Shown: positions 1-50,028 of the stretch, piece by piece
Layout of the letters: every line of letters starts with the position of its first letter
Numbering within the stretch: position 1 is the first letter of the stretch
From: Chiloscyllium plagiosum
Lineage: Eukaryota
Direction: 5' to 3'
DNA: 50,028 nt
NCBI RefSeq assembly: GCF_004010195.1
Contig: NC_057719.1
Location: 47,176,735-47,226,762 of the forward strand
Position numbers and translations under genes: made by a program
Notes under the pieces: model-generated
Databases searched by the model: none
What the model was told of the DNA's origin: nothing
Seen by the model: the letters and a program-made list of their open reading frames with translations, nothing else

Positions 1-82
1 TTGCTGGAAAAGCGCAGCAGGTCAGGCAGCATCCAAGGAGCAGGAGAATCGACGTTTCGGGCATAAGCCCTTCTTCAGGAAT
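1..82 (-). mobile_element. Penelope-like element terminal-repeat fragment (family A), truncated by window start
   Basis: Same sequence (GCTGGAAAAGCGCAGCAGGTCAGGCAGCATCC...CGACGTTTCGGGC) recurs >10 times in the window; related sequence is joined to GIY-YIG coding remnants at 26870-27360 and 39142-39473. Confidence 0.8.
47..82 (-). ncRNA. Minimal type-I hammerhead ribozyme motif
   Basis: Minus strand ATTC-CTGAAGA-A-GGGC-TTAT-GCCC-GAAA-CG-TC-GATT; core intact, helix I has one mismatch. Confidence 0.65.
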
Positions 83-589
83 GAGTATGTCATGAGCATG
101 TCTCTTAAAGGTGTTTTTATGTACTGACCGTAAGAGATAAAACAATAGGCACAACAGAAGGTGATGAGCGGTGGCGTAGGTAGTACTGAATTGTGTTTCA
201 GTGTTGGACGGGGTTGGGGGCACACAGGGGGTGTGGGCGGTGGTGGCGGGCAGGGAGCGGCGCAGATAAGGAAGCGGGAGCTCGCGGCAGTATGCTGCTG
301 CCTAGTCTCCTGAACAGCGAGCAGACTTAACAGAAAACTGTTCATGCCTTTCCTTTGTGGCTTGCAGACAATTATCCGAATAATTAACCATCCGAACGAA
401 ATAGTGTCCACCCATCTCGTTCGGATAATCGAGGTTCCTTGCTGCTGCCTAGTCTCCTGAACAGCGAGCAGACTTAACAGAAAACTGTTCATGCCTTTCC
501 TTTGTGGCTTGGAGACAATTATCCGAATAATTAACCATCTGAACGAAATAGTGTCCACCCATCTCGTTCGGATAATCGAGGTTCCTCTG
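83..589. mobile_element. Tc1/mariner Tigger/pogo-like non-autonomous DNA transposon, right end
   Basis: Ends in CGGATAATCGAGGTTCCTCTG followed by TA (590-591); reverse complement CAGAGGAACCTCGATTATCCG resembles Tigger-type TIRs; CpG-rich, so probably young; no left TIR seen in the window. Confidence 0.6.
293..586. repeat. 147-bp tandem duplication (2 copies: 293-439, 440-586)
   Basis: Near-identical direct copies (about 2 substitutions seen), both containing most of the putative TIR. Confidence 0.95.
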
Positions 590-1019
590 TAATTGTTTGT
601 TAATGCATGAAACTAGGTCCCTCATGCTCACCATGAAGATTCTTACCTACCTGTTAAAACCTGTTCCAAAAATAGATTCACTTTCCTTTTTTTTCAATGC
701 CAAGAATCTCTTATTTTCAATCTTGCAGCATTTTCCCAACTGTCTCATCATTATTCACATCGCTCAGAGGCTGGGAAAATTCCACCCCAGGTTTTGTCTT
801 TCACTACTCCTGCCTGAGGCCGGTGTAACCATTAGGTAAATTAGATAGTCGTCTGGAGAGCTAGAGTTTGGTGGCAAGGGATTGGTGTAACAATAAACTG
901 AATGAATTATTCATAAAAACTACATAAGTTAAGAAACAGCTTCAGCAGTAGGAATGAAAGGTCTGTACCTACTGATATACATCCATATACATTGACATAC
1001 ACAGAGATTTTCATGTACT

Positions 1020-1340
1020 TACATTGCAAGATCCTGAGGAAGCACCTTCCAAACTCACGACCACTTCCATCTGGAAGGACAAGAGCAGCAGATACGTGAG
1101 AACACCACCACCTGCAAGTTCCCCTCCAAGCCACTCACCATCCTGACTTGGAAATATACCACCGCTCCTGGCACAAAATCCTGGAATTCACTCCCTGAAG
1201 GCATTGTGGTCTACCTACAGCACATGCTGTGCCGTTGTTCAAGAAGGCAGCTCACCACCCCCTTTTCAAGGGCCACTAGGGAGTGGGAATAAACACTTGC
1301 CCAGCCAACAATGCCCTCGTTTCATGAGTGAATTAAAAGG
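1020..1340 (+). mobile_element. CR1/L2-group LINE 3' end (family 2)
   Basis: ORF2 C-terminal remnant (...KSWNSLP...) with TGAAT(A)n-type tail; homologous to 18680-18937 and 37830-38170. Confidence 0.75.
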
Positions 1341-2034
1341 AAGTCTTTCCCAAAATTTCATATGATATTCCTCAACCTGTTTATTAAGCAGTTTAACAAA
1401 TTTGTTTATTGATATGTCTATTCCAGATCTCCAAACCATCAATAATATCAAAGAACATAATTTAAATTTGCCTACTGTATCAAATGATTATTGATTGTGT
1501 AAAATTAGACATTGAATCATCTCGTAACAGCTGCAGGAACACATAGCAGTGCATCATGTGATCCATTGCAGATACTATGATGTTCTCTTCTTCTGGCAAA
1601 TATTCTGTGAAAAGTGCAGAACTATAAGAACATACAATCAGTAGCATAATGTTCGCCTTTCACATACATATAGAAATTGCATTTATATTAATGTGCAATT
1701 GAAAAAGTTAACTGTGAGGGGTTGAAGCACAAGGGTGAATATTGCACACTCCCATACTAGACCTGTCCCAACATTCTCAGACTGGAAGCTCTGCCTTTGA
1801 AACATTGAAAAATTCAGTACAAGTTTACCTCTCACCAACAACACTATCCACTCCAACCCATGTAATTGTAATGGAGATCAAATTAAAGGAAGCAACAAGA
1901 ATCTGAAATTGTCATGTGATGATAAAATGTTTGGGGAAATGCTTCTCTTCATGAAGTGGTTGACTGTGGCAGCGATGGGGATGGGGAGTTAATTATTCTG
2001 TTCTATCCTACTCACTTTACTCAGAGGAGGACAG

Positions 2035-2292
2035 GAAGTTTGCACAATCTCCTGGCTAATATTTATTCCTCAAACAATATCACTAAAAAAACAGGGTATC
2101 TGGTTATTATCTCCATGCTCTTTACGGGACAAATTGGCTGCTGTGTTCCTCCACATTACAACAGTGACTCACTTCAAAAATACTTCAGTGGCAGTAAAAC
2201 ACATTGGGATGTCCCGAGGTCACAAAGTGTTCTACAAAATTGCATGTTCTCTTCCTTTTGACTGTGATTGGTTCTATATAAATGCAAGTTCT
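2035..2292 (+). mobile_element. SacSINE1/AmnSINE-like (Deu-SINE) 3' portion
   Basis: AAATTGGCTGCTGTGTT..ACATTACAACAGTGACT.ACTTCAAAA.TACTTCA.TGGC.GTAAA...TTGGGATGTCC.GAGG...CTATATAAATGCAAG matches my recollection of the Deu-SINE 3' half with L2-type tail. Confidence 0.55.
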
Positions 2293-4149
2293 TATCATCA
2301 CAGAGGCTTATGAGATTGCTCATTCCAAATTGAAATTAGGCATCAAAGAGCTTTTATAGTTTGATTAGTTTATGTTATGCTTAGTCAAAACAGATTCTGC
2401 TACCATCATTTATTATTTATTTAAATATACTTCAACAAAGTACAAACCCTTAACAAAAATGTAAATCTAGATATTTTTAGTTTTTTTTAAGTAATACATC
2501 TCAACAGATAATCTTTCCCTGTCTGGTAATCCAAACAAATTAGAGGTCAAAACCATTGCATATAATCTGTTAACACAGGAAACAAGTGTAACTTGCTATT
2601 GGGAGTTAACGGGTAAAAGATCCCATTTCACCTCCTTCATTTACATTAGTTATTAAATCAACCGATTGAAAAATTTGGCAAACATAAGGAAGAGAAAACG
2701 AGCCTACAACAGCAGCAGCTCGGCTTTGGCTATTTCACTGTTTATGGGGATTCTTAACCTTAATTAAAACAGGGTGAGTTGAAAGGCTATTACTGCATCA
2801 GTCGTTTTTTGTTTGTATCCCCTTAATAAGATAACCAACAAAATCTGTTGAAAAGCATATGTAGTTAAAGTTCCTGCCTGGGGCAGCTCAGAATTGCAAT
2901 CCAGACCCTACCTCCTGCCTTCTGACGGAGGTCACAGATTAAAGTATCAGTGCTCTTTGTCACTCATCTGATTTTTCAACTAACTGATTTTCATCGATTC
3001 CATTGCGAGGTGGGGGTGCCACATAGATGTAAGATATCTCTGAGAGATGAAAATGGATATTATTCAGCACATTGTACCTAAATAGCTTGTCTGCCTGGTT
3101 GATCAACTTTCACATTATTCTCCCCTCTCAACTGCAGGGGACTTTGGGTGGAGGTAGATTTACTAATAGGAGAGAAAAGAAATGAAGGCTGTGCTTTCTT
3201 AGTCTAAAAGTTATGACTATAAAGTATTCTTCAAACTAAACAATTTTCATCTCTGTTTGTATCAAAGCACCAAAAGAACAAAACAAGACAGATATTCACT
3301 TATTTTCAAAAGTGGTGGGTGGTCTATACAGAATTGTACAGCAAAGCAAGGCACAAATAAAAACAAACCAGAAATGACCTACTGTTCCACAGTTTAAGCC
3401 ATAAAGCCTACCATGTGTGCTGTAAGATATAGTATAGAAGTTTTTGCAAGCTACTGAGACCCTCTATTTCTCTAATTGTCATTGGCTGTGCTCAAGAACG
3501 ATAGTCACATTTAGATTTCCTGTTTAATCCTGAAATGTGTGTTCTCATTGCTTACGTCATTCAAGCGATATTATTCTTATATTAAAAAGAATTATTTAAC
3601 ATTTTAATTGCTGACACAAGTCTCATTTAGTCATATTTTAACCTGACTTAAATACCTTTCATCTTGAATGGATAAGGAGTAGCTTTAGTGTATTAATTAT
3701 TCACTCAAATCCAATCAAAATTCAATTCTTACACATTAATTCATTCAAAAGGCTTGGAATGCCAAATAAAGACATACATGTGCTCAGTCATGTCTCAACC
3801 AAAGGGAACAAACACCAGGTGTCCTGTGAAGTATCTTTGAAGGGTTAAATAACAATCATTAGAACCTTTATACCACTAAAAGGATTCTTATGAAACCCTG
3901 AAAGGCACTTCCTGTCACCAGACTCTCTGACACTAACCAGCTCCTACTGACTGGAAATAACCACTTGAGAAACCATCACTTCCTTTACTTATCAACTTCT
4001 GAAGAAACAAACCTACATGAAGAAAAATTACTTAACTGCCTAATCCAGCTCTTTACACTTAAACTGTGTATGTTGCTGTTTACACTTTATGTAAACAATG
4101 CCACTGCTTTCATGTAAAGCAGACTTTCAGGGCTGCAAGTTTCCATGGC

Positions 4150-5400
4150 TGTATTCATGCTCTCAGCTTTAATCTATTCAGGAGTTTTCTTGTGTATACA
4201 AACCAGACCACAATTCCTCGACATACTTTAAAGGATTCCATCCAATGACAACTGATTTTCTCAAGTACACCTCATCATTCACAATCACAGATTTGATTTG
4301 ATTTACTTGCATCCCACAGTACTTGTTTAAAGGCACCTCCAGCTCCAATTTTCTGTTCTCTGACAGCAATGATCCATGGGTACAGTTTCATAGTTGCTAG
4401 TTAACATCCATTTCTCACCCAAATGCTGATCTTTCATGTGAAAACCTCAGCAGTGAGCAATGAAAAGCTATTCAACTGCAAAAGAACATTTTAATTAAAC
4501 TTGGTTTTGTTCTCACCCACACATGCAACATTCCAGTACAGGCCACTGGTTAGTAAGCACCAACAGAAGCACATACTTTTCTTGCCCTTTTTCACCCCTT
4601 GTAAGTATTTAGAGCATATGTCTACTGAAAAGTAAAATACTACACCCAAAACATTAATTTATTTATTCTCTCTACAGTCCCTGACAGAACAACTGGCCTT
4701 CCTTTATTTTCTCTTTTTGTAGCATCCTTACTCCCTTCTCAGCAAAAATCTGCTAACTTCAAATAAATCAAGCCGTAGTCAGTAAATGGAATAACATTAA
4801 CACTGCGTGATCAGTCTAATATCATCTGAAGGAATTGTGATAAGACTGGGCTGAGTCAAATCCTGCCTACTTTACAATAAAAAATGATGATATACTGTAG
4901 AGCAGATTTGAAGAATGAAAGCAGAAGTCATCTTTGTTCGCTATGGCAAGATGATGGACTGCATGGAATCCAATAGAATTCATTTCCGCAAATGCGAGCA
5001 CAGAAGATGCACCACCTGTCCATGCTTGCCGCCATGTGAACAATTGGCATGTGCTCCCTCTCACCTTATATGTTGTATTCAATGTTTGTCAGGTGACTTT
5101 TTCTACACTGAAGCGACCTAGTTTATTGTTTTGCCAAACACCATCATTCTGACTGCAAGGGTGAGCACAAATAATGTTGTGATATCATTCTGTCACTGGC
5201 CTCTCCTCCTATTCCAAGATTCATGAACAATATCTTTCTCCTCATCAGCTTGCAATCCTCTGATCCAGATAAAAACTCCAATAATTTCAGATTTTATTTC
5301 CAAATTCATTTCAATTTCATTCCCATTTCCAAAGTCTTCCATGTTTTTCATATTTGTGCACTTTCACAATTGTTCACAAGCCATTTTTATCACCATGATC
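4150..5400 (-). mobile_element. Possible ancient RTE-type LINE remnant
   Basis: Stop-interrupted minus-strand translation EEKDIVHEILE...KLGRFSVEK...TTYKVRG and later QIK...YVEEL...EN weakly resembles RTE endonuclease/linker in the right order. Confidence 0.25.
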
Positions 5401-5774
5401 TGATCTTTTTAATGCAGCTAGTGATCTGATGGAACTGACCCGCTACTTATATAATCGTTTTTGGCCGTAATATTTATTTGAAGCCAGGAGTGAGCAAGTT
5501 GGGAAAATGTAGCTTTTCAGTAAGGAGACCCAAAATACGGATTTCTTATACATCATACTGCAATAACTGTAGGATAATTTTCAACTCTTTTAACTGTATG
5601 GGAGGTAGGGTGGAAGCTGCTTGGCAGCTGCAGTCAGGTAAGTCTAATCCCCTAGAGTGTGAGTCAGGCACTAGAGGTGGACTCAAGTATGATGATGGGT
5701 TCCAGTTGTGTAGAGGTTGAAATTTTAGATTGATGGAGATTCCTTCTTACGTCACAGATCTGATCATTGTTGTT

Positions 5775-5986
5775 AAGATTAGAGTGGTGCTGGAAAAGCA
5801 CAGCAGATCAGGCAGCATACGAGGAGCAGGAAAATCGACATTTCAGGGCAGGAGCCCTTCAGCAGGAAGGGCTTTTGCCCGAAACATCGATTTCCTGCTC
5901 CTCGGATACTGCCTGACCTGGTGTGCTTTTCCAGCACCACTCTAATCTTGACTCTAATCTCCAACATCTGCAGTCCTCACTTTCGC
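5775..5986. mobile_element. PLE fold-back insertion (family A)
   Basis: Inverted arms ~5775-5860 / 5866-5949, 37-nt right extension, TSD CTGATCATT(G/A)TTGTT at 5760-5774 and 5987-6001. Confidence 0.9.
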
Positions 5987-6509
5987 CTGATCATTATTGT
6001 TGCCAACATACTTGTTGGCATACCTGGGTTTGAAAATCTATGTATTAAAAGTAGGTATTTAGCTGACATAGATCCACAAAGACTCTTTGAAAGAGTTTAG
6101 TGTCTGATATACATCCTCTTAAAGCTAAAAATGGAAGTGGAAGAATGGGAGGCATGGAAGCAGGTAAGGATGAGTCTGAGAATTTGACAACATTTTTCCT
6201 TTTAGTTTACCTACAATCAACCTTTACTTAAAATTGTCTGATGCTTGGCTTATTTACACATGTCATTCCCCTTTATCTGTTCAAATTACCACAGTAGCAA
6301 CGTCGTTTTTATACTTTTAAAGAAAGGTATAGAGCCGAAATCTCAATTGTCTATCCACATTGAGTCATTGAGTTTCTTTTTTGTTTCAGATTTTCAATAT
6401 TTTCAGTATTTTGTTCTTCACTTGAGAAATTGGAGTCCTTAGTATTCACAGAACCATAACTAAACTAAGTTAATGTTAAAGAATGAAGGTCATTAAAGAT
6501 ATGAAATGT

Positions 6510-6935
6510 TCTGAATTGAACTGAATTCACTTTATTGACACGTGCCCACATGAGCGCAGTGAAGGGTTTACAAGTCACCCTTTACGGCACCATCTGAGGT
6601 ACAAAGGTACATAGGTACAGATTCATGAGTACAAACTGGCTGGAAAAAAGTTAGAAAAATAAAGAAATAAAAAGTCCAGTATTACAGACCTTCCAAAGTA
6701 CAAGGTCATAGGAATAAATTAGAGAAAAAAAGAAATAAAAAGTTCAGAATAACACTCCTTCCATAATAATATAACAAAGAAAAATAAAGAAATTTCATAA
6801 AGAGAGAATTTAAGATCGAAAAGATACAGAGGGAATGGTTCTTCAGGGTAAAAGCAATTCCAGAGGCCATTCACACCACCAAGATAATCATTAAGAAATC
6901 CCAAAGAGAATTCAGAAGAAAGCTCTTCAGCCAAA
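6510..6935 (-). repeat. Unclassified repeat interrupting local sequence
   Basis: Starts with a short (CTGAA/TTGAA)n-like run and TTTATT (minus-strand polyA-signal-like); internal A-rich AAATAAAGAAAT subrepeats. Confidence 0.3.
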
Positions 6936-7290
6936 GTGTGGTAAGACTGTGGAAGTCACTCCCACAGGAATTGGGTGTAGCAAATATTTACTAAGAGGGA
7001 AAAGTCAGCAAAATGACAGTTAAACTTGGAAATAAATGTGCTGGTTGCACTAGACATCCATTTTGAAGTTTACAAGACAAGTCAATCAACATGTGCCAGT
7101 TTTACTGGTTTTCTTCACAAACTTATTTAAGGGGAAGTTAGACAAGCAATTGTTGGAGAAAGGATTATAACGTTACAATGGTAAATTGAGATGGGCAAAG
7201 ATATTCGGAGGTTGAATGCAGCGTAAACACTAGCATAGACTGGTTGGGCTGAATGGTCTGTTGCTGTGCTCTATATACAATGTTATCCTA
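6935..7290 (+). mobile_element. Old CR1 LINE 3' end
   Basis: GTGGTAAGACTGTGGAAGTCACTCCCACAG (VVRLW.SLP) and tail GCATAGACTGGTTGGGCTGAATGGTCTGTT typical of CR1 3' ends. Confidence 0.55.
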
Positions 7291-7325
7291 TGTAACACAT
7301 AGGAGACAATTGTCAGACCTGGAGT

Positions 7326-7522
7326 AAGTTTATTTGGAAGCTCTAGCTTTCGAAGCTCTGATTCTTCATCAGCTGGTTGTGGAGTAGAATCATCTCCACA
7401 ACCACTTGAAGAAGAAGCAGCACCCCAAAAGCTAGAGCATCCAAATAAACCTGTTGGACTAAAACCTGGTGTTGTATGATTTTTAACTTTGACAACCCCA
7501 GTGCAACACCGGCACCACCACA
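7326..7522. mobile_element. PLE fold-back insertion (family B)
   Basis: Inverted arms ~7328-7384 / 7394-7450; perfect 13-bp TSD TCAGACCTGGAGT at 7313-7325 and 7523-7535; minus arm has CTGATGA-A-GAATC..GCTTC-GAAAGCTA. Confidence 0.85.
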
Positions 7523-7947
7523 TCAGACCTGGAGTGTGGTGGTATCAGCTTGTTGAGGAATTTCTGATAAAAGAGATTACCATAGATAACTGGAGAATGA
7601 TTGATAAAGATTGACAGGCCAACTACCAACACAGTAAGTTAACAGGTATCAGCAGCTCATGATTGTGGAGATTAAGAGTTCAAGGCAGTATGGTCCAATT
7701 TGTTTTGAAGGCCATGGAGGAGAATTTCTGAAAATGGCAACCATTGTCTTGCTTAGGTCAAACAATTACAATTTCCATATTAAAAGGGGCAAATCATTCG
7801 AAACAGGTGATGGTTTTGGATACTGTTCAATTGGAGCTGGCAACTAAGGAGCATGAAGGTACTAACTTCATTTTGATGCCATCAGCATTACTACAACAAA
7901 AGTCAAAGGCAGAGACAGTTGCCCCCATTGACTCAATTCAGAGTATG

Positions 7948-8057
7948 AAAAGTGTGGTGCTGGAAAAGCGCAGCAGGCCATGCAGCCTGGCCTGCTGCGT
8001 TTTTCCAGCACCACACTTTTCAACTCTGGTCTCCAGCATCTGCAGTCCTCACTTTCT
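7948..8057. mobile_element. Short PLE fold-back insertion (family A) lacking the hammerhead core
   Basis: 35-bp inverted arms 7946-7980 / 7988-8022, 35-nt extension, TSD CTCAATTCAGAG(T/A)ATG at 7932-7947 and 8058-8073. Confidence 0.9.
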
Positions 8058-8789
8058 CTCAATTCAGAGAATGTTTGTTACTGAAGATTTGTCTCTTTTG
8101 ATCTGTTTTATTTTAAAATATGTGCATCTACAATTTAATAATTTTAATAAACAAATCTTCCACTTTTGACTCAGCTATTGTTTCTACACCTGAACTCATT
8201 TCAACTACACCAAGGGACTGTTTTTATCAATACTGTTTAAAGAGGGTATAATCATCTACAAAGATTATTTCAATAAATAGGTAAGTGATTGATATTATTC
8301 AATACACAAAAATGTTGGAATACAAACACATAAGTTGAATGTCAACAGATGGGCAAATTAATTATAGAATACAGCTTTTCTGAGAAAAACGTTTGGGGCT
8401 TCTTAAGTATCTTCCTGAAGGCCACTAAAGAAATATGGGAGTCTGTGTGTAGTCAGATGGGAATGTGCATAGGAGAATTTACAGCTGTGAAAGTATTTAA
8501 ACAGACCCAGGACCAAAACATTAAGGGCTGAAAATTAATGTACTCCCCCTTTTAGACATATTGTGGGGGAATGGGGGTCACAACTCCCAATCTGCCCATC
8601 CTGCTGAGCTCACAGCACGCAGACTTGTGCTGCCTCTCTTTATGTTGTGGTAGTGACATTCAGCTAAGAACGTCAACAGAGACCTGACAGTGTGCAAAGC
8701 TAAGAAATGTTTTAGCTAGCCTCCAGTTCTGAAAGGCAGCCTATTCCCCTTAAGATGCAAGCATCACAAGGAAGCTGCTGACAACCAGA

Positions 8790-10500
8790 AGTGCAATTGG
8801 ACTTAAAAATGGAACACCAGAGAAGAAAGAGGGTGCACAGGTTAACGGATATAATGCTGCAAGTTAACAGAAGCAGAAGGCCAAATTTCCACAGAAGGCC
8901 AGAAGCCCCTCAAGGCAAAACAATGAAAGGGAATGAATGCAGATTAGCAGTGAGGCCAACATTTGAAGTCTAGCCCGAGGTCTATGCAAAAGGTTCAATG
9001 ACATTACACGGATGCTTAAGGTCAGTGAATGCATCCTCAAAATGTGAACCACCACGCCAGCAACTGCACCACACACCCTTCACTCACTCATCATCAATGA
9101 TGCCAGTGTCACACTCACCTCTCACAGCCTTCACATACCTCCTGCTTTTGGCTATGCAGACACATTGTACAAACACAGCAACACAAACATTGACATTTTA
9201 CCCACTCTCATAGAATAACGTGGTACTGAATCAAAGGAAGCAGAATACAGCTGGTGAGGAACGAGCGTGCTGCATCTCCAAAGTTTGACTGAGAACACAG
9301 TGCTCACAATGCTCTGGGGCTGATTGCAACACAGCTCATTGTGTCCAATAATACTGAGAACATTGAGGGTGAAGTTGGATTTTATTGCCTTACATACCTT
9401 CTAAGAATCCGACTTCACCCTTATCCTCCAATCTGGAATGAAGGACCACTGTTAGTGGTGTGACCACAGAACTACAACTTTCCATCTCTTCTCATGCCAA
9501 TTGTCATCCCTGACATTTGTCTTGCAGACTTTCCAGAATTGCTGCCTGTCAAACCAGAACAGCCCCAGGAAGAAAAAATCGAAAAACTACACAGCGCTGA
9601 TGAAGGGGCAATATCCTTTACCAACATCTGTAACGCCTGCAGCCAACAGGCCGGATACTGGATGTACTATGTGTATCTTAAAGGCTAGTAGGGAGTGCTG
9701 AGTCACAGAACACGTGTAAACTGTGGTGAATGGACAGCTGTGTGGAGGTGCATCAGACAGCAAGGATCACTGTTGTCCTATTGTGAGGAACTTAGATGGG
9801 GACTTTGATGGGGCAGTTTAGGGAAAATATTTATGAACAGCCACACCGAGATGTTTGGTTCATTTGCAAATCTGACAGTCACTGTCAAAAGCATGGAGGA
9901 GGTTGAATTCAATGTGACACATGGCTTGTCTCACACAGAGTTTGGATCCTATCCTGTCCAGCAACAGCATGTAGACTGACTCATGATGTATGTCTGCTGG
10001 TCACTGTCTCAGTTTCCATTTCAGCCCAGGCATGAAACACACATCACATTGCTGCAGTAAGAACTCAGTTAGACGGGATCAAATCTTGCTTCTTTGAAGG
10101 TTCAGAGTGCTGTCTTCCTGGGTACTTGATGGACCTTGCAGGCTCTCATGGCAATGTTTCAATTAATCCTCCAACAAATCACTAGTATTACTGATCAATG
10201 CAGAGGAGTGGCTGTGATACTATGGAACTCAAATCCACTGCTGTTTCTCAGGAGGACAGCATTTGCACTCCCATCAACGCCATTGCAGTGATGCACTAGT
10301 TGTCGCCTCTCAGTCAGCTAGCCCAGACTGCTGCTGCCGATGCTTAGCTGATGCAGGCTGAAGTTCACACTTCAAGGCTCAATGTTATTCAAAGCTAACA
10401 GCAGTCTCCTCAAAGAAGCAGCAGCCTTGAGCAGCCATGCTATAACTACCAGGATTAGGAGGGGTAAAACTACTTGCAAAACAGGCTAAAAGAAGTGCAC
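8790..10500 (+). mobile_element. Degenerate PIF/Harbinger-like element, Myb/SANT (trihelix) ORF remnant
   Basis: Around 8934-9020 reads *MQISSEANI*SLARGLCKRFNDITRMLK followed by a GT donor, resembling W...VN...R...QCRKRFNDL; next segment ~9213 LNQRKQNTAG resembles HNRRER..TGGG; boundaries uncertain. Confidence 0.45.
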
Positions 10501-10767
10501 AATGACAAATAGTTCATCAATGTTTATTCACTTGAATGTTTTGCTGGCAAAAACTGTTATGGACTTTTTTTTGGCATCTTTTATGACAGAAACTTAGCCA
10601 AGAAACACTGATGGGGCATCGAAGATGGGTTGTAATGTAGGAATTGGTATACTATTAATAATATATTAATTTGTTATAAAGGTTAAGGAGGACATTGATT
10701 GATTAAAAACCTTGTGCACGTAGAAAGAAAGATGTGCCCCTTTAACAATCAGTTGATCAGTTAATTA

Positions 10768-10971
10768 AAAACCAAAAGAACTGCAGATGCTGTAAATCAG
10801 AGACAAAAATAGAAATTTCTGGAAAGACTCAGCAGGTCAGGCAGCATCTGTGAACAGAAATCAGAGTTAATGTTTCGGGTCCAGTGACCTTTCCTCAGAA
10901 TGTTAACTCTGATTTCTGTCCACAGATGCTTCCAGACCTGCTGAACTTTTCCAGAAATTTCTATCTTTGTC
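10768..10971. mobile_element. PLE fold-back insertion (family C)
   Basis: Arms ~10802-10870 / 10903-10971, 34-nt left extension, perfect TSD ATCAGTTAATTA at 10756-10767 and 10972-10983; minus strand CTGAGGA-A-AGGTC-ACTG-GACCC-GAAACATT hammerhead-like motif at ~10869-10898. Confidence 0.85.
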
Positions 10972-11954
10972 ATCAGTTAATTATTTGTTTTTCTTCACCT
11001 TGTACTTTCAAAACAACTGGAAAAATTTACATGGGACCTCTTTTTCCATTGGGAATTAGCCATGGAGGGTTTTGTATGGGACAGTGTTATGCAATAAAAG
11101 ATTAGGACAGCTCACAGACTCCCAGCACGCCTGCATTTTTGGTGGCCTTGAAGAGTCCGTGTTCCGCATCTACATAGGTTGTGTAAGGTTACAGCCTCTC
11201 TTCCAATGTTTGAGATTTGGATTGCACTTCAGTCCCACGTTGAACTTTGCTAACCAACATGAAGGGTGGTTGTGGGAGTGGGGGGTGCAAACTGAGCAGA
11301 GGACCTTTTCCTTAGCCTACTCCTGGACCTTAATTCAGGCAATAAGAGGTTAATTCAGCTGAACAGGTCGTTTGATGAAACTGTCTGGTTATCTTTGATG
11401 GATCTGTGTTTGCCTGGGTGCCCTCAGAGAGGAACCAGGCATTGTTCACTGGTTCACTTCAGTCCTTCCACAATTGGTGGATGCTGCAAGGGCTGGATTA
11501 CATTGTCAACCCCAAAATGGAGTTTTAGTTTAAATTTGATAAGGTTTCTTTGAAGTGTTGCTCATTGGTACAGTATCCCTTTAACTGACTGTCAATTAGT
11601 TAAATGTTCATTTGTTTCTCCATTTCTGAAAAGAAAATAAACAAAGACTTCTGGGACTCTGGGTGTTAGTTAGGAAGGAGGCAGACATATGCAATGTGCA
11701 TTCTGTAATTAATCTAGTACTAAGTAAAAGATTGGCATCTGGTTTCCTACTTCACCATCTGGTTTCACAATTAAAGTAACATGGTAGCAGAAGATGAAAA
11801 CTAAGAAACATTTTTCAAAAAAAAGATTGTAATCTGAGTTACTTTTTTGAAGAATGGCTGGAAGCAAGTGTAAGTTGTCAGGGTTTGATTAACAACTGAT
11901 GTTCTCTGAGTCTGAACCTTATGACCAGTAGAAAAATGAAGTGGATGTATGGAC

Positions 11955-12405
11955 ATAGATTCATAGAGTCATACAGCACAGAAACAGACCCTGCAGTCCA
12001 ACTCATCCATGTCAACTAATCTTCCCAAACTAAACTATTCCCATTTGCCAATATTTGACCCACACCCCTCTGAACCTTTCCTATTCAAGTACCTATCAGA
12101 ATGTCTTTTAAATGCTCCAACTGTACCTGCATCTACCACTTCCTCTGGCCAGTTCATCCCATATATGAACCACCTTCTCAGTGAAGAAATCAGCCCTCAG
12201 GTCCCTTTGAAATCTTTCTCCTCTTGCCTTAAAAATATGTCCTCTAGTTTTGAATTCTCCTACCCTGTGAAACAGATCTTTGCTATTCATCCTATCCATG
12301 CCCCTCATTATTTTATAAACCTCTCTAAGGTCACCTCCTATGCTCCACTTGAAAACATCTCGGTCTATCCAGCCTCTCCCTATGACTCAGATCCTCCAGT
12401 TCTGA
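11955..12405 (-). mobile_element. CR1 (HER1-like) LINE 3' end
   Basis: ORF 12108-12308 MRGMDRMNSKDLF...TRGHIFK..GERFQRDLRADFFTEKVVHIWDEL is the CR1 ORF2 C-terminus; (CATAGAGT)n tail. Confidence 0.9.
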
Positions 12406-12414
12406 CATAGGTTA

Positions 12415-12600
12415 GGTACTTTTTTTACTCGTTCGTGAGATGTCGACATTATGCTAGGCCAACATTTATTGCCCATCTCTACTTGACCTGGAGAAGGTGG
12501 TGGTGAGTTACCTTCTTGAACGATTACTGTTATTGCTGTGTAGGGACATTCAAGGGAGTTCCAGGATTCTGACCCAGCAACAGTGGAGAAGTAGTGATTT
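12415..12600 (-). mobile_element. CR1/L2-group LINE 3' end (family 2)
   Basis: CATTTATTGCCCATC...GAGAAGGTGGTGGTGAG...GGGAGTTCCAGGATT.TGACCCAG is the reverse complement of the family-2 tail. Confidence 0.7.
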
Positions 12601-12871
12601 AATTCCCATTTACTTTAAGAGAAAACAAGGTATGATCTTGGTATTATTGCTTCCTCATGAAAATAAAATGAGAAGCAAAATGTTTTGTGATCTGGAAACT
12701 CATCAGTTAAGTATCAATCAAGATTTGAAGATTGTATTGAGCTTCATGAATGAAAATTACAAAAAAGATGATCTGTTAGATATTGATGAGACAAGATCAG
12801 GTTGTGACAGACTTTGGTAAGTAGTTATTCAATAGGGGAATGTATGATGGACTATAATGATCTAAAAGATT

Positions 12872-13146
12872 TGGAGGAGCAGGTGTTGGACTGGGGTGGA
12901 CAAAGTTAAAAATCACACAACACCAGGTTATAGTCCAGCAGGTTTATTCGGAAGCACTAGCTTTCAAAGTGCTGCCTCTTCATCAGGTGATTGTGGAACA
13001 GGACCAGAAGACACAGAATTTATAGCAAAAAAGGTTACAGTGTCATGGAGCTGAAACAACCACCTGATGAAGAGGAAGCGCTTTGAAAGCTAGTGCTTCC
13101 AAATAAACCTGCTAGACTATAACCTGGTGTTGTGTGATTTTTAACT
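12872..13146. mobile_element. PLE fold-back insertion (family B) with two hammerhead-like motifs
   Basis: Arms ~12903-12994 / 13056-13147, 31-nt left extension, perfect 14-bp TSD TGATCTAAAAGATT at 12858-12871 and 13147-13160; CAC-CTGATGA...GAAAGCTA-GTG at 12955-12989(-) and 13061-13095(+) with weakened helix II. Confidence 0.9.
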
Positions 13147-13199
13147 TGATCTAAAAGATTGCAAAACATTCAAGTTAGAGATTCCTCATTCAGTGGTCA

Positions 13200-15050
13200 C
13201 ACTTAAATGGAGACCTGAGTGCGAACAGCTGGGTTGGAAAGACTGAATTGAAACATTGGCAGGGAAGTGGTAGCTGGACAAGGGCTACCTTCAAAGGGGA
13301 AATGATTCAGATATAGCCAGTCAACATATTTTCCCTCAAAAGGGAAAGATAAGGCAAACAAATCCAGAGTTCCTTGGCAATACTCCCTCAACCCTTGTTT
13401 TTGGGGTACAGAATTCCAAAGTCTATGCATAGCATTGAGGCAATACGTCGGCACATGTAGAGAACACAGAGGAACCTGAGAGCAACTGCGCTGCCAGACA
13501 GCTTAAAGGGAACATTGCTCCCTAGATGACAAAGGAAACAGAAAATAAGTTAAAGAAGGAAAATTGTGTTTATGACCAGTGTCAGGAAATAAGTACAACT
13601 GAAAGCCATACAGAATAATGAAGATTCAGAACGGAGGTGATAAAACAAATAATTAGGAGCAGAGAGGCATCACAAGAAAAGGCTGACAGTTAACATAAAA
13701 CAAAGTCCCAAAGTCTTCTATACACACATCAACCGTAAAAGCACGTAAAAGGAGGAGTAGGAACTAAGAGGGGATTCACACAGACAGGCAAAAGGCATGA
13801 TTATGGTGTTAAATCAATATTTGTCTTTTGTTTTTACCTACAGATGCTGCCAGGTCAGGATGACAGAAGAGGAAACTCAGTCACTAGAAGGGTCTAATAT
13901 TGAAAAGGAGGAGTTATTGAATAAGATATCAATGATTAAAGCTGATAAAGCACCAGGACCCAGTGTGATACATCTAAGGATATTGAAGGAAATAAGAATG
14001 GAAATTGTAGAGATAGCAGCAACAATCTTTCAATCTTCCCCAGACTTGAAGGACTGAATAAGTGCAAACATCACACCCTTGTTCAAAAAAGTTGTACAGA
14101 TAAGCCCAGCAATCACAGAACATCCGATTTATCTTCAATGGTGGTGAAACTGCTGGAAATAGTTATTTGCAATAGGATTACGTCATATGGAAAAAATGGG
14201 TTAATCCAAAAGAGTCAGCATGAATTCAGTAAAAGAAGATCATGACTAACATGGAGTTTTTTGAAGACACAACAAAGAAAGTTGATGAGAATATTGATGC
14301 AGTGTGCATGGATTTCCAATAAGTTCTTGATAGAATTATGAGAAAGGTGATAACTCATGGAATAAAAAGGTCAGTTCATGCAAAATTGGCTAAGGGATAG
14401 GAAATAGAGAGTAATGATTATTGGGAATTTTTCAGGCTGGAGGATGGTTTGTCATGGAGTTGGCTAGGGATTTGTATGGAGACTTTTGCTTTTCCTGACA
14501 TAAGTATCTATAAATGACCCAGATCTTGGTGTGGAAGGGACTATTTCAAAAGTCTGTAGATTACACAGAACTTGGGAGCAGCTGGTATAAAACTTCAAAG
14601 GGACATAAGCAATCAAGTGGAGTGGACAGATTGGTGGCACAAACCATTCAATGCAGAGAATTGGGAATAATACATTTTGGTACAAACAATCGGGAGAGAC
14701 AGTATAAGATAAAAGATGCCATACTAAAGATTGGGTGGGAGCAGACAGAGCTGGACATATGTATATAAGTCATAAAAGTTGGTAGGACAAGTAGAGGTGT
14801 TGTCAGTAAACCATGTAGTATACTCGGCTTAATTAATAAGGGCATGGAGTATAGGACTAAGGAAGTCATAATAAACTTAAACAAGACACTAGTTAGACCT
14901 CAGCTAGTGCACTGTTTAGGGGTCTGGGCACAACACCAAAGGAAGGATGTGAATGCATTGGAAAAAATGCAGAAGGTGTTCAGAAGAATTGTACTAGGGA
15001 TGAGATACTTCAGTTATGAGAATAACTTGAAGAAGTTAGGGACTATTTTT
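13200..15050 (+). mobile_element. Degenerate CR1 LINE ORF2 (reverse transcriptase)
   Basis: KADKAPGPSVIHLRILKEIRMEIVE..ATIFQSS; MEYRTKEVIINLNKTLVRPQLVHC..VWA..RKDVNALEKMQK; many stops and frameshifts. Confidence 0.85.
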
Positions 15051-15054
15051 GTTG

Positions 15055-16200
15055 GGTCAGTCGTCAACAGACCATTAGTTAGGGATAGTTATATGCCATT
15101 ATGTATGCCATAAAGACTCAGACAGACAGACATATTAAAATTGCCTAATGCTATATGTACCAGAAAAAACTTCAAAGCTTGGTTTGGAACTACAGTGGAT
15201 CAATTGAAGCGTAAGGTTTAGTCCTTTTTTCTGACATAGAAACATTTTCATCAGTCAGAACAAATTATTTACCAGCTTTTGATATGAAGTTGCAAGAAAT
15301 CAGTGAAGCACAAAAGGCAAGGTCAATTTTACAGAGATCGGGAAATTCTAGCCAGGTAGGTGGTAAAAATATAGTCCAAATGATCAGCTTTTCTGGAAGT
15401 ATCATGAAGAAAGGAAAATTTTGACTGTAATAGATGATCTTCTTGTCTTTAACTATAGGCAAGTAATACCCAAAGAAAATCTTCATTGAATCTTCATTGA
15501 AGGTCGGTTGGTAAAAATGAAGTGTAGAGCTCATGCATAGCTGTCTGTATGGAGGCAAGACAATTGGAAGAAATTGATCTTTTCATATCATTCTGCCATA
15601 GTTGTGCAATTAATAATCAGATATCAACTGAACCTTTAATATCTGGTGCATTCCCAGATTGGTCATGGCAAAAGTTAGGATTAGACATCTTTAGCTTTAA
15701 TGTGATCAAATATTCTTGCCCTTGAGAGTATTATCCCAGGTGACTAAAAGTTATGATACTGCACACAATGACAACTGGGGCATTGATGAAGTCACTGAAG
15801 TAAATCTTATTCACACACAACTTTCCAGCTGAGACTGTTTCAGAAAAATGTCTGCAATTTGTGAATGAATATATTAAGAAATTAGTACCAGAATCTGGAG
15901 TTAATCATGTCACTACTTCTCCTAATCATTCACAGAGAAGCCAAGAAAGTGGTGAAAATCATGGAGGTGCTAATGATAAGAATACTGACTGGGATTTACA
16001 GAATTACAAAGGGACACCCTTGAATAATGGAAATGCACCAGCAGAACTGCTTATGGATAGAAAGCTACAGCAAAACTTCTCTAGACAACAAGAGTAGGAG
16101 CAACTGAGGATGATCAAAAGAGAAAACAGAAGAGCCAACATAATTGCTGGCATAGAGCAAAGACTAAATTGGCTTTGGTACCCAGCTAGAAGGTATGGAT
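15055..16200 (+). mobile_element. Gypsy LTR-retrotransposon pol remnant (integrase)
   Basis: EPLISGAFPDWSWQKLGLDIF...FTHNFPAETVSE...GVNHVTTSPNHSQ...YKGTPLNNGNAPAELLMDRKL follows the Gypsy integrase pattern (PWQKVG.DLF...HG.P..V.SDNG...H.TSSP.YPQ...TP..G.SPAELL.GR.L). Confidence 0.8.
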
Positions 16201-16216
16201 CACAGACCCTCCAATT

Positions 16217-16640
16217 TGTTACAACCAGTCACTGGGCAAAGTTCCCTAATTTGTTATGCTTCCAGATAAGGCATCGTAAATTATCAAGCTCTCAGATAAG
16301 GAGAGATGAACTGTCTCTCCTTTGTATTTACACCTCTGAAACCACTTTCCCACCCCCCAACCCCAAGCCCTCTCAGAAACTGAGAGGTAACTCATGGGAT
16401 ATGGGTTTCTATTGTGAGGAGGTAATTAGATGTCTTGCATTTCTGTCTTTTGACATTTCTTCAATTTGAAGTTTCTACGATACCCATCAGGTGTGACATT
16501 CCAGAATTCCTCACCAGATAGATATTGAATTTAAATTCAGAGTCACCATTTGGCTAGCTTTATCTGAAAAAAAACACACATGTTGCAATTAAAAGTTCAG
16601 TATGTTAGTTGGTATTTCCGGACTCTGATTCATTGTCACA
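16217..16640. mobile_element. Putative solo LTR
   Basis: Begins TGTTACAA, ends TTGTCACA (TG...CA, imperfect inverted ends); 3' part (TCAGGTGTGACATTCCAG...) recurs at ~46795-46940 and weakly ~34700-34870; no TSD found. Confidence 0.5.
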
Positions 16641-17090
16641 ACAATATTAAATTCAGCTTGAAAGGTATGGTGCAGTGACAGATTAAACTGCGTGAAGGAC
16701 AAGAAAAGTGTCAGATTGAGTTCAAGTGAAGAGGAAAGAAAATGGCAGCATGAACTGAATGAAGGAGTATCCAAAAGATGGAAAGAGTGCCATTTGGAAT
16801 ATAGGGAGCAGACAATAAAAAGACTAGCAAGAGGCAGGCAATGGTTAAGAGAGAGGGAGAGAAAGTAAAAATGATGATGAAGAGGGAGGAGGAGAGAGGG
16901 GAAAAGTTGCATCTTTATTACGGCGACAACTCCATAAACAATTTAACAATCAAATTTTGCAACAGACTATGACAACACATCACCACAATGGGCACAAATT
17001 TCTCCATAATGAAGAATGGGAAGTTAACATTTTGATTGTAATCTTACATTACAGTGATAAAATGTTAGCTATTATAGCAGATTAAGTTAT

Positions 17091-17415
17091 GGAGGCAGTA
17101 TGGTGGCTCAATGGTTAGCACAGTTCAAAGGACCCAGGTTCAATTCCACCCTCAGGTGACTGTCTGTGTGGAGTTTGCACATTTTCCCCGTGCCTGTGTG
17201 GGTTTCCCCTTGGTGCTCCCATTTTGTCCCACAGTCCACAGATGAGCAGCCCATGCTAAATTGCCCATCATGTCCAGGGATGTGCAGGCTAGATGGATTA
17301 GCTATGGGAAATGCAGGGATAGGGACGGACGTGGGTCTGGGTGAGATGATCTTCAGAGGGTCGTTGTGGATTTGATGGGCTGAATGGCCTACCTACACAC
17401 TATAGGGATTCTATG
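17091..17415 (+). mobile_element. HE1-type tRNA-derived SINE
   Basis: A box TGGCTCAATGG, B box GGTTCAATTCC, GTCTGTGTGGAGTTTGCACATT core, CR1-like tail GGGCTGAATGGCC. Confidence 0.9.
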
Positions 17416-18153
17416 AAGTTACAATGTCCAATGGTTCACTTTAACAATGCTATTTTTCTACATCTAGTGTTCCGTTCTGCATTTTGAGTTTGTATTTTTT
17501 TCTAAGCCTTTGTTAATTTTCCAGATTGGCAAGTTGGTATACAAGTTGTTGTTAAATCAATGGAGGCAGCAAAACCTGCTTATCATCATTTCCTCTCCAA
17601 AAATGATCAGTTCTGTCAAACAAGAATAACTGTTCAGAACATCCAGTTAAAATTTACTACTGGTATTCCAGGGCTTTGTTGAAACAGATGGCATTTAATC
17701 AGCAAATTATGTGGGCAGTTTACCAACATCCCTCGGGAACAGAGGAGTGTTTCAATTCACTTTTGTCTTATCTATTGACACAGCAGGCTGTGCAGTAATC
17801 ATGTAGCATCACAAATCAAGCTTCTTTCTTCACTGATCATGTCATCACAAGCAAATTTAACAGTCTTTCATATAATGTGGCAAAAAGTGTTCCTTTTCTC
17901 ACTGGAAAACTCATTCGCCTCAGTTCTCGGTGTAATATAAAGCTGCTTTCTGACCTTTAGATCTTTAATCACTTCAGATAAATAATGACCTTAGACTCAG
18001 TGAAGCTGAAACTGCACGGGGTTCCACTGGCCTCCCATCGTAACTCCAGACAGAAATTTCAGCCCTATTTATAGAATTAACTGCATGTGTTACGTAGCCA
18101 GAATCTAAACCTCCTCTTCAGATTTCATCCCACAACTGCAGGAGGATAGTTTC

Positions 18154-18278
18154 CTAATGAAGGGTTTATGCCTGAAATGTCGATTCTCCTGCTCCTTGGA
18201 TGCTGCCTGATCTGCTGCGCTTTTCCAGCACCACATGCTTTGACTCTGATCTCCAGCATCTGCAGTGCTCACTTTCTC
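18154..18278 (+). mobile_element. PLE terminal-repeat solo insertion (family A), decayed hammerhead
   Basis: TSD CTGCA(G/A)GAGGATAGTTTC at 18136-18153 and 18279-18296; core decayed (CTAATGA...TGAAATGTC). Confidence 0.85.
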
Positions 18279-18679
18279 CTGCAAGAGGATAGTTTCAGTC
18301 CTGATCATGCTCCAATATCTTGTCTAAGTGACTACTGTTCTACTGGAAGCCTATGACAGTGATCACTGGTGAGTTATTACTACGCAATGATTGTCAAAGC
18401 CCAGTTCTCCCTTCACTTGACCTCTACACACACACACACCCTTGCAGCGGAGGTCAATGGAATGTTTGTTGATATCCTAACTCATGGGCATTCACACACA
18501 CTGTACCAACTAAACCTCAGTGAACTGACGACCAGCTTAGAGATGGGGAATCTGGATCTTTCTATCTTGACAGTACACATATTTTTGTCCTTAGCTAGAA
18601 GTAATGTAGTCTGGAAAATTGTGCCTGAAATTCTTCAGGGACTTTACTGTGCAGCACATTGGGAAGATGGAGTAGGCAA

Positions 18680-18937
18680 CCCAAAAAGCACTCTCCAAAA
18701 CCATGGCCACTACCATTTAGAAGGACAAGGGCAGCAAATGGAAATATACCCCAATTTCTGTAGTGGTTCTGGGTCAAAATCCTGGAACTCCCTCCTTAAC
18801 TGCATTGAGAGTCTACCTATACCCAATTGCAGTGGTTCAGAAATGAAGCTCATCAGTACCTACACAAAGGTAACTAAAGATGGGCAATGAATACTGGCAC
18901 AACCAGAAAAGCCCACATTCCCTGAATGAATGAAAAA
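18680..18937 (+). mobile_element. CR1/L2-group LINE 3' end (family 2)
   Basis: GSKSWNSL motif in ORF 18369-18890; TGAATGAATGAAAAA tail. Confidence 0.75.
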
Positions 18938-21643
18938 GTCCCAGGTAATGCTAAATGTGGGGTTCAATAGTTATAATCAGAGAAGCATAGATTAGGAAAC
19001 AATGAGTTATATGTTCAGAAATTGTCAAGATAATAATGAACTACCACTACATTCATTTTAAGAGATTCATTTTAATACTGAAACTATTTTAATTAGATGA
19101 AGATTGGTTAAACCAAAGCTTCTCATTATCTTCACTCGGAGTATAAGAGTTCACCAATGGTAAATAGGAAAAGGAGCAGATATCTGCTAGTCTGAGATTT
19201 AATTAATATCTGAAATTAGAGTTTCTCTCTAGTTCTATCCTATGTTTGTCCTATTACTAATTTCTGTTCAGTCTTGCTTGTTTTGCTTAAATAGTTTGGC
19301 CGGTAGATCTTCTGTTGCCGATGCTCTGATTGTGAGTAAGGTTAACATTTCAATGAAGTTCCCTACATCTTAAATTATTTGGTGGATGCTTACAATGATG
19401 AAAAGATGGATTTTGTGGTGGATTACGGGTGTCCTGGATTTCCTTTACTCATTAAGGCATATCCACAGGCAAGGGCAACCTTGCTTGGAAAACTGCATGG
19501 AGATGCCTTTAATTTGGGTCAAAGGGGAGCAATGATTCCTGCTCCTGCACCTACTGTCTAAAATCCAGCTAAACCAGTTCAGCTTTTCATCAATGGTGAC
19601 CCCATGATGTTGGCATTGCTGGACCCTATGATGACAATGCCATCAAAAACCTAGGGAATGCTTTCTCTTGAGCAGAATGGTTGTTACTTGGTACATGATT
19701 GAAACAATTATTGTCTAGGCCCCATAGTAAACTGGCTTGGACTGCTTTTATTTTATGTTCAATATCCTCTCAGCATCACTGCTAGTCCAATAACTATATC
19801 TTACATCCCCAACAATTTATTGTGCCTATAAATTACTCTAAATATAGGTAAACAAAATCAGGACACTGATCACAACAGAGAATCCCTATCCAGTGCTCCA
19901 AGCGCCAGAAAGTATCATATCACCACAGGAATTTCACCTCTTTGAAAAACAAACTGAACGTATTTTTGATCAGGTTGAGTTTCTGGCTCTTTACCAGGCA
20001 AATTGTTTATTTCAACTAAACAGGAAAATAACCAGTCTACAGAGTGAATCAAACATAACCACTACCTGACTTGATCCACGCATTCTCTCTGCATGCAGGT
20101 ATTAAAGTAGATTCTCACTTCTTACGCTGTGAACATTTCTGCAATTTGGAATTGGACTGGCTTCCCTGCTGGAATTGTACAAACCAAAACCACAGAACCT
20201 TTCTTATGCATTAAGCTTACCAATTCCTGGGGAAAACAGATTTCCCTCATGAATAAAATCCAAGCTCCTTTGAAGGTGGACAGAAACGAAAGGTTGCATT
20301 TCTTGTCTCAGTGTAACATATATATATATATATCCGATTGCTGATATTGCCTTATGATGCCAAACACACCAGGTGAAATCCACACCCTCCAACTATGCCA
20401 TGTCCAATTCCTGCTACACTCTCAGGACCTACCATGTCAACTTTGTGTTTATTGAGGAATCTATAATTATCTTCCAGTTTTGATCCAGTTTCTTTGTCAC
20501 ACTTTCATTTATTAATTAAGGCACAGGCCAGCAACACCTGCCCATTTTTCCATTTACTACCAGTGAACTCTTATATTCCCAGTGAAGATAATGAGAAACT
20601 TTGATTTAACCAATCTTCATCCAATAAAAGTAGTTTCAATATTAAAATGCAGCAGAGTATAAGATGCAATGCTGATGTATTGGAAGTTTGAACTGTACAC
20701 AAACTGAAAGTCTAGCAGCTAATCTGCATCTTGGCCGGTGTGCAAATAAATAAATATGCACAATGCAAGTCAGTCACATGGTGAGTTTCTTTTATGGGAT
20801 CATCTTTCCACAGTTAAGATTAAAATGACAAAATGATATTTGTCATAGAATTATGGAGATGTACAGCTTGCTAGGCTATTAACATGGATATATAGTAGAA
20901 GGTTGTTTACTCAAAGCTCAGCATACATCTTAATCAAGTTTCAAGAAGATGAGAAGGAAATATTCATTTACTGTTCATCAATTTAATATTGTGAAATGCT
21001 GGACAACCTTCCCTTGGCAGACCTCCTGAGACACCAACCTTTTTTCCTTATCTGCTGCCACACCTACTGAATATTTGAGGCTGCAATGACTGTGGTATTT
21101 CCTGCTCAGCAGTTTGAATGTTTCTTCTGTAAGGAGGTTGCCGTGTGATGCCAAAGAAAGCAAACCTCCCTGCCAGCAAGCACTTCTTTCATGAGCACTT
21201 CCAAACGTGCCTCAGAAAAAGGTGATGATTATCTTTCTTCAACCAGATCTCTCTGTGCCAAACAGGTGGATCAGCCCGTTGAATAGAAGCTGCAGCCTTT
21301 AACATCCATGTCAGCATGATTTTTCCTCCCTTCCTTGTTTTTCCACCCAGTAACAGAACATTTCCACACGCTGGGTCCAATACAAGCCAGAATTCATTAG
21401 GAATAGTTAACAGCGCTTCTTTAGGGAAACATCACAAGATTCTTCTGTCACGGTGTCACTGTGTTTGCTGAACCAAATTATTGCGCCCATTTCAATGTTG
21501 GCACCAGAAGATGTTCCCCAGAGACTGAAAGGATCAAAAAGAAAGGCATTGCAGAAATAAGTGAAATGTTAATAGGGTAATGATGATAGCCATAGACAAA
21601 AAATCAGAGTAGGGAGAGACAGGAGGCTAAAGGTGATTTGACA

Positions 21644-21874
21644 AACTACCTTCGTAGAAACTATATATGATTAAAAAGAAATGTCAGACAGCACTGAAAT
21701 AAATTAAATATGACTGGATTACTAATTGTAAGTTGAAACTTTATTGCTGGAACAGCACAGCAGGTCAGGCAGCATCAACTACCTTCGTAGAAACTATATA
21801 TGATTAAAAAGAAATGTCAGACAGCACTGAAATAAATTAAATATGACTGGATCAGATTTGATTACTAATTGTAA
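21644..21874. repeat. ~88-98 bp direct duplication flanking a 45-bp PLE fragment
   Basis: Copies 21644-21731 and 21777-21874 (second has 10 extra bp); intervening 21732-21776 GTTGAAACTTTATTGCTGGAACAGCACAGCAGGTCAGGCAGCATC matches the start of the 25864 copy. Confidence 0.9.
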
Positions 21875-22064
21875 CACAATTTTCAATAATTTGGCATTGA
21901 ATAAAATCAGGTTACCATCCAGGTTTGTTTAGGAATAAGATAATTCAAAACAAATCAAGGAAGAAAGCAAAAATGTAGATGTATTTGGCCTCCACACTTC
22001 TCTGCCATGTAAAGGAATGAGCAGGAAAAGAGAAATTTAGCAAGGATGAGTCTTATTCCAACTG

Positions 22065-22274
22065 TCAAAAAGAGCACACAACACCAGGTTATAGTCCAAC
22101 AGTTTATTTGGAAGCACTAGCTTTCAGAGCGCTGCTCCTTTGTCAGGTAGCTAGCTGATGAAGGAGCAGTTCTCCGAAAGTTTGTCCATCCAAATAAACC
22201 TGTTGGACAATAATCTGGAGTTGTGCGATTTGTAACTTTGTCCACCCCAGTTCAACACCAGTACCTCCACGCCA
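22065..22274. mobile_element. PLE fold-back insertion (family B), older
   Basis: Arms meet at TCAGGTAGCTAGCTGA (~22143-22158); probable diverged TSD TTATTCCAACTG (22053-22064) / TTATCCCAGCTG (22275-22286). Confidence 0.8.
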
Positions 22275-22302
22275 TTATCCCAGCTGGAATGGTGATCATC
22301 TG

Positions 22303-23150
22303 ATAGAAACATTGGAGCTGGAGTAGGCCATTCAGCTCCTTGAGCCTCCTCTGCCATCGAGCTCATGGCTGATCGTTAAGTTAATACAATTTTCCTGCAT
22401 AATTGCCATTTTTCCTTAATGTTACTAGTAAATAGAAAGCTATCAATCTCTCTTCGGATATTACTTATTGACTGAGCTTCCACAGCCATCTGGGATAGGG
22501 AATTTACAAAGGTTTACCATGTTCTAAAGTTCCTCTTTACTTCAGTCCTAAATGGTTTGTCTTTTATTCTGAGACTGTGTCCCCTCAATCTGGACTCCAC
22601 AGCCAGGTGAATCATTCTTTCTGTTTAATTGTTTAACTGTCTGTTGCTTTAAGAATTTTGCAAGTTTTTTTAACGTAAGATCACCCTTCATTCTTTTAAA
22701 CTCTAGAGAATACAGGCGTATTCTGGATCAGTGGTGCTGGAAGAGCACAGCAATTCAGGCAGCATCCGAGGATAGGCAAAATCGACGTTTCGGAGGCCTG
22801 TATGACAGGCTGCAGCCTGTGGGGCCCAGGTGAGTTTTGTCTGTGTATGACCGCAAGGTTTAATCTCCTCTCTCTGGGGAGGGGGGCTGGCTTTTACCAG
22901 GACCTCTGGTTAACCGGGTTCTTTTGCCCGAAACGTCGATTTTGCCTGTCCTCGGATGCTGCCTGAATTGCTGTGCTCTTCCAGCACCACTGATCCAGAA
23001 TCTGGTTTCCAGCATCTGCAGTCATTGTTTTTACCTCGTTGAGAATACAGGCGTAGTCTCATCTGTGTCTCCCCACTGAACAAACCTACCATCCCAGGAA
23101 TCAGTCTCATGAATCTTTGCTGCACTCCTTCTGTGGTAAGTATATCCTTC
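22303..23150 (-). mobile_element. Old CR1-type LINE 3' portion, interrupted by a PLE insertion
   Basis: GGAGTAGGCCATTCAGC tail; ORF 22910-23125 starts MQQRFMRLIPGMVGL, typical of CR1 ORF2. Confidence 0.7.
22721..23040. mobile_element. PLE fold-back insertion (family A) with 127-bp unrelated spacer
   Basis: Arms 22720-22793 / 22928-23001 nearly identical, 39-nt extension, perfect 15-bp TSD GAGAATACAGGCGTA at 22706-22720 and 23041-23055. Confidence 0.92.
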
Positions 23151-24167
23151 CTTATACAAGTCTATCCCTTCATTACTGCACTGTTTCATCAAAACAGGAA
23201 TCCAGGAAGCTCTAGTTGACTTCTGATTGAAGAAAAGAAACGTTGACCAGTCCAGTTTTCCCTCAGGGACACAGATTGCCTGCTATACACCAGCTAAAAC
23301 TCCTGCTGCTTTGCTTAAAACATTATCATATTTAGATGTTTTATGATACCACAAAAACAAAACAATAAAATTGCAAATTAGTGGCTTTAGTACTGACAGA
23401 TGTCCACTAAGGTAAAATCTAGTCCAATGACATTTGACAGCATCACGTAAGTATTCCAAACTATAGCCAGATTACAGACAATTCCTAATGTCACCTATCA
23501 TTTCACTCACATATTGAAGATGAAAAACACTTCACAGATAATAGAATATAATCTTCAGTTGAAATAAGTACAATAAAAAAATTCCAGTCTGATTAAATCC
23601 ATTCCAAAACACAAATGATAATCTGTTGTTTCTGCACAGTCATGCTTTAATAGTAAAGTTCACCACAGGACAATACATAAAGAACAAATTACACCCTTTA
23701 CTGCTCAAATTTGAACTTCAGTAGATGGCTTATTAAAAGAATTTCCGCTTTGCAAACAAATTCAAACTTCTAGTTTTCCCCTAGATTATGTTGTTACATT
23801 TAAGGTCAGGAGCTCTTTTAAAAAATGAGATATTGCAGAACAGGTATAAAATCTAACTGCCATGAATTGATTTTAAATAAAACTACAAATAAAATTGATA
23901 TAAAGATTGCTTTAAATATGAGCTTCACTTTTTTTCTTTAGAGCTGTTCCCCGCATTGATGTTGCAAATTCCTATAAAGGGGTTTACTTATCTCCTCAGA
24001 TTTTCACCTGTCCTTTTCCTTATGTTTTCAGAATTGCCGTGTGTTCTCAAAATTTTCTATTTTCATAGTTGCAATTTTACCTCATTAATTCATTAATCTC
24101 ATCAGTTCATTTCTTTGAAAAATAAATTTAGATCATTAGAATTTCAAATTGGTAATACAACAAAAAG

Positions 24168-24345
24168 CACTTCATTTACTTAGCACCCTTAACATAATAA
24201 AATGCTCCAAGGTACATCACAGCAATATTATCAAACAAAATTTGACGACAAACCAGATAAGAAAATATCAAGTCAAGTGACATTCGGCAAGTTTTAAGTG
24301 GCATCTCAGAGTTAGAATTCCTGAACAAGGGCCTCAGCTGTTGAG
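24168..24345 (-). mobile_element. L2 LINE 3' end fragment
   Basis: TTTAC.TAGCACCCTTAAC...TTATCAAACAAAATTTGAC resembles the reverse complement of an L2 tail (YLGAFYYVKGA). Confidence 0.5.
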
Positions 24346-25863
24346 AATTGGGGATGGGCAAGACTTCAAACATTTAACAGTAATTGTAATATCAAAGTGA
24401 CATTCTGAAATCTATGAGCTTAAAGACGTCTGCAGAGAAAAGGCAGAAGCAGTACAATAAGAATCCAAAAGAGAAATCTAAGGTTTTGTTTCATGCTTCC
24501 TTACATCTTTACGACCAAGGTCTCAACCAAAATATTAATCCATTTGTCTTCTGTGTATTCAGCTTCTGTGTATTGCTAACTTTTTATGTTTTATTTCAAA
24601 ACTTCCACAATTCATAGCCTTCTATATTTCCAATGTAATTTTTTTGCTTTTTATCTTTCAGATATTACATGTAACCCACAGACTGAGAAGATATCATGTC
24701 AACAGCTTTAAAAATTAATTGTTCATTCATCTTTTCAGTTGAGCTGAACACCAATCTGTGCAAGTATTGCCATTTAACCAAAAGCTGGGAGTTGGGTCCT
24801 AACTGTAGGGTTCACATCTCTGTCACCTGACAAATACTTGTGCCATAAGAGGCCAGAATTGTAGATATAAAGCAACATTGTACCCTCATCACATTTGTAC
24901 ACCAACATATTTCCTTATCAAAGTTTTTTTTTTAAATCAAAATTTCATTTCTCTCATAGGTATAAAGTGTTTTTAGATTTCAACACATATTGTGATTTTC
25001 CATCTAATTACTGATAACTACAAATGACCCAGCAATGAGGAAAAGCATCTGTATTTATGCCTAATTTGAAATGCCTCAACCCAATTAATTATAATTATCT
25101 AGCATGTTGTTTATTATACTCCCGTTCTTTGACCCTTCAGTACAAACACTGTTCATTATACTGGATGCCAAACAGTTTCGTGTCATGGACCTATCTTCTA
25201 GAATTTAATCAATTTGGCCAAAAGAGACTTGATGACAGGAAACATTTGAAATATTATTTCTGCAGAGATGACATTCTAGGATTGTATGATGTTATTTTCC
25301 TCCATACGCTGTTGTCTGAAGTTAAGTGACACCAGCAGTTCAAAGATGTCTATATGCTGTTTGTGTCTCATTTGTGCATGATCAGAGCCTAATGATGATT
25401 CCACCATTAATTTCCCACTCAGTCCCTTTTAAGAAGTGCTTAGCTTCCACTCAGTTCTTTCCTTCGACAAAGAGACTGAACCTGCCACTTGAAACTAGTG
25501 GAGAGATCCTTGGTCCTCCAGAAAGTGCATACAATACCAAACTTAAACCCCTTTGAAACCTAATTGTGGATACCATATTTCACTACAGTGGGGCACTAGG
25601 GAAGAGTAGAGGCCTAAAATATGTAACTATCAGACAGATGAATGATAGCTGTCACCACTAACTGGCTCCTGCTCTGTGGATCCAGCAGAAAAGCTGATCA
25701 GATGGCACTAGCAAATTTTAAAAGCTCTGAAGTGCTACATTCAGTAGTCAATTTTGTGCCCCTAATTCCTCCCCATCTGCAGATTCGTCCTCAGTGAAGG
25801 TGGATGTTATTTGTGCTGTGATATCAGCCACTACCACATTATGGATGGCTTAGTTTGCTGCCA

Positions 25864-25956
25864 GTTGAAACTTTATTGCTGGAACAGCACAGCAGGTCAG
25901 ACAGCATCCAGGGAACAGGAGATTCGACGTTTCGGGCACAGGCCCTTCTTCAGGAA
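25864..25956 (-). mobile_element. PLE terminal-repeat solo insertion (family A)
   Basis: Perfect 14-bp TSD TTAGTTTGCTGCCA at 25850-25863 and 25957-25970. Confidence 0.9.
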
Positions 25957-25957
25957 T
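25922..25957 (-). ncRNA. Minimal type-I hammerhead ribozyme motif, intact
   Basis: ATTC-CTGAAGA-A-GGGC-CTGT-GCCC-GAAA-CG-TC-GAAT: helix I ATTC/GAAT, helix II GGGC/GCCC, palindromic ACGT helix III, GUC site. Confidence 0.8.
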
Positions 25958-26869
25958 TAGTTTGCTGCCACCATTCTTTTCCTTTGGCCGGGTCTATGGG
26001 TCCACTTTATTTTCAGTACAGTCTTAATGAGAAGAGACTTGAAATAAATTACATTTTGTTTAAAACATGATAGCAATCAGCTACAAGTTACTTTAACGAG
26101 TTAGACATTGTTATTAAGACTACTGACGACCAGTGGATAGACCTTCATCCTACAAGACCTTAAGCTGCTGTGCCTTTTCTCTAAACTACTCCTTATGACA
26201 TCTTCAGATTGGATGATCCATCTCCAACATTAATTCTTTCAGCACCTTTCTATAACATTGGAGAATCGTTATAGGTTTCAAATAAGGTGCAGTGTTGGGG
26301 CTTTGAAGAAAGAGAAACTCTGTTCATGTGGCAAAAACAGAGAGTTATAACCCTGAGAATGAAAACTGTTAACTTCTGTATTTCCTCAGAGGCTGACCAC
26401 AGATCCTTCATATGGGCATTCTTTGAAGTGAATCGTGATGAATTCTGGAGATCACATCACAAGCCAATGATAACCATTTTTGACCGCCTCTACTGGGAAA
26501 GTGGCTCTTCTTCACCCACTTCCCGAACATTTATGTCCCTTAAGCTCTGAGAATCACCTCATATGACATCCTCACTGCCTAAGTCCCTGGGTGTGAGTGT
26601 CTGAGTAGATTGCCTGGCTTTGGGGAAGCAAGTCATATAAATGGTTAATTGGGAAGATGGGCAGCATCGTACAACTACATGGAGAAAGTATTTTAACCTT
26701 CATTGTTTTCATTCTCATCTCTGCCTCCTCCACCCCTCCCCAACCCACAAGCCTCCTTTGCTGAGGTGGATCTGCATGAAAAGAAAGTAGCCCTGAGGAA
26801 TGGGGAAGCATTCTCTCTTGGGGATGAAGGAGACAAAGAAAGAGAGTGGAAGCTAACATCTGCATTGTT

Positions 26870-27360
26870 CTTCACAGAGACAGAAAAGCTGCAGATGCTT
26901 GGTGAAACATCTCAGCCAGGCCCGCAGGGGCCATCTTGACCTCCCAGTCATTGTCCATTTTAATTCCCCTTCCGACTCCCTTTCCAACATGTCCATCCTT
27001 GGCCTCCTCCTTTGCCACAATGAATCAAACCACAAATTGGAGGAACACCTCATCCTCTGCCTGTGCAGCCTACAGCCTGGAATCTCCAATTTCAAATAAC
27101 CTCCCTTCCCATCACTCGACTCCCTTCCCAATCCCTCCCCCCTCCTTTCCATTCCTCTCATCGACCCTTCCTTTGTACCCTCTGCCTGGGTTCACCTATC
27201 CTCACCTCATCACCCTGTGCTCGCCCGACCCCCTTTATCCGCAGCTCTCCCTAAGCCCACTCCCCCATGTCCTGAAGAAGGGTTACACCCAAAACGTAGA
27301 CTTCTCCACCTCCTGATGCTGCCTGGCTTGCTGTGTTCTTCCAGCCTCCTGCTTGTCTGC
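26870..27360 (+). mobile_element. Penelope-like retroelement 3' end (GIY-YIG endonuclease C-terminus plus terminal repeat)
   Basis: ORF 26899-27099 KHL...DLPVIVHFNSPSDSLSNMSILGLLLCHNESNHKLEEHLILCLCSLQPG; pyrimidine-rich UTR; GTC-CTGAAGA-A-GGGT-TAC-ACCC-AAAA-CG-TA-GAC (27269-27301, G12 mutated to A). Confidence 0.85.
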
Positions 27361-28881
27361 ACTGGTGCTTCACAGAGCTGACAGGGCAACATTGGAGATG
27401 TTCTACCCCTAATCTTAAAGGGGCTGCCAATTTTGCAACCTCTAACGGCTGAGTCACCCATTGGCTCCATAATTTTTGCATCAATGGTAGTGAAGGAATA
27501 TAAAGCAGGGGGAAGGGAGTGACCCCTCTAAAAGCCTGTCTTTTCAGGTCAAAGACTTTTCCTCGGAACTTTAGAAAGCCAAGCTGCTATTGTAGTGTTA
27601 TATGTGTTTTGTTACAAAAGCCCATTTACTGCTATTGTTTCAATATTTCTTCTGCTTATCATGGTGCCCAGGGCAACAGAGGACAAAGGGCTAACTACAC
27701 CTGACATCTCAGAACACCAGCTATTTCCAACCTTGCAGCAGCAAGCATCAGTTTGAATATAACTATTCAGTGGGAATTAATGAGTTGCACTAAATGAAAC
27801 ACAGAGCAGGTGGGAGAATGAACGGGTAAAATGAAAATGCAGGGCAAACCCAAGGCCTCATGCAGCAACTAAGCCAATTTGCCTAAAAATGTAGTTTGGT
27901 GGCTCATCATAATCAGTTCATGAGAGAGCACAGGAACCTCGTACAGTTTGGAGACTTCCATGAAACAGTTCACAACCATTTCTGCACAAGTACTTGAACA
28001 AGCGACACAATAATGACTCAATAGGTTAATGTACAGCTGTTATGATACCAAGGTATAAAAATCAAAGCTGTCTTAACATGAAATCCTGCTGTGTGTTGAT
28101 CTCAGGCAGATGAAACAACTACAAAGGTAAATTTTACTCCTGAGGTAGGGCGTGGAAAAGGAAAAAGTTGTCTCTGGGTTCTTGCTTCTGACAGCTAGTC
28201 AGTGACCCCTAGTGGGAAGTGTGGGTGTGAACTGGTAACAGGATCAGGCTCAACTCTGATGCTCTTGATCATCATCTTCATCATCTCTACTCCTAGTCTG
28301 GAACTCACCCATTAAGAATGAACACTTTAAGTCAGGAACCTAGACCCCATTATAAGCCAGTTTATTCAGAAAAAGGGAAGAAATAAATATCATGGCAACA
28401 AGCCAATTGGCCTTTGCCTCCTGTGTTGCAATATCTTTCTTACTAATGAGTTGAAACAAATACAACTGTGTTCAATTTTCCCTTTTCTCAATATTCTTCC
28501 TGATCATACCAAAGGTCACTCGTAAGCATGCATGCAGTTCAAGTTGAATTTCTATTTCTCAGGCAATGTAGTTACAATTGTAGCAGTTCCAGTAACCGCC
28601 ACATGTAAAATCAACCAATATCACAGATTCAAATCTATGCTTAGGATTGCTTGTTTCAGTTACATGCCACTTTGATCAACTATTGGCGATCAAAGCTATT
28701 GGAGTCCTCAACTGGTATTAGACAAAGATGTATAAATCATAGCATGCATATGTGGGACTATGCAGTTGAACCTCTGTTTAACAAAATGAAGGTACCTTGG
28801 GAATATTTACAACGTGGAGAACAAGCTAGCTCCTAAAGACACATTAGATTAGTGCCAATGGAATATATGACTTCCATATAT

Positions 28882-29225
28882 GGGGAAGGCAATGGCTTAG
28901 CAGCATTATCTCTGGACAGTTAATCCAGAGATGTGGGGAATGTTCTGTGTCTTTGGATTTGAATCCTATCACAGCAGATGGTTGAATTTGAATTCACTGA
29001 AAAAGACAATCTGTAATTAAGACTGTAATAGTGACCATTAATCCATTGTTGATTGCCAGAAAAGTACACTGGTTCACTAATGCCTTTTAGGGAAGGAAAC
29101 TGCCTTCCTTACCTAGTCTGGCCTACATGTTATTGACTGTTAAATGCCCTTTGGGAAATTAGGGATAGGCAATAAATATTGTCCTAGCCCATCATGCCCT
29201 CATCCTGTGAATGAATGAAAAAAAA
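28882..29225 (+). mobile_element. tRNA-derived SINE sharing its 3' tail with family-2 LINE
   Basis: A/B-box-like TGGCTTAGCAG / GATTTGAATCC; tail TAGGGATAGGCAATAAAT...TGAATGAATGAAAAA matches LINE tails at ~1277-1338 and ~18880-18937. Confidence 0.7.
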
Positions 29226-29302
29226 GCACTTTTTAATCCAGCCCACAGCACAGCTGAACCCAAGGTGGGCTGGATTAAAAAGTGCTTTGAACCTAGGTTC
29301 AA
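29223..29302. repeat. Perfect 24-bp inverted repeat plus adjoining 16-bp palindrome
   Basis: AAAGCACTTTTTAATCCAGCCCAC (29223-29246) / GTGGGCTGGATTAAAAAGTGCTTT (29265-29288); TTGAACCTAGGTTCAA (29287-29302). Confidence 0.9.
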
Positions 29303-29827
29303 CTGGATGATAAATGGCTTGATTTACTGGAGATACATTTTAAATTGAGCCAAGATGTAGTTTGATCCAATGTGAGATATTAATTGTGAATGGAAAATGG
29401 GGATCAACATGTGCTCCTATAGTAGGAACATTCAAAAATTGCAACTATTGTATGTAAGGAGGTAGATCTCTGCAAATAAACAAAAAGTATAAAGATTAGT
29501 TCGACTTCTATCTTTCATCTCCAAGCTTTTGAAACAATATCATGGTAGCAGAGAATAATTGGTTAAAGATTAAAGTTGGAGAAAAATTTCAGCCCTAAAA
29601 CGAAAATCCTAGTAACCATTTTGGAAAATGCCAGAAAGAAAGTTAAATTATTGAGTAAAATTATCTTCCAATGTTCTTGGAGTCTGAATCATCTAACCTG
29701 TGGAACAAAAAAAAATGTGTTTATGTGACTATGGGCTTCTGTGCAATCAAAGGGAAACAAGGTTTAGCCTTCTCTTTATTATCTCTAAACAAGAAAAACC
29801 TATCGTATTTTATACGATTAAAGATTA

Positions 29828-30093
29828 TTAGATTCCCTACAGTGTGGAAACAGGCCCTTCAGCCCAACAAGTCCACACCGACCCTCCGAAGAGTAACCCA
29901 CCCAAACCCATTTCCCTCTGACTAATGTATCTAACACTACCTAACCTGCACATCTTTGGACTGTGGGAGGAAACCCACGCAGACACGGGAGAATGTGCAA
30001 ACTCCACACAGACAGTTGCCCAAGGCTGGAATCAAACCTGGGACCCTGGTGCTGTGAGGCAGCAGTGCTAACCATTGAGCCACCGTGCCGCCC
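29828..30093 (-). mobile_element. HE1-type SINE
   Basis: Reverse complement of GGGCGGCACGGTGGCTCAATGGTTAGCACTGCTGCCTCACAGCACCAGG...; internal deletion relative to the 35425 copy. Confidence 0.92.
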
Positions 30094-30559
30094 ATTAGTT
30101 GTATCACAGTGAAGGTTTCTAGTATTTGTTAGGGTTCTTTGATAAAATCTTCAAGAAAGATGATCGATTAAACACCTATTAAATGATGCATGATCAGAAT
30201 GATATTGTGGAATTTTGGTTTGTAGATATGGAACTATAACACATGCTCAGCCCAAATGACATGAAGCAAGGATTCTTGACTCCACTGATATCAGCTCGTT
30301 ACACACATGCAGGGAAATGATGGTTAATCGAGGAAGACACAGTATTTCATGCAGTTTATATCTTGCTGAGGAAATTCTTTATCTGTGTCTCATCCTTCTC
30401 CCCCCTTCTGCCATTGACATTGTCTTGGCAAAGACAGATAATCAGTTCAATTGTTCCAGCTGTCCTGCTCAGTGTCCGACCTCACTCTTGTCACCTGCTA
30501 CTAGAGGTTCCATTTTTAAAGTAATTCTGGGAATCTCTGGATTGCTACCAGTAATTAAA

Positions 30560-31600
30560 TTTACAGGATTGCACTAGAGGCTTCATATGGACAGGCTACT
30601 GGTTTTACCTGAGTTTCAGTTTACAAAGGAGGAGATCCTGTTGGAACGAGTACCATAAGTGACTATTTTTGGACGGGTCTACAGTTATTGTATTGCCTTA
30701 ACAAAACCCAGTGTTCCTCATCAATGGACTAGAAAAACATTAATGCCAGTGAGTGATAGGAATCTGTGAAAAAACATCAAATTTTCTTAAAGTTACAAAG
30801 ACAATTTGTTCATCCTATTTGTCTAAAGTTAAAAATCCTGTTAAATGACAAAAAGTACTCAAAGCTAATGGAAGATTTCATGAATAAATTTGTAATCTAT
30901 CAAAAATATTGGAGAAGACAGGCCCAGATCCTATTCCAAGCCTGCCATTGACTTGTGTTTTTATGAAGGAGTTGCCATGGATCCTAGGAGAATAGGACAG
31001 AGACTGAAATATATTTATCTCAAATTTTATTGAACTGGCAACCAGATTTAGTCTCTCTACAATTATATTTACTAAAGACAAAAGTGTTATTCTAGAACAA
31101 ACCAATCCATGGAGAATTCCATAGAGAAATCCATTGGACTTGGGACACCAACGAAATTTCTGACAGGTTATGGAGGGGATAAATTCAGAGCTATATGCGA
31201 AAAGATCAGCACCATAGTCATGGATGTCACAGTTCCAAGTCTTTTCAAGTAATGAACTCTGATGGAATCTCTATGAAATAAATTTTAGCTGATCAATCAG
31301 ATTGCAAGTTGACTAACACCCTGCCACTGGTGGTTCATGCAAAAAATTAACTGCAGATGGCTAGAGAATATAGTCCCTGTTAATTAGTTTATGGGCAAAA
31401 TCCCAAATTGCCTTCTGCTTTGCGCAATAATTCTGGGCTAGAAGGCAGTACAATTAGGTCCAATCTTTCTGCACATTTGAATGATTTGCATGCAAGGAGA
31501 CAGACTTTCATCAAGACTGAAGTGCCCAAGAATACTCAGAGATCATTGTAGCAGCACTTAAGACCATCAGTGGGACAGAGCGAATTCACTATAAGTTTGG
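30560..31600 (+). mobile_element. LTR-retrotransposon integrase remnant, Copia/GalEa-like
   Basis: LKLQRQFVHPICLKLKILLND (cf. KLHRQFAHP..KL..LL.D), TRFSLSTII, IGLGTPTKFLTGYGG (cf. FG.P.KFL.DNGGEF), VHAKN*LQM..EYSPC*LVYGQNPKLPS; clade call from memory. Confidence 0.65.
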
Positions 31601-31997
31601 TGAGAAAGGGAGTAATTTTTAAATCTTAAGATTTATTTATAAAACCTACAACTGCTTGCTTACAATTAATATGTTGCTTAGAGTCACTGCTTAGAGTTTT
31701 TAGTTTCTTCCAGGTTTGGGTACAGCCAATCAAGCTCCCTGCTGGGGAGAAAATGAGATCAGCTCGCTAACTGCTCTAAACTAGTTCAGTAACTGCCAAA
31801 TAGTAGAGTCATCTGTAACTTAGTAATATAAATAAGAGAGGTTTAGTACAATAGAGCAGAGTTTGGTTAGAGAAACAGTTGAATAAGGAGTGGAGGGAGG
31901 TACTTTTTTCTTTTTCCTTTTCTATCTTTGCCAGACTCCAGAAAGAGTTAAAAGCTGTACAAGAGGGATAAGTTTTTTTATTTAAAATATTAACAAG

Positions 31998-32340
31998 TTA
32001 TATCGCTTGATAATTGCAAAGATATCTAATCTTCAAATTATAGATATTGGCATAAAAGTAAGTTGCGGCAGGCCAGCCTGGCCAAGGGCTAATGCCCGAA
32101 ACGTCGATTCTCCTGTTCCCTAGATGCTGCCTGACCTGCTGCGCTTCTCCAGCAACACATTTCCATCTCATGTGGAAACACAATCCTGTGTCATGTGGGG
32201 AATCATGGAGATTATATCGCTTGATAATTGCAAAGATATCTAATCTTCAAATTATAGATATTGGCATAAAAGTAAGTTGCGGCAGGCCAGCCTGGCCATG
32301 TGGAAACACAATCCTGTGTCATGTGGGGAATCATGGAGAT
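31998..32340. repeat. ~129-bp tandem duplication; first copy carries an 86-bp PLE fragment
   Basis: Copy 1 31998-32211 with insert 32085-32170 (AGGGCTAATGCCCGAAACGTCG...); copy 2 32212-32340 uninterrupted. Confidence 0.92.
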
Positions 32341-32761
32341 GCCATGTGACCTAGAAAACCAGCTGTAGAGAGACTTGACCTTTTGGTTTCAGAACTGAAG
32401 TGGCAGCTGGAGTCACTGTTCTGCATCCACAAGGTTGACAGTTTTATGAAACGCATATCCAGAGAGGTAATCAAACCACAGATTAGAGGCATACAAGCTG
32501 TTAGAAAATGGCTGACCACCAGACCGAGGAAGAGTACACAGAGGTAGGAGTTCCATCAGGTCCTGCTCAAAAATCATTTTTGTTATTCTGGCTGCTGATG
32601 AAGATGCTGGCTCATCTGAGGAATCTTCAGGCTGGGCCATTTTTACAGAATAAAAGAAGATTGGAAGTTTAGTAATGATAGGAATTCATTACTTTGGCAA
32701 ACAGACAGGCATTTCTGCAGCTGTCAACATGACTGCAAGACAGAAATTTCCTTCCTACTGC

Positions 32762-32949
32762 TGGAGACTGGATTAATTGTATCTCAGACTGGATTAAACT
32801 GTATCTTGGACTGGATTAAACTGCATTCTGATGGAATTAAAGTATATATTGGGCCTGATGTTCCAGAAGGACTTCTGATGAAGCATATAACTAGAGCCAA
32901 TCTTTACACATGTGATGGGTTTTAATAGAGACAGGCATCACAAACATGC
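32762..32949. repeat. Insertion with ~21-bp GACTGGATTAAACTG minisatellite; inverted homologue at 35138-35385
   Basis: Interrupts CR1 ORF1; reverse complement aligns with 35138-35385 (e.g. GCATCACAAACATGC, TCTTTACACA.TGTGATGGG). Confidence 0.8.
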
Positions 32950-33163
32950 CGGGGTCAAGGATGTCTCAGAGTATTAAGAGGACATGCTTCTGGTGATAGG
33001 ATGATCAGTTACAGGTGTGGTCAACTTTGAAGCTAACAATGTAAACAGGAAAGGGGATGTAGTACTGCAATCAGATTTTAGGGCGCTAGGCAGAAATTTA
33101 GCAAGCAGGACCTCAAACATAGTAATCTCCAGATTACTCCCAGCAACACATACAAATGAGTAT

Positions 33164-34101
33164 TGTTATGATGGAGAAGTCAAATCCCTCTGTTAATTAA
33201 AACCATTTACCCAGAAAAGCTTGCCTTGCCTCATAATGTATAAAAAGGTGAGGGGGTGACAGAGAACTCCTGATTTCCACTATTTAAAGAAAAAAAATTC
33301 CTAACTCTAATAGTGAACACGAAACAAAACTAGTAACAAACCAAACACTGTTTCCCTTAACTGAACACAATCCTATTAACATGTTGTTCCAGTAACACAC
33401 TTATTAAATACTACACTAACTTAATCTCAAGTCCACAGTCTCTGTCTTCTCCGCTGTCTTCAATCTTCTGTCTGCTGATCTCACTTGGTTGTCTTCTTTC
33501 TTTTAACTGCCAGTATGTTTTATAAAGTTACTTTTTGATAAAGAGTGTCTTCTAATTTCTTTGACAGCAAGATGTTAGATGGGCAGTTAGCTCTCTGGCT
33601 CTACGGCAGTTGCTCTACTGATCATTGGCAGTTGCTCTCTGACCAAATTTTCAAAATTCCCCGGTTTTAAAACCCCCAACATCATTCCCTGCCATAGGTC
33701 TGATATCTAGGAGAAAGTGAGGACTGCAGATGCTGGAGATCAGAGCTGAAAATGTGTTGCTGAAAAAGCACAGCAGGTTAGGCAGCATCCAAGGAGCAGG
33801 AGAATCGACGTTTCGGGCATGAACCCTTCATAGGTCTGATTTCATCAAAACAATAAATTCAAACTCAATTTAGTTTTAGTATCCTGAGCATAATATAAAG
33901 TAATTGGTTAAATTTGAATTGTTGTCAAAACAGCAACCAAAACTCAGGTATCCATTTAACAGCCATTTGTTACATGTATCTATTTGGGAACAGTCCATCT
34001 CTAGCTGTTCTGTTCTACAGCTGGGGTTGTACTTTAAATTTACTTCAAAAATTCAGAAAACACTCTCTAAAGTGAACATACATGTGTTCTACTTCATAAT
34101 G
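33164..34101. mobile_element. Putative solo LTR (Gypsy-type)
   Basis: Starts TGTTATGA, ends TCATAATG (6/8 inverted match), 4-bp TSD GTAT at 33160-33163 and 34102-34105; splits CR1 ORF1 cleanly. Confidence 0.65.
33705..33828 (-). mobile_element. PLE terminal-repeat solo insertion (family A)
   Basis: Perfect 12-bp TSD CATAGGTCTGAT at 33693-33704 and 33829-33840; 5' end truncated inside the hammerhead core. Confidence 0.9.
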
Positions 34102-35137
34102 GTATTTAAATAGCAGGATAATATAGATTAACGCACAACTGGAAGGTTGGTGCAAGGGGGGGAACTATTTAGATTCCTGGGACAGGCTCTGAGGCAAGTG
34201 GCAAATTCCGTTTCCTATTTCAGTTCACAGTCAAAAGTACAGGAAAATACTGTGTTCTTTATAGAACACAGTATGAACACTTCTGAAAATTCTGACTAAG
34301 GAACTGTTACAGATTTAGCTTACAAACTTGGCACAAATGTGGGAGAGAAAGGAAACCTCTCAAATTAAATGAGTGGATTACAAAAACAAATGCATATTAA
34401 CAACCAGACAGCAGGTTAGGTTCCCCAAGTTATTATGGGTCCCAATGTGATATCCCAAATCAGTGAGCTGCTGGACGAGAAAAGCTGAACTAGTTCCCCT
34501 TCTTTATTCACTTACCCCTTGATTGGTTGCAATAGTGTTCATTTTAAAAGAATCCAACCATGTGGGTACATTGCCTCCCGCCAGGTTAGTTAAAATCCTT
34601 TTGTCCTGTTTCTTTTTGATAGATGCTTTTGAGTAGAGATGGAAGATGATAAGCTCTCTCATTATCTTTTCCTGTCTGTTTGAAGTTCCCCTGACATTTT
34701 ATAGGTGCAACATTCCAAGGGTCCCAGACAAGATTTTGCCAGACAGCACTGAATTTACATTCTGACATTTTTAAGACTATAGGCATTCTCATTTTTTAAA
34801 AAAAAACACATTTTGGATTTAAAAGTAAATTAAATGCCCATAGCTCTTCAGGGTTCTGATTAATCACCAAGATAAAATGTAAAAATAAATTGATAGGAAT
34901 CTTAGGTGAGGGACCTCTTGCAATGGGATGCCTTATACTGATTATGGAGGTTTAATGGAATTTTTTTTTGGAATTTTGATTGTACGTATAAATTCAGATT
35001 ATTATTTAAAGAGAGATATGGGAATCTGTTAATTGTATATTAATATGTTTACTTGTTTGCAAGTAGCCATGAACTGAAGATTCACTTGAGGTCCCAATAT
35101 AGATCGAGACTACAATTGTAGTTCCTGGTTCGGAGGT

Positions 35138-35390
35138 GCATGTTTGTGATGCACGTCACTATAGAAGCCCATCACATTGTGTAAAGACTCTAGTTCTATG
35201 CTTCATTAAAAAGCCTTCCAGAATCTCAGGCCTGAGAAATAATTTAATTCCATCAGCTGTACAGTCCAAGACAGAGTTTGATCCAGTCTGACTTAGATTT
35301 TAACCCACTCTGAGATTTAATCTCTGAGTTTAATCCAGTCTGAGATTCAGTTTAATCTAGTCTCCAATATAGTTTAACCCAGTCAGCAAT
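35138..35390. repeat. Minisatellite-containing repeat, inverted homologue of 32762-32949
   Basis: Degenerate CAGTTTAATCCAGTC units at 35270-35385. Confidence 0.75.
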
Positions 35391-35424
35391 ATCTTTGCTT
35401 TAGTATTATCATGCCGTGACCAAT

Positions 35425-35760
35425 GGCAGCACAGTGGCTCAGTGGTTAGCACTGCTGCCTCACAGCACCAGGGACCCAGATTTGATTCCAGCCTCGGATG
35501 ACTGTCTGTGTGGAGTTTGCACATTTTCCCCGTGTCTGTGTGGGTTTCCTCTGAGTGCTCTGGTTTCCTCCCACAATCCAAAGATGTGCAGGTTAGTTGA
35601 ATTGGCCATGCTAAAATGCCCATAGTGTTCAGGGATGTATAAGTTAGCTGCATTAGTTGGGGCAATGTAATAGGATAGGGGTATGGGTCTGGGTGGGATA
35701 CTTTTGGAGGGTCAGTGTGGACTTGTTGGGCTAAATGGCCTGTTTACACATTATAGGAAT
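35425..35760 (+). mobile_element. HE1-type SINE, near full length
   Basis: GGCAGCACAGTGGCTCAGTGGTTAGCACTGCTGCCTCACAGCACCAGGGACCC head; CR1-like tail. Confidence 0.92.
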
Positions 35761-36914
35761 TAAATTCTACTCTATGATCATCTCAGACAGTCTTTTGCAC
35801 AGTTTGATTGAACTGACTTCTACATTTTACACATCAGCAATTACCCTACCTCCACAACCCCAATGATGTAATCCTTATTCACTTCTCCATTTCTCCATCC
35901 TGTAACCTGTCCACTCCTGGCAAATCCTGCAGGCTTAATTAATCAGCACTCAGTTAGGAGCCTTGGAAAGTGATGTGGAGATAGGGAAGCACCTTGGGGT
36001 GATGTAATACCTGTATAGGACTGGCTGATCACAGTTCGGAGATTATCGCTCAAGTAGCTCATAGGTCAAGGAGCGCTAAGGCTTTTGAGAGTGGGGATAT
36101 AGACTGGAATTGGGGACAGGTGGATAGGGATAGCAAACAGATCAGGATGGTAGAGGTTTGGAATTTGATAGGCAGTCTAGGGATTGAGAACAACTAGGAG
36201 GGAAATGAAGTGACAATTGGAAATTAGTGTGGGATAGGTGGGTCTTATAGGATAGATATGGTTCACACAAAGAGCTGGGAAATCCAGGCTTGGATCAGAG
36301 AAGACATGGCTGAAGATGCCAGGTATGAAAAGGATTGGGACTGATTAGGAGGAAAATTGATTTGGGTAAGCATATCTCTCGCAGCAGAAACAAAAATGAT
36401 TGGAACAGCACTGAGGTGATCAGTGAACGAGAGTGACACTTGTGGACTGTACTGTGGGGGGAACAGTATTGCAGCTGATGGGAAAATGGAAAATAAGGGT
36501 CTGAGACTAAGGATTCCACTCCAATACTTGGAGGAAACATGAAAGGGCTGAATATGGCCAACAAGGACTCATAACTCTCCCTGGGATTTGTGAGGCGCTC
36601 TCCTACTTTTGCAGCCAAACAAACCAAATTCAAAGAAAGCTTTCTCTACCACTTCTGTTTAGCTCTTTGTAAACTGAAAAAAACTAGTTGGAACTTGAAT
36701 AGATGCAATTAGCTTTATATTTACTTTGCAGCAGTGTCATAACCAGGCACAATAACCTTCTTTTTACTTTGTAGATCCAAAACTGATTTCAACCAGTAAA
36801 TAAACAAAATATGTCAATGACTATGCCACTGATTCACCTTCAGTGCAAATGTTATTGTTATCTACCCCAAAGTGTCCAAATCAGAAAAAAAAATCTCTCC
36901 TCTGGTAGGTGCCA

Positions 36915-38860
36915 TGGCTTGTTGAAAGTTATGGCTGTCAGATGTAAATCATTTCAGTGCCAGGACTTCTGCAAGAGTTCCTCAGTGTAGTGTCCTAAAC
37001 CCAACTACCTTCAGCTATTTCATTCATGAGTACCCTTGACTGACTGTGGCAGCAAAGAGCCCTAGCAATACTGGCGTTAATGGAAATCAGGGGGACACCT
37101 CTCTGCTGGTTGGAACCATACCTGGCACAAAGGGAGGTGATTGTGGCTGCTGGAAATCAGTCATCTCAGCTCCAGCATATCTCTGCAGGAAGTCCTCAAG
37201 GTAGTGTCCTAGAGCCCAACCATCCTCAGCTGCTTCATCAATGATCTTCCCTCCATCATAAAGTCACAAGTGGGGAGGTTCACCAATGATTGCACAATGT
37301 TCAGCACCATTCGTGATTCCTTCAATACTGAAGCAGGACATGTCCAAATGCAACAAGCTCTGGACAATATCCAGGATTGGGCTGACAAGTGATAAGTAAC
37401 AGTTATGTCACACAAGTGCCAGGCATGACCATCTCCAGCGATAGAGGATCTAACCATCAATTCTTGGCATTCCATGGTTGAATTCTATCACTGAATTCCC
37501 CACTATCAATATCCTGGGGGATGCCATTGTCCAGACACAGAATTGGACTAGTTATATAGTACATTGGCTAAAAGAGCAGGTCAGAAGCTTGGAATACTGC
37601 AATGAGTAATTCACTTCCTGAGTCCCTAAAACCTGTCCACCTTTGGAAGCTAAGTCAGGAGTGTGAGGAATACATCCCAATTGCTTGGATGTGTACAGCT
37701 TCAAAAGTATCTACAAATCTCAACACTATCCAAAAAAATCCAATCTACTTTATTGGCATCTCATCCATAAAATTCACTCCCAACTCCACCAACACTCAGT
37801 AGCAGATGATATGCATTACCTTCAAGGTACACTGCAGAAATTCACCAAGGCTCCTTAGAGAACACTTTCCAAACACATGACCACTTCCATCTAGAAGGAC
37901 AAGGGTGGCAGATACATAGGATCACCACCATCTGCAAGTTCCTCTTCAAGCCACTCAACATCACCACTTGGAAATATGCCACCTTTTCTTCAGTTACTCC
38001 TGGTTCAAAATCCCAGAACTCACTCCTTAACAGCATTGTGGCTGAACCTATTGCACATAGACTGCAGTGATGCAAGATGTCAGCTCACCACCATCTTCTC
38101 CAGGGCAACCACAGACAGGTAATAATTATGGGCTCAGCCAGTAATGTCTACATTCCATGAATGAATAAGAAACACCTTCCCTCCATCATAAGGTCAGACG
38201 TGGGGATATTCTCTGATGACTGCACAATTTTCAGTACTATTCGCAACTATTCAGAAGCAATTGCTAATACATTGGATCACCTGGGTACTATGCAAGCTTG
38301 ATCTAAGAAATGGCAAGTAACATTCATGTCACACAAATGCCAGATCATGACCATTCTGAAACAAAACAGAACCTGACAAGCTCCCTTTGAAATTCAGTGC
38401 CATTATTGTTGCTGAATCCCCCCAGTATCAACACCTCAGAGGTTTCCATTGACCAGCAATGGCAAGATCACCCCTATAAATATTGCAGCTACAAAAGCAG
38501 ATGAGAGGCAAGAAATCCTGTAGTGAGTACCTCACTTCATGTTTCCTGACTGCCCACCCATCTTCTACAAGATACAAGTCAGAAGCAGGATGGAATATTG
38601 TCCACTTGTCTGGTTGGCTGCAGCTCCAACATTTAAGAAATTCAGTATGATCCAGGACAAGCAGCCTGTATGGATGGCACCCTGTCCACCCCCTTCAAAA
38701 CTCAGTCCCTTCACTGCTGTTGTACAATGGCAGTAGTGAGTAAACCCATTTACATGACATACTGCAGCAATTCATCAAGGTTCCTTTGATAGCACCTTCA
38801 AGTCCTAAGAACTCTACTTTCTAAAGGGACAAGGGCAGCAGATGAATGTGAGCAATAACA
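36915..38860 (+). mobile_element. CR1/L2-group LINE (family 2) RT/3' fragments, one copy nested in another
   Basis: RT motifs PQGSVL.PT..SCFINDLPSII...G.F..DC at ~37195-37295; outer copy 36915-37029 resumes at ~38175; inner copy ~37030-38172 ends in TGAATGAATAAG tail. Confidence 0.8.
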
Positions 38861-39141
38861 TATCTTCACCCTCCTCTGAGTCATTCCCCATCAAATTATC
38901 TCACCATTCTGAGCTGGAAGAATCCTATGCTTCTATGAATGCAGCAGTTTAGTATATATTAGCATATATGAAGTAAACTTAATTCCCCCACGCAATACAG
39001 TCTAACACTGCAGAGCTAGAAAATTCTTCAGTTAAGGTGCAAATTTAATACATTCACAAGCACAAGACTGAATCCCCTTAATTGTGAGCACCTTTTGACT
39101 CTGCTAAATGTAATATTGCAACTGGCGTTAATTTATAAACC

Positions 39142-39473
39142 AACATTGGGGAGACTGGGCGCCTCCTAGCAGAGCGCTTTAGGGAACATCTCCGAGACAC
39201 CCGCATTGATTTGTCCAGACTTGTCCGACCTGCCTAGCTCCTTTTCCACCTATCCACTCCACCCTCTCCTCCCTGACCTATCACCTTCATCTCCTCCCCC
39301 ACTATTGTACTCTATGCTACTTTCTCCCCACCCCCACCCTCCTCGAGCTTATCTCTCCAAGTTTCAGGCTCTCTTCCTTTATTCCTGATGAAGGGCTTTT
39401 GCCCGAAACGTCGATTTTGCTGCTCGTCGGATGCTGCCTGAACTGCTGTGCTCTTCCAGCACCATTGATCCAG
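39142..39473 (+). mobile_element. Internally deleted Penelope-like element 3' end
   Basis: 39145-39204 encodes IGETGRLLAERFREHLRDTR (GIY-YIG YIG..R...R..EH region), joined to a pyrimidine-rich UTR and family-A terminal repeat. Confidence 0.85.
39381..39416 (+). ncRNA. Minimal type-I hammerhead ribozyme motif
   Basis: ATTC-CTGATGA-A-GGGC-TTTT-GCCC-GAAA-CG-TC-GATT; core intact, helix I has one mismatch. Confidence 0.7.
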
Positions 39474-39639
39474 GAACTTATCCACTACCCACTCATCAGT
39501 ATTTGCAGCCTTTGGCAAAGAGAAAAAAACAAACAAAATATACGCATGAAAAATTGATTTTGGTTTTTGTTACTTTCTCTTACATTTAACAGTTCAATTG
39601 TAATAGTGTCTGAAGTAAATACTGAAAATGTGGCTTATC

Positions 39640-39998
39640 CTGTATAGAATGAGCTGCCAGATGGTGTGGTGGAGGCTGGTACAATTGCAACATTTAAGAG
39701 GCATTTGGATGGGTATATGAATAGGAAGGATTTGGAGGGATATGGGCCGGGTGTTGGCAGGTGGGACTTGATTAGGTTCGGATATCTGGTCGGCATGGAC
39801 AGGTTGGACCTTCCTGGTGAAGGGCTTTTGCCCGTAATGTCGATTTTTCTGCTCCTCAGATGCTGCCTGACCTGCTGTGCTTTTCCAGCACCACTCTGAT
39901 GTAAACTCTAGTTTCCAGCATCTGCAGCCCTCACTTTTGCCAGGTTGGACCGGAGGGTCTGTTTCCATGCTGTACATCTCTTTGACTCTATGACTCTA
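39640..39998 (+). mobile_element. CR1 LINE 3' end interrupted by a PLE
   Basis: VVEAGTIATFKRHLDGYMNRKDLEGYGP; (TGACTCTA)n tail. Confidence 0.9.
39811..39940 (+). mobile_element. PLE terminal-repeat solo insertion (family A), decayed hammerhead
   Basis: Perfect 11-bp TSD CAGGTTGGACC at 39800-39810 and 39941-39951. Confidence 0.9.
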
Positions 39999-42900
39999 TG
40001 ATATCGATAACCATTGGGAATCTGTCTCTGATCTATCTGCTAGCACTCATTTGTCAGGTCTGTATTTTTAATTTTGCAGTTAGATTATCATTGCTGAGCA
40101 CTACAAAATGTATTCCATCTTTCTTACCTACCCTTGGTAAGTTCATTCATTTTACTTACAAAATTAATTTTGTCTGTTTCCAGAGTGACAGGTAAAAGAG
40201 AGAAACATTGTTGTTGAAGCACATGCAAAATCCCAGTAGTCCTGTGGGATGCTTGCACAATTTCTGAACTTGCCTTCATGTCCCCATGGTCAAAGTGGCA
40301 AGGTATCATATCACATTGATCATGTGCATGCACAACCAATGGCCACACCGTATCATTTGGGCAAGAGATGATGAATTAGCAACAATCCTCATCGTCGACA
40401 TCCCACAACATAGGGTGAGAGATAATCAAGTGATAGATTCATAAATTATTGGGTCAGATGCTTCCATCTGGCTCCCTATCAAATAGCGTGGGATATGTCA
40501 AATATAGTCAGTTATTCCCTTTATGCTTGATGCATTGCACAGCCAGTTACCTTGCAGATAACCTAAGAAAACATATCGGGCAAGTTCCACAGATTTGATT
40601 ATTTAAAATGCCATGTGATTGCTTGAAGTCTATGAAGTCACTTGTCTAATTTAATTGCTTTATTGTCACAGAACTGTCATTGCTAACACTTAGTTCTCCT
40701 CACCAGACACTATTTCTTGTTCCCAATCATTTTTTTCAATCTGTATCTGTTTTACAGTCAATATATATGCTCACGATTGTCATTGCTGCATCATAGCATA
40801 TGACCCCAACGGTATAAAGATCTTACACTTCATCGTAAATTGGATCACAATAGTCGAACAATATATGGCACATACTATCACGTCAATGATCATTAAGTAG
40901 TGAATAACAAAATAAGATTTTCACATTGCTGCATTTTTGTTCAGCACCAATGGAGAAGGGATTATAATCCCCAGCACAACATATACTCAGAAGGCGAGTG
41001 TGAACAAGCCTGCGCAGCAACCAATTGTCCAACAATTCTGAGACATAGGACAGTCTTCTTAAAAAGGCAGAGGAGAATGAAATAGATACAGGTTGAGTAA
41101 CCAGGTAGAGATCCCCTGCTGGCTGGGCAGACAATGTGAGTTAGAAATGTCAATACTTAGATACAAACAAAGGATTCTTAAGTATGCAACCAACCTAGAA
41201 ATTCCAAAGTCATTCCTGACCATGGTGCTACATTGCCAAGGAACAGAAACCAACACAACCTGTCATGCATGATTAGAGTAAGGTAATATATTTAAACAAT
41301 GACAATTATGCAGTGTTGTTGAGTGACAGAAACCAGCAATAAGACAACTGAGTTTGCAAATAAATACTACAAAAAAAAGTGTACCTCTCCAGTTAGTAAT
41401 ACAATAAACAGATCAGGATGCGTTATCAAACCTCCAAAGCATTACACTAAAGTTTGAAATGTTAATCTTGTAAAATCTATTTACCTGTTCGTTTTATTAT
41501 CAAGTGACTGCAAGTGCCTATGTATAACCACTGAAATTAGTTTGGAAAAGCTTTTTTTTAATCTTTGGAACAGGGGGTGATGTTGTGTTATGTCTTACAT
41601 CAGTTATCACTATACCATTGAGAGACATGCTCATGACATCATCACTGTATCGTAGCATTTGATCCAAGAGTATAAGCGCCTCACAGTCCTTCTTACCAAG
41701 GATCACTTGAAGCATGACAGTCTACTGGAAACATGCTCCTCTGTTATATAAACTATTAATTTAATATTAGTCCAGATATTACGTGCCTGAAGAATGTCAT
41801 TTTTGTATGTAATAGTTTCTTGTAAAAACTGTCTGTTGGATTCTTCAATGCTGTGAGATTTAAGTCCAGTTTTTTTTGTGTGTAACCTAATGTAAGCATT
41901 ATCACATTAGGCAAAACCACTCTCTTGGAAGCAAGCTCACAAGGAAGATGTTGGGGTCCATGAATCAGTTTGTATTGTATATTTCTCATTATTCTGTTTT
42001 ATTTAAAATATACAGTTATTCAGAAGCTAATCTCCATTTAATAGAAATAGAATAAGATTTTAAAGAGAGGAGAATTGTTTGGTGGCATGTGATACCCTCC
42101 AGTTGGAATAGACGATATAGATTTTTTGTAATAATCTTCAATTCTCACCACCGTCTATCCAGCGATTGGATAGGTTAATCAATGCTGTGGACAACAGTGA
42201 GGATGCTAGTTTATTTAAGGGAATTAGCTTGTGATGCTGAACTGGATAAAGCAGCTAGTGTTGTGAAATCATGATCATGTTTCTCTTTGAAAGCACTGGA
42301 ATATGGCACAAGACGGTGGCAGCTGTACTCTGAGCTTAAATTTTTGTTTTAGAAATGAAATCTACAATTATTCTTAAACATCTTGTCACTACAAAGAGAG
42401 AATGTTGGACAAGCATTATCCACCCAAATGCTCTACAATCACTTAATGAGTGCTAGAGGGAACTAAAGTGGTAATCTGTCCTTTAACTAAAACTCCAAGG
42501 TGCCCTTCTAGGCCCACACTTCAATTCCTTTACCAAGATAGTATCTTGCACTAAGTACAGGAAAAACTGCAATTTCAGCTCAAGAATCGTTTAAGACACC
42601 TTAGTGTGTTTTTTGCATTTGAACATGCAGCCAAAAATTGACCTGATTCTGAGCACCTTTGTACTTTCAAGAGTCACATTGTTTGTCCTATATTGTATAG
42701 TTTGATGAAGAAGCAACATTAATTTCAATTGCATACTGAATTGTGGAATTTTCGATGCAGAAAACAGTGGAAACCAAGATCAAAGAGGTTAAAAAGTTCA
42801 AGTGGAACCACTCACAACCAGCCCAAGGATTGTGTATTGGAGAAGTGTTGATCAGACATTCTGGCATCTTGATTGCCTGAGTATGTGCACCAGTGAAGGG

Positions 42901-43457
42901 TGGCGGTGTGATCCATTGGACTATTTGAACCAAGCTCATGACACCAATGGTCAAAGGCCGAATTACATTCTGGAACATCAGGTGCAAGGGTGGATGGAGA
43001 GCCAGCCCGATGTCGGAAAGGAAAGAGATTCAAATGGCCCAGCTCAAACACACACACATCGTTGCAGTTAATATCCTTTCTCAGATGGATAGAGCTACAC
43101 AGAGAATTAATATTGTGAGAATTTGTGAAGTGGTCATATAATATTTCAATGAGGAATATTTTGTTGATAAAGTTGAGTTGAGCTGCAAACCAAATTCTGT
43201 GCCTCGTTGTCAAATTTTAAATGTTTTAATCAAGTTGGCTCATTTGCTTCTAAACTCCTAGCCTGCCCAACCTTTCCTCATAAGACAACCTTCACCCATT
43301 TCCAGGTGTTAGTCTGATAAACCTTTTCTGAACTGCTTGCAAAACATTTTTAGCTTTCATTGTGAAAGTGCAAACTCCACACAGACAATGATCTCACTAG
43401 TCACTACTTTTAAGATCCTGGGATGGAGTTAGTCAGGCCATAAGCATGTCAGCCCAC

Positions 43458-43730
43458 ATGTATGTGTGTATGTACACCTGTGTTTCTGTATGTGTCTGTA
43501 TTGATACATATATTTCCACACGTGTTTGTGTGTGTGTATATCTGTTTCTGCAATTGGGTGCATGGGTATGTACATATGTCTATGTTTCTGCTTAAGCGTA
43601 TGTATATATAATTGTGTTTCTAAACACGTGTGCTTCTGTATATATATGCACCTGTGTTCCTATGAGTGTGTGTACCTGTGTCACTATTCCTTAGTGTTGC
43701 TGTGGTTGTGTGCATGCACATAAATGTATG
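43458..43730. repeat. Degenerate (TG/TA)n low-complexity tract
   Basis: Alternating purine-pyrimidine TGTGTGTATG-like sequence. Confidence 0.8.
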
Positions 43731-44714
43731 CATTTGAAAACATTAGGTTAGGACATGTGAATATGTCTATGATGGTTTAATAATCTGCTAACAATTGCAC
43801 CCAAAGACTGATCTTTCAGTGATGTACTACAAGCAAGAATCCATTCCTTCAGAGCAGAAAGAGAAATAGTCAGAAGCTTTTAAGAAAAAGATTACTTTAG
43901 GGGAATTAAAATGAAAATAATCTCAGTTCAAATATGCACTTATGGCCTTCTAATGAGAATTCTTTTCCATAATCACTCCCTTTCACCCATTATGTTTCAA
44001 ATCACCACATGGATCTATCCATTTCCTTTATGTTAATTGTTAAGGGTCTGATGAGAAGAAGGTCACTTCAGTGGTGCTTACTTTACAAGACCATCAAGTT
44101 ATTGTGTGAGAATAAATTTAAAAGATGCAAACTGATTGGTGTAATTGTCTCAATTATGTAATGAGGTAAATCTCTGATGGCTTGAGCTTCAACTAGCTTA
44201 AAACTGAGGTTTCTTGTAGTATGTCATGCTATCCACTGATCTTAAATATTTATTTGAACGTTCATGTTACTTATCCTGCACAACCAAGTGATTGAACTCA
44301 CATTTTAAAAGTGCCTGTTGATTTCCTGCACTCTGGTGTTTGCCAGAATTAAAGTATGATGTCTCCATCTTGTGGTACAACTCCAGTAGTGTAAAGCTGC
44401 AAATCTGGAAGAAGCATAAAAGAAAATTCTGTCAAAAGTTACCAGTCATAAGATAAGAACATTTCTGTGGCATAGTTTTCGATAAATGTGGTAAAACTGT
44501 TTTAAAATAGCTTCAACTAGATGTATTTCTAAGGAAATATCAATGCATTATCAGCTGTTATGATGAATGCATGTATCAGAACAATTTTATTAACTTAAGA
44601 TGTCTGCTTTGACTCAGCAGTAATATTCTCACCCCTGAGTCTAAGGTCATAGTTTGCCAGGAAGGTCAGGGACAGAAGTGGTCTAGAACAGATTACACTG
44701 TCTCAGAGAATATG

Positions 44715-44960
44715 AGAAAGGCAATGCAGCACTGAGATGAGGAGGAATTTCTTTACTCAGAGGATGGTGAATCTTTGGAATTCTCTGCCCCAGAGGGATA
44801 TGGAGGGCCCATCATTGAACATGTTGAAGATTGAGGTTGCTAGGTTTCTACATATTTAAAACATCAAGGGATACAGGAATTGAACACAACATTGGGATTT
44901 TGAAATAGAGAATTATCCATGATCTTATTGCATGCTGCAATAGGAATTTTACTGTTCTAA
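44715..44960 (+). mobile_element. Old CR1 LINE 3' end
   Basis: GAGATGAGGAGGAATTTCTTTACTCAGAGGATGGTGAATCTTTGGAATTCTCTGCCC (EMRRNFFTQRMVNLWNSLP). Confidence 0.75.
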
Positions 44961-45189
44961 TTCTAATCTGTGCCAGCAATGAAACCTCAATCCATCTCAC
45001 TCAAACCACTGCCATTTTCTCCAGGCAGTTGTATTCTTCTTTCTAATGTATTTAACAAAAACGTTTGTCTTAGGTAGAGTTTACTTTTTGCCTTCTTTCA
45101 AAACATACATATAAACATATGTTTGCAGGTGGAGCAATTTAATTTAAATATTAACATGCATATATTGATGGACAGTAGTGGAGATTAAC

Positions 45190-45830
45190 ATGTGCTTAAT
45201 GAAAGTTGGGAATATAATGAAGGTCCATTAGTGGTGCAAAACCATTTGGGAAATTTATACATGAAGAATGCAGCTCCCCAACTTTATGCTTCAAAATCTG
45301 TGAAACTATCAAAGGTCCAAATAAAGCTCAATGCAAGCTTGAGAAACAACACCTCACCCATCTAATTGGTGCTCAATAGGCTTCTGATTTCAACACCTCT
45401 TGATTGTAGTTACCACCTCCATTTACCCTCGGGTATTGGCACTATCAATGGACAGTGGTTGTACCAGAGTCTCTAGGAATAGAGGAGATTTGAGCTGGAT
45501 ATGTGGCTTTTGGGACATGATTTACAACATCATGGCCCACTCATCTTTCTGTGCCACATTCCTGCCCTATTTCCCAACCCCACGGAAGCCGTATCCTATT
45601 CATCATGCTTCCCCCTCTGGAACCATTCCTTTATGTTTTTATTTGTACCATGACTACCCACTTGTGTCCTTCAGTCTCTCTTTCCCTCCATCCTATCACA
45701 GATTTAATTCTGTTGTCTTCCTTTCCTTTGATGCTGCATTTTTAAAAAAGCTGTTCACTTCTAACATTTTTGACTGGTGACATGACGCCATGGATCTGAA
45801 ACTTTGGGCCACAATTTTTCTTTCAGCATC
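45190..45830 (+). mobile_element. Ancient Penelope-like 3' remnant
   Basis: ~45325-45395 AQCKLEKQHLTHLIG resembles the PLE C-terminus seen at ~27030 (KLEEHLILCL); followed by a pyrimidine-rich stretch. Confidence 0.4.
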
Positions 45831-47004
45831 TAACAGTAGCTGCCATTAGTCAGATTTGCCTTAACATATTAAAGGTTTTTTTTTTAGGCATGGCAAGCTG
45901 TTAGAAATGCAAGGTGATAGTAGCACAGCAAGGCATCCTAAGTGGACAGGTATTATGGCCAATGCTTGGATGAGGATTCCCAATTTAATCTGGTTCCAGA
46001 TTGAAAATCCAAAATTGTTAAATTCCAGGATGAGAAGGATGAACTCTCTCCCCTTTTTATTCACCCATCTCCTTGGTTGGATGCAACAAAGTTAATTTAA
46101 AAAGGATTCCTCCCCATGGATGCTTTTCTCCCAAACTAAATTAATTTGCATTTTAAAAGGAGCCAATTTAACCAGGCTTTCTTGAGTTAACTAAAAAGAC
46201 AATTTATTCATTATTAAATATGAGAAGACTGACACTGCACCCATAACTAAAGATTAGAGGTGAATCCAAAAGAAGGCGATAAGATTTGAAAAGTCTGAGT
46301 TCCATGAACAGTCAGACAGAGAGACATCACAGCCATTATATTGGTGACACTGGTAGCACTGATGTTGGTTGGCAAGTTGTTAATTTCAAAATGCTTCACT
46401 TTGCAGGTCAGCTGAAAATCTTTGGTCATGTTTCCTTTTGACTTCAGTATTACCTGTTTTCTGACTTTCAGTAAAGCTAACGTCTTCTTTTCTTTTTACC
46501 TGCATCACAGGGATGACTAGGGATTTTCTCACCTAGGACCCTCACAGTACACACATTCACCCACTAGCACACACCAACTAGGATAGAAAATGACTTTTAA
46601 CTCTTATTCTTGTATATTCTTGAAAAAAAAGGGGAAAAAAAGACATCCACAGTTTGAGACATAATCCAGAAGAGACTGCTTTCTTCAGGAATGTCAGCCC
46701 TTGTTATCTCTATAACCACAGGAGATCACATTGTAGTATGATTTTGTCTTACATCTCTCCTTTTTAAGGGTTTCTGTTTGATGTTCCCTTGACACCTTCA
46801 GGTGTGACATTCCAGGTTCTTCTCCAGATAGCCACTAAAGCCACAGTGATTTTTTTGGGAGTATTTTTTCAAAGACAGATGTTGTAATTAAAAACTCAGG
46901 TGTCCCTAAACACATTGGGATTCTGAGCAGTCATATGACACAGGACAAGCAATGATGTATCTCCTAGCCAATCAGATTGAAGGATTATGAACTTAATGTA
47001 CAAT

Positions 47005-47150
47005 GAAAATAAGAAATAAGAGCATCAGTGGGTCATTTAGCCCCATGTGCCTGCTTCACCATTTAATGGGGTCTGATAATGACTTCAACTCCACTTTCCT
47101 GTCTGCCTCCATAACCTTTGACTCCTTTGGTAGATCAAAATCTGCTTAAT
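47005..47150 (-). mobile_element. CR1-type LINE 3' tail fragment
   Basis: ATAAGAAATAAGAGCA..AGTGGGTCATTTAGCCCC...TCAACTCCACTTTCCTGTC. Confidence 0.55.
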
Positions 47151-47619
47151 ACAGTGATGGAGAAGTGCAAAGTACAGTTCAATTTAATTTAGTAGATGCG
47201 AGAGGGAAAGATGAGAAGCGATAAGACAGAACAAAACAAAATTTTACATTATAAAAACTGTCAACAGATTACACCTAAAGAAATGAAACTCCATTCTTGC
47301 AACAGTGCTAGAGTGACTAACTGGAGAAGGGCAGAAGAGGTGAGGACCAATAGTTCATCAAAGCTGTGTGGCTGTGCGTATGTACAACCCCTCCAAGGGT
47401 CTGGGCACGGCAATTAGCATGCCAACACCAATCGCAGCGCAGATGTCCAGTTCCAGGAATCAATGCCATGAATGGGCCTCAGAAGTCTGTGCAGCTGAGC
47501 AAATAACTAAGAAATAATGCAGTGAGCACAGGCAGGCAGCATCACTGAGAGGAATGGGCAAGATGTGGACCCTGTGACAAGGAGTATATTAGGATCATTT
47601 TCTGGCATGTATTTAATAT

Positions 47620-47760
47620 TCTTTTAACTAGAGAAAGTGAACGGAATGAGAGTCATTTTAGGGGAAGTCATGGCAAGGCAACTTGAGCCAGTGGAATGCT
47701 CCTCCTATACGAAGTCAGGAACACTTCCAGTGTCCATGTTGATCTTGCAATCTGTTAGCT
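47620..47760 (+). mobile_element. CR1 ORF1 N-terminal fragment
   Basis: MARQLEPVECSSY..EVR..SSV resembles the CR1 ORF1 zinc-finger start. Confidence 0.35.
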
Positions 47761-49805
47761 TATCTTTATAAAATCGACTGCACAGAAGCAGCCCATTGAG
47801 GCTGTGCAAGTAAAGGTTATCCATCTTGAGTAGGGATCACCAATGGACTAATTCAAGTGAATCCAATTATCCTGAAATTGATTAGGTAGGTCTTTAAAAG
47901 GGATCATTCAGCTTTATTAGTCTCTCCATATACAATTTCTCATATAAGTTAACCTGTTACAACTTATTTTGATCTTGCTTCAACTGAAAAAAAAACTTTC
48001 AACAAATTTTGTAGGTCCATTGCATACTTATCAAATTTCATTTCATTCTTAAGTTAAAATTTCCTGTTGTTCTGTTATGTCTGGTTTGAACACAACTGAC
48101 AGAATTGATTATTTTCAAATGAAAAGAGCTGTTTAAAATAAGTTGGCTCCCCAACTTAATTAAACACTGATGTTGAGTGAGGGGCTAACTGGCAATGGGA
48201 ATTGCATGATGAAGAAAATTTTATGTTAAACTTCTATTAATACTTTCAAGTTTTCAGCCAAGTGCTTGTTTATTTTCAGTAAAATTGGAAATATGGGTTT
48301 ACCTCTCTCTGCCATCTTTCAAACTTTAACAATAATGAATATTTTCTTCTTGAATCAGCATTTTCTGAAGTTAATTTCACAATTTGAAACTTCTCATTAG
48401 ATCAATAATTACTAATTTAAGTAAAATGATTAGGTCATATGCCTTTTTTAAAAGTAAAAGCAATCCAAAATACCAATGAATTCTACTAAATTGTGTTACT
48501 TTTATACAAGATAAAACAAGTGAATTTGACAAAATATTCACTAACTGACTTGCTGATCATCTCTAGATATAACTTATTGAAAGTCAAATTAGTAAGTTTT
48601 GTTCTTATTTGTCTAAAATTCGTTTATGAATAACTGAATAAATTTAAAAAGTCTGTTCAAATTCTAAATTATACTATCTATGTAAGGCTTGCATATATTT
48701 CTAACATTACTCAAAGCTCAAATAGACTATTTCTGCTGTGCAGTTTATTTGAATCAGAGTAAGAAACTCATCTGGAACAATTTAAGACATTCATTTTTGC
48801 CATGAATTTGCATTTTTAAATATATAATATCACAAATATTGCACGTAGGTTCAATTTAGATTATAATCAGCACTTACATTTGCAGTTTCTACAAGCTATA
48901 TTTTCTGGCCCAACTTTCAGGCAAAATGAACACTAATTATAGAACTCAAGCCAGGCAGATGTTAACTAAAGGGTAGATAATATTTCAGCCCAGCTGGGTA
49001 TTCTGTAGCAGGCACAAATGCTATTTTTGAAAAGGATCAAATCTAGTGAATTATCTGACAGAATGTACTTCAAGTCATCATCCATTGCTTTTGTAATTAC
49101 AGTTGCATTTTAAAGGTTACATCAATAACAAGAAAGAATGAGGTTTCAAAGGTCATAATCGTCTCTTTAAGGAATTTACTAACTCAGCATTTTTTCATGG
49201 AAGTAGATTCAGTCATTTACATATAACGAATTATGAAATACTGTGTTGTATTGCTGTTGAAAACTGGAGAAAACCTCAATTGATTCTAAACTTTTATATC
49301 TTATTCTTAATTTTAAAACACCTTCTGCAGTAGCTTTACTTAATTGATGTATTAATGGTGCGAATATTAAATAGTAAAGTCTATACTTTTGCAGAGCATA
49401 GTAACAGACAATCTAAAATAATTGCAAATACTAATGCACACATTAAATGAAGACTCATTGTTAATCCTAAGATATATGTTCTTTCCACTCTTCAAAATAT
49501 TATTTTTAAATTAAGAATAAATGTAAAATAACTGTTTTACACTGAAATAAAGTTACTTCATTCAAAGTATCAGCTCCTCAGATATGTTTACCCAAGCAGG
49601 ACATTTGTATTACAACTTGTCATTTGCTTTCAATTATATTCAAACTAATAATGCCTATAGAAGTATTGTGCCTATTCTGAAAGAGATACACAAAACGTAG
49701 TGTAGCTCAAATTGTTTTAGACTCACCCAATTGACAAACACAACTGTACCAAAGTTAAAAATCACACAATACCAGGTTATAGTCCAGCAGGTTTAATTGG
49801 AAGCA

Positions 49806-49840
49806 CACTAGCTTTCGGAGCGACGCTCCTTCATCAGGTG
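49806..49840 (-). ncRNA. Minimal type-I hammerhead ribozyme motif, intact
   Basis: CAC-CTGATGA-A-GGAGC-GTC-GCTCC-GAAA-GC-TA-GTG: helix I CAC/GTG, helix II GGAGC/GCTCC, palindromic AGCT helix III, CUA site. Confidence 0.8.
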
Positions 49841-49992
49841 ATTGTGGAGGGCTCGATCGTAACACAGAATTTATAGCAAAAATTTGCAGTGTGATGTAAC
49901 TGAAATTATACATTGACTTCAATGTATAATTTCAGTTACATCACACTGCAAATCTTTGCTATAAATTCTGTTACGATCGAGCCCTCCACAAT

Positions 49993-50027
49993 CACCTGAT
50001 GAAGGAACGTCGCTCCGAAAGCTAGTG
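49993..50027 (+). ncRNA. Minimal type-I hammerhead ribozyme motif (one helix II mismatch)
   Basis: CAC-CTGATGA-A-GGAAC-GTC-GCTCC-GAAA-GC-TA-GTG. Confidence 0.7.
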
Positions 50028-50028
50028 T

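Follow-up and report, generated by a model that had tools for sequence, protein, structure and literature searches.

The hammerhead ribozyme motifs in a 50,028-nucleotide stretch of the Chiloscyllium plagiosum genome (contig NC_057719.1; here called the window) are carried by pieces whose sequence assigns them to two Neptune-type lineages, A and B, of Penelope-like elements (PLEs), and not to many mini-element families. Most of the short end-pieces are probably dead, made by run-off copying at the capped 5' end of the RNA of the element.

PLE end-pieces in the window and in the genome

A profile search of the window found 25 PLE end-pieces, 16 of which form eight head-to-head pairs, so that about 17 insertions are present. 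The resulting density, one insertion per 2.9 kb, agrees with the estimate of about one PLE piece per 3 kb in an earlier, sequence-only reading of this DNA. The insertions are listed below; (.) marks a pair with arms on both strands.

1..82 (-): lineage A (Neptune) end-piece; intact core, predicted GUC cut site, helix I with U.U mismatch; exceeds the window start
5772..5986 (.): lineage A head-to-head pair, the minus arm short, the plus arm long and tailed, each with a decayed ribozyme; target duplication of 9 bases
7323..7525 (.): head-to-head pair of lineage B (the second Neptune lineage), core kept in the minus arm; 13-base target duplication
7944..8058 (.): lineage A pair, both arms ending short of the ribozyme; 12-base target duplication
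10777..10971 (.): pair from a divergent subfamily of lineage A with helix II of the GGGTC/GACCC type and a decayed ribozyme; target duplication of 12 bases
12862..13149 (.): lineage B pair, long arm (-), short arm (+) beginning at the predicted start base (-8), both cores intact; 14-base target duplication
18151..18284 (+): solo long lineage A piece, broken core; 12-base target duplication
21733..21777 (-): ribozyme-less lineage A fragment flanked by 76-base direct repeats
22069..22275 (.): decayed lineage B pair, short arm (-), long arm (+); no target duplication found
22719..23040 (.): lineage A pair, arms beginning within helix II and separated by ~130 unrelated bases; 15-base target duplication
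25864..25957 (-): solo short lineage A piece with the best-formed ribozyme (helices I and II of 4 bp each), beginning at the predicted start base (-4); 14-base target duplication
26895..27345 (+): longer 5'-truncated Neptune copy retaining the last part of the GIY-YIG endonuclease frame, a 3' UTR rich in pyrimidines and a decayed ribozyme (helix I AGTC/GACT, helix II GGGT/ACCC)
32078..32165 (+): solo short lineage A piece without core, flanked by 87-base direct repeats
33710..33831 (-): solo long lineage A piece beginning within the core; 12-base target duplication
39140..39473 (+): 5'-truncated Neptune copy with GIY-YIG remnant, internally deleted 3' UTR, core intact at 39385, short end
39811..39940 (+): solo long lineage A piece, broken core, lying in the 3' piece of an older LINE; target duplication of 11 bases
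49750..50028 (.): young lineage B pair interrupted by the end of the window, intact core in both arms, both of which extend ~80 bases into the 3' UTR, TATAAA box included

The window is typical of the genome in its density of PLE pieces. We found 404 end-pieces in an evenly spaced genome sample of 1.08 Mb, confirming that very many short ribozyme-bearing pieces are present, and PLE pieces made up ~3.5% of the sampled DNA. Extrapolation from this sample gives ~1.3 million end-pieces and ~70,000 (strict) to 330,000 (relaxed) hammerhead motifs genome-wide, possibly the largest genomic hammerhead collection if the extrapolation holds.

Two Neptune-type lineages and their parent element

The four helix types that had been read as separate families in the window come down to two lineages: types GGGC, GGGT and GGGTC of helix II share their downstream sequence and form one lineage, and the supposed GGTC/GACC type is a decayed GGGTC/GACCC. 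A third, Poseidon-type lineage C was found elsewhere in the genome. The term mini-element families is not supported either, as the pieces are ends of long Neptune or Poseidon elements, with variable 5' extent and junctions that differ between copies.

The long element consists of a promoter-position box, the hammerhead, the tail, the start codon (166 bases 3' of C3), RT, a zinc finger, GIY-YIG and a 3' UTR, followed by the repeat again; the upstream box is missing from the short pieces. We assigned lineages A and B to the Neptune clade by the predicted CX2-5CxxC linker before the C-terminal GIY-YIG: in remnants of both, a CX4CxxC linker precedes the GIY-YIG-type motif, and it is absent in lineage C. 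The parent contains a 600-codon open stretch with a weak RVT_1 match (E=1.7e-4, under Pfam's cut-off), for which no solved structure matched and no RNA records were listed. RT was seen for lineages A and C and not for B. Repeat, hammerhead, tail and frame start occur together in one natural copy, locus L299; an intact full-length element was not recovered, and very long "open frames" in candidate loci proved to be runs of N.

The hammerhead motifs exceed chance and decay neutrally within lineages

All ten stretches listed in the sequence-only reading contain the described hammerhead motif at their coordinates and on their strands, and ribozyme remnants were present at 19 inspected window sites. 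The core (CTGANGA-A-helix II-GAA-palindrome-H) is intact in eight window copies, with C3 at 78(-), 7372(-), 12986(-), 13064(+), 25953(-), 39385(+), 49837(-) and 49996(+), although helix II is partly decayed at 7372, 12986, 13064 and 49996. Two listed sites are broken: 27269-27301 by a change of G12 to A, and 10869-10898 by a change of G10.1 to A and by ACAT in place of the palindrome. A strict descriptor matched four times in the window, compared with a mean of 0.025 in 40 shuffles (maximum 1), and the genome sample held 93 intact cores in 957 kb against 0-4 in shuffles. The hammerhead motifs are therefore real and beyond chance.

The motifs carry the features of the minimal type-I hammerheads of PLE terminal repeats, as had been proposed, namely the core, the extra base, the palindrome, compensatory helices and the position in the repeat, and self-cleavage is putative. 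The extra base between A9 and 10.1 is A in the Neptune types and U in the Poseidon type, the first helix II pair (10.1-11.1) is G-C or G-U in 14 of 15 aligned copies, and the helix III palindrome is ACGT or AGCT in 61 of the 93 core-intact sample copies, the remainder showing mostly CpG decay. Within the element, the motif lies both after GIY-YIG and the 3' UTR and before the frame start. Folding predicted a stable helix II (pair probability 0.8-0.98) and a weak helix I in the commonest type. The helix I pairing ATTC/GAAT holds only for the 25922 subfamily. ATTC/GATT, which has a U.U mismatch, is the most frequent type (72 copies versus 8 of ATTC/GAAT among the loci examined) and covers 47-82 and 39381-39416. 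No Rfam model detected these motifs; the microRNA-like Rfam matches at 49864-49971, 7945-8045 and 7353-7425 were sub-threshold, located on palindromes, and were rejected.

The covariation that had been claimed is seen between lineages, in compensatory pair changes, but not inside them, where copies decay neutrally. In 15 hand-picked, related rows, 81.7% of helix cells were paired compared with 60.5% after shuffling, with 22 compensatory double changes versus 7.5. Excess conservation of the core failed inside a homogeneous subfamily (7/288 core cells differ versus 13/1301 in the flank), as expected of dead copies, which rules out selection on the inserted copies. The lower core rates in two mixed groups (43/965 versus 325/3971 and 14/330 versus 121/1567) are biased because pieces were chosen for their core match.

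Pairs join one long and one short end head to head

About two-fifths of the pieces are arranged head to head. Among 94 close neighbours we counted 75 head-to-head, 5 tail-to-tail and 14 same-strand cases. In all three lineages, pieces end at either of two 3' points ~35 bases apart, and 48 of 53 classifiable pairs combine one long with one short end (p=7e-10); fresh DNA gave 6 of 7, 54 of 60 overall. A target duplication of at least 8 bases, often 9-15 bases long, flanks 40 of 67 pairs compared with 1 of 190 controls. The typical insertion is the repeat alone, of 100-240 bases. Taken together, the pairs show the inverted partner, the one-sided tail and the target duplication of the insertion unit of endonuclease-bearing PLEs.

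Many junctions contain overlaps of 1-3 bases. In 12 of 45 long-plus-short pairs both arms reach C3 with the core complete, and in the cases inspected the filler at such two-core junctions was not upstream element sequence. The two arms of a pair usually agree in their subfamily variants (47 of 50 sites versus 0.60 in shuffles; 62 of 70 versus 0.74); in young B pairs the concordance (47 of 65 versus 0.70) is uninformative, since the query selected one variant. Cross-lineage A/B pairs were rejected: they account for 5 of 194 head-to-head neighbours, none shares a target duplication, and the readable cases are nested insertions.

A sharp 5' edge lies downstream of a TATA-position box

The 5' edge of the Neptune pieces lies just upstream of the ribozyme and ~30 bases past a conserved TATA-position box. 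Among the 128 pieces of lineage A extending as far as the core, 82 stop 0-6 bases upstream of it, 6 at 7-19 and 40 at 20 or more; in fresh DNA, 9 of 13 stop at 0-6. The sharp edge is at -4 in lineage A and at -8 or shorter in lineage B, where ends spread from 0 to -14 and -3 is commoner than -8. Further upstream, at least 91 of 106 long A copies carry YTTATC at -37 to -34, and TATAAA is present at -40 to -35 in 28 of 31 long copies of lineage B. No peak of piece ends was found at the hammerhead cut site, which rules out ends defined by cleavage, and an apparent peak at -10 in one locus set was a product of the query. In three other runs (207, 110 and 402 records) loose ends peaked at the -4 base, a signal confounded with subfamily differences and given no weight as proof.

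At these edges an extra G is in excess. With positions -4 and -8 picked after inspection of the data, it precedes A(-4) in 15 of 28 lineage A pieces versus 30 of 132 other ends (p=0.002), and A(-8) in 6 of 8 lineage B pieces versus 14 of 58 (p=0.008). The excess was repeated in loci outside the even sample (A, 5/10 versus 11/59; B, 4/5 versus 8/38); the small fresh sample had the G in 2 of 4 pieces and contained no B piece at -8. As the junction DNA is inverted partner or filler, the G background is not random.

In lineage C, a TATAAA box is present with no pile-up 30 bases downstream, and 86 of 100 pieces extend at least 20 bases, so the start-site prediction failed there. RNA reads on L299 showed no start or end pile-up and no strand bias in 2/100 of a run from a poly(A) single-cell library, possibly of another species; one other raw RNA run gave zero reads on this locus.

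Probable run-off copying from a capped 5' end and its alternatives

The edge upstream of the ribozyme, its ~30-base distance from the TATA-position box and the extra G suggest run-off copies of a capped 5' end. Transcription would start at the edge (-4 in A, -8 or shorter in B), so that the hammerhead would form the first 36-40 bases of the RNA. By analogy with relatives, the hammerhead alone may be inactive, cutting only as a dimer or together with the element's protein, and the templates of inserted copies would be uncut RNA. The protein would nick both target strands ~9-15 bases apart, and reverse transcription would begin inside the RNA at the two 3' points; where those close to the 5' end are used, copying would run off after 90-130 bases, with the cap sometimes copied as an extra G. 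Where both nicks prime, one per point, two cDNAs could be end-joined head to head, and the stubs, having no promoter box, would then decay. Most of the 90-130-base stubs are likely to be dead and to reproduce just the start of the element's RNA, and are unlikely to form mobile families. Slightly better than even, in our estimate, are the chances of the full picture, in which about a million strong-stop-like stubs start at the first hammerhead base and a two-headed complex primes both strands, leaving cap-marked long/short palindromes. Parts of this scheme have been described in other systems: in vitro, cutting and extension of both strands have been seen for the anole PLE, whose two internal start sites define the tail (PMC11167929), and full-length LINE-1 copies are marked by an additional G at their 5' junctions (PMC11702581). 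Against the scheme, Penelope of D. virilis uses an internal promoter without a TATA box (PMC2377424), and its hammerhead lies further downstream (PMC4209133).

The same-variant arms (47 of 50 sites) are also predicted by fold-back self-priming, which we regard as unlikely: the 3' end of a single cDNA would fold back at short palindromes within or close to the hammerhead and copy itself, and the endonuclease would trim the tail at one end. The inverted arm would then have been copied from the DNA of its partner and not be a second reverse transcript. Self-priming has been proposed for the inverted junctions of PLEs (PMC3846280) and the tail attributed to endonuclease resolution (PMC8557442), and the short junction overlaps fit, as does the lack of shared target duplications between cross-lineage neighbours, apart from one exception inside lineage A. 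However, 12 of 45 pairs have a complete core in both arms, frequently with filler of non-element origin, completeness shows no preference for the long arm (A, 9 versus 8; B, 4 versus 6), and the young pairs L004 and L021, both query-selected loci, differ at 2-3 recurring subfamily sites. Ordinary 5' truncation, in which cDNA from the 3' repeat stalls or joins by microhomology at the hammerhead edge, would make the edge something other than a transcription start. The stable helix II, short self-complementary words at the edge and the roughly one third of lineage A pieces (40 of 128) that extend into the 3' UTR are in line with this, but a structural block should stop copying ahead of the structure and not past it, lineage C bears the same motif without a pile-up, and the extra G and the fixed distance to the TATA-position box are left unexplained; we consider this explanation doubtful.

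Least probable, and very unlikely in our view, are dedicated mini-elements or retrozymes, short masters that would be transcribed, cut by the hammerhead, perhaps circularised and spread in trans by PLE protein. Their huge copy number and sharp 5' edge would be accounted for, and vertebrates, one cartilaginous fish among them, are reported to carry tandem retrozymes that derive from PLE repeats (bioRxiv 10.64898/2026.07.22.740005). Against this, no ends fall at the cut site, junctions vary between copies by inspection, the promoter-position box is missing from the short pieces, and same-strand arrangements make up just 14 of 94 close neighbours. The window contains no hammerhead-bearing tandem array and hence no non-LTR retrozyme of at least two head-to-tail units; one case was seen elsewhere, L089, which holds one ~224-base tandem unit with a hammerhead. 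A self-propagating SINE-like element is likewise not supported, as short pieces begin past the conserved box and junctions differ by inspection.

Relation to known systems

The association of hammerheads with PLEs, the inverted partner and the one-sided tail are already published, and the motif itself is therefore ordinary. The scale and regular anatomy of the set provide a natural experiment on PLE insertion. If run-off copying is correct, the pieces would be a genome-scale in vivo record of an insertion mechanism so far seen only in vitro, and the hammerhead would lie at the extreme 5' end of an mRNA, where cutting would remove the cap; this suggests a ribozyme role in controlling the element's mRNA and not in making template. 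We found no literature on shark copies or run-off stubs in a search that left Repbase, Dfam and most subscription journals outside, and no earlier paper with the extra-G and TATA evidence in the literature searched.

Cervera and de la Pena 2014 (PMC4209133) already described the additional base that follows A9, the palindrome and pairs on opposite strands, and their minimal hammerheads share with ours the core CUGANGA-H, G10.1-C11.1, GAAA, the palindromic 15.2/16.2, a 3-5-bp helix I, the pLTR position, compensatory families and mostly solo truncated copies with some opposite-strand pairs. The available alignment rows of that paper include no cartilaginous fish, and the commonest type here differs by its U.U mismatch in helix I; its counts are ~4,000 for coelacanth and ~9,000 for Xenopus, compared with ~70,000-330,000 extrapolated here with different descriptors.

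Endonuclease-bearing PLEs (Arkhipova et al. 2013, PMC3846280; Craig et al. 2021, PMC8557442) likewise show 5' truncation, an adjoining inverted copy, a 30-40-base tail at one end, target duplications of 8-10 bases and the Neptune CX2-5CxxC linker. In contrast, the shark insertions are repeat-only (100-240 bases), their duplications are mostly 12-15 bases and the long/short rule has been counted; these papers suggest self-priming and endonuclease resolution, not run-off from a capped 5' end.

The anole Poseidon element PAc (Frangieh et al. 2024, PMC11167929) resembles the shark pieces in its two internal RT starts and in the cutting and extension of both strands; its insertion needs no hammerhead and uses uncut RNA as template. 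PAc is Poseidon-type with the start codon inside the hammerhead, whereas in the shark it is the Neptune lineages that show the pile-up, with a start codon 166 bases downstream of C3, and the accessible parts of that paper describe no run-off stubs. The non-LTR retrozymes of Li, Clavereau and Pollet (bioRxiv 10.64898/2026.07.22.740005) are similarly hammerhead-bearing, non-coding and derived from PLE repeats, but they form head-to-tail tandem arrays, whereas the shark pieces are dispersed solos or head-to-head pairs.

Hammerhead motifs in the window

Inspection of the sequence showed that the ten stretches picked out in the sequence-only reading carry the hammerhead motif as described there. 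The full core and an intact palindromic ACGT or AGCT are present in eight window copies, and two of the listed sites are broken: 27269-27301 by a change of G12 to A, and 10869-10898 by a change of G10.1 to A together with replacement of the palindrome by ACAT. With a strict descriptor that demanded the core, at least 4 pairs in helix II, the palindrome and at least 3 pairs in helix I, we obtained 4 matches in the window; 40 shuffles gave 0.025 on average. In the window, search profiles derived from natural copies detected 25 end-pieces, i.e. short terminal-repeat fragments of Penelope-like elements (PLEs); reversed control DNA gave none.

As had been proposed, the motif matches the minimal hammerhead of PLEs in every sequence feature reported for it (PMC4209133). 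The kind of motif is already known, and these copies are new and very abundant examples; no description for sharks was found in the literature searched, the coverage of which was limited. Among the genomic loci collected, a helix I with a U.U mismatch is the commonest type (72 copies versus 8 with four clean pairs), and the suggested ATTC/GAAT helix I therefore fits one subfamily only.

Abundance in the genome

For an even sample, 100 stretches of 10 kb were taken at regular intervals along the large scaffolds, 956,910 non-N bases in all. This sample contained 367 pieces, which make up 3.5% of the bases and are present in 91 of the stretches. Thirteen further stretches (123,572 bases) added 37 pieces. 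The sampled density is one piece per 2.7 kb, compared to 25 in 50 kb, and the window is therefore near typical, which supports the earlier view of a genome rich in ribozyme-bearing PLE pieces. Extrapolation from the large scaffolds alone to the 3.56-Gb genome would give a total of about 1.3 million pieces; copies retaining core and helix II (105 in 1.08 Mb) would number about 330,000 and strict-descriptor copies (19 in 957 kb) about 70,000. For coelacanth and Xenopus, about 4,000 and 9,000 hammerhead copies are reported, counted with another descriptor (PMC4209133).

Lineages and parent elements

Self-comparison separates the window pieces into two lineages, A and B. The GGGC, GGGT and GGGTC types of helix II all fall within lineage A, whose longer copies extend upstream into a pyrimidine-rich 3' UTR, followed by GIY-YIG, a CX4CxxC linker and RT, the latter with a weak RVT_1 match under the cut-off. 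Lineage B has a 3' UTR of its own and the same linker. As a CX2-5CxxC linker is described as a mark of the Neptune and Nematis clades (PMC8557442), both lineages are provisionally called Neptune-type. Lineage C, which has no copy in the window and no linker, is Poseidon-type.

Locus L299 shows how a long A element begins: repeat, hammerhead, tail and then a start codon 166 bases past C3, the core cytosine used as reference. No intact full-length element was recovered from the assembly, which is rich in gaps. In the Poseidon-type lineage C1 (L191-L220), the reading frame extends almost to the hammerhead; many of its copies are 99% alike across 111 bases, and the lineage was therefore recently active.

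Anatomy of the insertions

The 3' ends of pieces fall at two points in each lineage, a long and a short one, about 35 bases apart. Among 94 same-lineage neighbours within 300 bases in the even sample, 75 are arranged head to head, 5 tail to tail and 14 on the same strand; paired pieces account for 150 of the 367. One long and one short end were combined in 48 of 53 classifiable pairs (22 were unclassable), and a target duplication of at least 8 bases was found in 40 of 67 pairs versus 1 of 190 controls. The 13 further stretches yielded 9 head-to-head and no tail-to-tail pairs, with the long-short combination in 6 of 7, and across all loci collected, which were partly query-chosen, it occurred in 126 of 137. 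Inverted partners, one-sided tails and short target duplications are known PLE features (PMC3846280, PMC8557442).

Identity with tandem retrozymes is ruled out by the small share of same-strand neighbours and by the window itself, which holds no hammerhead-bearing tandem array. Elsewhere, at L089:1-500, a hammerhead, a tail and the first reading-frame bases together form a unit of about 224 bases, whose head-to-tail repetition is retrozyme-like.

Further structures in the window are:
21644-21719 and 21777-21852: identical 76-base direct repeats flanking a PLE piece
31998-32084 and 32212-32298: identical 87-base direct repeats flanking a PLE piece
22794-22920: about 130 unrelated bases captured between the arms of a pair with a clean 15-base target duplication
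1-82 and 49750-50028: window edges, both inside PLE pieces, with N beyond the window end

The 76- and 87-base repeats far exceed the usual 9-15-base duplication and are either long target duplications or assembly artefacts. Some of the breaks in the assembly may be due to PLE repeats. Pieces are also frequently inserted in other PLE pieces, forming nested A-in-B structures (L083, L176, L311, L158).

The 5' edge and a putative start site

Counting bases upstream of the core as negative, 82 of the 128 lineage A pieces that reach the core in the even sample end at a distance of 0-6 bases, most often at -4; another 6 end at 7-19 and 40 at 20 or more. Piece ends show no peak at the cut site. Among the main matches, most ends of young B copies lie at 0 to -14, followed by none until about -79. 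Long copies carry an upstream box, YTTATC occupying -37 to -34 (at least 91 of 106 A copies) and TATAAA occupying -40 to -35 (28 of 31 B copies), at a fixed distance of about 30-32 bases before an A, with variable DNA in between. The context of this A resembles the initiator consensus.

A G precedes ends exactly at A(-4) of lineage A in 15 of 28 cases versus 30 of 132 other ends, and ends exactly at A(-8) of lineage B in 6 of 8 versus 14 of 58, both positions having been picked after viewing the data. This excess persists in loci outside the even sample; in the small fresh sample, G was found at 2 of 4 lineage A ends, and B ends at -8 were absent. At full-length LINE-1 junctions, an extra G has been attributed to capping (PMC11702581).

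At 39430-39460 (+) and 49750-49790 (-), in lineages A and B, a branch-point-like word and a pyrimidine run are accompanied by CAG at or just before the short end. The combination resembles a 3' splice site.

A proposed run-off model

The anatomy, the counts and the positions are direct observations; the start site, the copying of the cap, double priming and any cleavage are inferred. Transcription of Neptune elements most likely begins with the first base of the hammerhead. Against this start site, the ends of lineage C are scattered over hundreds of bases although TATAAA is present, the starts of RNA reads do not pile up, and the D. virilis Penelope promoter is described as TATA-less (PMC2377424). 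Because PLE reverse transcription begins within the RNA, at the tail, as demonstrated in vitro for the anole element (PMC11167929), priming near the RNA 5' end would lead to run-off after 90-130 bases. Extension of both strands is likewise documented for the anole element. Cap copying could be the source of the extra G at junctions. If both nicks were primed, one per site, subsequent end-joining would produce palindromes with one long and one short end.

Simple fold-back could also generate inverted arms. That subfamily variants are usually common to both arms of a pair fits fold-back and double priming alike and does not separate them, but 12 of 45 long-short pairs have arms that both extend to C3, which simple fold-back does not predict. 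The stubs, which are without the upstream box, would be dead from the moment of insertion. The interest of the system lies in its scale and in the testable run-off model.

Conservation and folding

For a comparison across all types, 15 copies were picked by hand; of their helix cells, 81.7% are paired versus 60.5% in shuffles, with 22 versus 7.5 double changes, and slid partners pair in 16-49% of cells. Since the rows are mutually related and themselves supplied the structure, these figures are support and not a probability. The expected better conservation of the core over the flank did not hold within one subfamily (changes in 7 of 288 core versus 13 of 1301 flank cells), where CpG sites decay fast; selection therefore acted on source elements and not on inserted copies. 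In folding predictions, helix II is stable and helix I weak, and an intermolecular helix III of 4 bases has -1.7 to -2.5 kcal/mol. These predicted strengths agree with findings on related hammerheads, whose reported activity is low or depends on protein (PMC4209133, PMC11167929).

Other repeats

Self-comparison also revealed other dispersed repeats in the window:
17094-17413, 29829-30092 and 35425-35761
1028-1339, 18674-18937 and 37831-38172

We take these to be a tRNA-derived SINE and a CR1/L2-type LINE, the latter represented by its 3' end. Furthermore, a 147-base unit that contains an internal inverted repeat occurs at 293-586 as a tandem of two near-identical copies.

Follow-up and report, generated by a model that had tools for sequence, protein, structure and literature searches.

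Endonuclease-positive (EN+) Penelope-like elements (PLEs) leave insertions whose standard form combines an inverted copy, a one-sided tail, and a target-site duplication (TSD) (PMC3846280, PMC8557442). According to reviews, the tail is often confined to one end, and how PLEs come to have inverted ends is, in the literature, still treated as undefined. For PAc (Poseidon_Ac of Anolis carolinensis), the 30–40 bp tail has been identified biochemically as the sequence between two reverse transcriptase (RT) start sites (Frangieh 2024, PMC11167929). Both target strands are cleaved and extended in this system, with two internal starts and a predicted protein dimer; in vitro both sites are used, and they are the same for both strands (PMC11167929).

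Here we analyze a 50,028-nt stretch of the Chiloscyllium plagiosum genome, hereafter the window, that contains many insertions of this architecture. Neither this architecture nor the pair of start sites is new, and the window adds shark examples that are mostly ordinary. Strict pairing of a short with a long end, a tail-only long arm, tandem restarts that favor the short site, and a candidate helix involving the tail were not found in the literature searched.

Assignment to Penelope-like elements

We are highly confident that the elements are dead, 5′-truncated ends of EN+ PLEs, and the unit is very likely ordered as GIY-YIG end, 3′ UTR, minimal hammerhead, short start, tail, and long start. 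The window contains 5′ truncation, adjacent inverted copies, an optional 30–40 bp tail, and TSDs (Table 1). As in canonical EN+ PLE complex insertions, the arms are inverted head-to-head within a unit bounded by a TSD, the tail is one-ended (31 bp in Pen2a_Av), junctions may be palindromic, and a hammerhead lies in the repeat; the shark units are 110–320 nt long and lack an ORF, and their TSDs measure 11–18 nt versus 8–10 bp in the rotifer examples in the portions of these papers available to us (PMC3846280, PMC8557442).

A PLE-type C-terminal GIY-YIG lies upstream of the 3′ repeat in family D and, as a weak remnant at 39145 (tblastn E 0.015–0.6), in family A. For the family D 80-aa frame at 26857–27096, 54 relatives reach E ≤ 0.001 (the lowest being 2.8e-12), and all eight that were looked up are elasmobranch proteins. 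Three of 13 relatives scanned give GIY-YIG at E 0.001–0.008, which is below the Pfam cut-off, and neither of two window frames has a Pfam match. Several relatives carry a C..C motif before YIGE. The CX2-5CxxC linker upstream of GIY-YIG marks the Neptune clade (PMC8557442), and this Neptune-type motif, which Poseidon lacks, is found in 4 of the 54 family D homologs (P0011, P0016, P0029, and P0043), most of the others being too short; the window copies themselves stop short of the region. Families B and C have no protein in the window, and family C, which has no protein link, could belong to the Penelope/Poseidon clade, where the linker is absent. The window contains no RT domain, full ORF, or full copy, and no conserved reading frame runs through the tail, with frames shifting between subfamilies.

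Nine exact hammerhead cores (raw count; helix II of 3–5 bp) occur, all in family A or C copies, while those of families B and D are decayed and were recognized by eye; an Rfam search of the window returned nothing at gathering score. The shark motifs, known from sequence, resemble minimal metazoan PLE hammerheads (PMC4209133, whose main text does not mention sharks) in their core boxes, an extra base before helix II, the G-C base of helix II, a palindromic dinucleotide replacing helix III, and a short helix I, some of these likenesses being judged by eye. The original prediction counted three families; sequence comparison aligns A and B downstream of the hammerhead, and there are thus two sequence lineages rather than three unrelated families.

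A word-index protein search returned no longer relatives, and the best ESM Atlas match (0.76) was uninformative. Pattern scans recovered 0, 0, and 0 copies in viral contigs, 81 matches in metagenome contigs (80 aligned over ≤34 nt and were judged chance), and one 24-nt chance match in GTDB; true copies are absent from the public prokaryotic and viral collections.

Table 1 Insertions assigned to Penelope-like element ends, in window coordinates; left and right refer to the top strand.
Insertion	Position	Strand or arms	TSD	Other features
Family A fold-back	5775..5986	antisense left arm, short end; sense right arm, long end	5760-5774 / 5987-6001; 15 nt, 1 mismatch	tail 5950-5986
Family C fold-back, outlier	7326..7522	left arm starts ~36 nt inside short point; right arm long	7313-7325 / 7523-7535; 13 nt	
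Family A fold-back, 110 nt	7948..8057	short left, long right	7932-7947 / 8058-8073; 16 nt, 1 mismatch	tail ~8021-8057
Family B fold-back	10768..10971	long left, short right	10756-10767 / 10972-10983; 12 nt	tail 10768-10801
Family C fold-back	12872..13146	long left, short right	12858-12871 / 13147-13160; 14 nt	tail 12872-12902; hammerhead cores 12986-12962 (-), 13064-13088 (+)
Family A solo	18154..18278	+; long end	18 nt, 1 mismatch	
Family A solo, 45 nt	21732..21776	-; short end		within 76+15 nt flank duplication
Family C fold-back, older	22065..22274	short left, long right	12 nt, 2 mismatches (weak)	
Family A fold-back, young	22720..23040	short left, long right	22706-22720 / 23041-23055; 14-15 nt	tail 23002-23040
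Family A solo	25864..25956	-; short end	14 nt	hammerhead core 25953-25930
Family D insertion	26880..27358	~22-nt antisense tail-only long arm 26880-26901, then 450-nt sense arm, short end	15-21 nt, decayed	sense arm: GIY-YIG C-terminal remnant 26899-27096, pyrimidine-rich 3′ UTR, hammerhead-like motif near 27270
Family A solo	32085..32169	+; short end		within exact 129-nt flank duplication
Family A solo	33705..33828	-; long end	12 nt	
Family A copy	39145..39473	+; short end		GIY-YIG core remnant 39145-39210, 3′ UTR, hammerhead core 39385-39408; TSD not found
Family A solo	39811..39940	+; long end	11 nt	within another repeat 39621-39992
Family C fold-back	49752..50028	left end short; right end beyond window		

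Fold-backs, solo copies, and target-site duplications

Self-BLAST of the window, with local inverted pairs collected regardless of symmetry, gave nine pairs, of which eight are PLE elements; the other, at 29223–29288, is unrelated to them. Left arms are antisense on the top strand and start at the element 3′ end directly after the TSD, and right arms mirror this. TSD and end mapping placed five fold-backs, the outlier at 7326, the duplications, and seven solo ends where the original prediction had them, the solo ends being short at 21732, 25864, 32169, and 39473 and long at 18278, 33705, and 39940. The fold-backs at 22065 and 49752 were absent from its list. The two-armed family D copy at 26880–27358 is also absent from that list.

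The one-sided extension, first put at 31–39 nt, measures 37, 37, 34, 32, and 39 nt from the family anchor (for 7948–8057, 35 instead of 37 if a 2-nt microhomology is assigned to the arm; for 12872–13146, 31 instead of 32 if microhomology is so assigned). The 7326 copy remains an outlier, with an extension of 70 rather than 72 nt. Its left arm may contain a 37-nt deletion between GTT microhomologies, and we prefer such a deletion after a normal short start to a third start site because, in the reads described below, there is no depth step near 12940 and no loose end there among those listed.

TSD lengths range from 11 to 18 nt across insertions, and the duplications directly adjoin short ends. 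Match scores are 11–16 for ten insertions (six fold-backs and the solos 18154, 25864, 33705, and 39811), while among 300 randomly drawn boundary pairs all but one score ≤8, the exception reaching 24; the duplication around 22065–22274 scores 6, a value that 10 of 300 random pairs reach. Bracketing by TSDs does not extend to the solos at 21732, 32085, and 39381, for which an ordinary TSD was not found. No sequence preference is apparent in the duplications (A+T 0.60 vs 0.61 for the window), and 24 nick contexts of 12 insertions yielded no nick-site motif. The 12872 insertion is common to two related species, organisms B and C, with its left junction present in contigs of both; no empty site for it was found.

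Two classes of 3′ end and their pairing

The 3′ ends fall into two peaks in both lineages, as the original prediction required, rather than being uniformly distributed. In the A/B/D lineage they lie 12–17 nt past the anchor in nine arms, a 6-nt window of short ends, and 49–56 nt past it in seven, with none between, a gap unmatched in 200,000 uniform draws. Family C ends lie 37–39 nt (three) and 70–75 nt (three) past the anchor, plus the 7326 outlier at 2 nt, and with this outlier omitted the gap was reached in 1,992 of 200,000 draws. A copy at 1–80 was omitted from these counts as its 3′ end is outside the window, and a match to the tail motif at 13849, which belongs to a sense fragment and represents its upstream helix strand rather than a tail, was likewise kept out.

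Solo copies show both classes (four short, three long), whereas all eight two-ended insertions combine one short and one long end, with no long–long or short–short pair; under independent choice the probability of this outcome is 0.003–0.004. The fold-back at 49752 was omitted from this count. The arm that extends further 5′ is the short one in three fold-backs and the long one in three, and in two the arms agree within 2 nt; for 7326, where an arm identity of 30/38 reflects a shortened overlap with the center set ~15 nt too far right, the corrected center was used. The 5′ stops of the two arms are similar more often than those of shuffled partners (16/576 permutations). At least one variant common to both arms and absent from other window copies is present in all eight fold-backs, but in only five of the eight is the identity between arms higher than that to the best-matching sequence outside the insertion.

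Every fold-back center is different, and two of the eight (22065 and 49752, the latter at 49916/49917) are near-perfect palindromes. The arms of 22720–23040 are identical at 73 of 74 positions and flank a 127-nt non-element filler at 22794–22920 that has no source within the window. The family D long arm has zero overlap with its partner.

Genome-wide termini of family C

Raw reads from two runs (X19 and X20) were placed on a family C arm; the genome-wide data concern this family only. They reveal two termini 36–37 nt apart. Among the loose ends listed, those with flank agreement at the random level (0.35–0.39) are 12868, with 10,009 and 9,562 read ends in X19 and X20, and 12904+12905, with 5,046 and 5,041; the 12868 peak is partly the reference edge, and the loose letters beside it are still element-like. 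The largest 10-nt depth step is at 12903–12912, and in contigs of organisms B and C family C ends at 12868 and 12902. The partial tandem (pseudo-LTR) arrangement is absent from the window, but short tandem restarts occur in the reads: of nine distinct joints that go back, among those listed, seven restart at 12903–12905, one at 12872, and one at 12883.

A depth of ~49,700 in 1,934 million letters, with an assumed genome size of 3.5–4.5 Gb, corresponds to some 100,000 family C ends as an order of magnitude, many of them in units so short that a single read could cover both TSDs.

Mechanisms that could generate paired ends

Two preferred RT starts ~35 nt apart, as originally proposed, agree with both the window ends and the family C reads, and were already published for PAc; the conserved spacing also holds, at 31–39 nt in families A, B, and C, which fits the published 30–40 bp (PMC11167929). 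The further proposal of one start per nick of a staggered cut fared less evenly: it is consistent with the geometry, the short–long pairing, and cutting and extension of both strands by PAc, but PAc start sites are alike on both strands.

Twin priming with one start site per nick is in our judgment the best model, and probably though by no means securely the right one. The TSDs suggest that the GIY-YIG domain would nick both strands 11–18 nt apart, and two staggered nicks with 3′ overhangs would produce the TSD. RT would then start, as shown for PAc and in keeping with the two termini seen here, inside the RNA at either of two sites ~35 nt apart, often with 0–3 nt of primer–RNA pairing, which scatters the long ends over ~8 nt. 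In fold-backs, both nicks may prime cDNA synthesis from same-source RNA, with the long site used at one nick and the short site at the other; both 3′ ends would then point outward and the tail would be limited to one arm. Two halves of a dimer could plausibly do this, or a first start at the long site could be followed by re-priming at the short one. A local palindrome, microhomology, or filler would connect the two like-sense cDNA 3′ ends, and priming of only one nick would give a solo copy of either end class. For L1, twin priming as Ostertag and Kazazian described it in 2001 reportedly has cDNA primed from each 3′ end of a staggered cut, leaving an inverted segment within one TSD; the join is said to be by microhomology, with the second primer starting at an internal point that varies and with little overlap between the segments. 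The second start in the shark elements would instead be fixed, 35 nt from the first, so that both arms copy the same sequence.

A rather unlikely alternative is a hairpin intermediate, in which a single strand (cDNA or antisense RNA) self-primes at a palindrome and is copied back, and the endonuclease trims the hairpin end asymmetrically to leave one long and one short arm. Strict pairing and shared variants would follow from it, and the concordant 5′ stops of short and long arms and the palindromic centers at 22065 and 49752 fit such snap-back as well as they fit twin priming. However, a fixed stagger predicts the loop in one arm class, and the even split between short and long arms, together with the non-overlapping arms of family D, speaks against simple copy-back because the long arm should always be the longer; later center loss from palindromes can occur, which weakens both the arm-length and the tail-only arguments. 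The foreign filler in 22720, the tandem repeats and solos that also start at short ends, and the direct starts of PAc RT at both sites in vitro (PMC11167929) also count against a hairpin.

It is improbable that two separate ribonucleoproteins primed the nicks and chose their starts independently, with the pairing a product of small-sample luck. PAc uses both sites on both strands (PMC11167929), solos show both classes, and only eight two-ended insertions are available; against this stand the absence of symmetric pairs at the probability given above, their collection without regard to symmetry, and the reviews in which the tail is often at one end only. Very improbable is a single true end, with short ends arising from later tail deletion or decay, or long ends from unrelated read-through. 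The possible deletion in 7326 suggests that such losses can happen, and old copies are degraded, yet the TSDs adjoin tightly confined short ends, the genome-wide step is sharp, and the young 22720 insertion already has both ends; a sharp second terminus with intact TSDs leaves this reading largely refuted. We give equally little credence to a self-propagating non-autonomous unit (a MITE-like DNA transposon or a hairpin SINE) whose terminal repeats are asymmetric: TSD-flanked inverted arms are reminiscent of MITEs and the copy number is very high, but all centers differ, TSDs vary in length without sequence preference, and the same ends recur in solos and behind GIY-YIG remnants. A fixed TSD, symmetric terminal repeats, and a shared interior were not found, the ends being asymmetric.

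Comparison with PAc and implications

The shark elements resemble PAc in that two starts bracket the tail, genomic ends fall on the starts, and a hammerhead lies upstream (PMC11167929). The PAc site at +111–118 is 90–97 nt from the G of the hammerhead GAAA (by eye), compared with hammerhead-to-long-end distances of 94–99 nt in family C and 105–111 nt in A/B. PAc prefers ATT in AT-rich targets, a bias not seen in 12 shark sites, and its ORF starts inside the hammerhead, whereas no conserved shark frame does. The available portion of the PAc text does not connect inverted insertions or TSDs with the pair of start sites (PMC11167929), and the PLE literature calls the tail optional, whereas here the pairing was counted.

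Pairing of the tail with a strand upstream of the short site, as an RNA helix of 7–9 bp, may help to position both starts, although none of 13 pairs showed a compensatory change, whole-arm folding z-scores were −1.1 to +0.3, and of nine long arms only three outperformed 99%, or close to 99%, of tail shuffles. We tentatively suggest that the start sites are coupled: a dimeric PLE protein would hold one RNA so that one nick meets the long site and the other the short one (alternatively, the long site would serve first and the short one every re-priming), and the tail helix, whose partner strand lies 20–50 nt upstream of the short site and which would be kept in the unrelated sequences of shark A/B, shark C, and anole PAc, would set the 35-nt spacing. 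Since family C offers ~100,000 ends, many of them in short units, short–long coupling, loop ownership, and the tail helix become countable, and they yield predictions for the existing PAc assay. If the coupled-pair reading is true, the tail, the inverted pLTR, the partial tandems, and the TSD of PLEs would all come from one mechanism.

Fold-backs and their two classes of 3′ end

Self-comparison of the window yielded nine local inverted pairs, eight of which are fold-backs (head-to-head inverted arms within one TSD) of the repeats under study, the short Penelope-like element (PLE) end repeats of families A–D. A TSD search recovered duplications at the coordinates of the original prediction in six fold-backs (15, 13, 16, 12, 14 and 14–15 nt) and four solo, single-arm copies (11–18 nt); these ten insertions scored 11–16, while random boundary pairs scored at most 8 in 299 of 300 cases and 24 in one. 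The solos 21732, 32085 and 39381 lack an ordinary TSD. One-sided extensions, originally put at 31–39 nt, measured 37, 35–37, 34, 31–32 and 39 nt from the family anchor, and copy 7326 kept its outlier status with an extension of 70 nt rather than 72 nt.

The 3′ ends fall at two preferred points about 35 nt apart, here called short and long, with the tail between them. In the A/B/D lineage, nine ends lie 12–17 nt and seven lie 49–56 nt past the anchor with none between, a gap seen in 0 of 200,000 uniform draws; in family C three lie at 37–39 nt, three at 70–75 nt and the 7326 outlier at 2 nt. As families A and B are alignable downstream of the hammerhead, the three families originally counted reduce to two independent lineages.

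Features of the window by position
Positions	Feature	Reading
293-586; 6642-6763	Local tandem duplications, units ~147 nt and ~69 nt	
12753-13052	Long arm, family C	Reference for read and contig alignment
13820-13860	Short sense fragment	Like family B region upstream of short point
19068-19215; 20503-20649	Pair of inverted repeats 1.36 kb apart, each 148 nt, 86% alike	Resemble the termini of a non-autonomous DNA transposon
21644-21874	45-nt short-ended arm flanked by two copies of 76 nt flank + 15 nt	Reads as 88-99 nt TSD with 11-nt indel, or templated repair
22794-22920	GC-rich 127-nt filler, centre of youngest fold-back (22720)	No source in window
26857-27096	Frame, family D	
26880-27358	D copy	
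29223-29288	Small fold-back, arms ~24 bp	No relation to families A-D
31998-32340	Exact 129-nt duplication (X-element-Y-X-Y), only the first copy has the element	Perhaps a filled and an empty allele, merged through recombination or by the assembler
45320-45820	Remnant of an endonuclease C-terminus, very old (tblastn E 0.2-0.9), with a pyrimidine-rich stretch and a decayed hammerhead-like motif behind it	A probable fifth PLE family

Family C termini across the genome

Two raw-read runs bearing the species label of the window (58,635 and 56,778 reads aligned) and contigs of two related species, organisms B and C, were compared with the family C long arm. The proposal of two start points had been set against a uniform spread of 3′ ends; two dominant termini were found instead, as judged from the loose ends listed rather than a complete histogram. 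Among the listed loose ends on the 3′ side, these lie at 12868 (10,009 and 9,562 reads), a peak that is partly the reference edge, and at 12904-12905 (5,046 and 5,041 reads), both with random-flank agreement of 0.34–0.39; short copies give less alignable sequence. Contigs of both relatives have termini at 12868 and 12902; their further peaks at 12882-12883, where the loose letters are element-like (agreement 0.5–0.56), are long copies clipped where the reference arm has private changes. The largest depth step spans 12903-12912, with 61% of the plateau already present ahead of it. Opposite-strand joints, with 20–44 read starts each among the joints listed, show that the fold-back architecture is genome-wide. 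Both relatives carry the 12872 junction, and thus no empty site for this insertion was seen in either.

Long ends joined straight to an opposite-strand short start, tail-to-tail, occur in at least four contigs of organism C, at least two of organism B and at least one read, again long with short. The family C read consensus runs a few bases past the reference copy (12860-12872) and has a sense ATG at the long end, where the next ORF may begin.

Identity as Penelope-like elements

The family D frame has 54 relatives at E ≤ 0.001, and the eight whose source was checked all come from sharks, rays or skates; sub-threshold GIY-YIG hits were obtained for 3 of 13 scanned, and a Neptune-type linker motif occurs in 4 of the 54. 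Downstream of the frame come a stretch rich in pyrimidines, a hammerhead-like motif and a short end. In family A, a weaker GIY-YIG core remnant precedes the copy that terminates at 39473. All nine exact hammerhead cores in the window lie within family A or C copies; judged by eye, they fit the minimal hammerhead type as described in PMC4209133, and an Rfam search at gathering score gave no match. Since the window holds no RT domain, assignment to PLEs rests on sequence features, namely endonuclease remnants, hammerhead and architecture, and for family C on the latter two. A PLE expansion is reported in the whale shark (bioRxiv 10.1101/443036). The annotated skate and ray gene models P0029, P0032 and P0042 fuse PLE endonuclease sequence to the host domains DUF4518, neuromedin-U receptor and NYAP, probably through annotation read-through into repeats.

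Pairing of ends and its possible origin

In each fold-back, the left arm runs antisense from an element 3′ end right after the TSD, and the right arm is its mirror image, a polarity that fits priming from both nicks. All eight two-ended insertions, including the weak-TSD copy 22065, the D copy and the 7326 outlier (left end 36 nt inside the short point), pair a short with a long end; under independent choice the probability is 0.003–0.004, or 0.006–0.008 for the seven fold-backs alone. Tandem restarts fall at the short site in seven of nine distinct cases among those listed. Every one of the eight fold-backs has at least one variant common to both arms and absent from other window copies, and partner arms are mutual best matches in five, pointing to one source for both arms.

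Twin priming, known from L1, in which both nicks prime cDNA and here would use one start site each, is the explanation of the inverted ends that we favour, with moderate confidence. If the long arm were simply copied back, this could not produce the mix of arm reach, in which the arm extending further 5′ is short in three, long in three and equal in two, nor the D copy, in which a 22-nt tail-only arm joins a 450-nt short-ended arm without overlap, unless centres were later deleted, as is possible for palindromes. A hairpin intermediate with subsequent trimming seems unlikely; it would account for partner 5′ ends lying nearer than those of shuffled partners (16/576 shuffles), and the two near-perfect palindromic centres suit it equally well. 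A coupled-start model is testable and is held only tentatively.

A candidate helix in the tail

Long arms of families A and B carry the tail segment CAGCATC(TG) at 8–21 nt beyond the short point, and its pairing partner GATGCTG lies 39–49 nt ahead of that point; the columns of both strands are the best conserved, with 96% of cells paired. In family C, CAACACC at 15–21 nt pairs with GGTGTTG 16–22 nt before the short point. The template of Poseidon_Ac, a PLE of the anole Anolis carolinensis, read by eye from PMC11167929, similarly pairs CAUGGCC (+50–56) with GGCCAUG (+94–100), 11–18 nt ahead of the +111–118 start, and this helix may already appear in Fig. S1B of that paper. No compensatory changes were found in the tail helix, and folding z-scores of the arms were unremarkable. 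Tail shuffles equalled the observed helix in 1–6 of 500 for three arms at the best setting and in 26–205 of 500 for the other six, giving a candidate conserved helix modest support.

Relation to published accounts

PLE architecture and two RT starts are published, the latter for Poseidon_Ac (PMC11167929). Inverted 5′-truncated copies, with the tail frequently on one end only, have been credited to endonuclease resolution (PMC8557442), and self-priming was proposed for an inverted pLTR unit within a 9-bp TSD in which one of the repeats bears a 31-bp tail (PMC3846280). We found no paper on twin priming in PLEs, end-pairing counts or a conserved tail helix, in a search mostly outside the subscription literature; figures and remaining supplements of the Poseidon_Ac paper may bear on these. 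The elements described here are a real, well-observed shark-type instance of the known PLE signature, and the end pairing, arm reach with the tail-only D arm, shared variants and tandem restarts go beyond the published accounts found.
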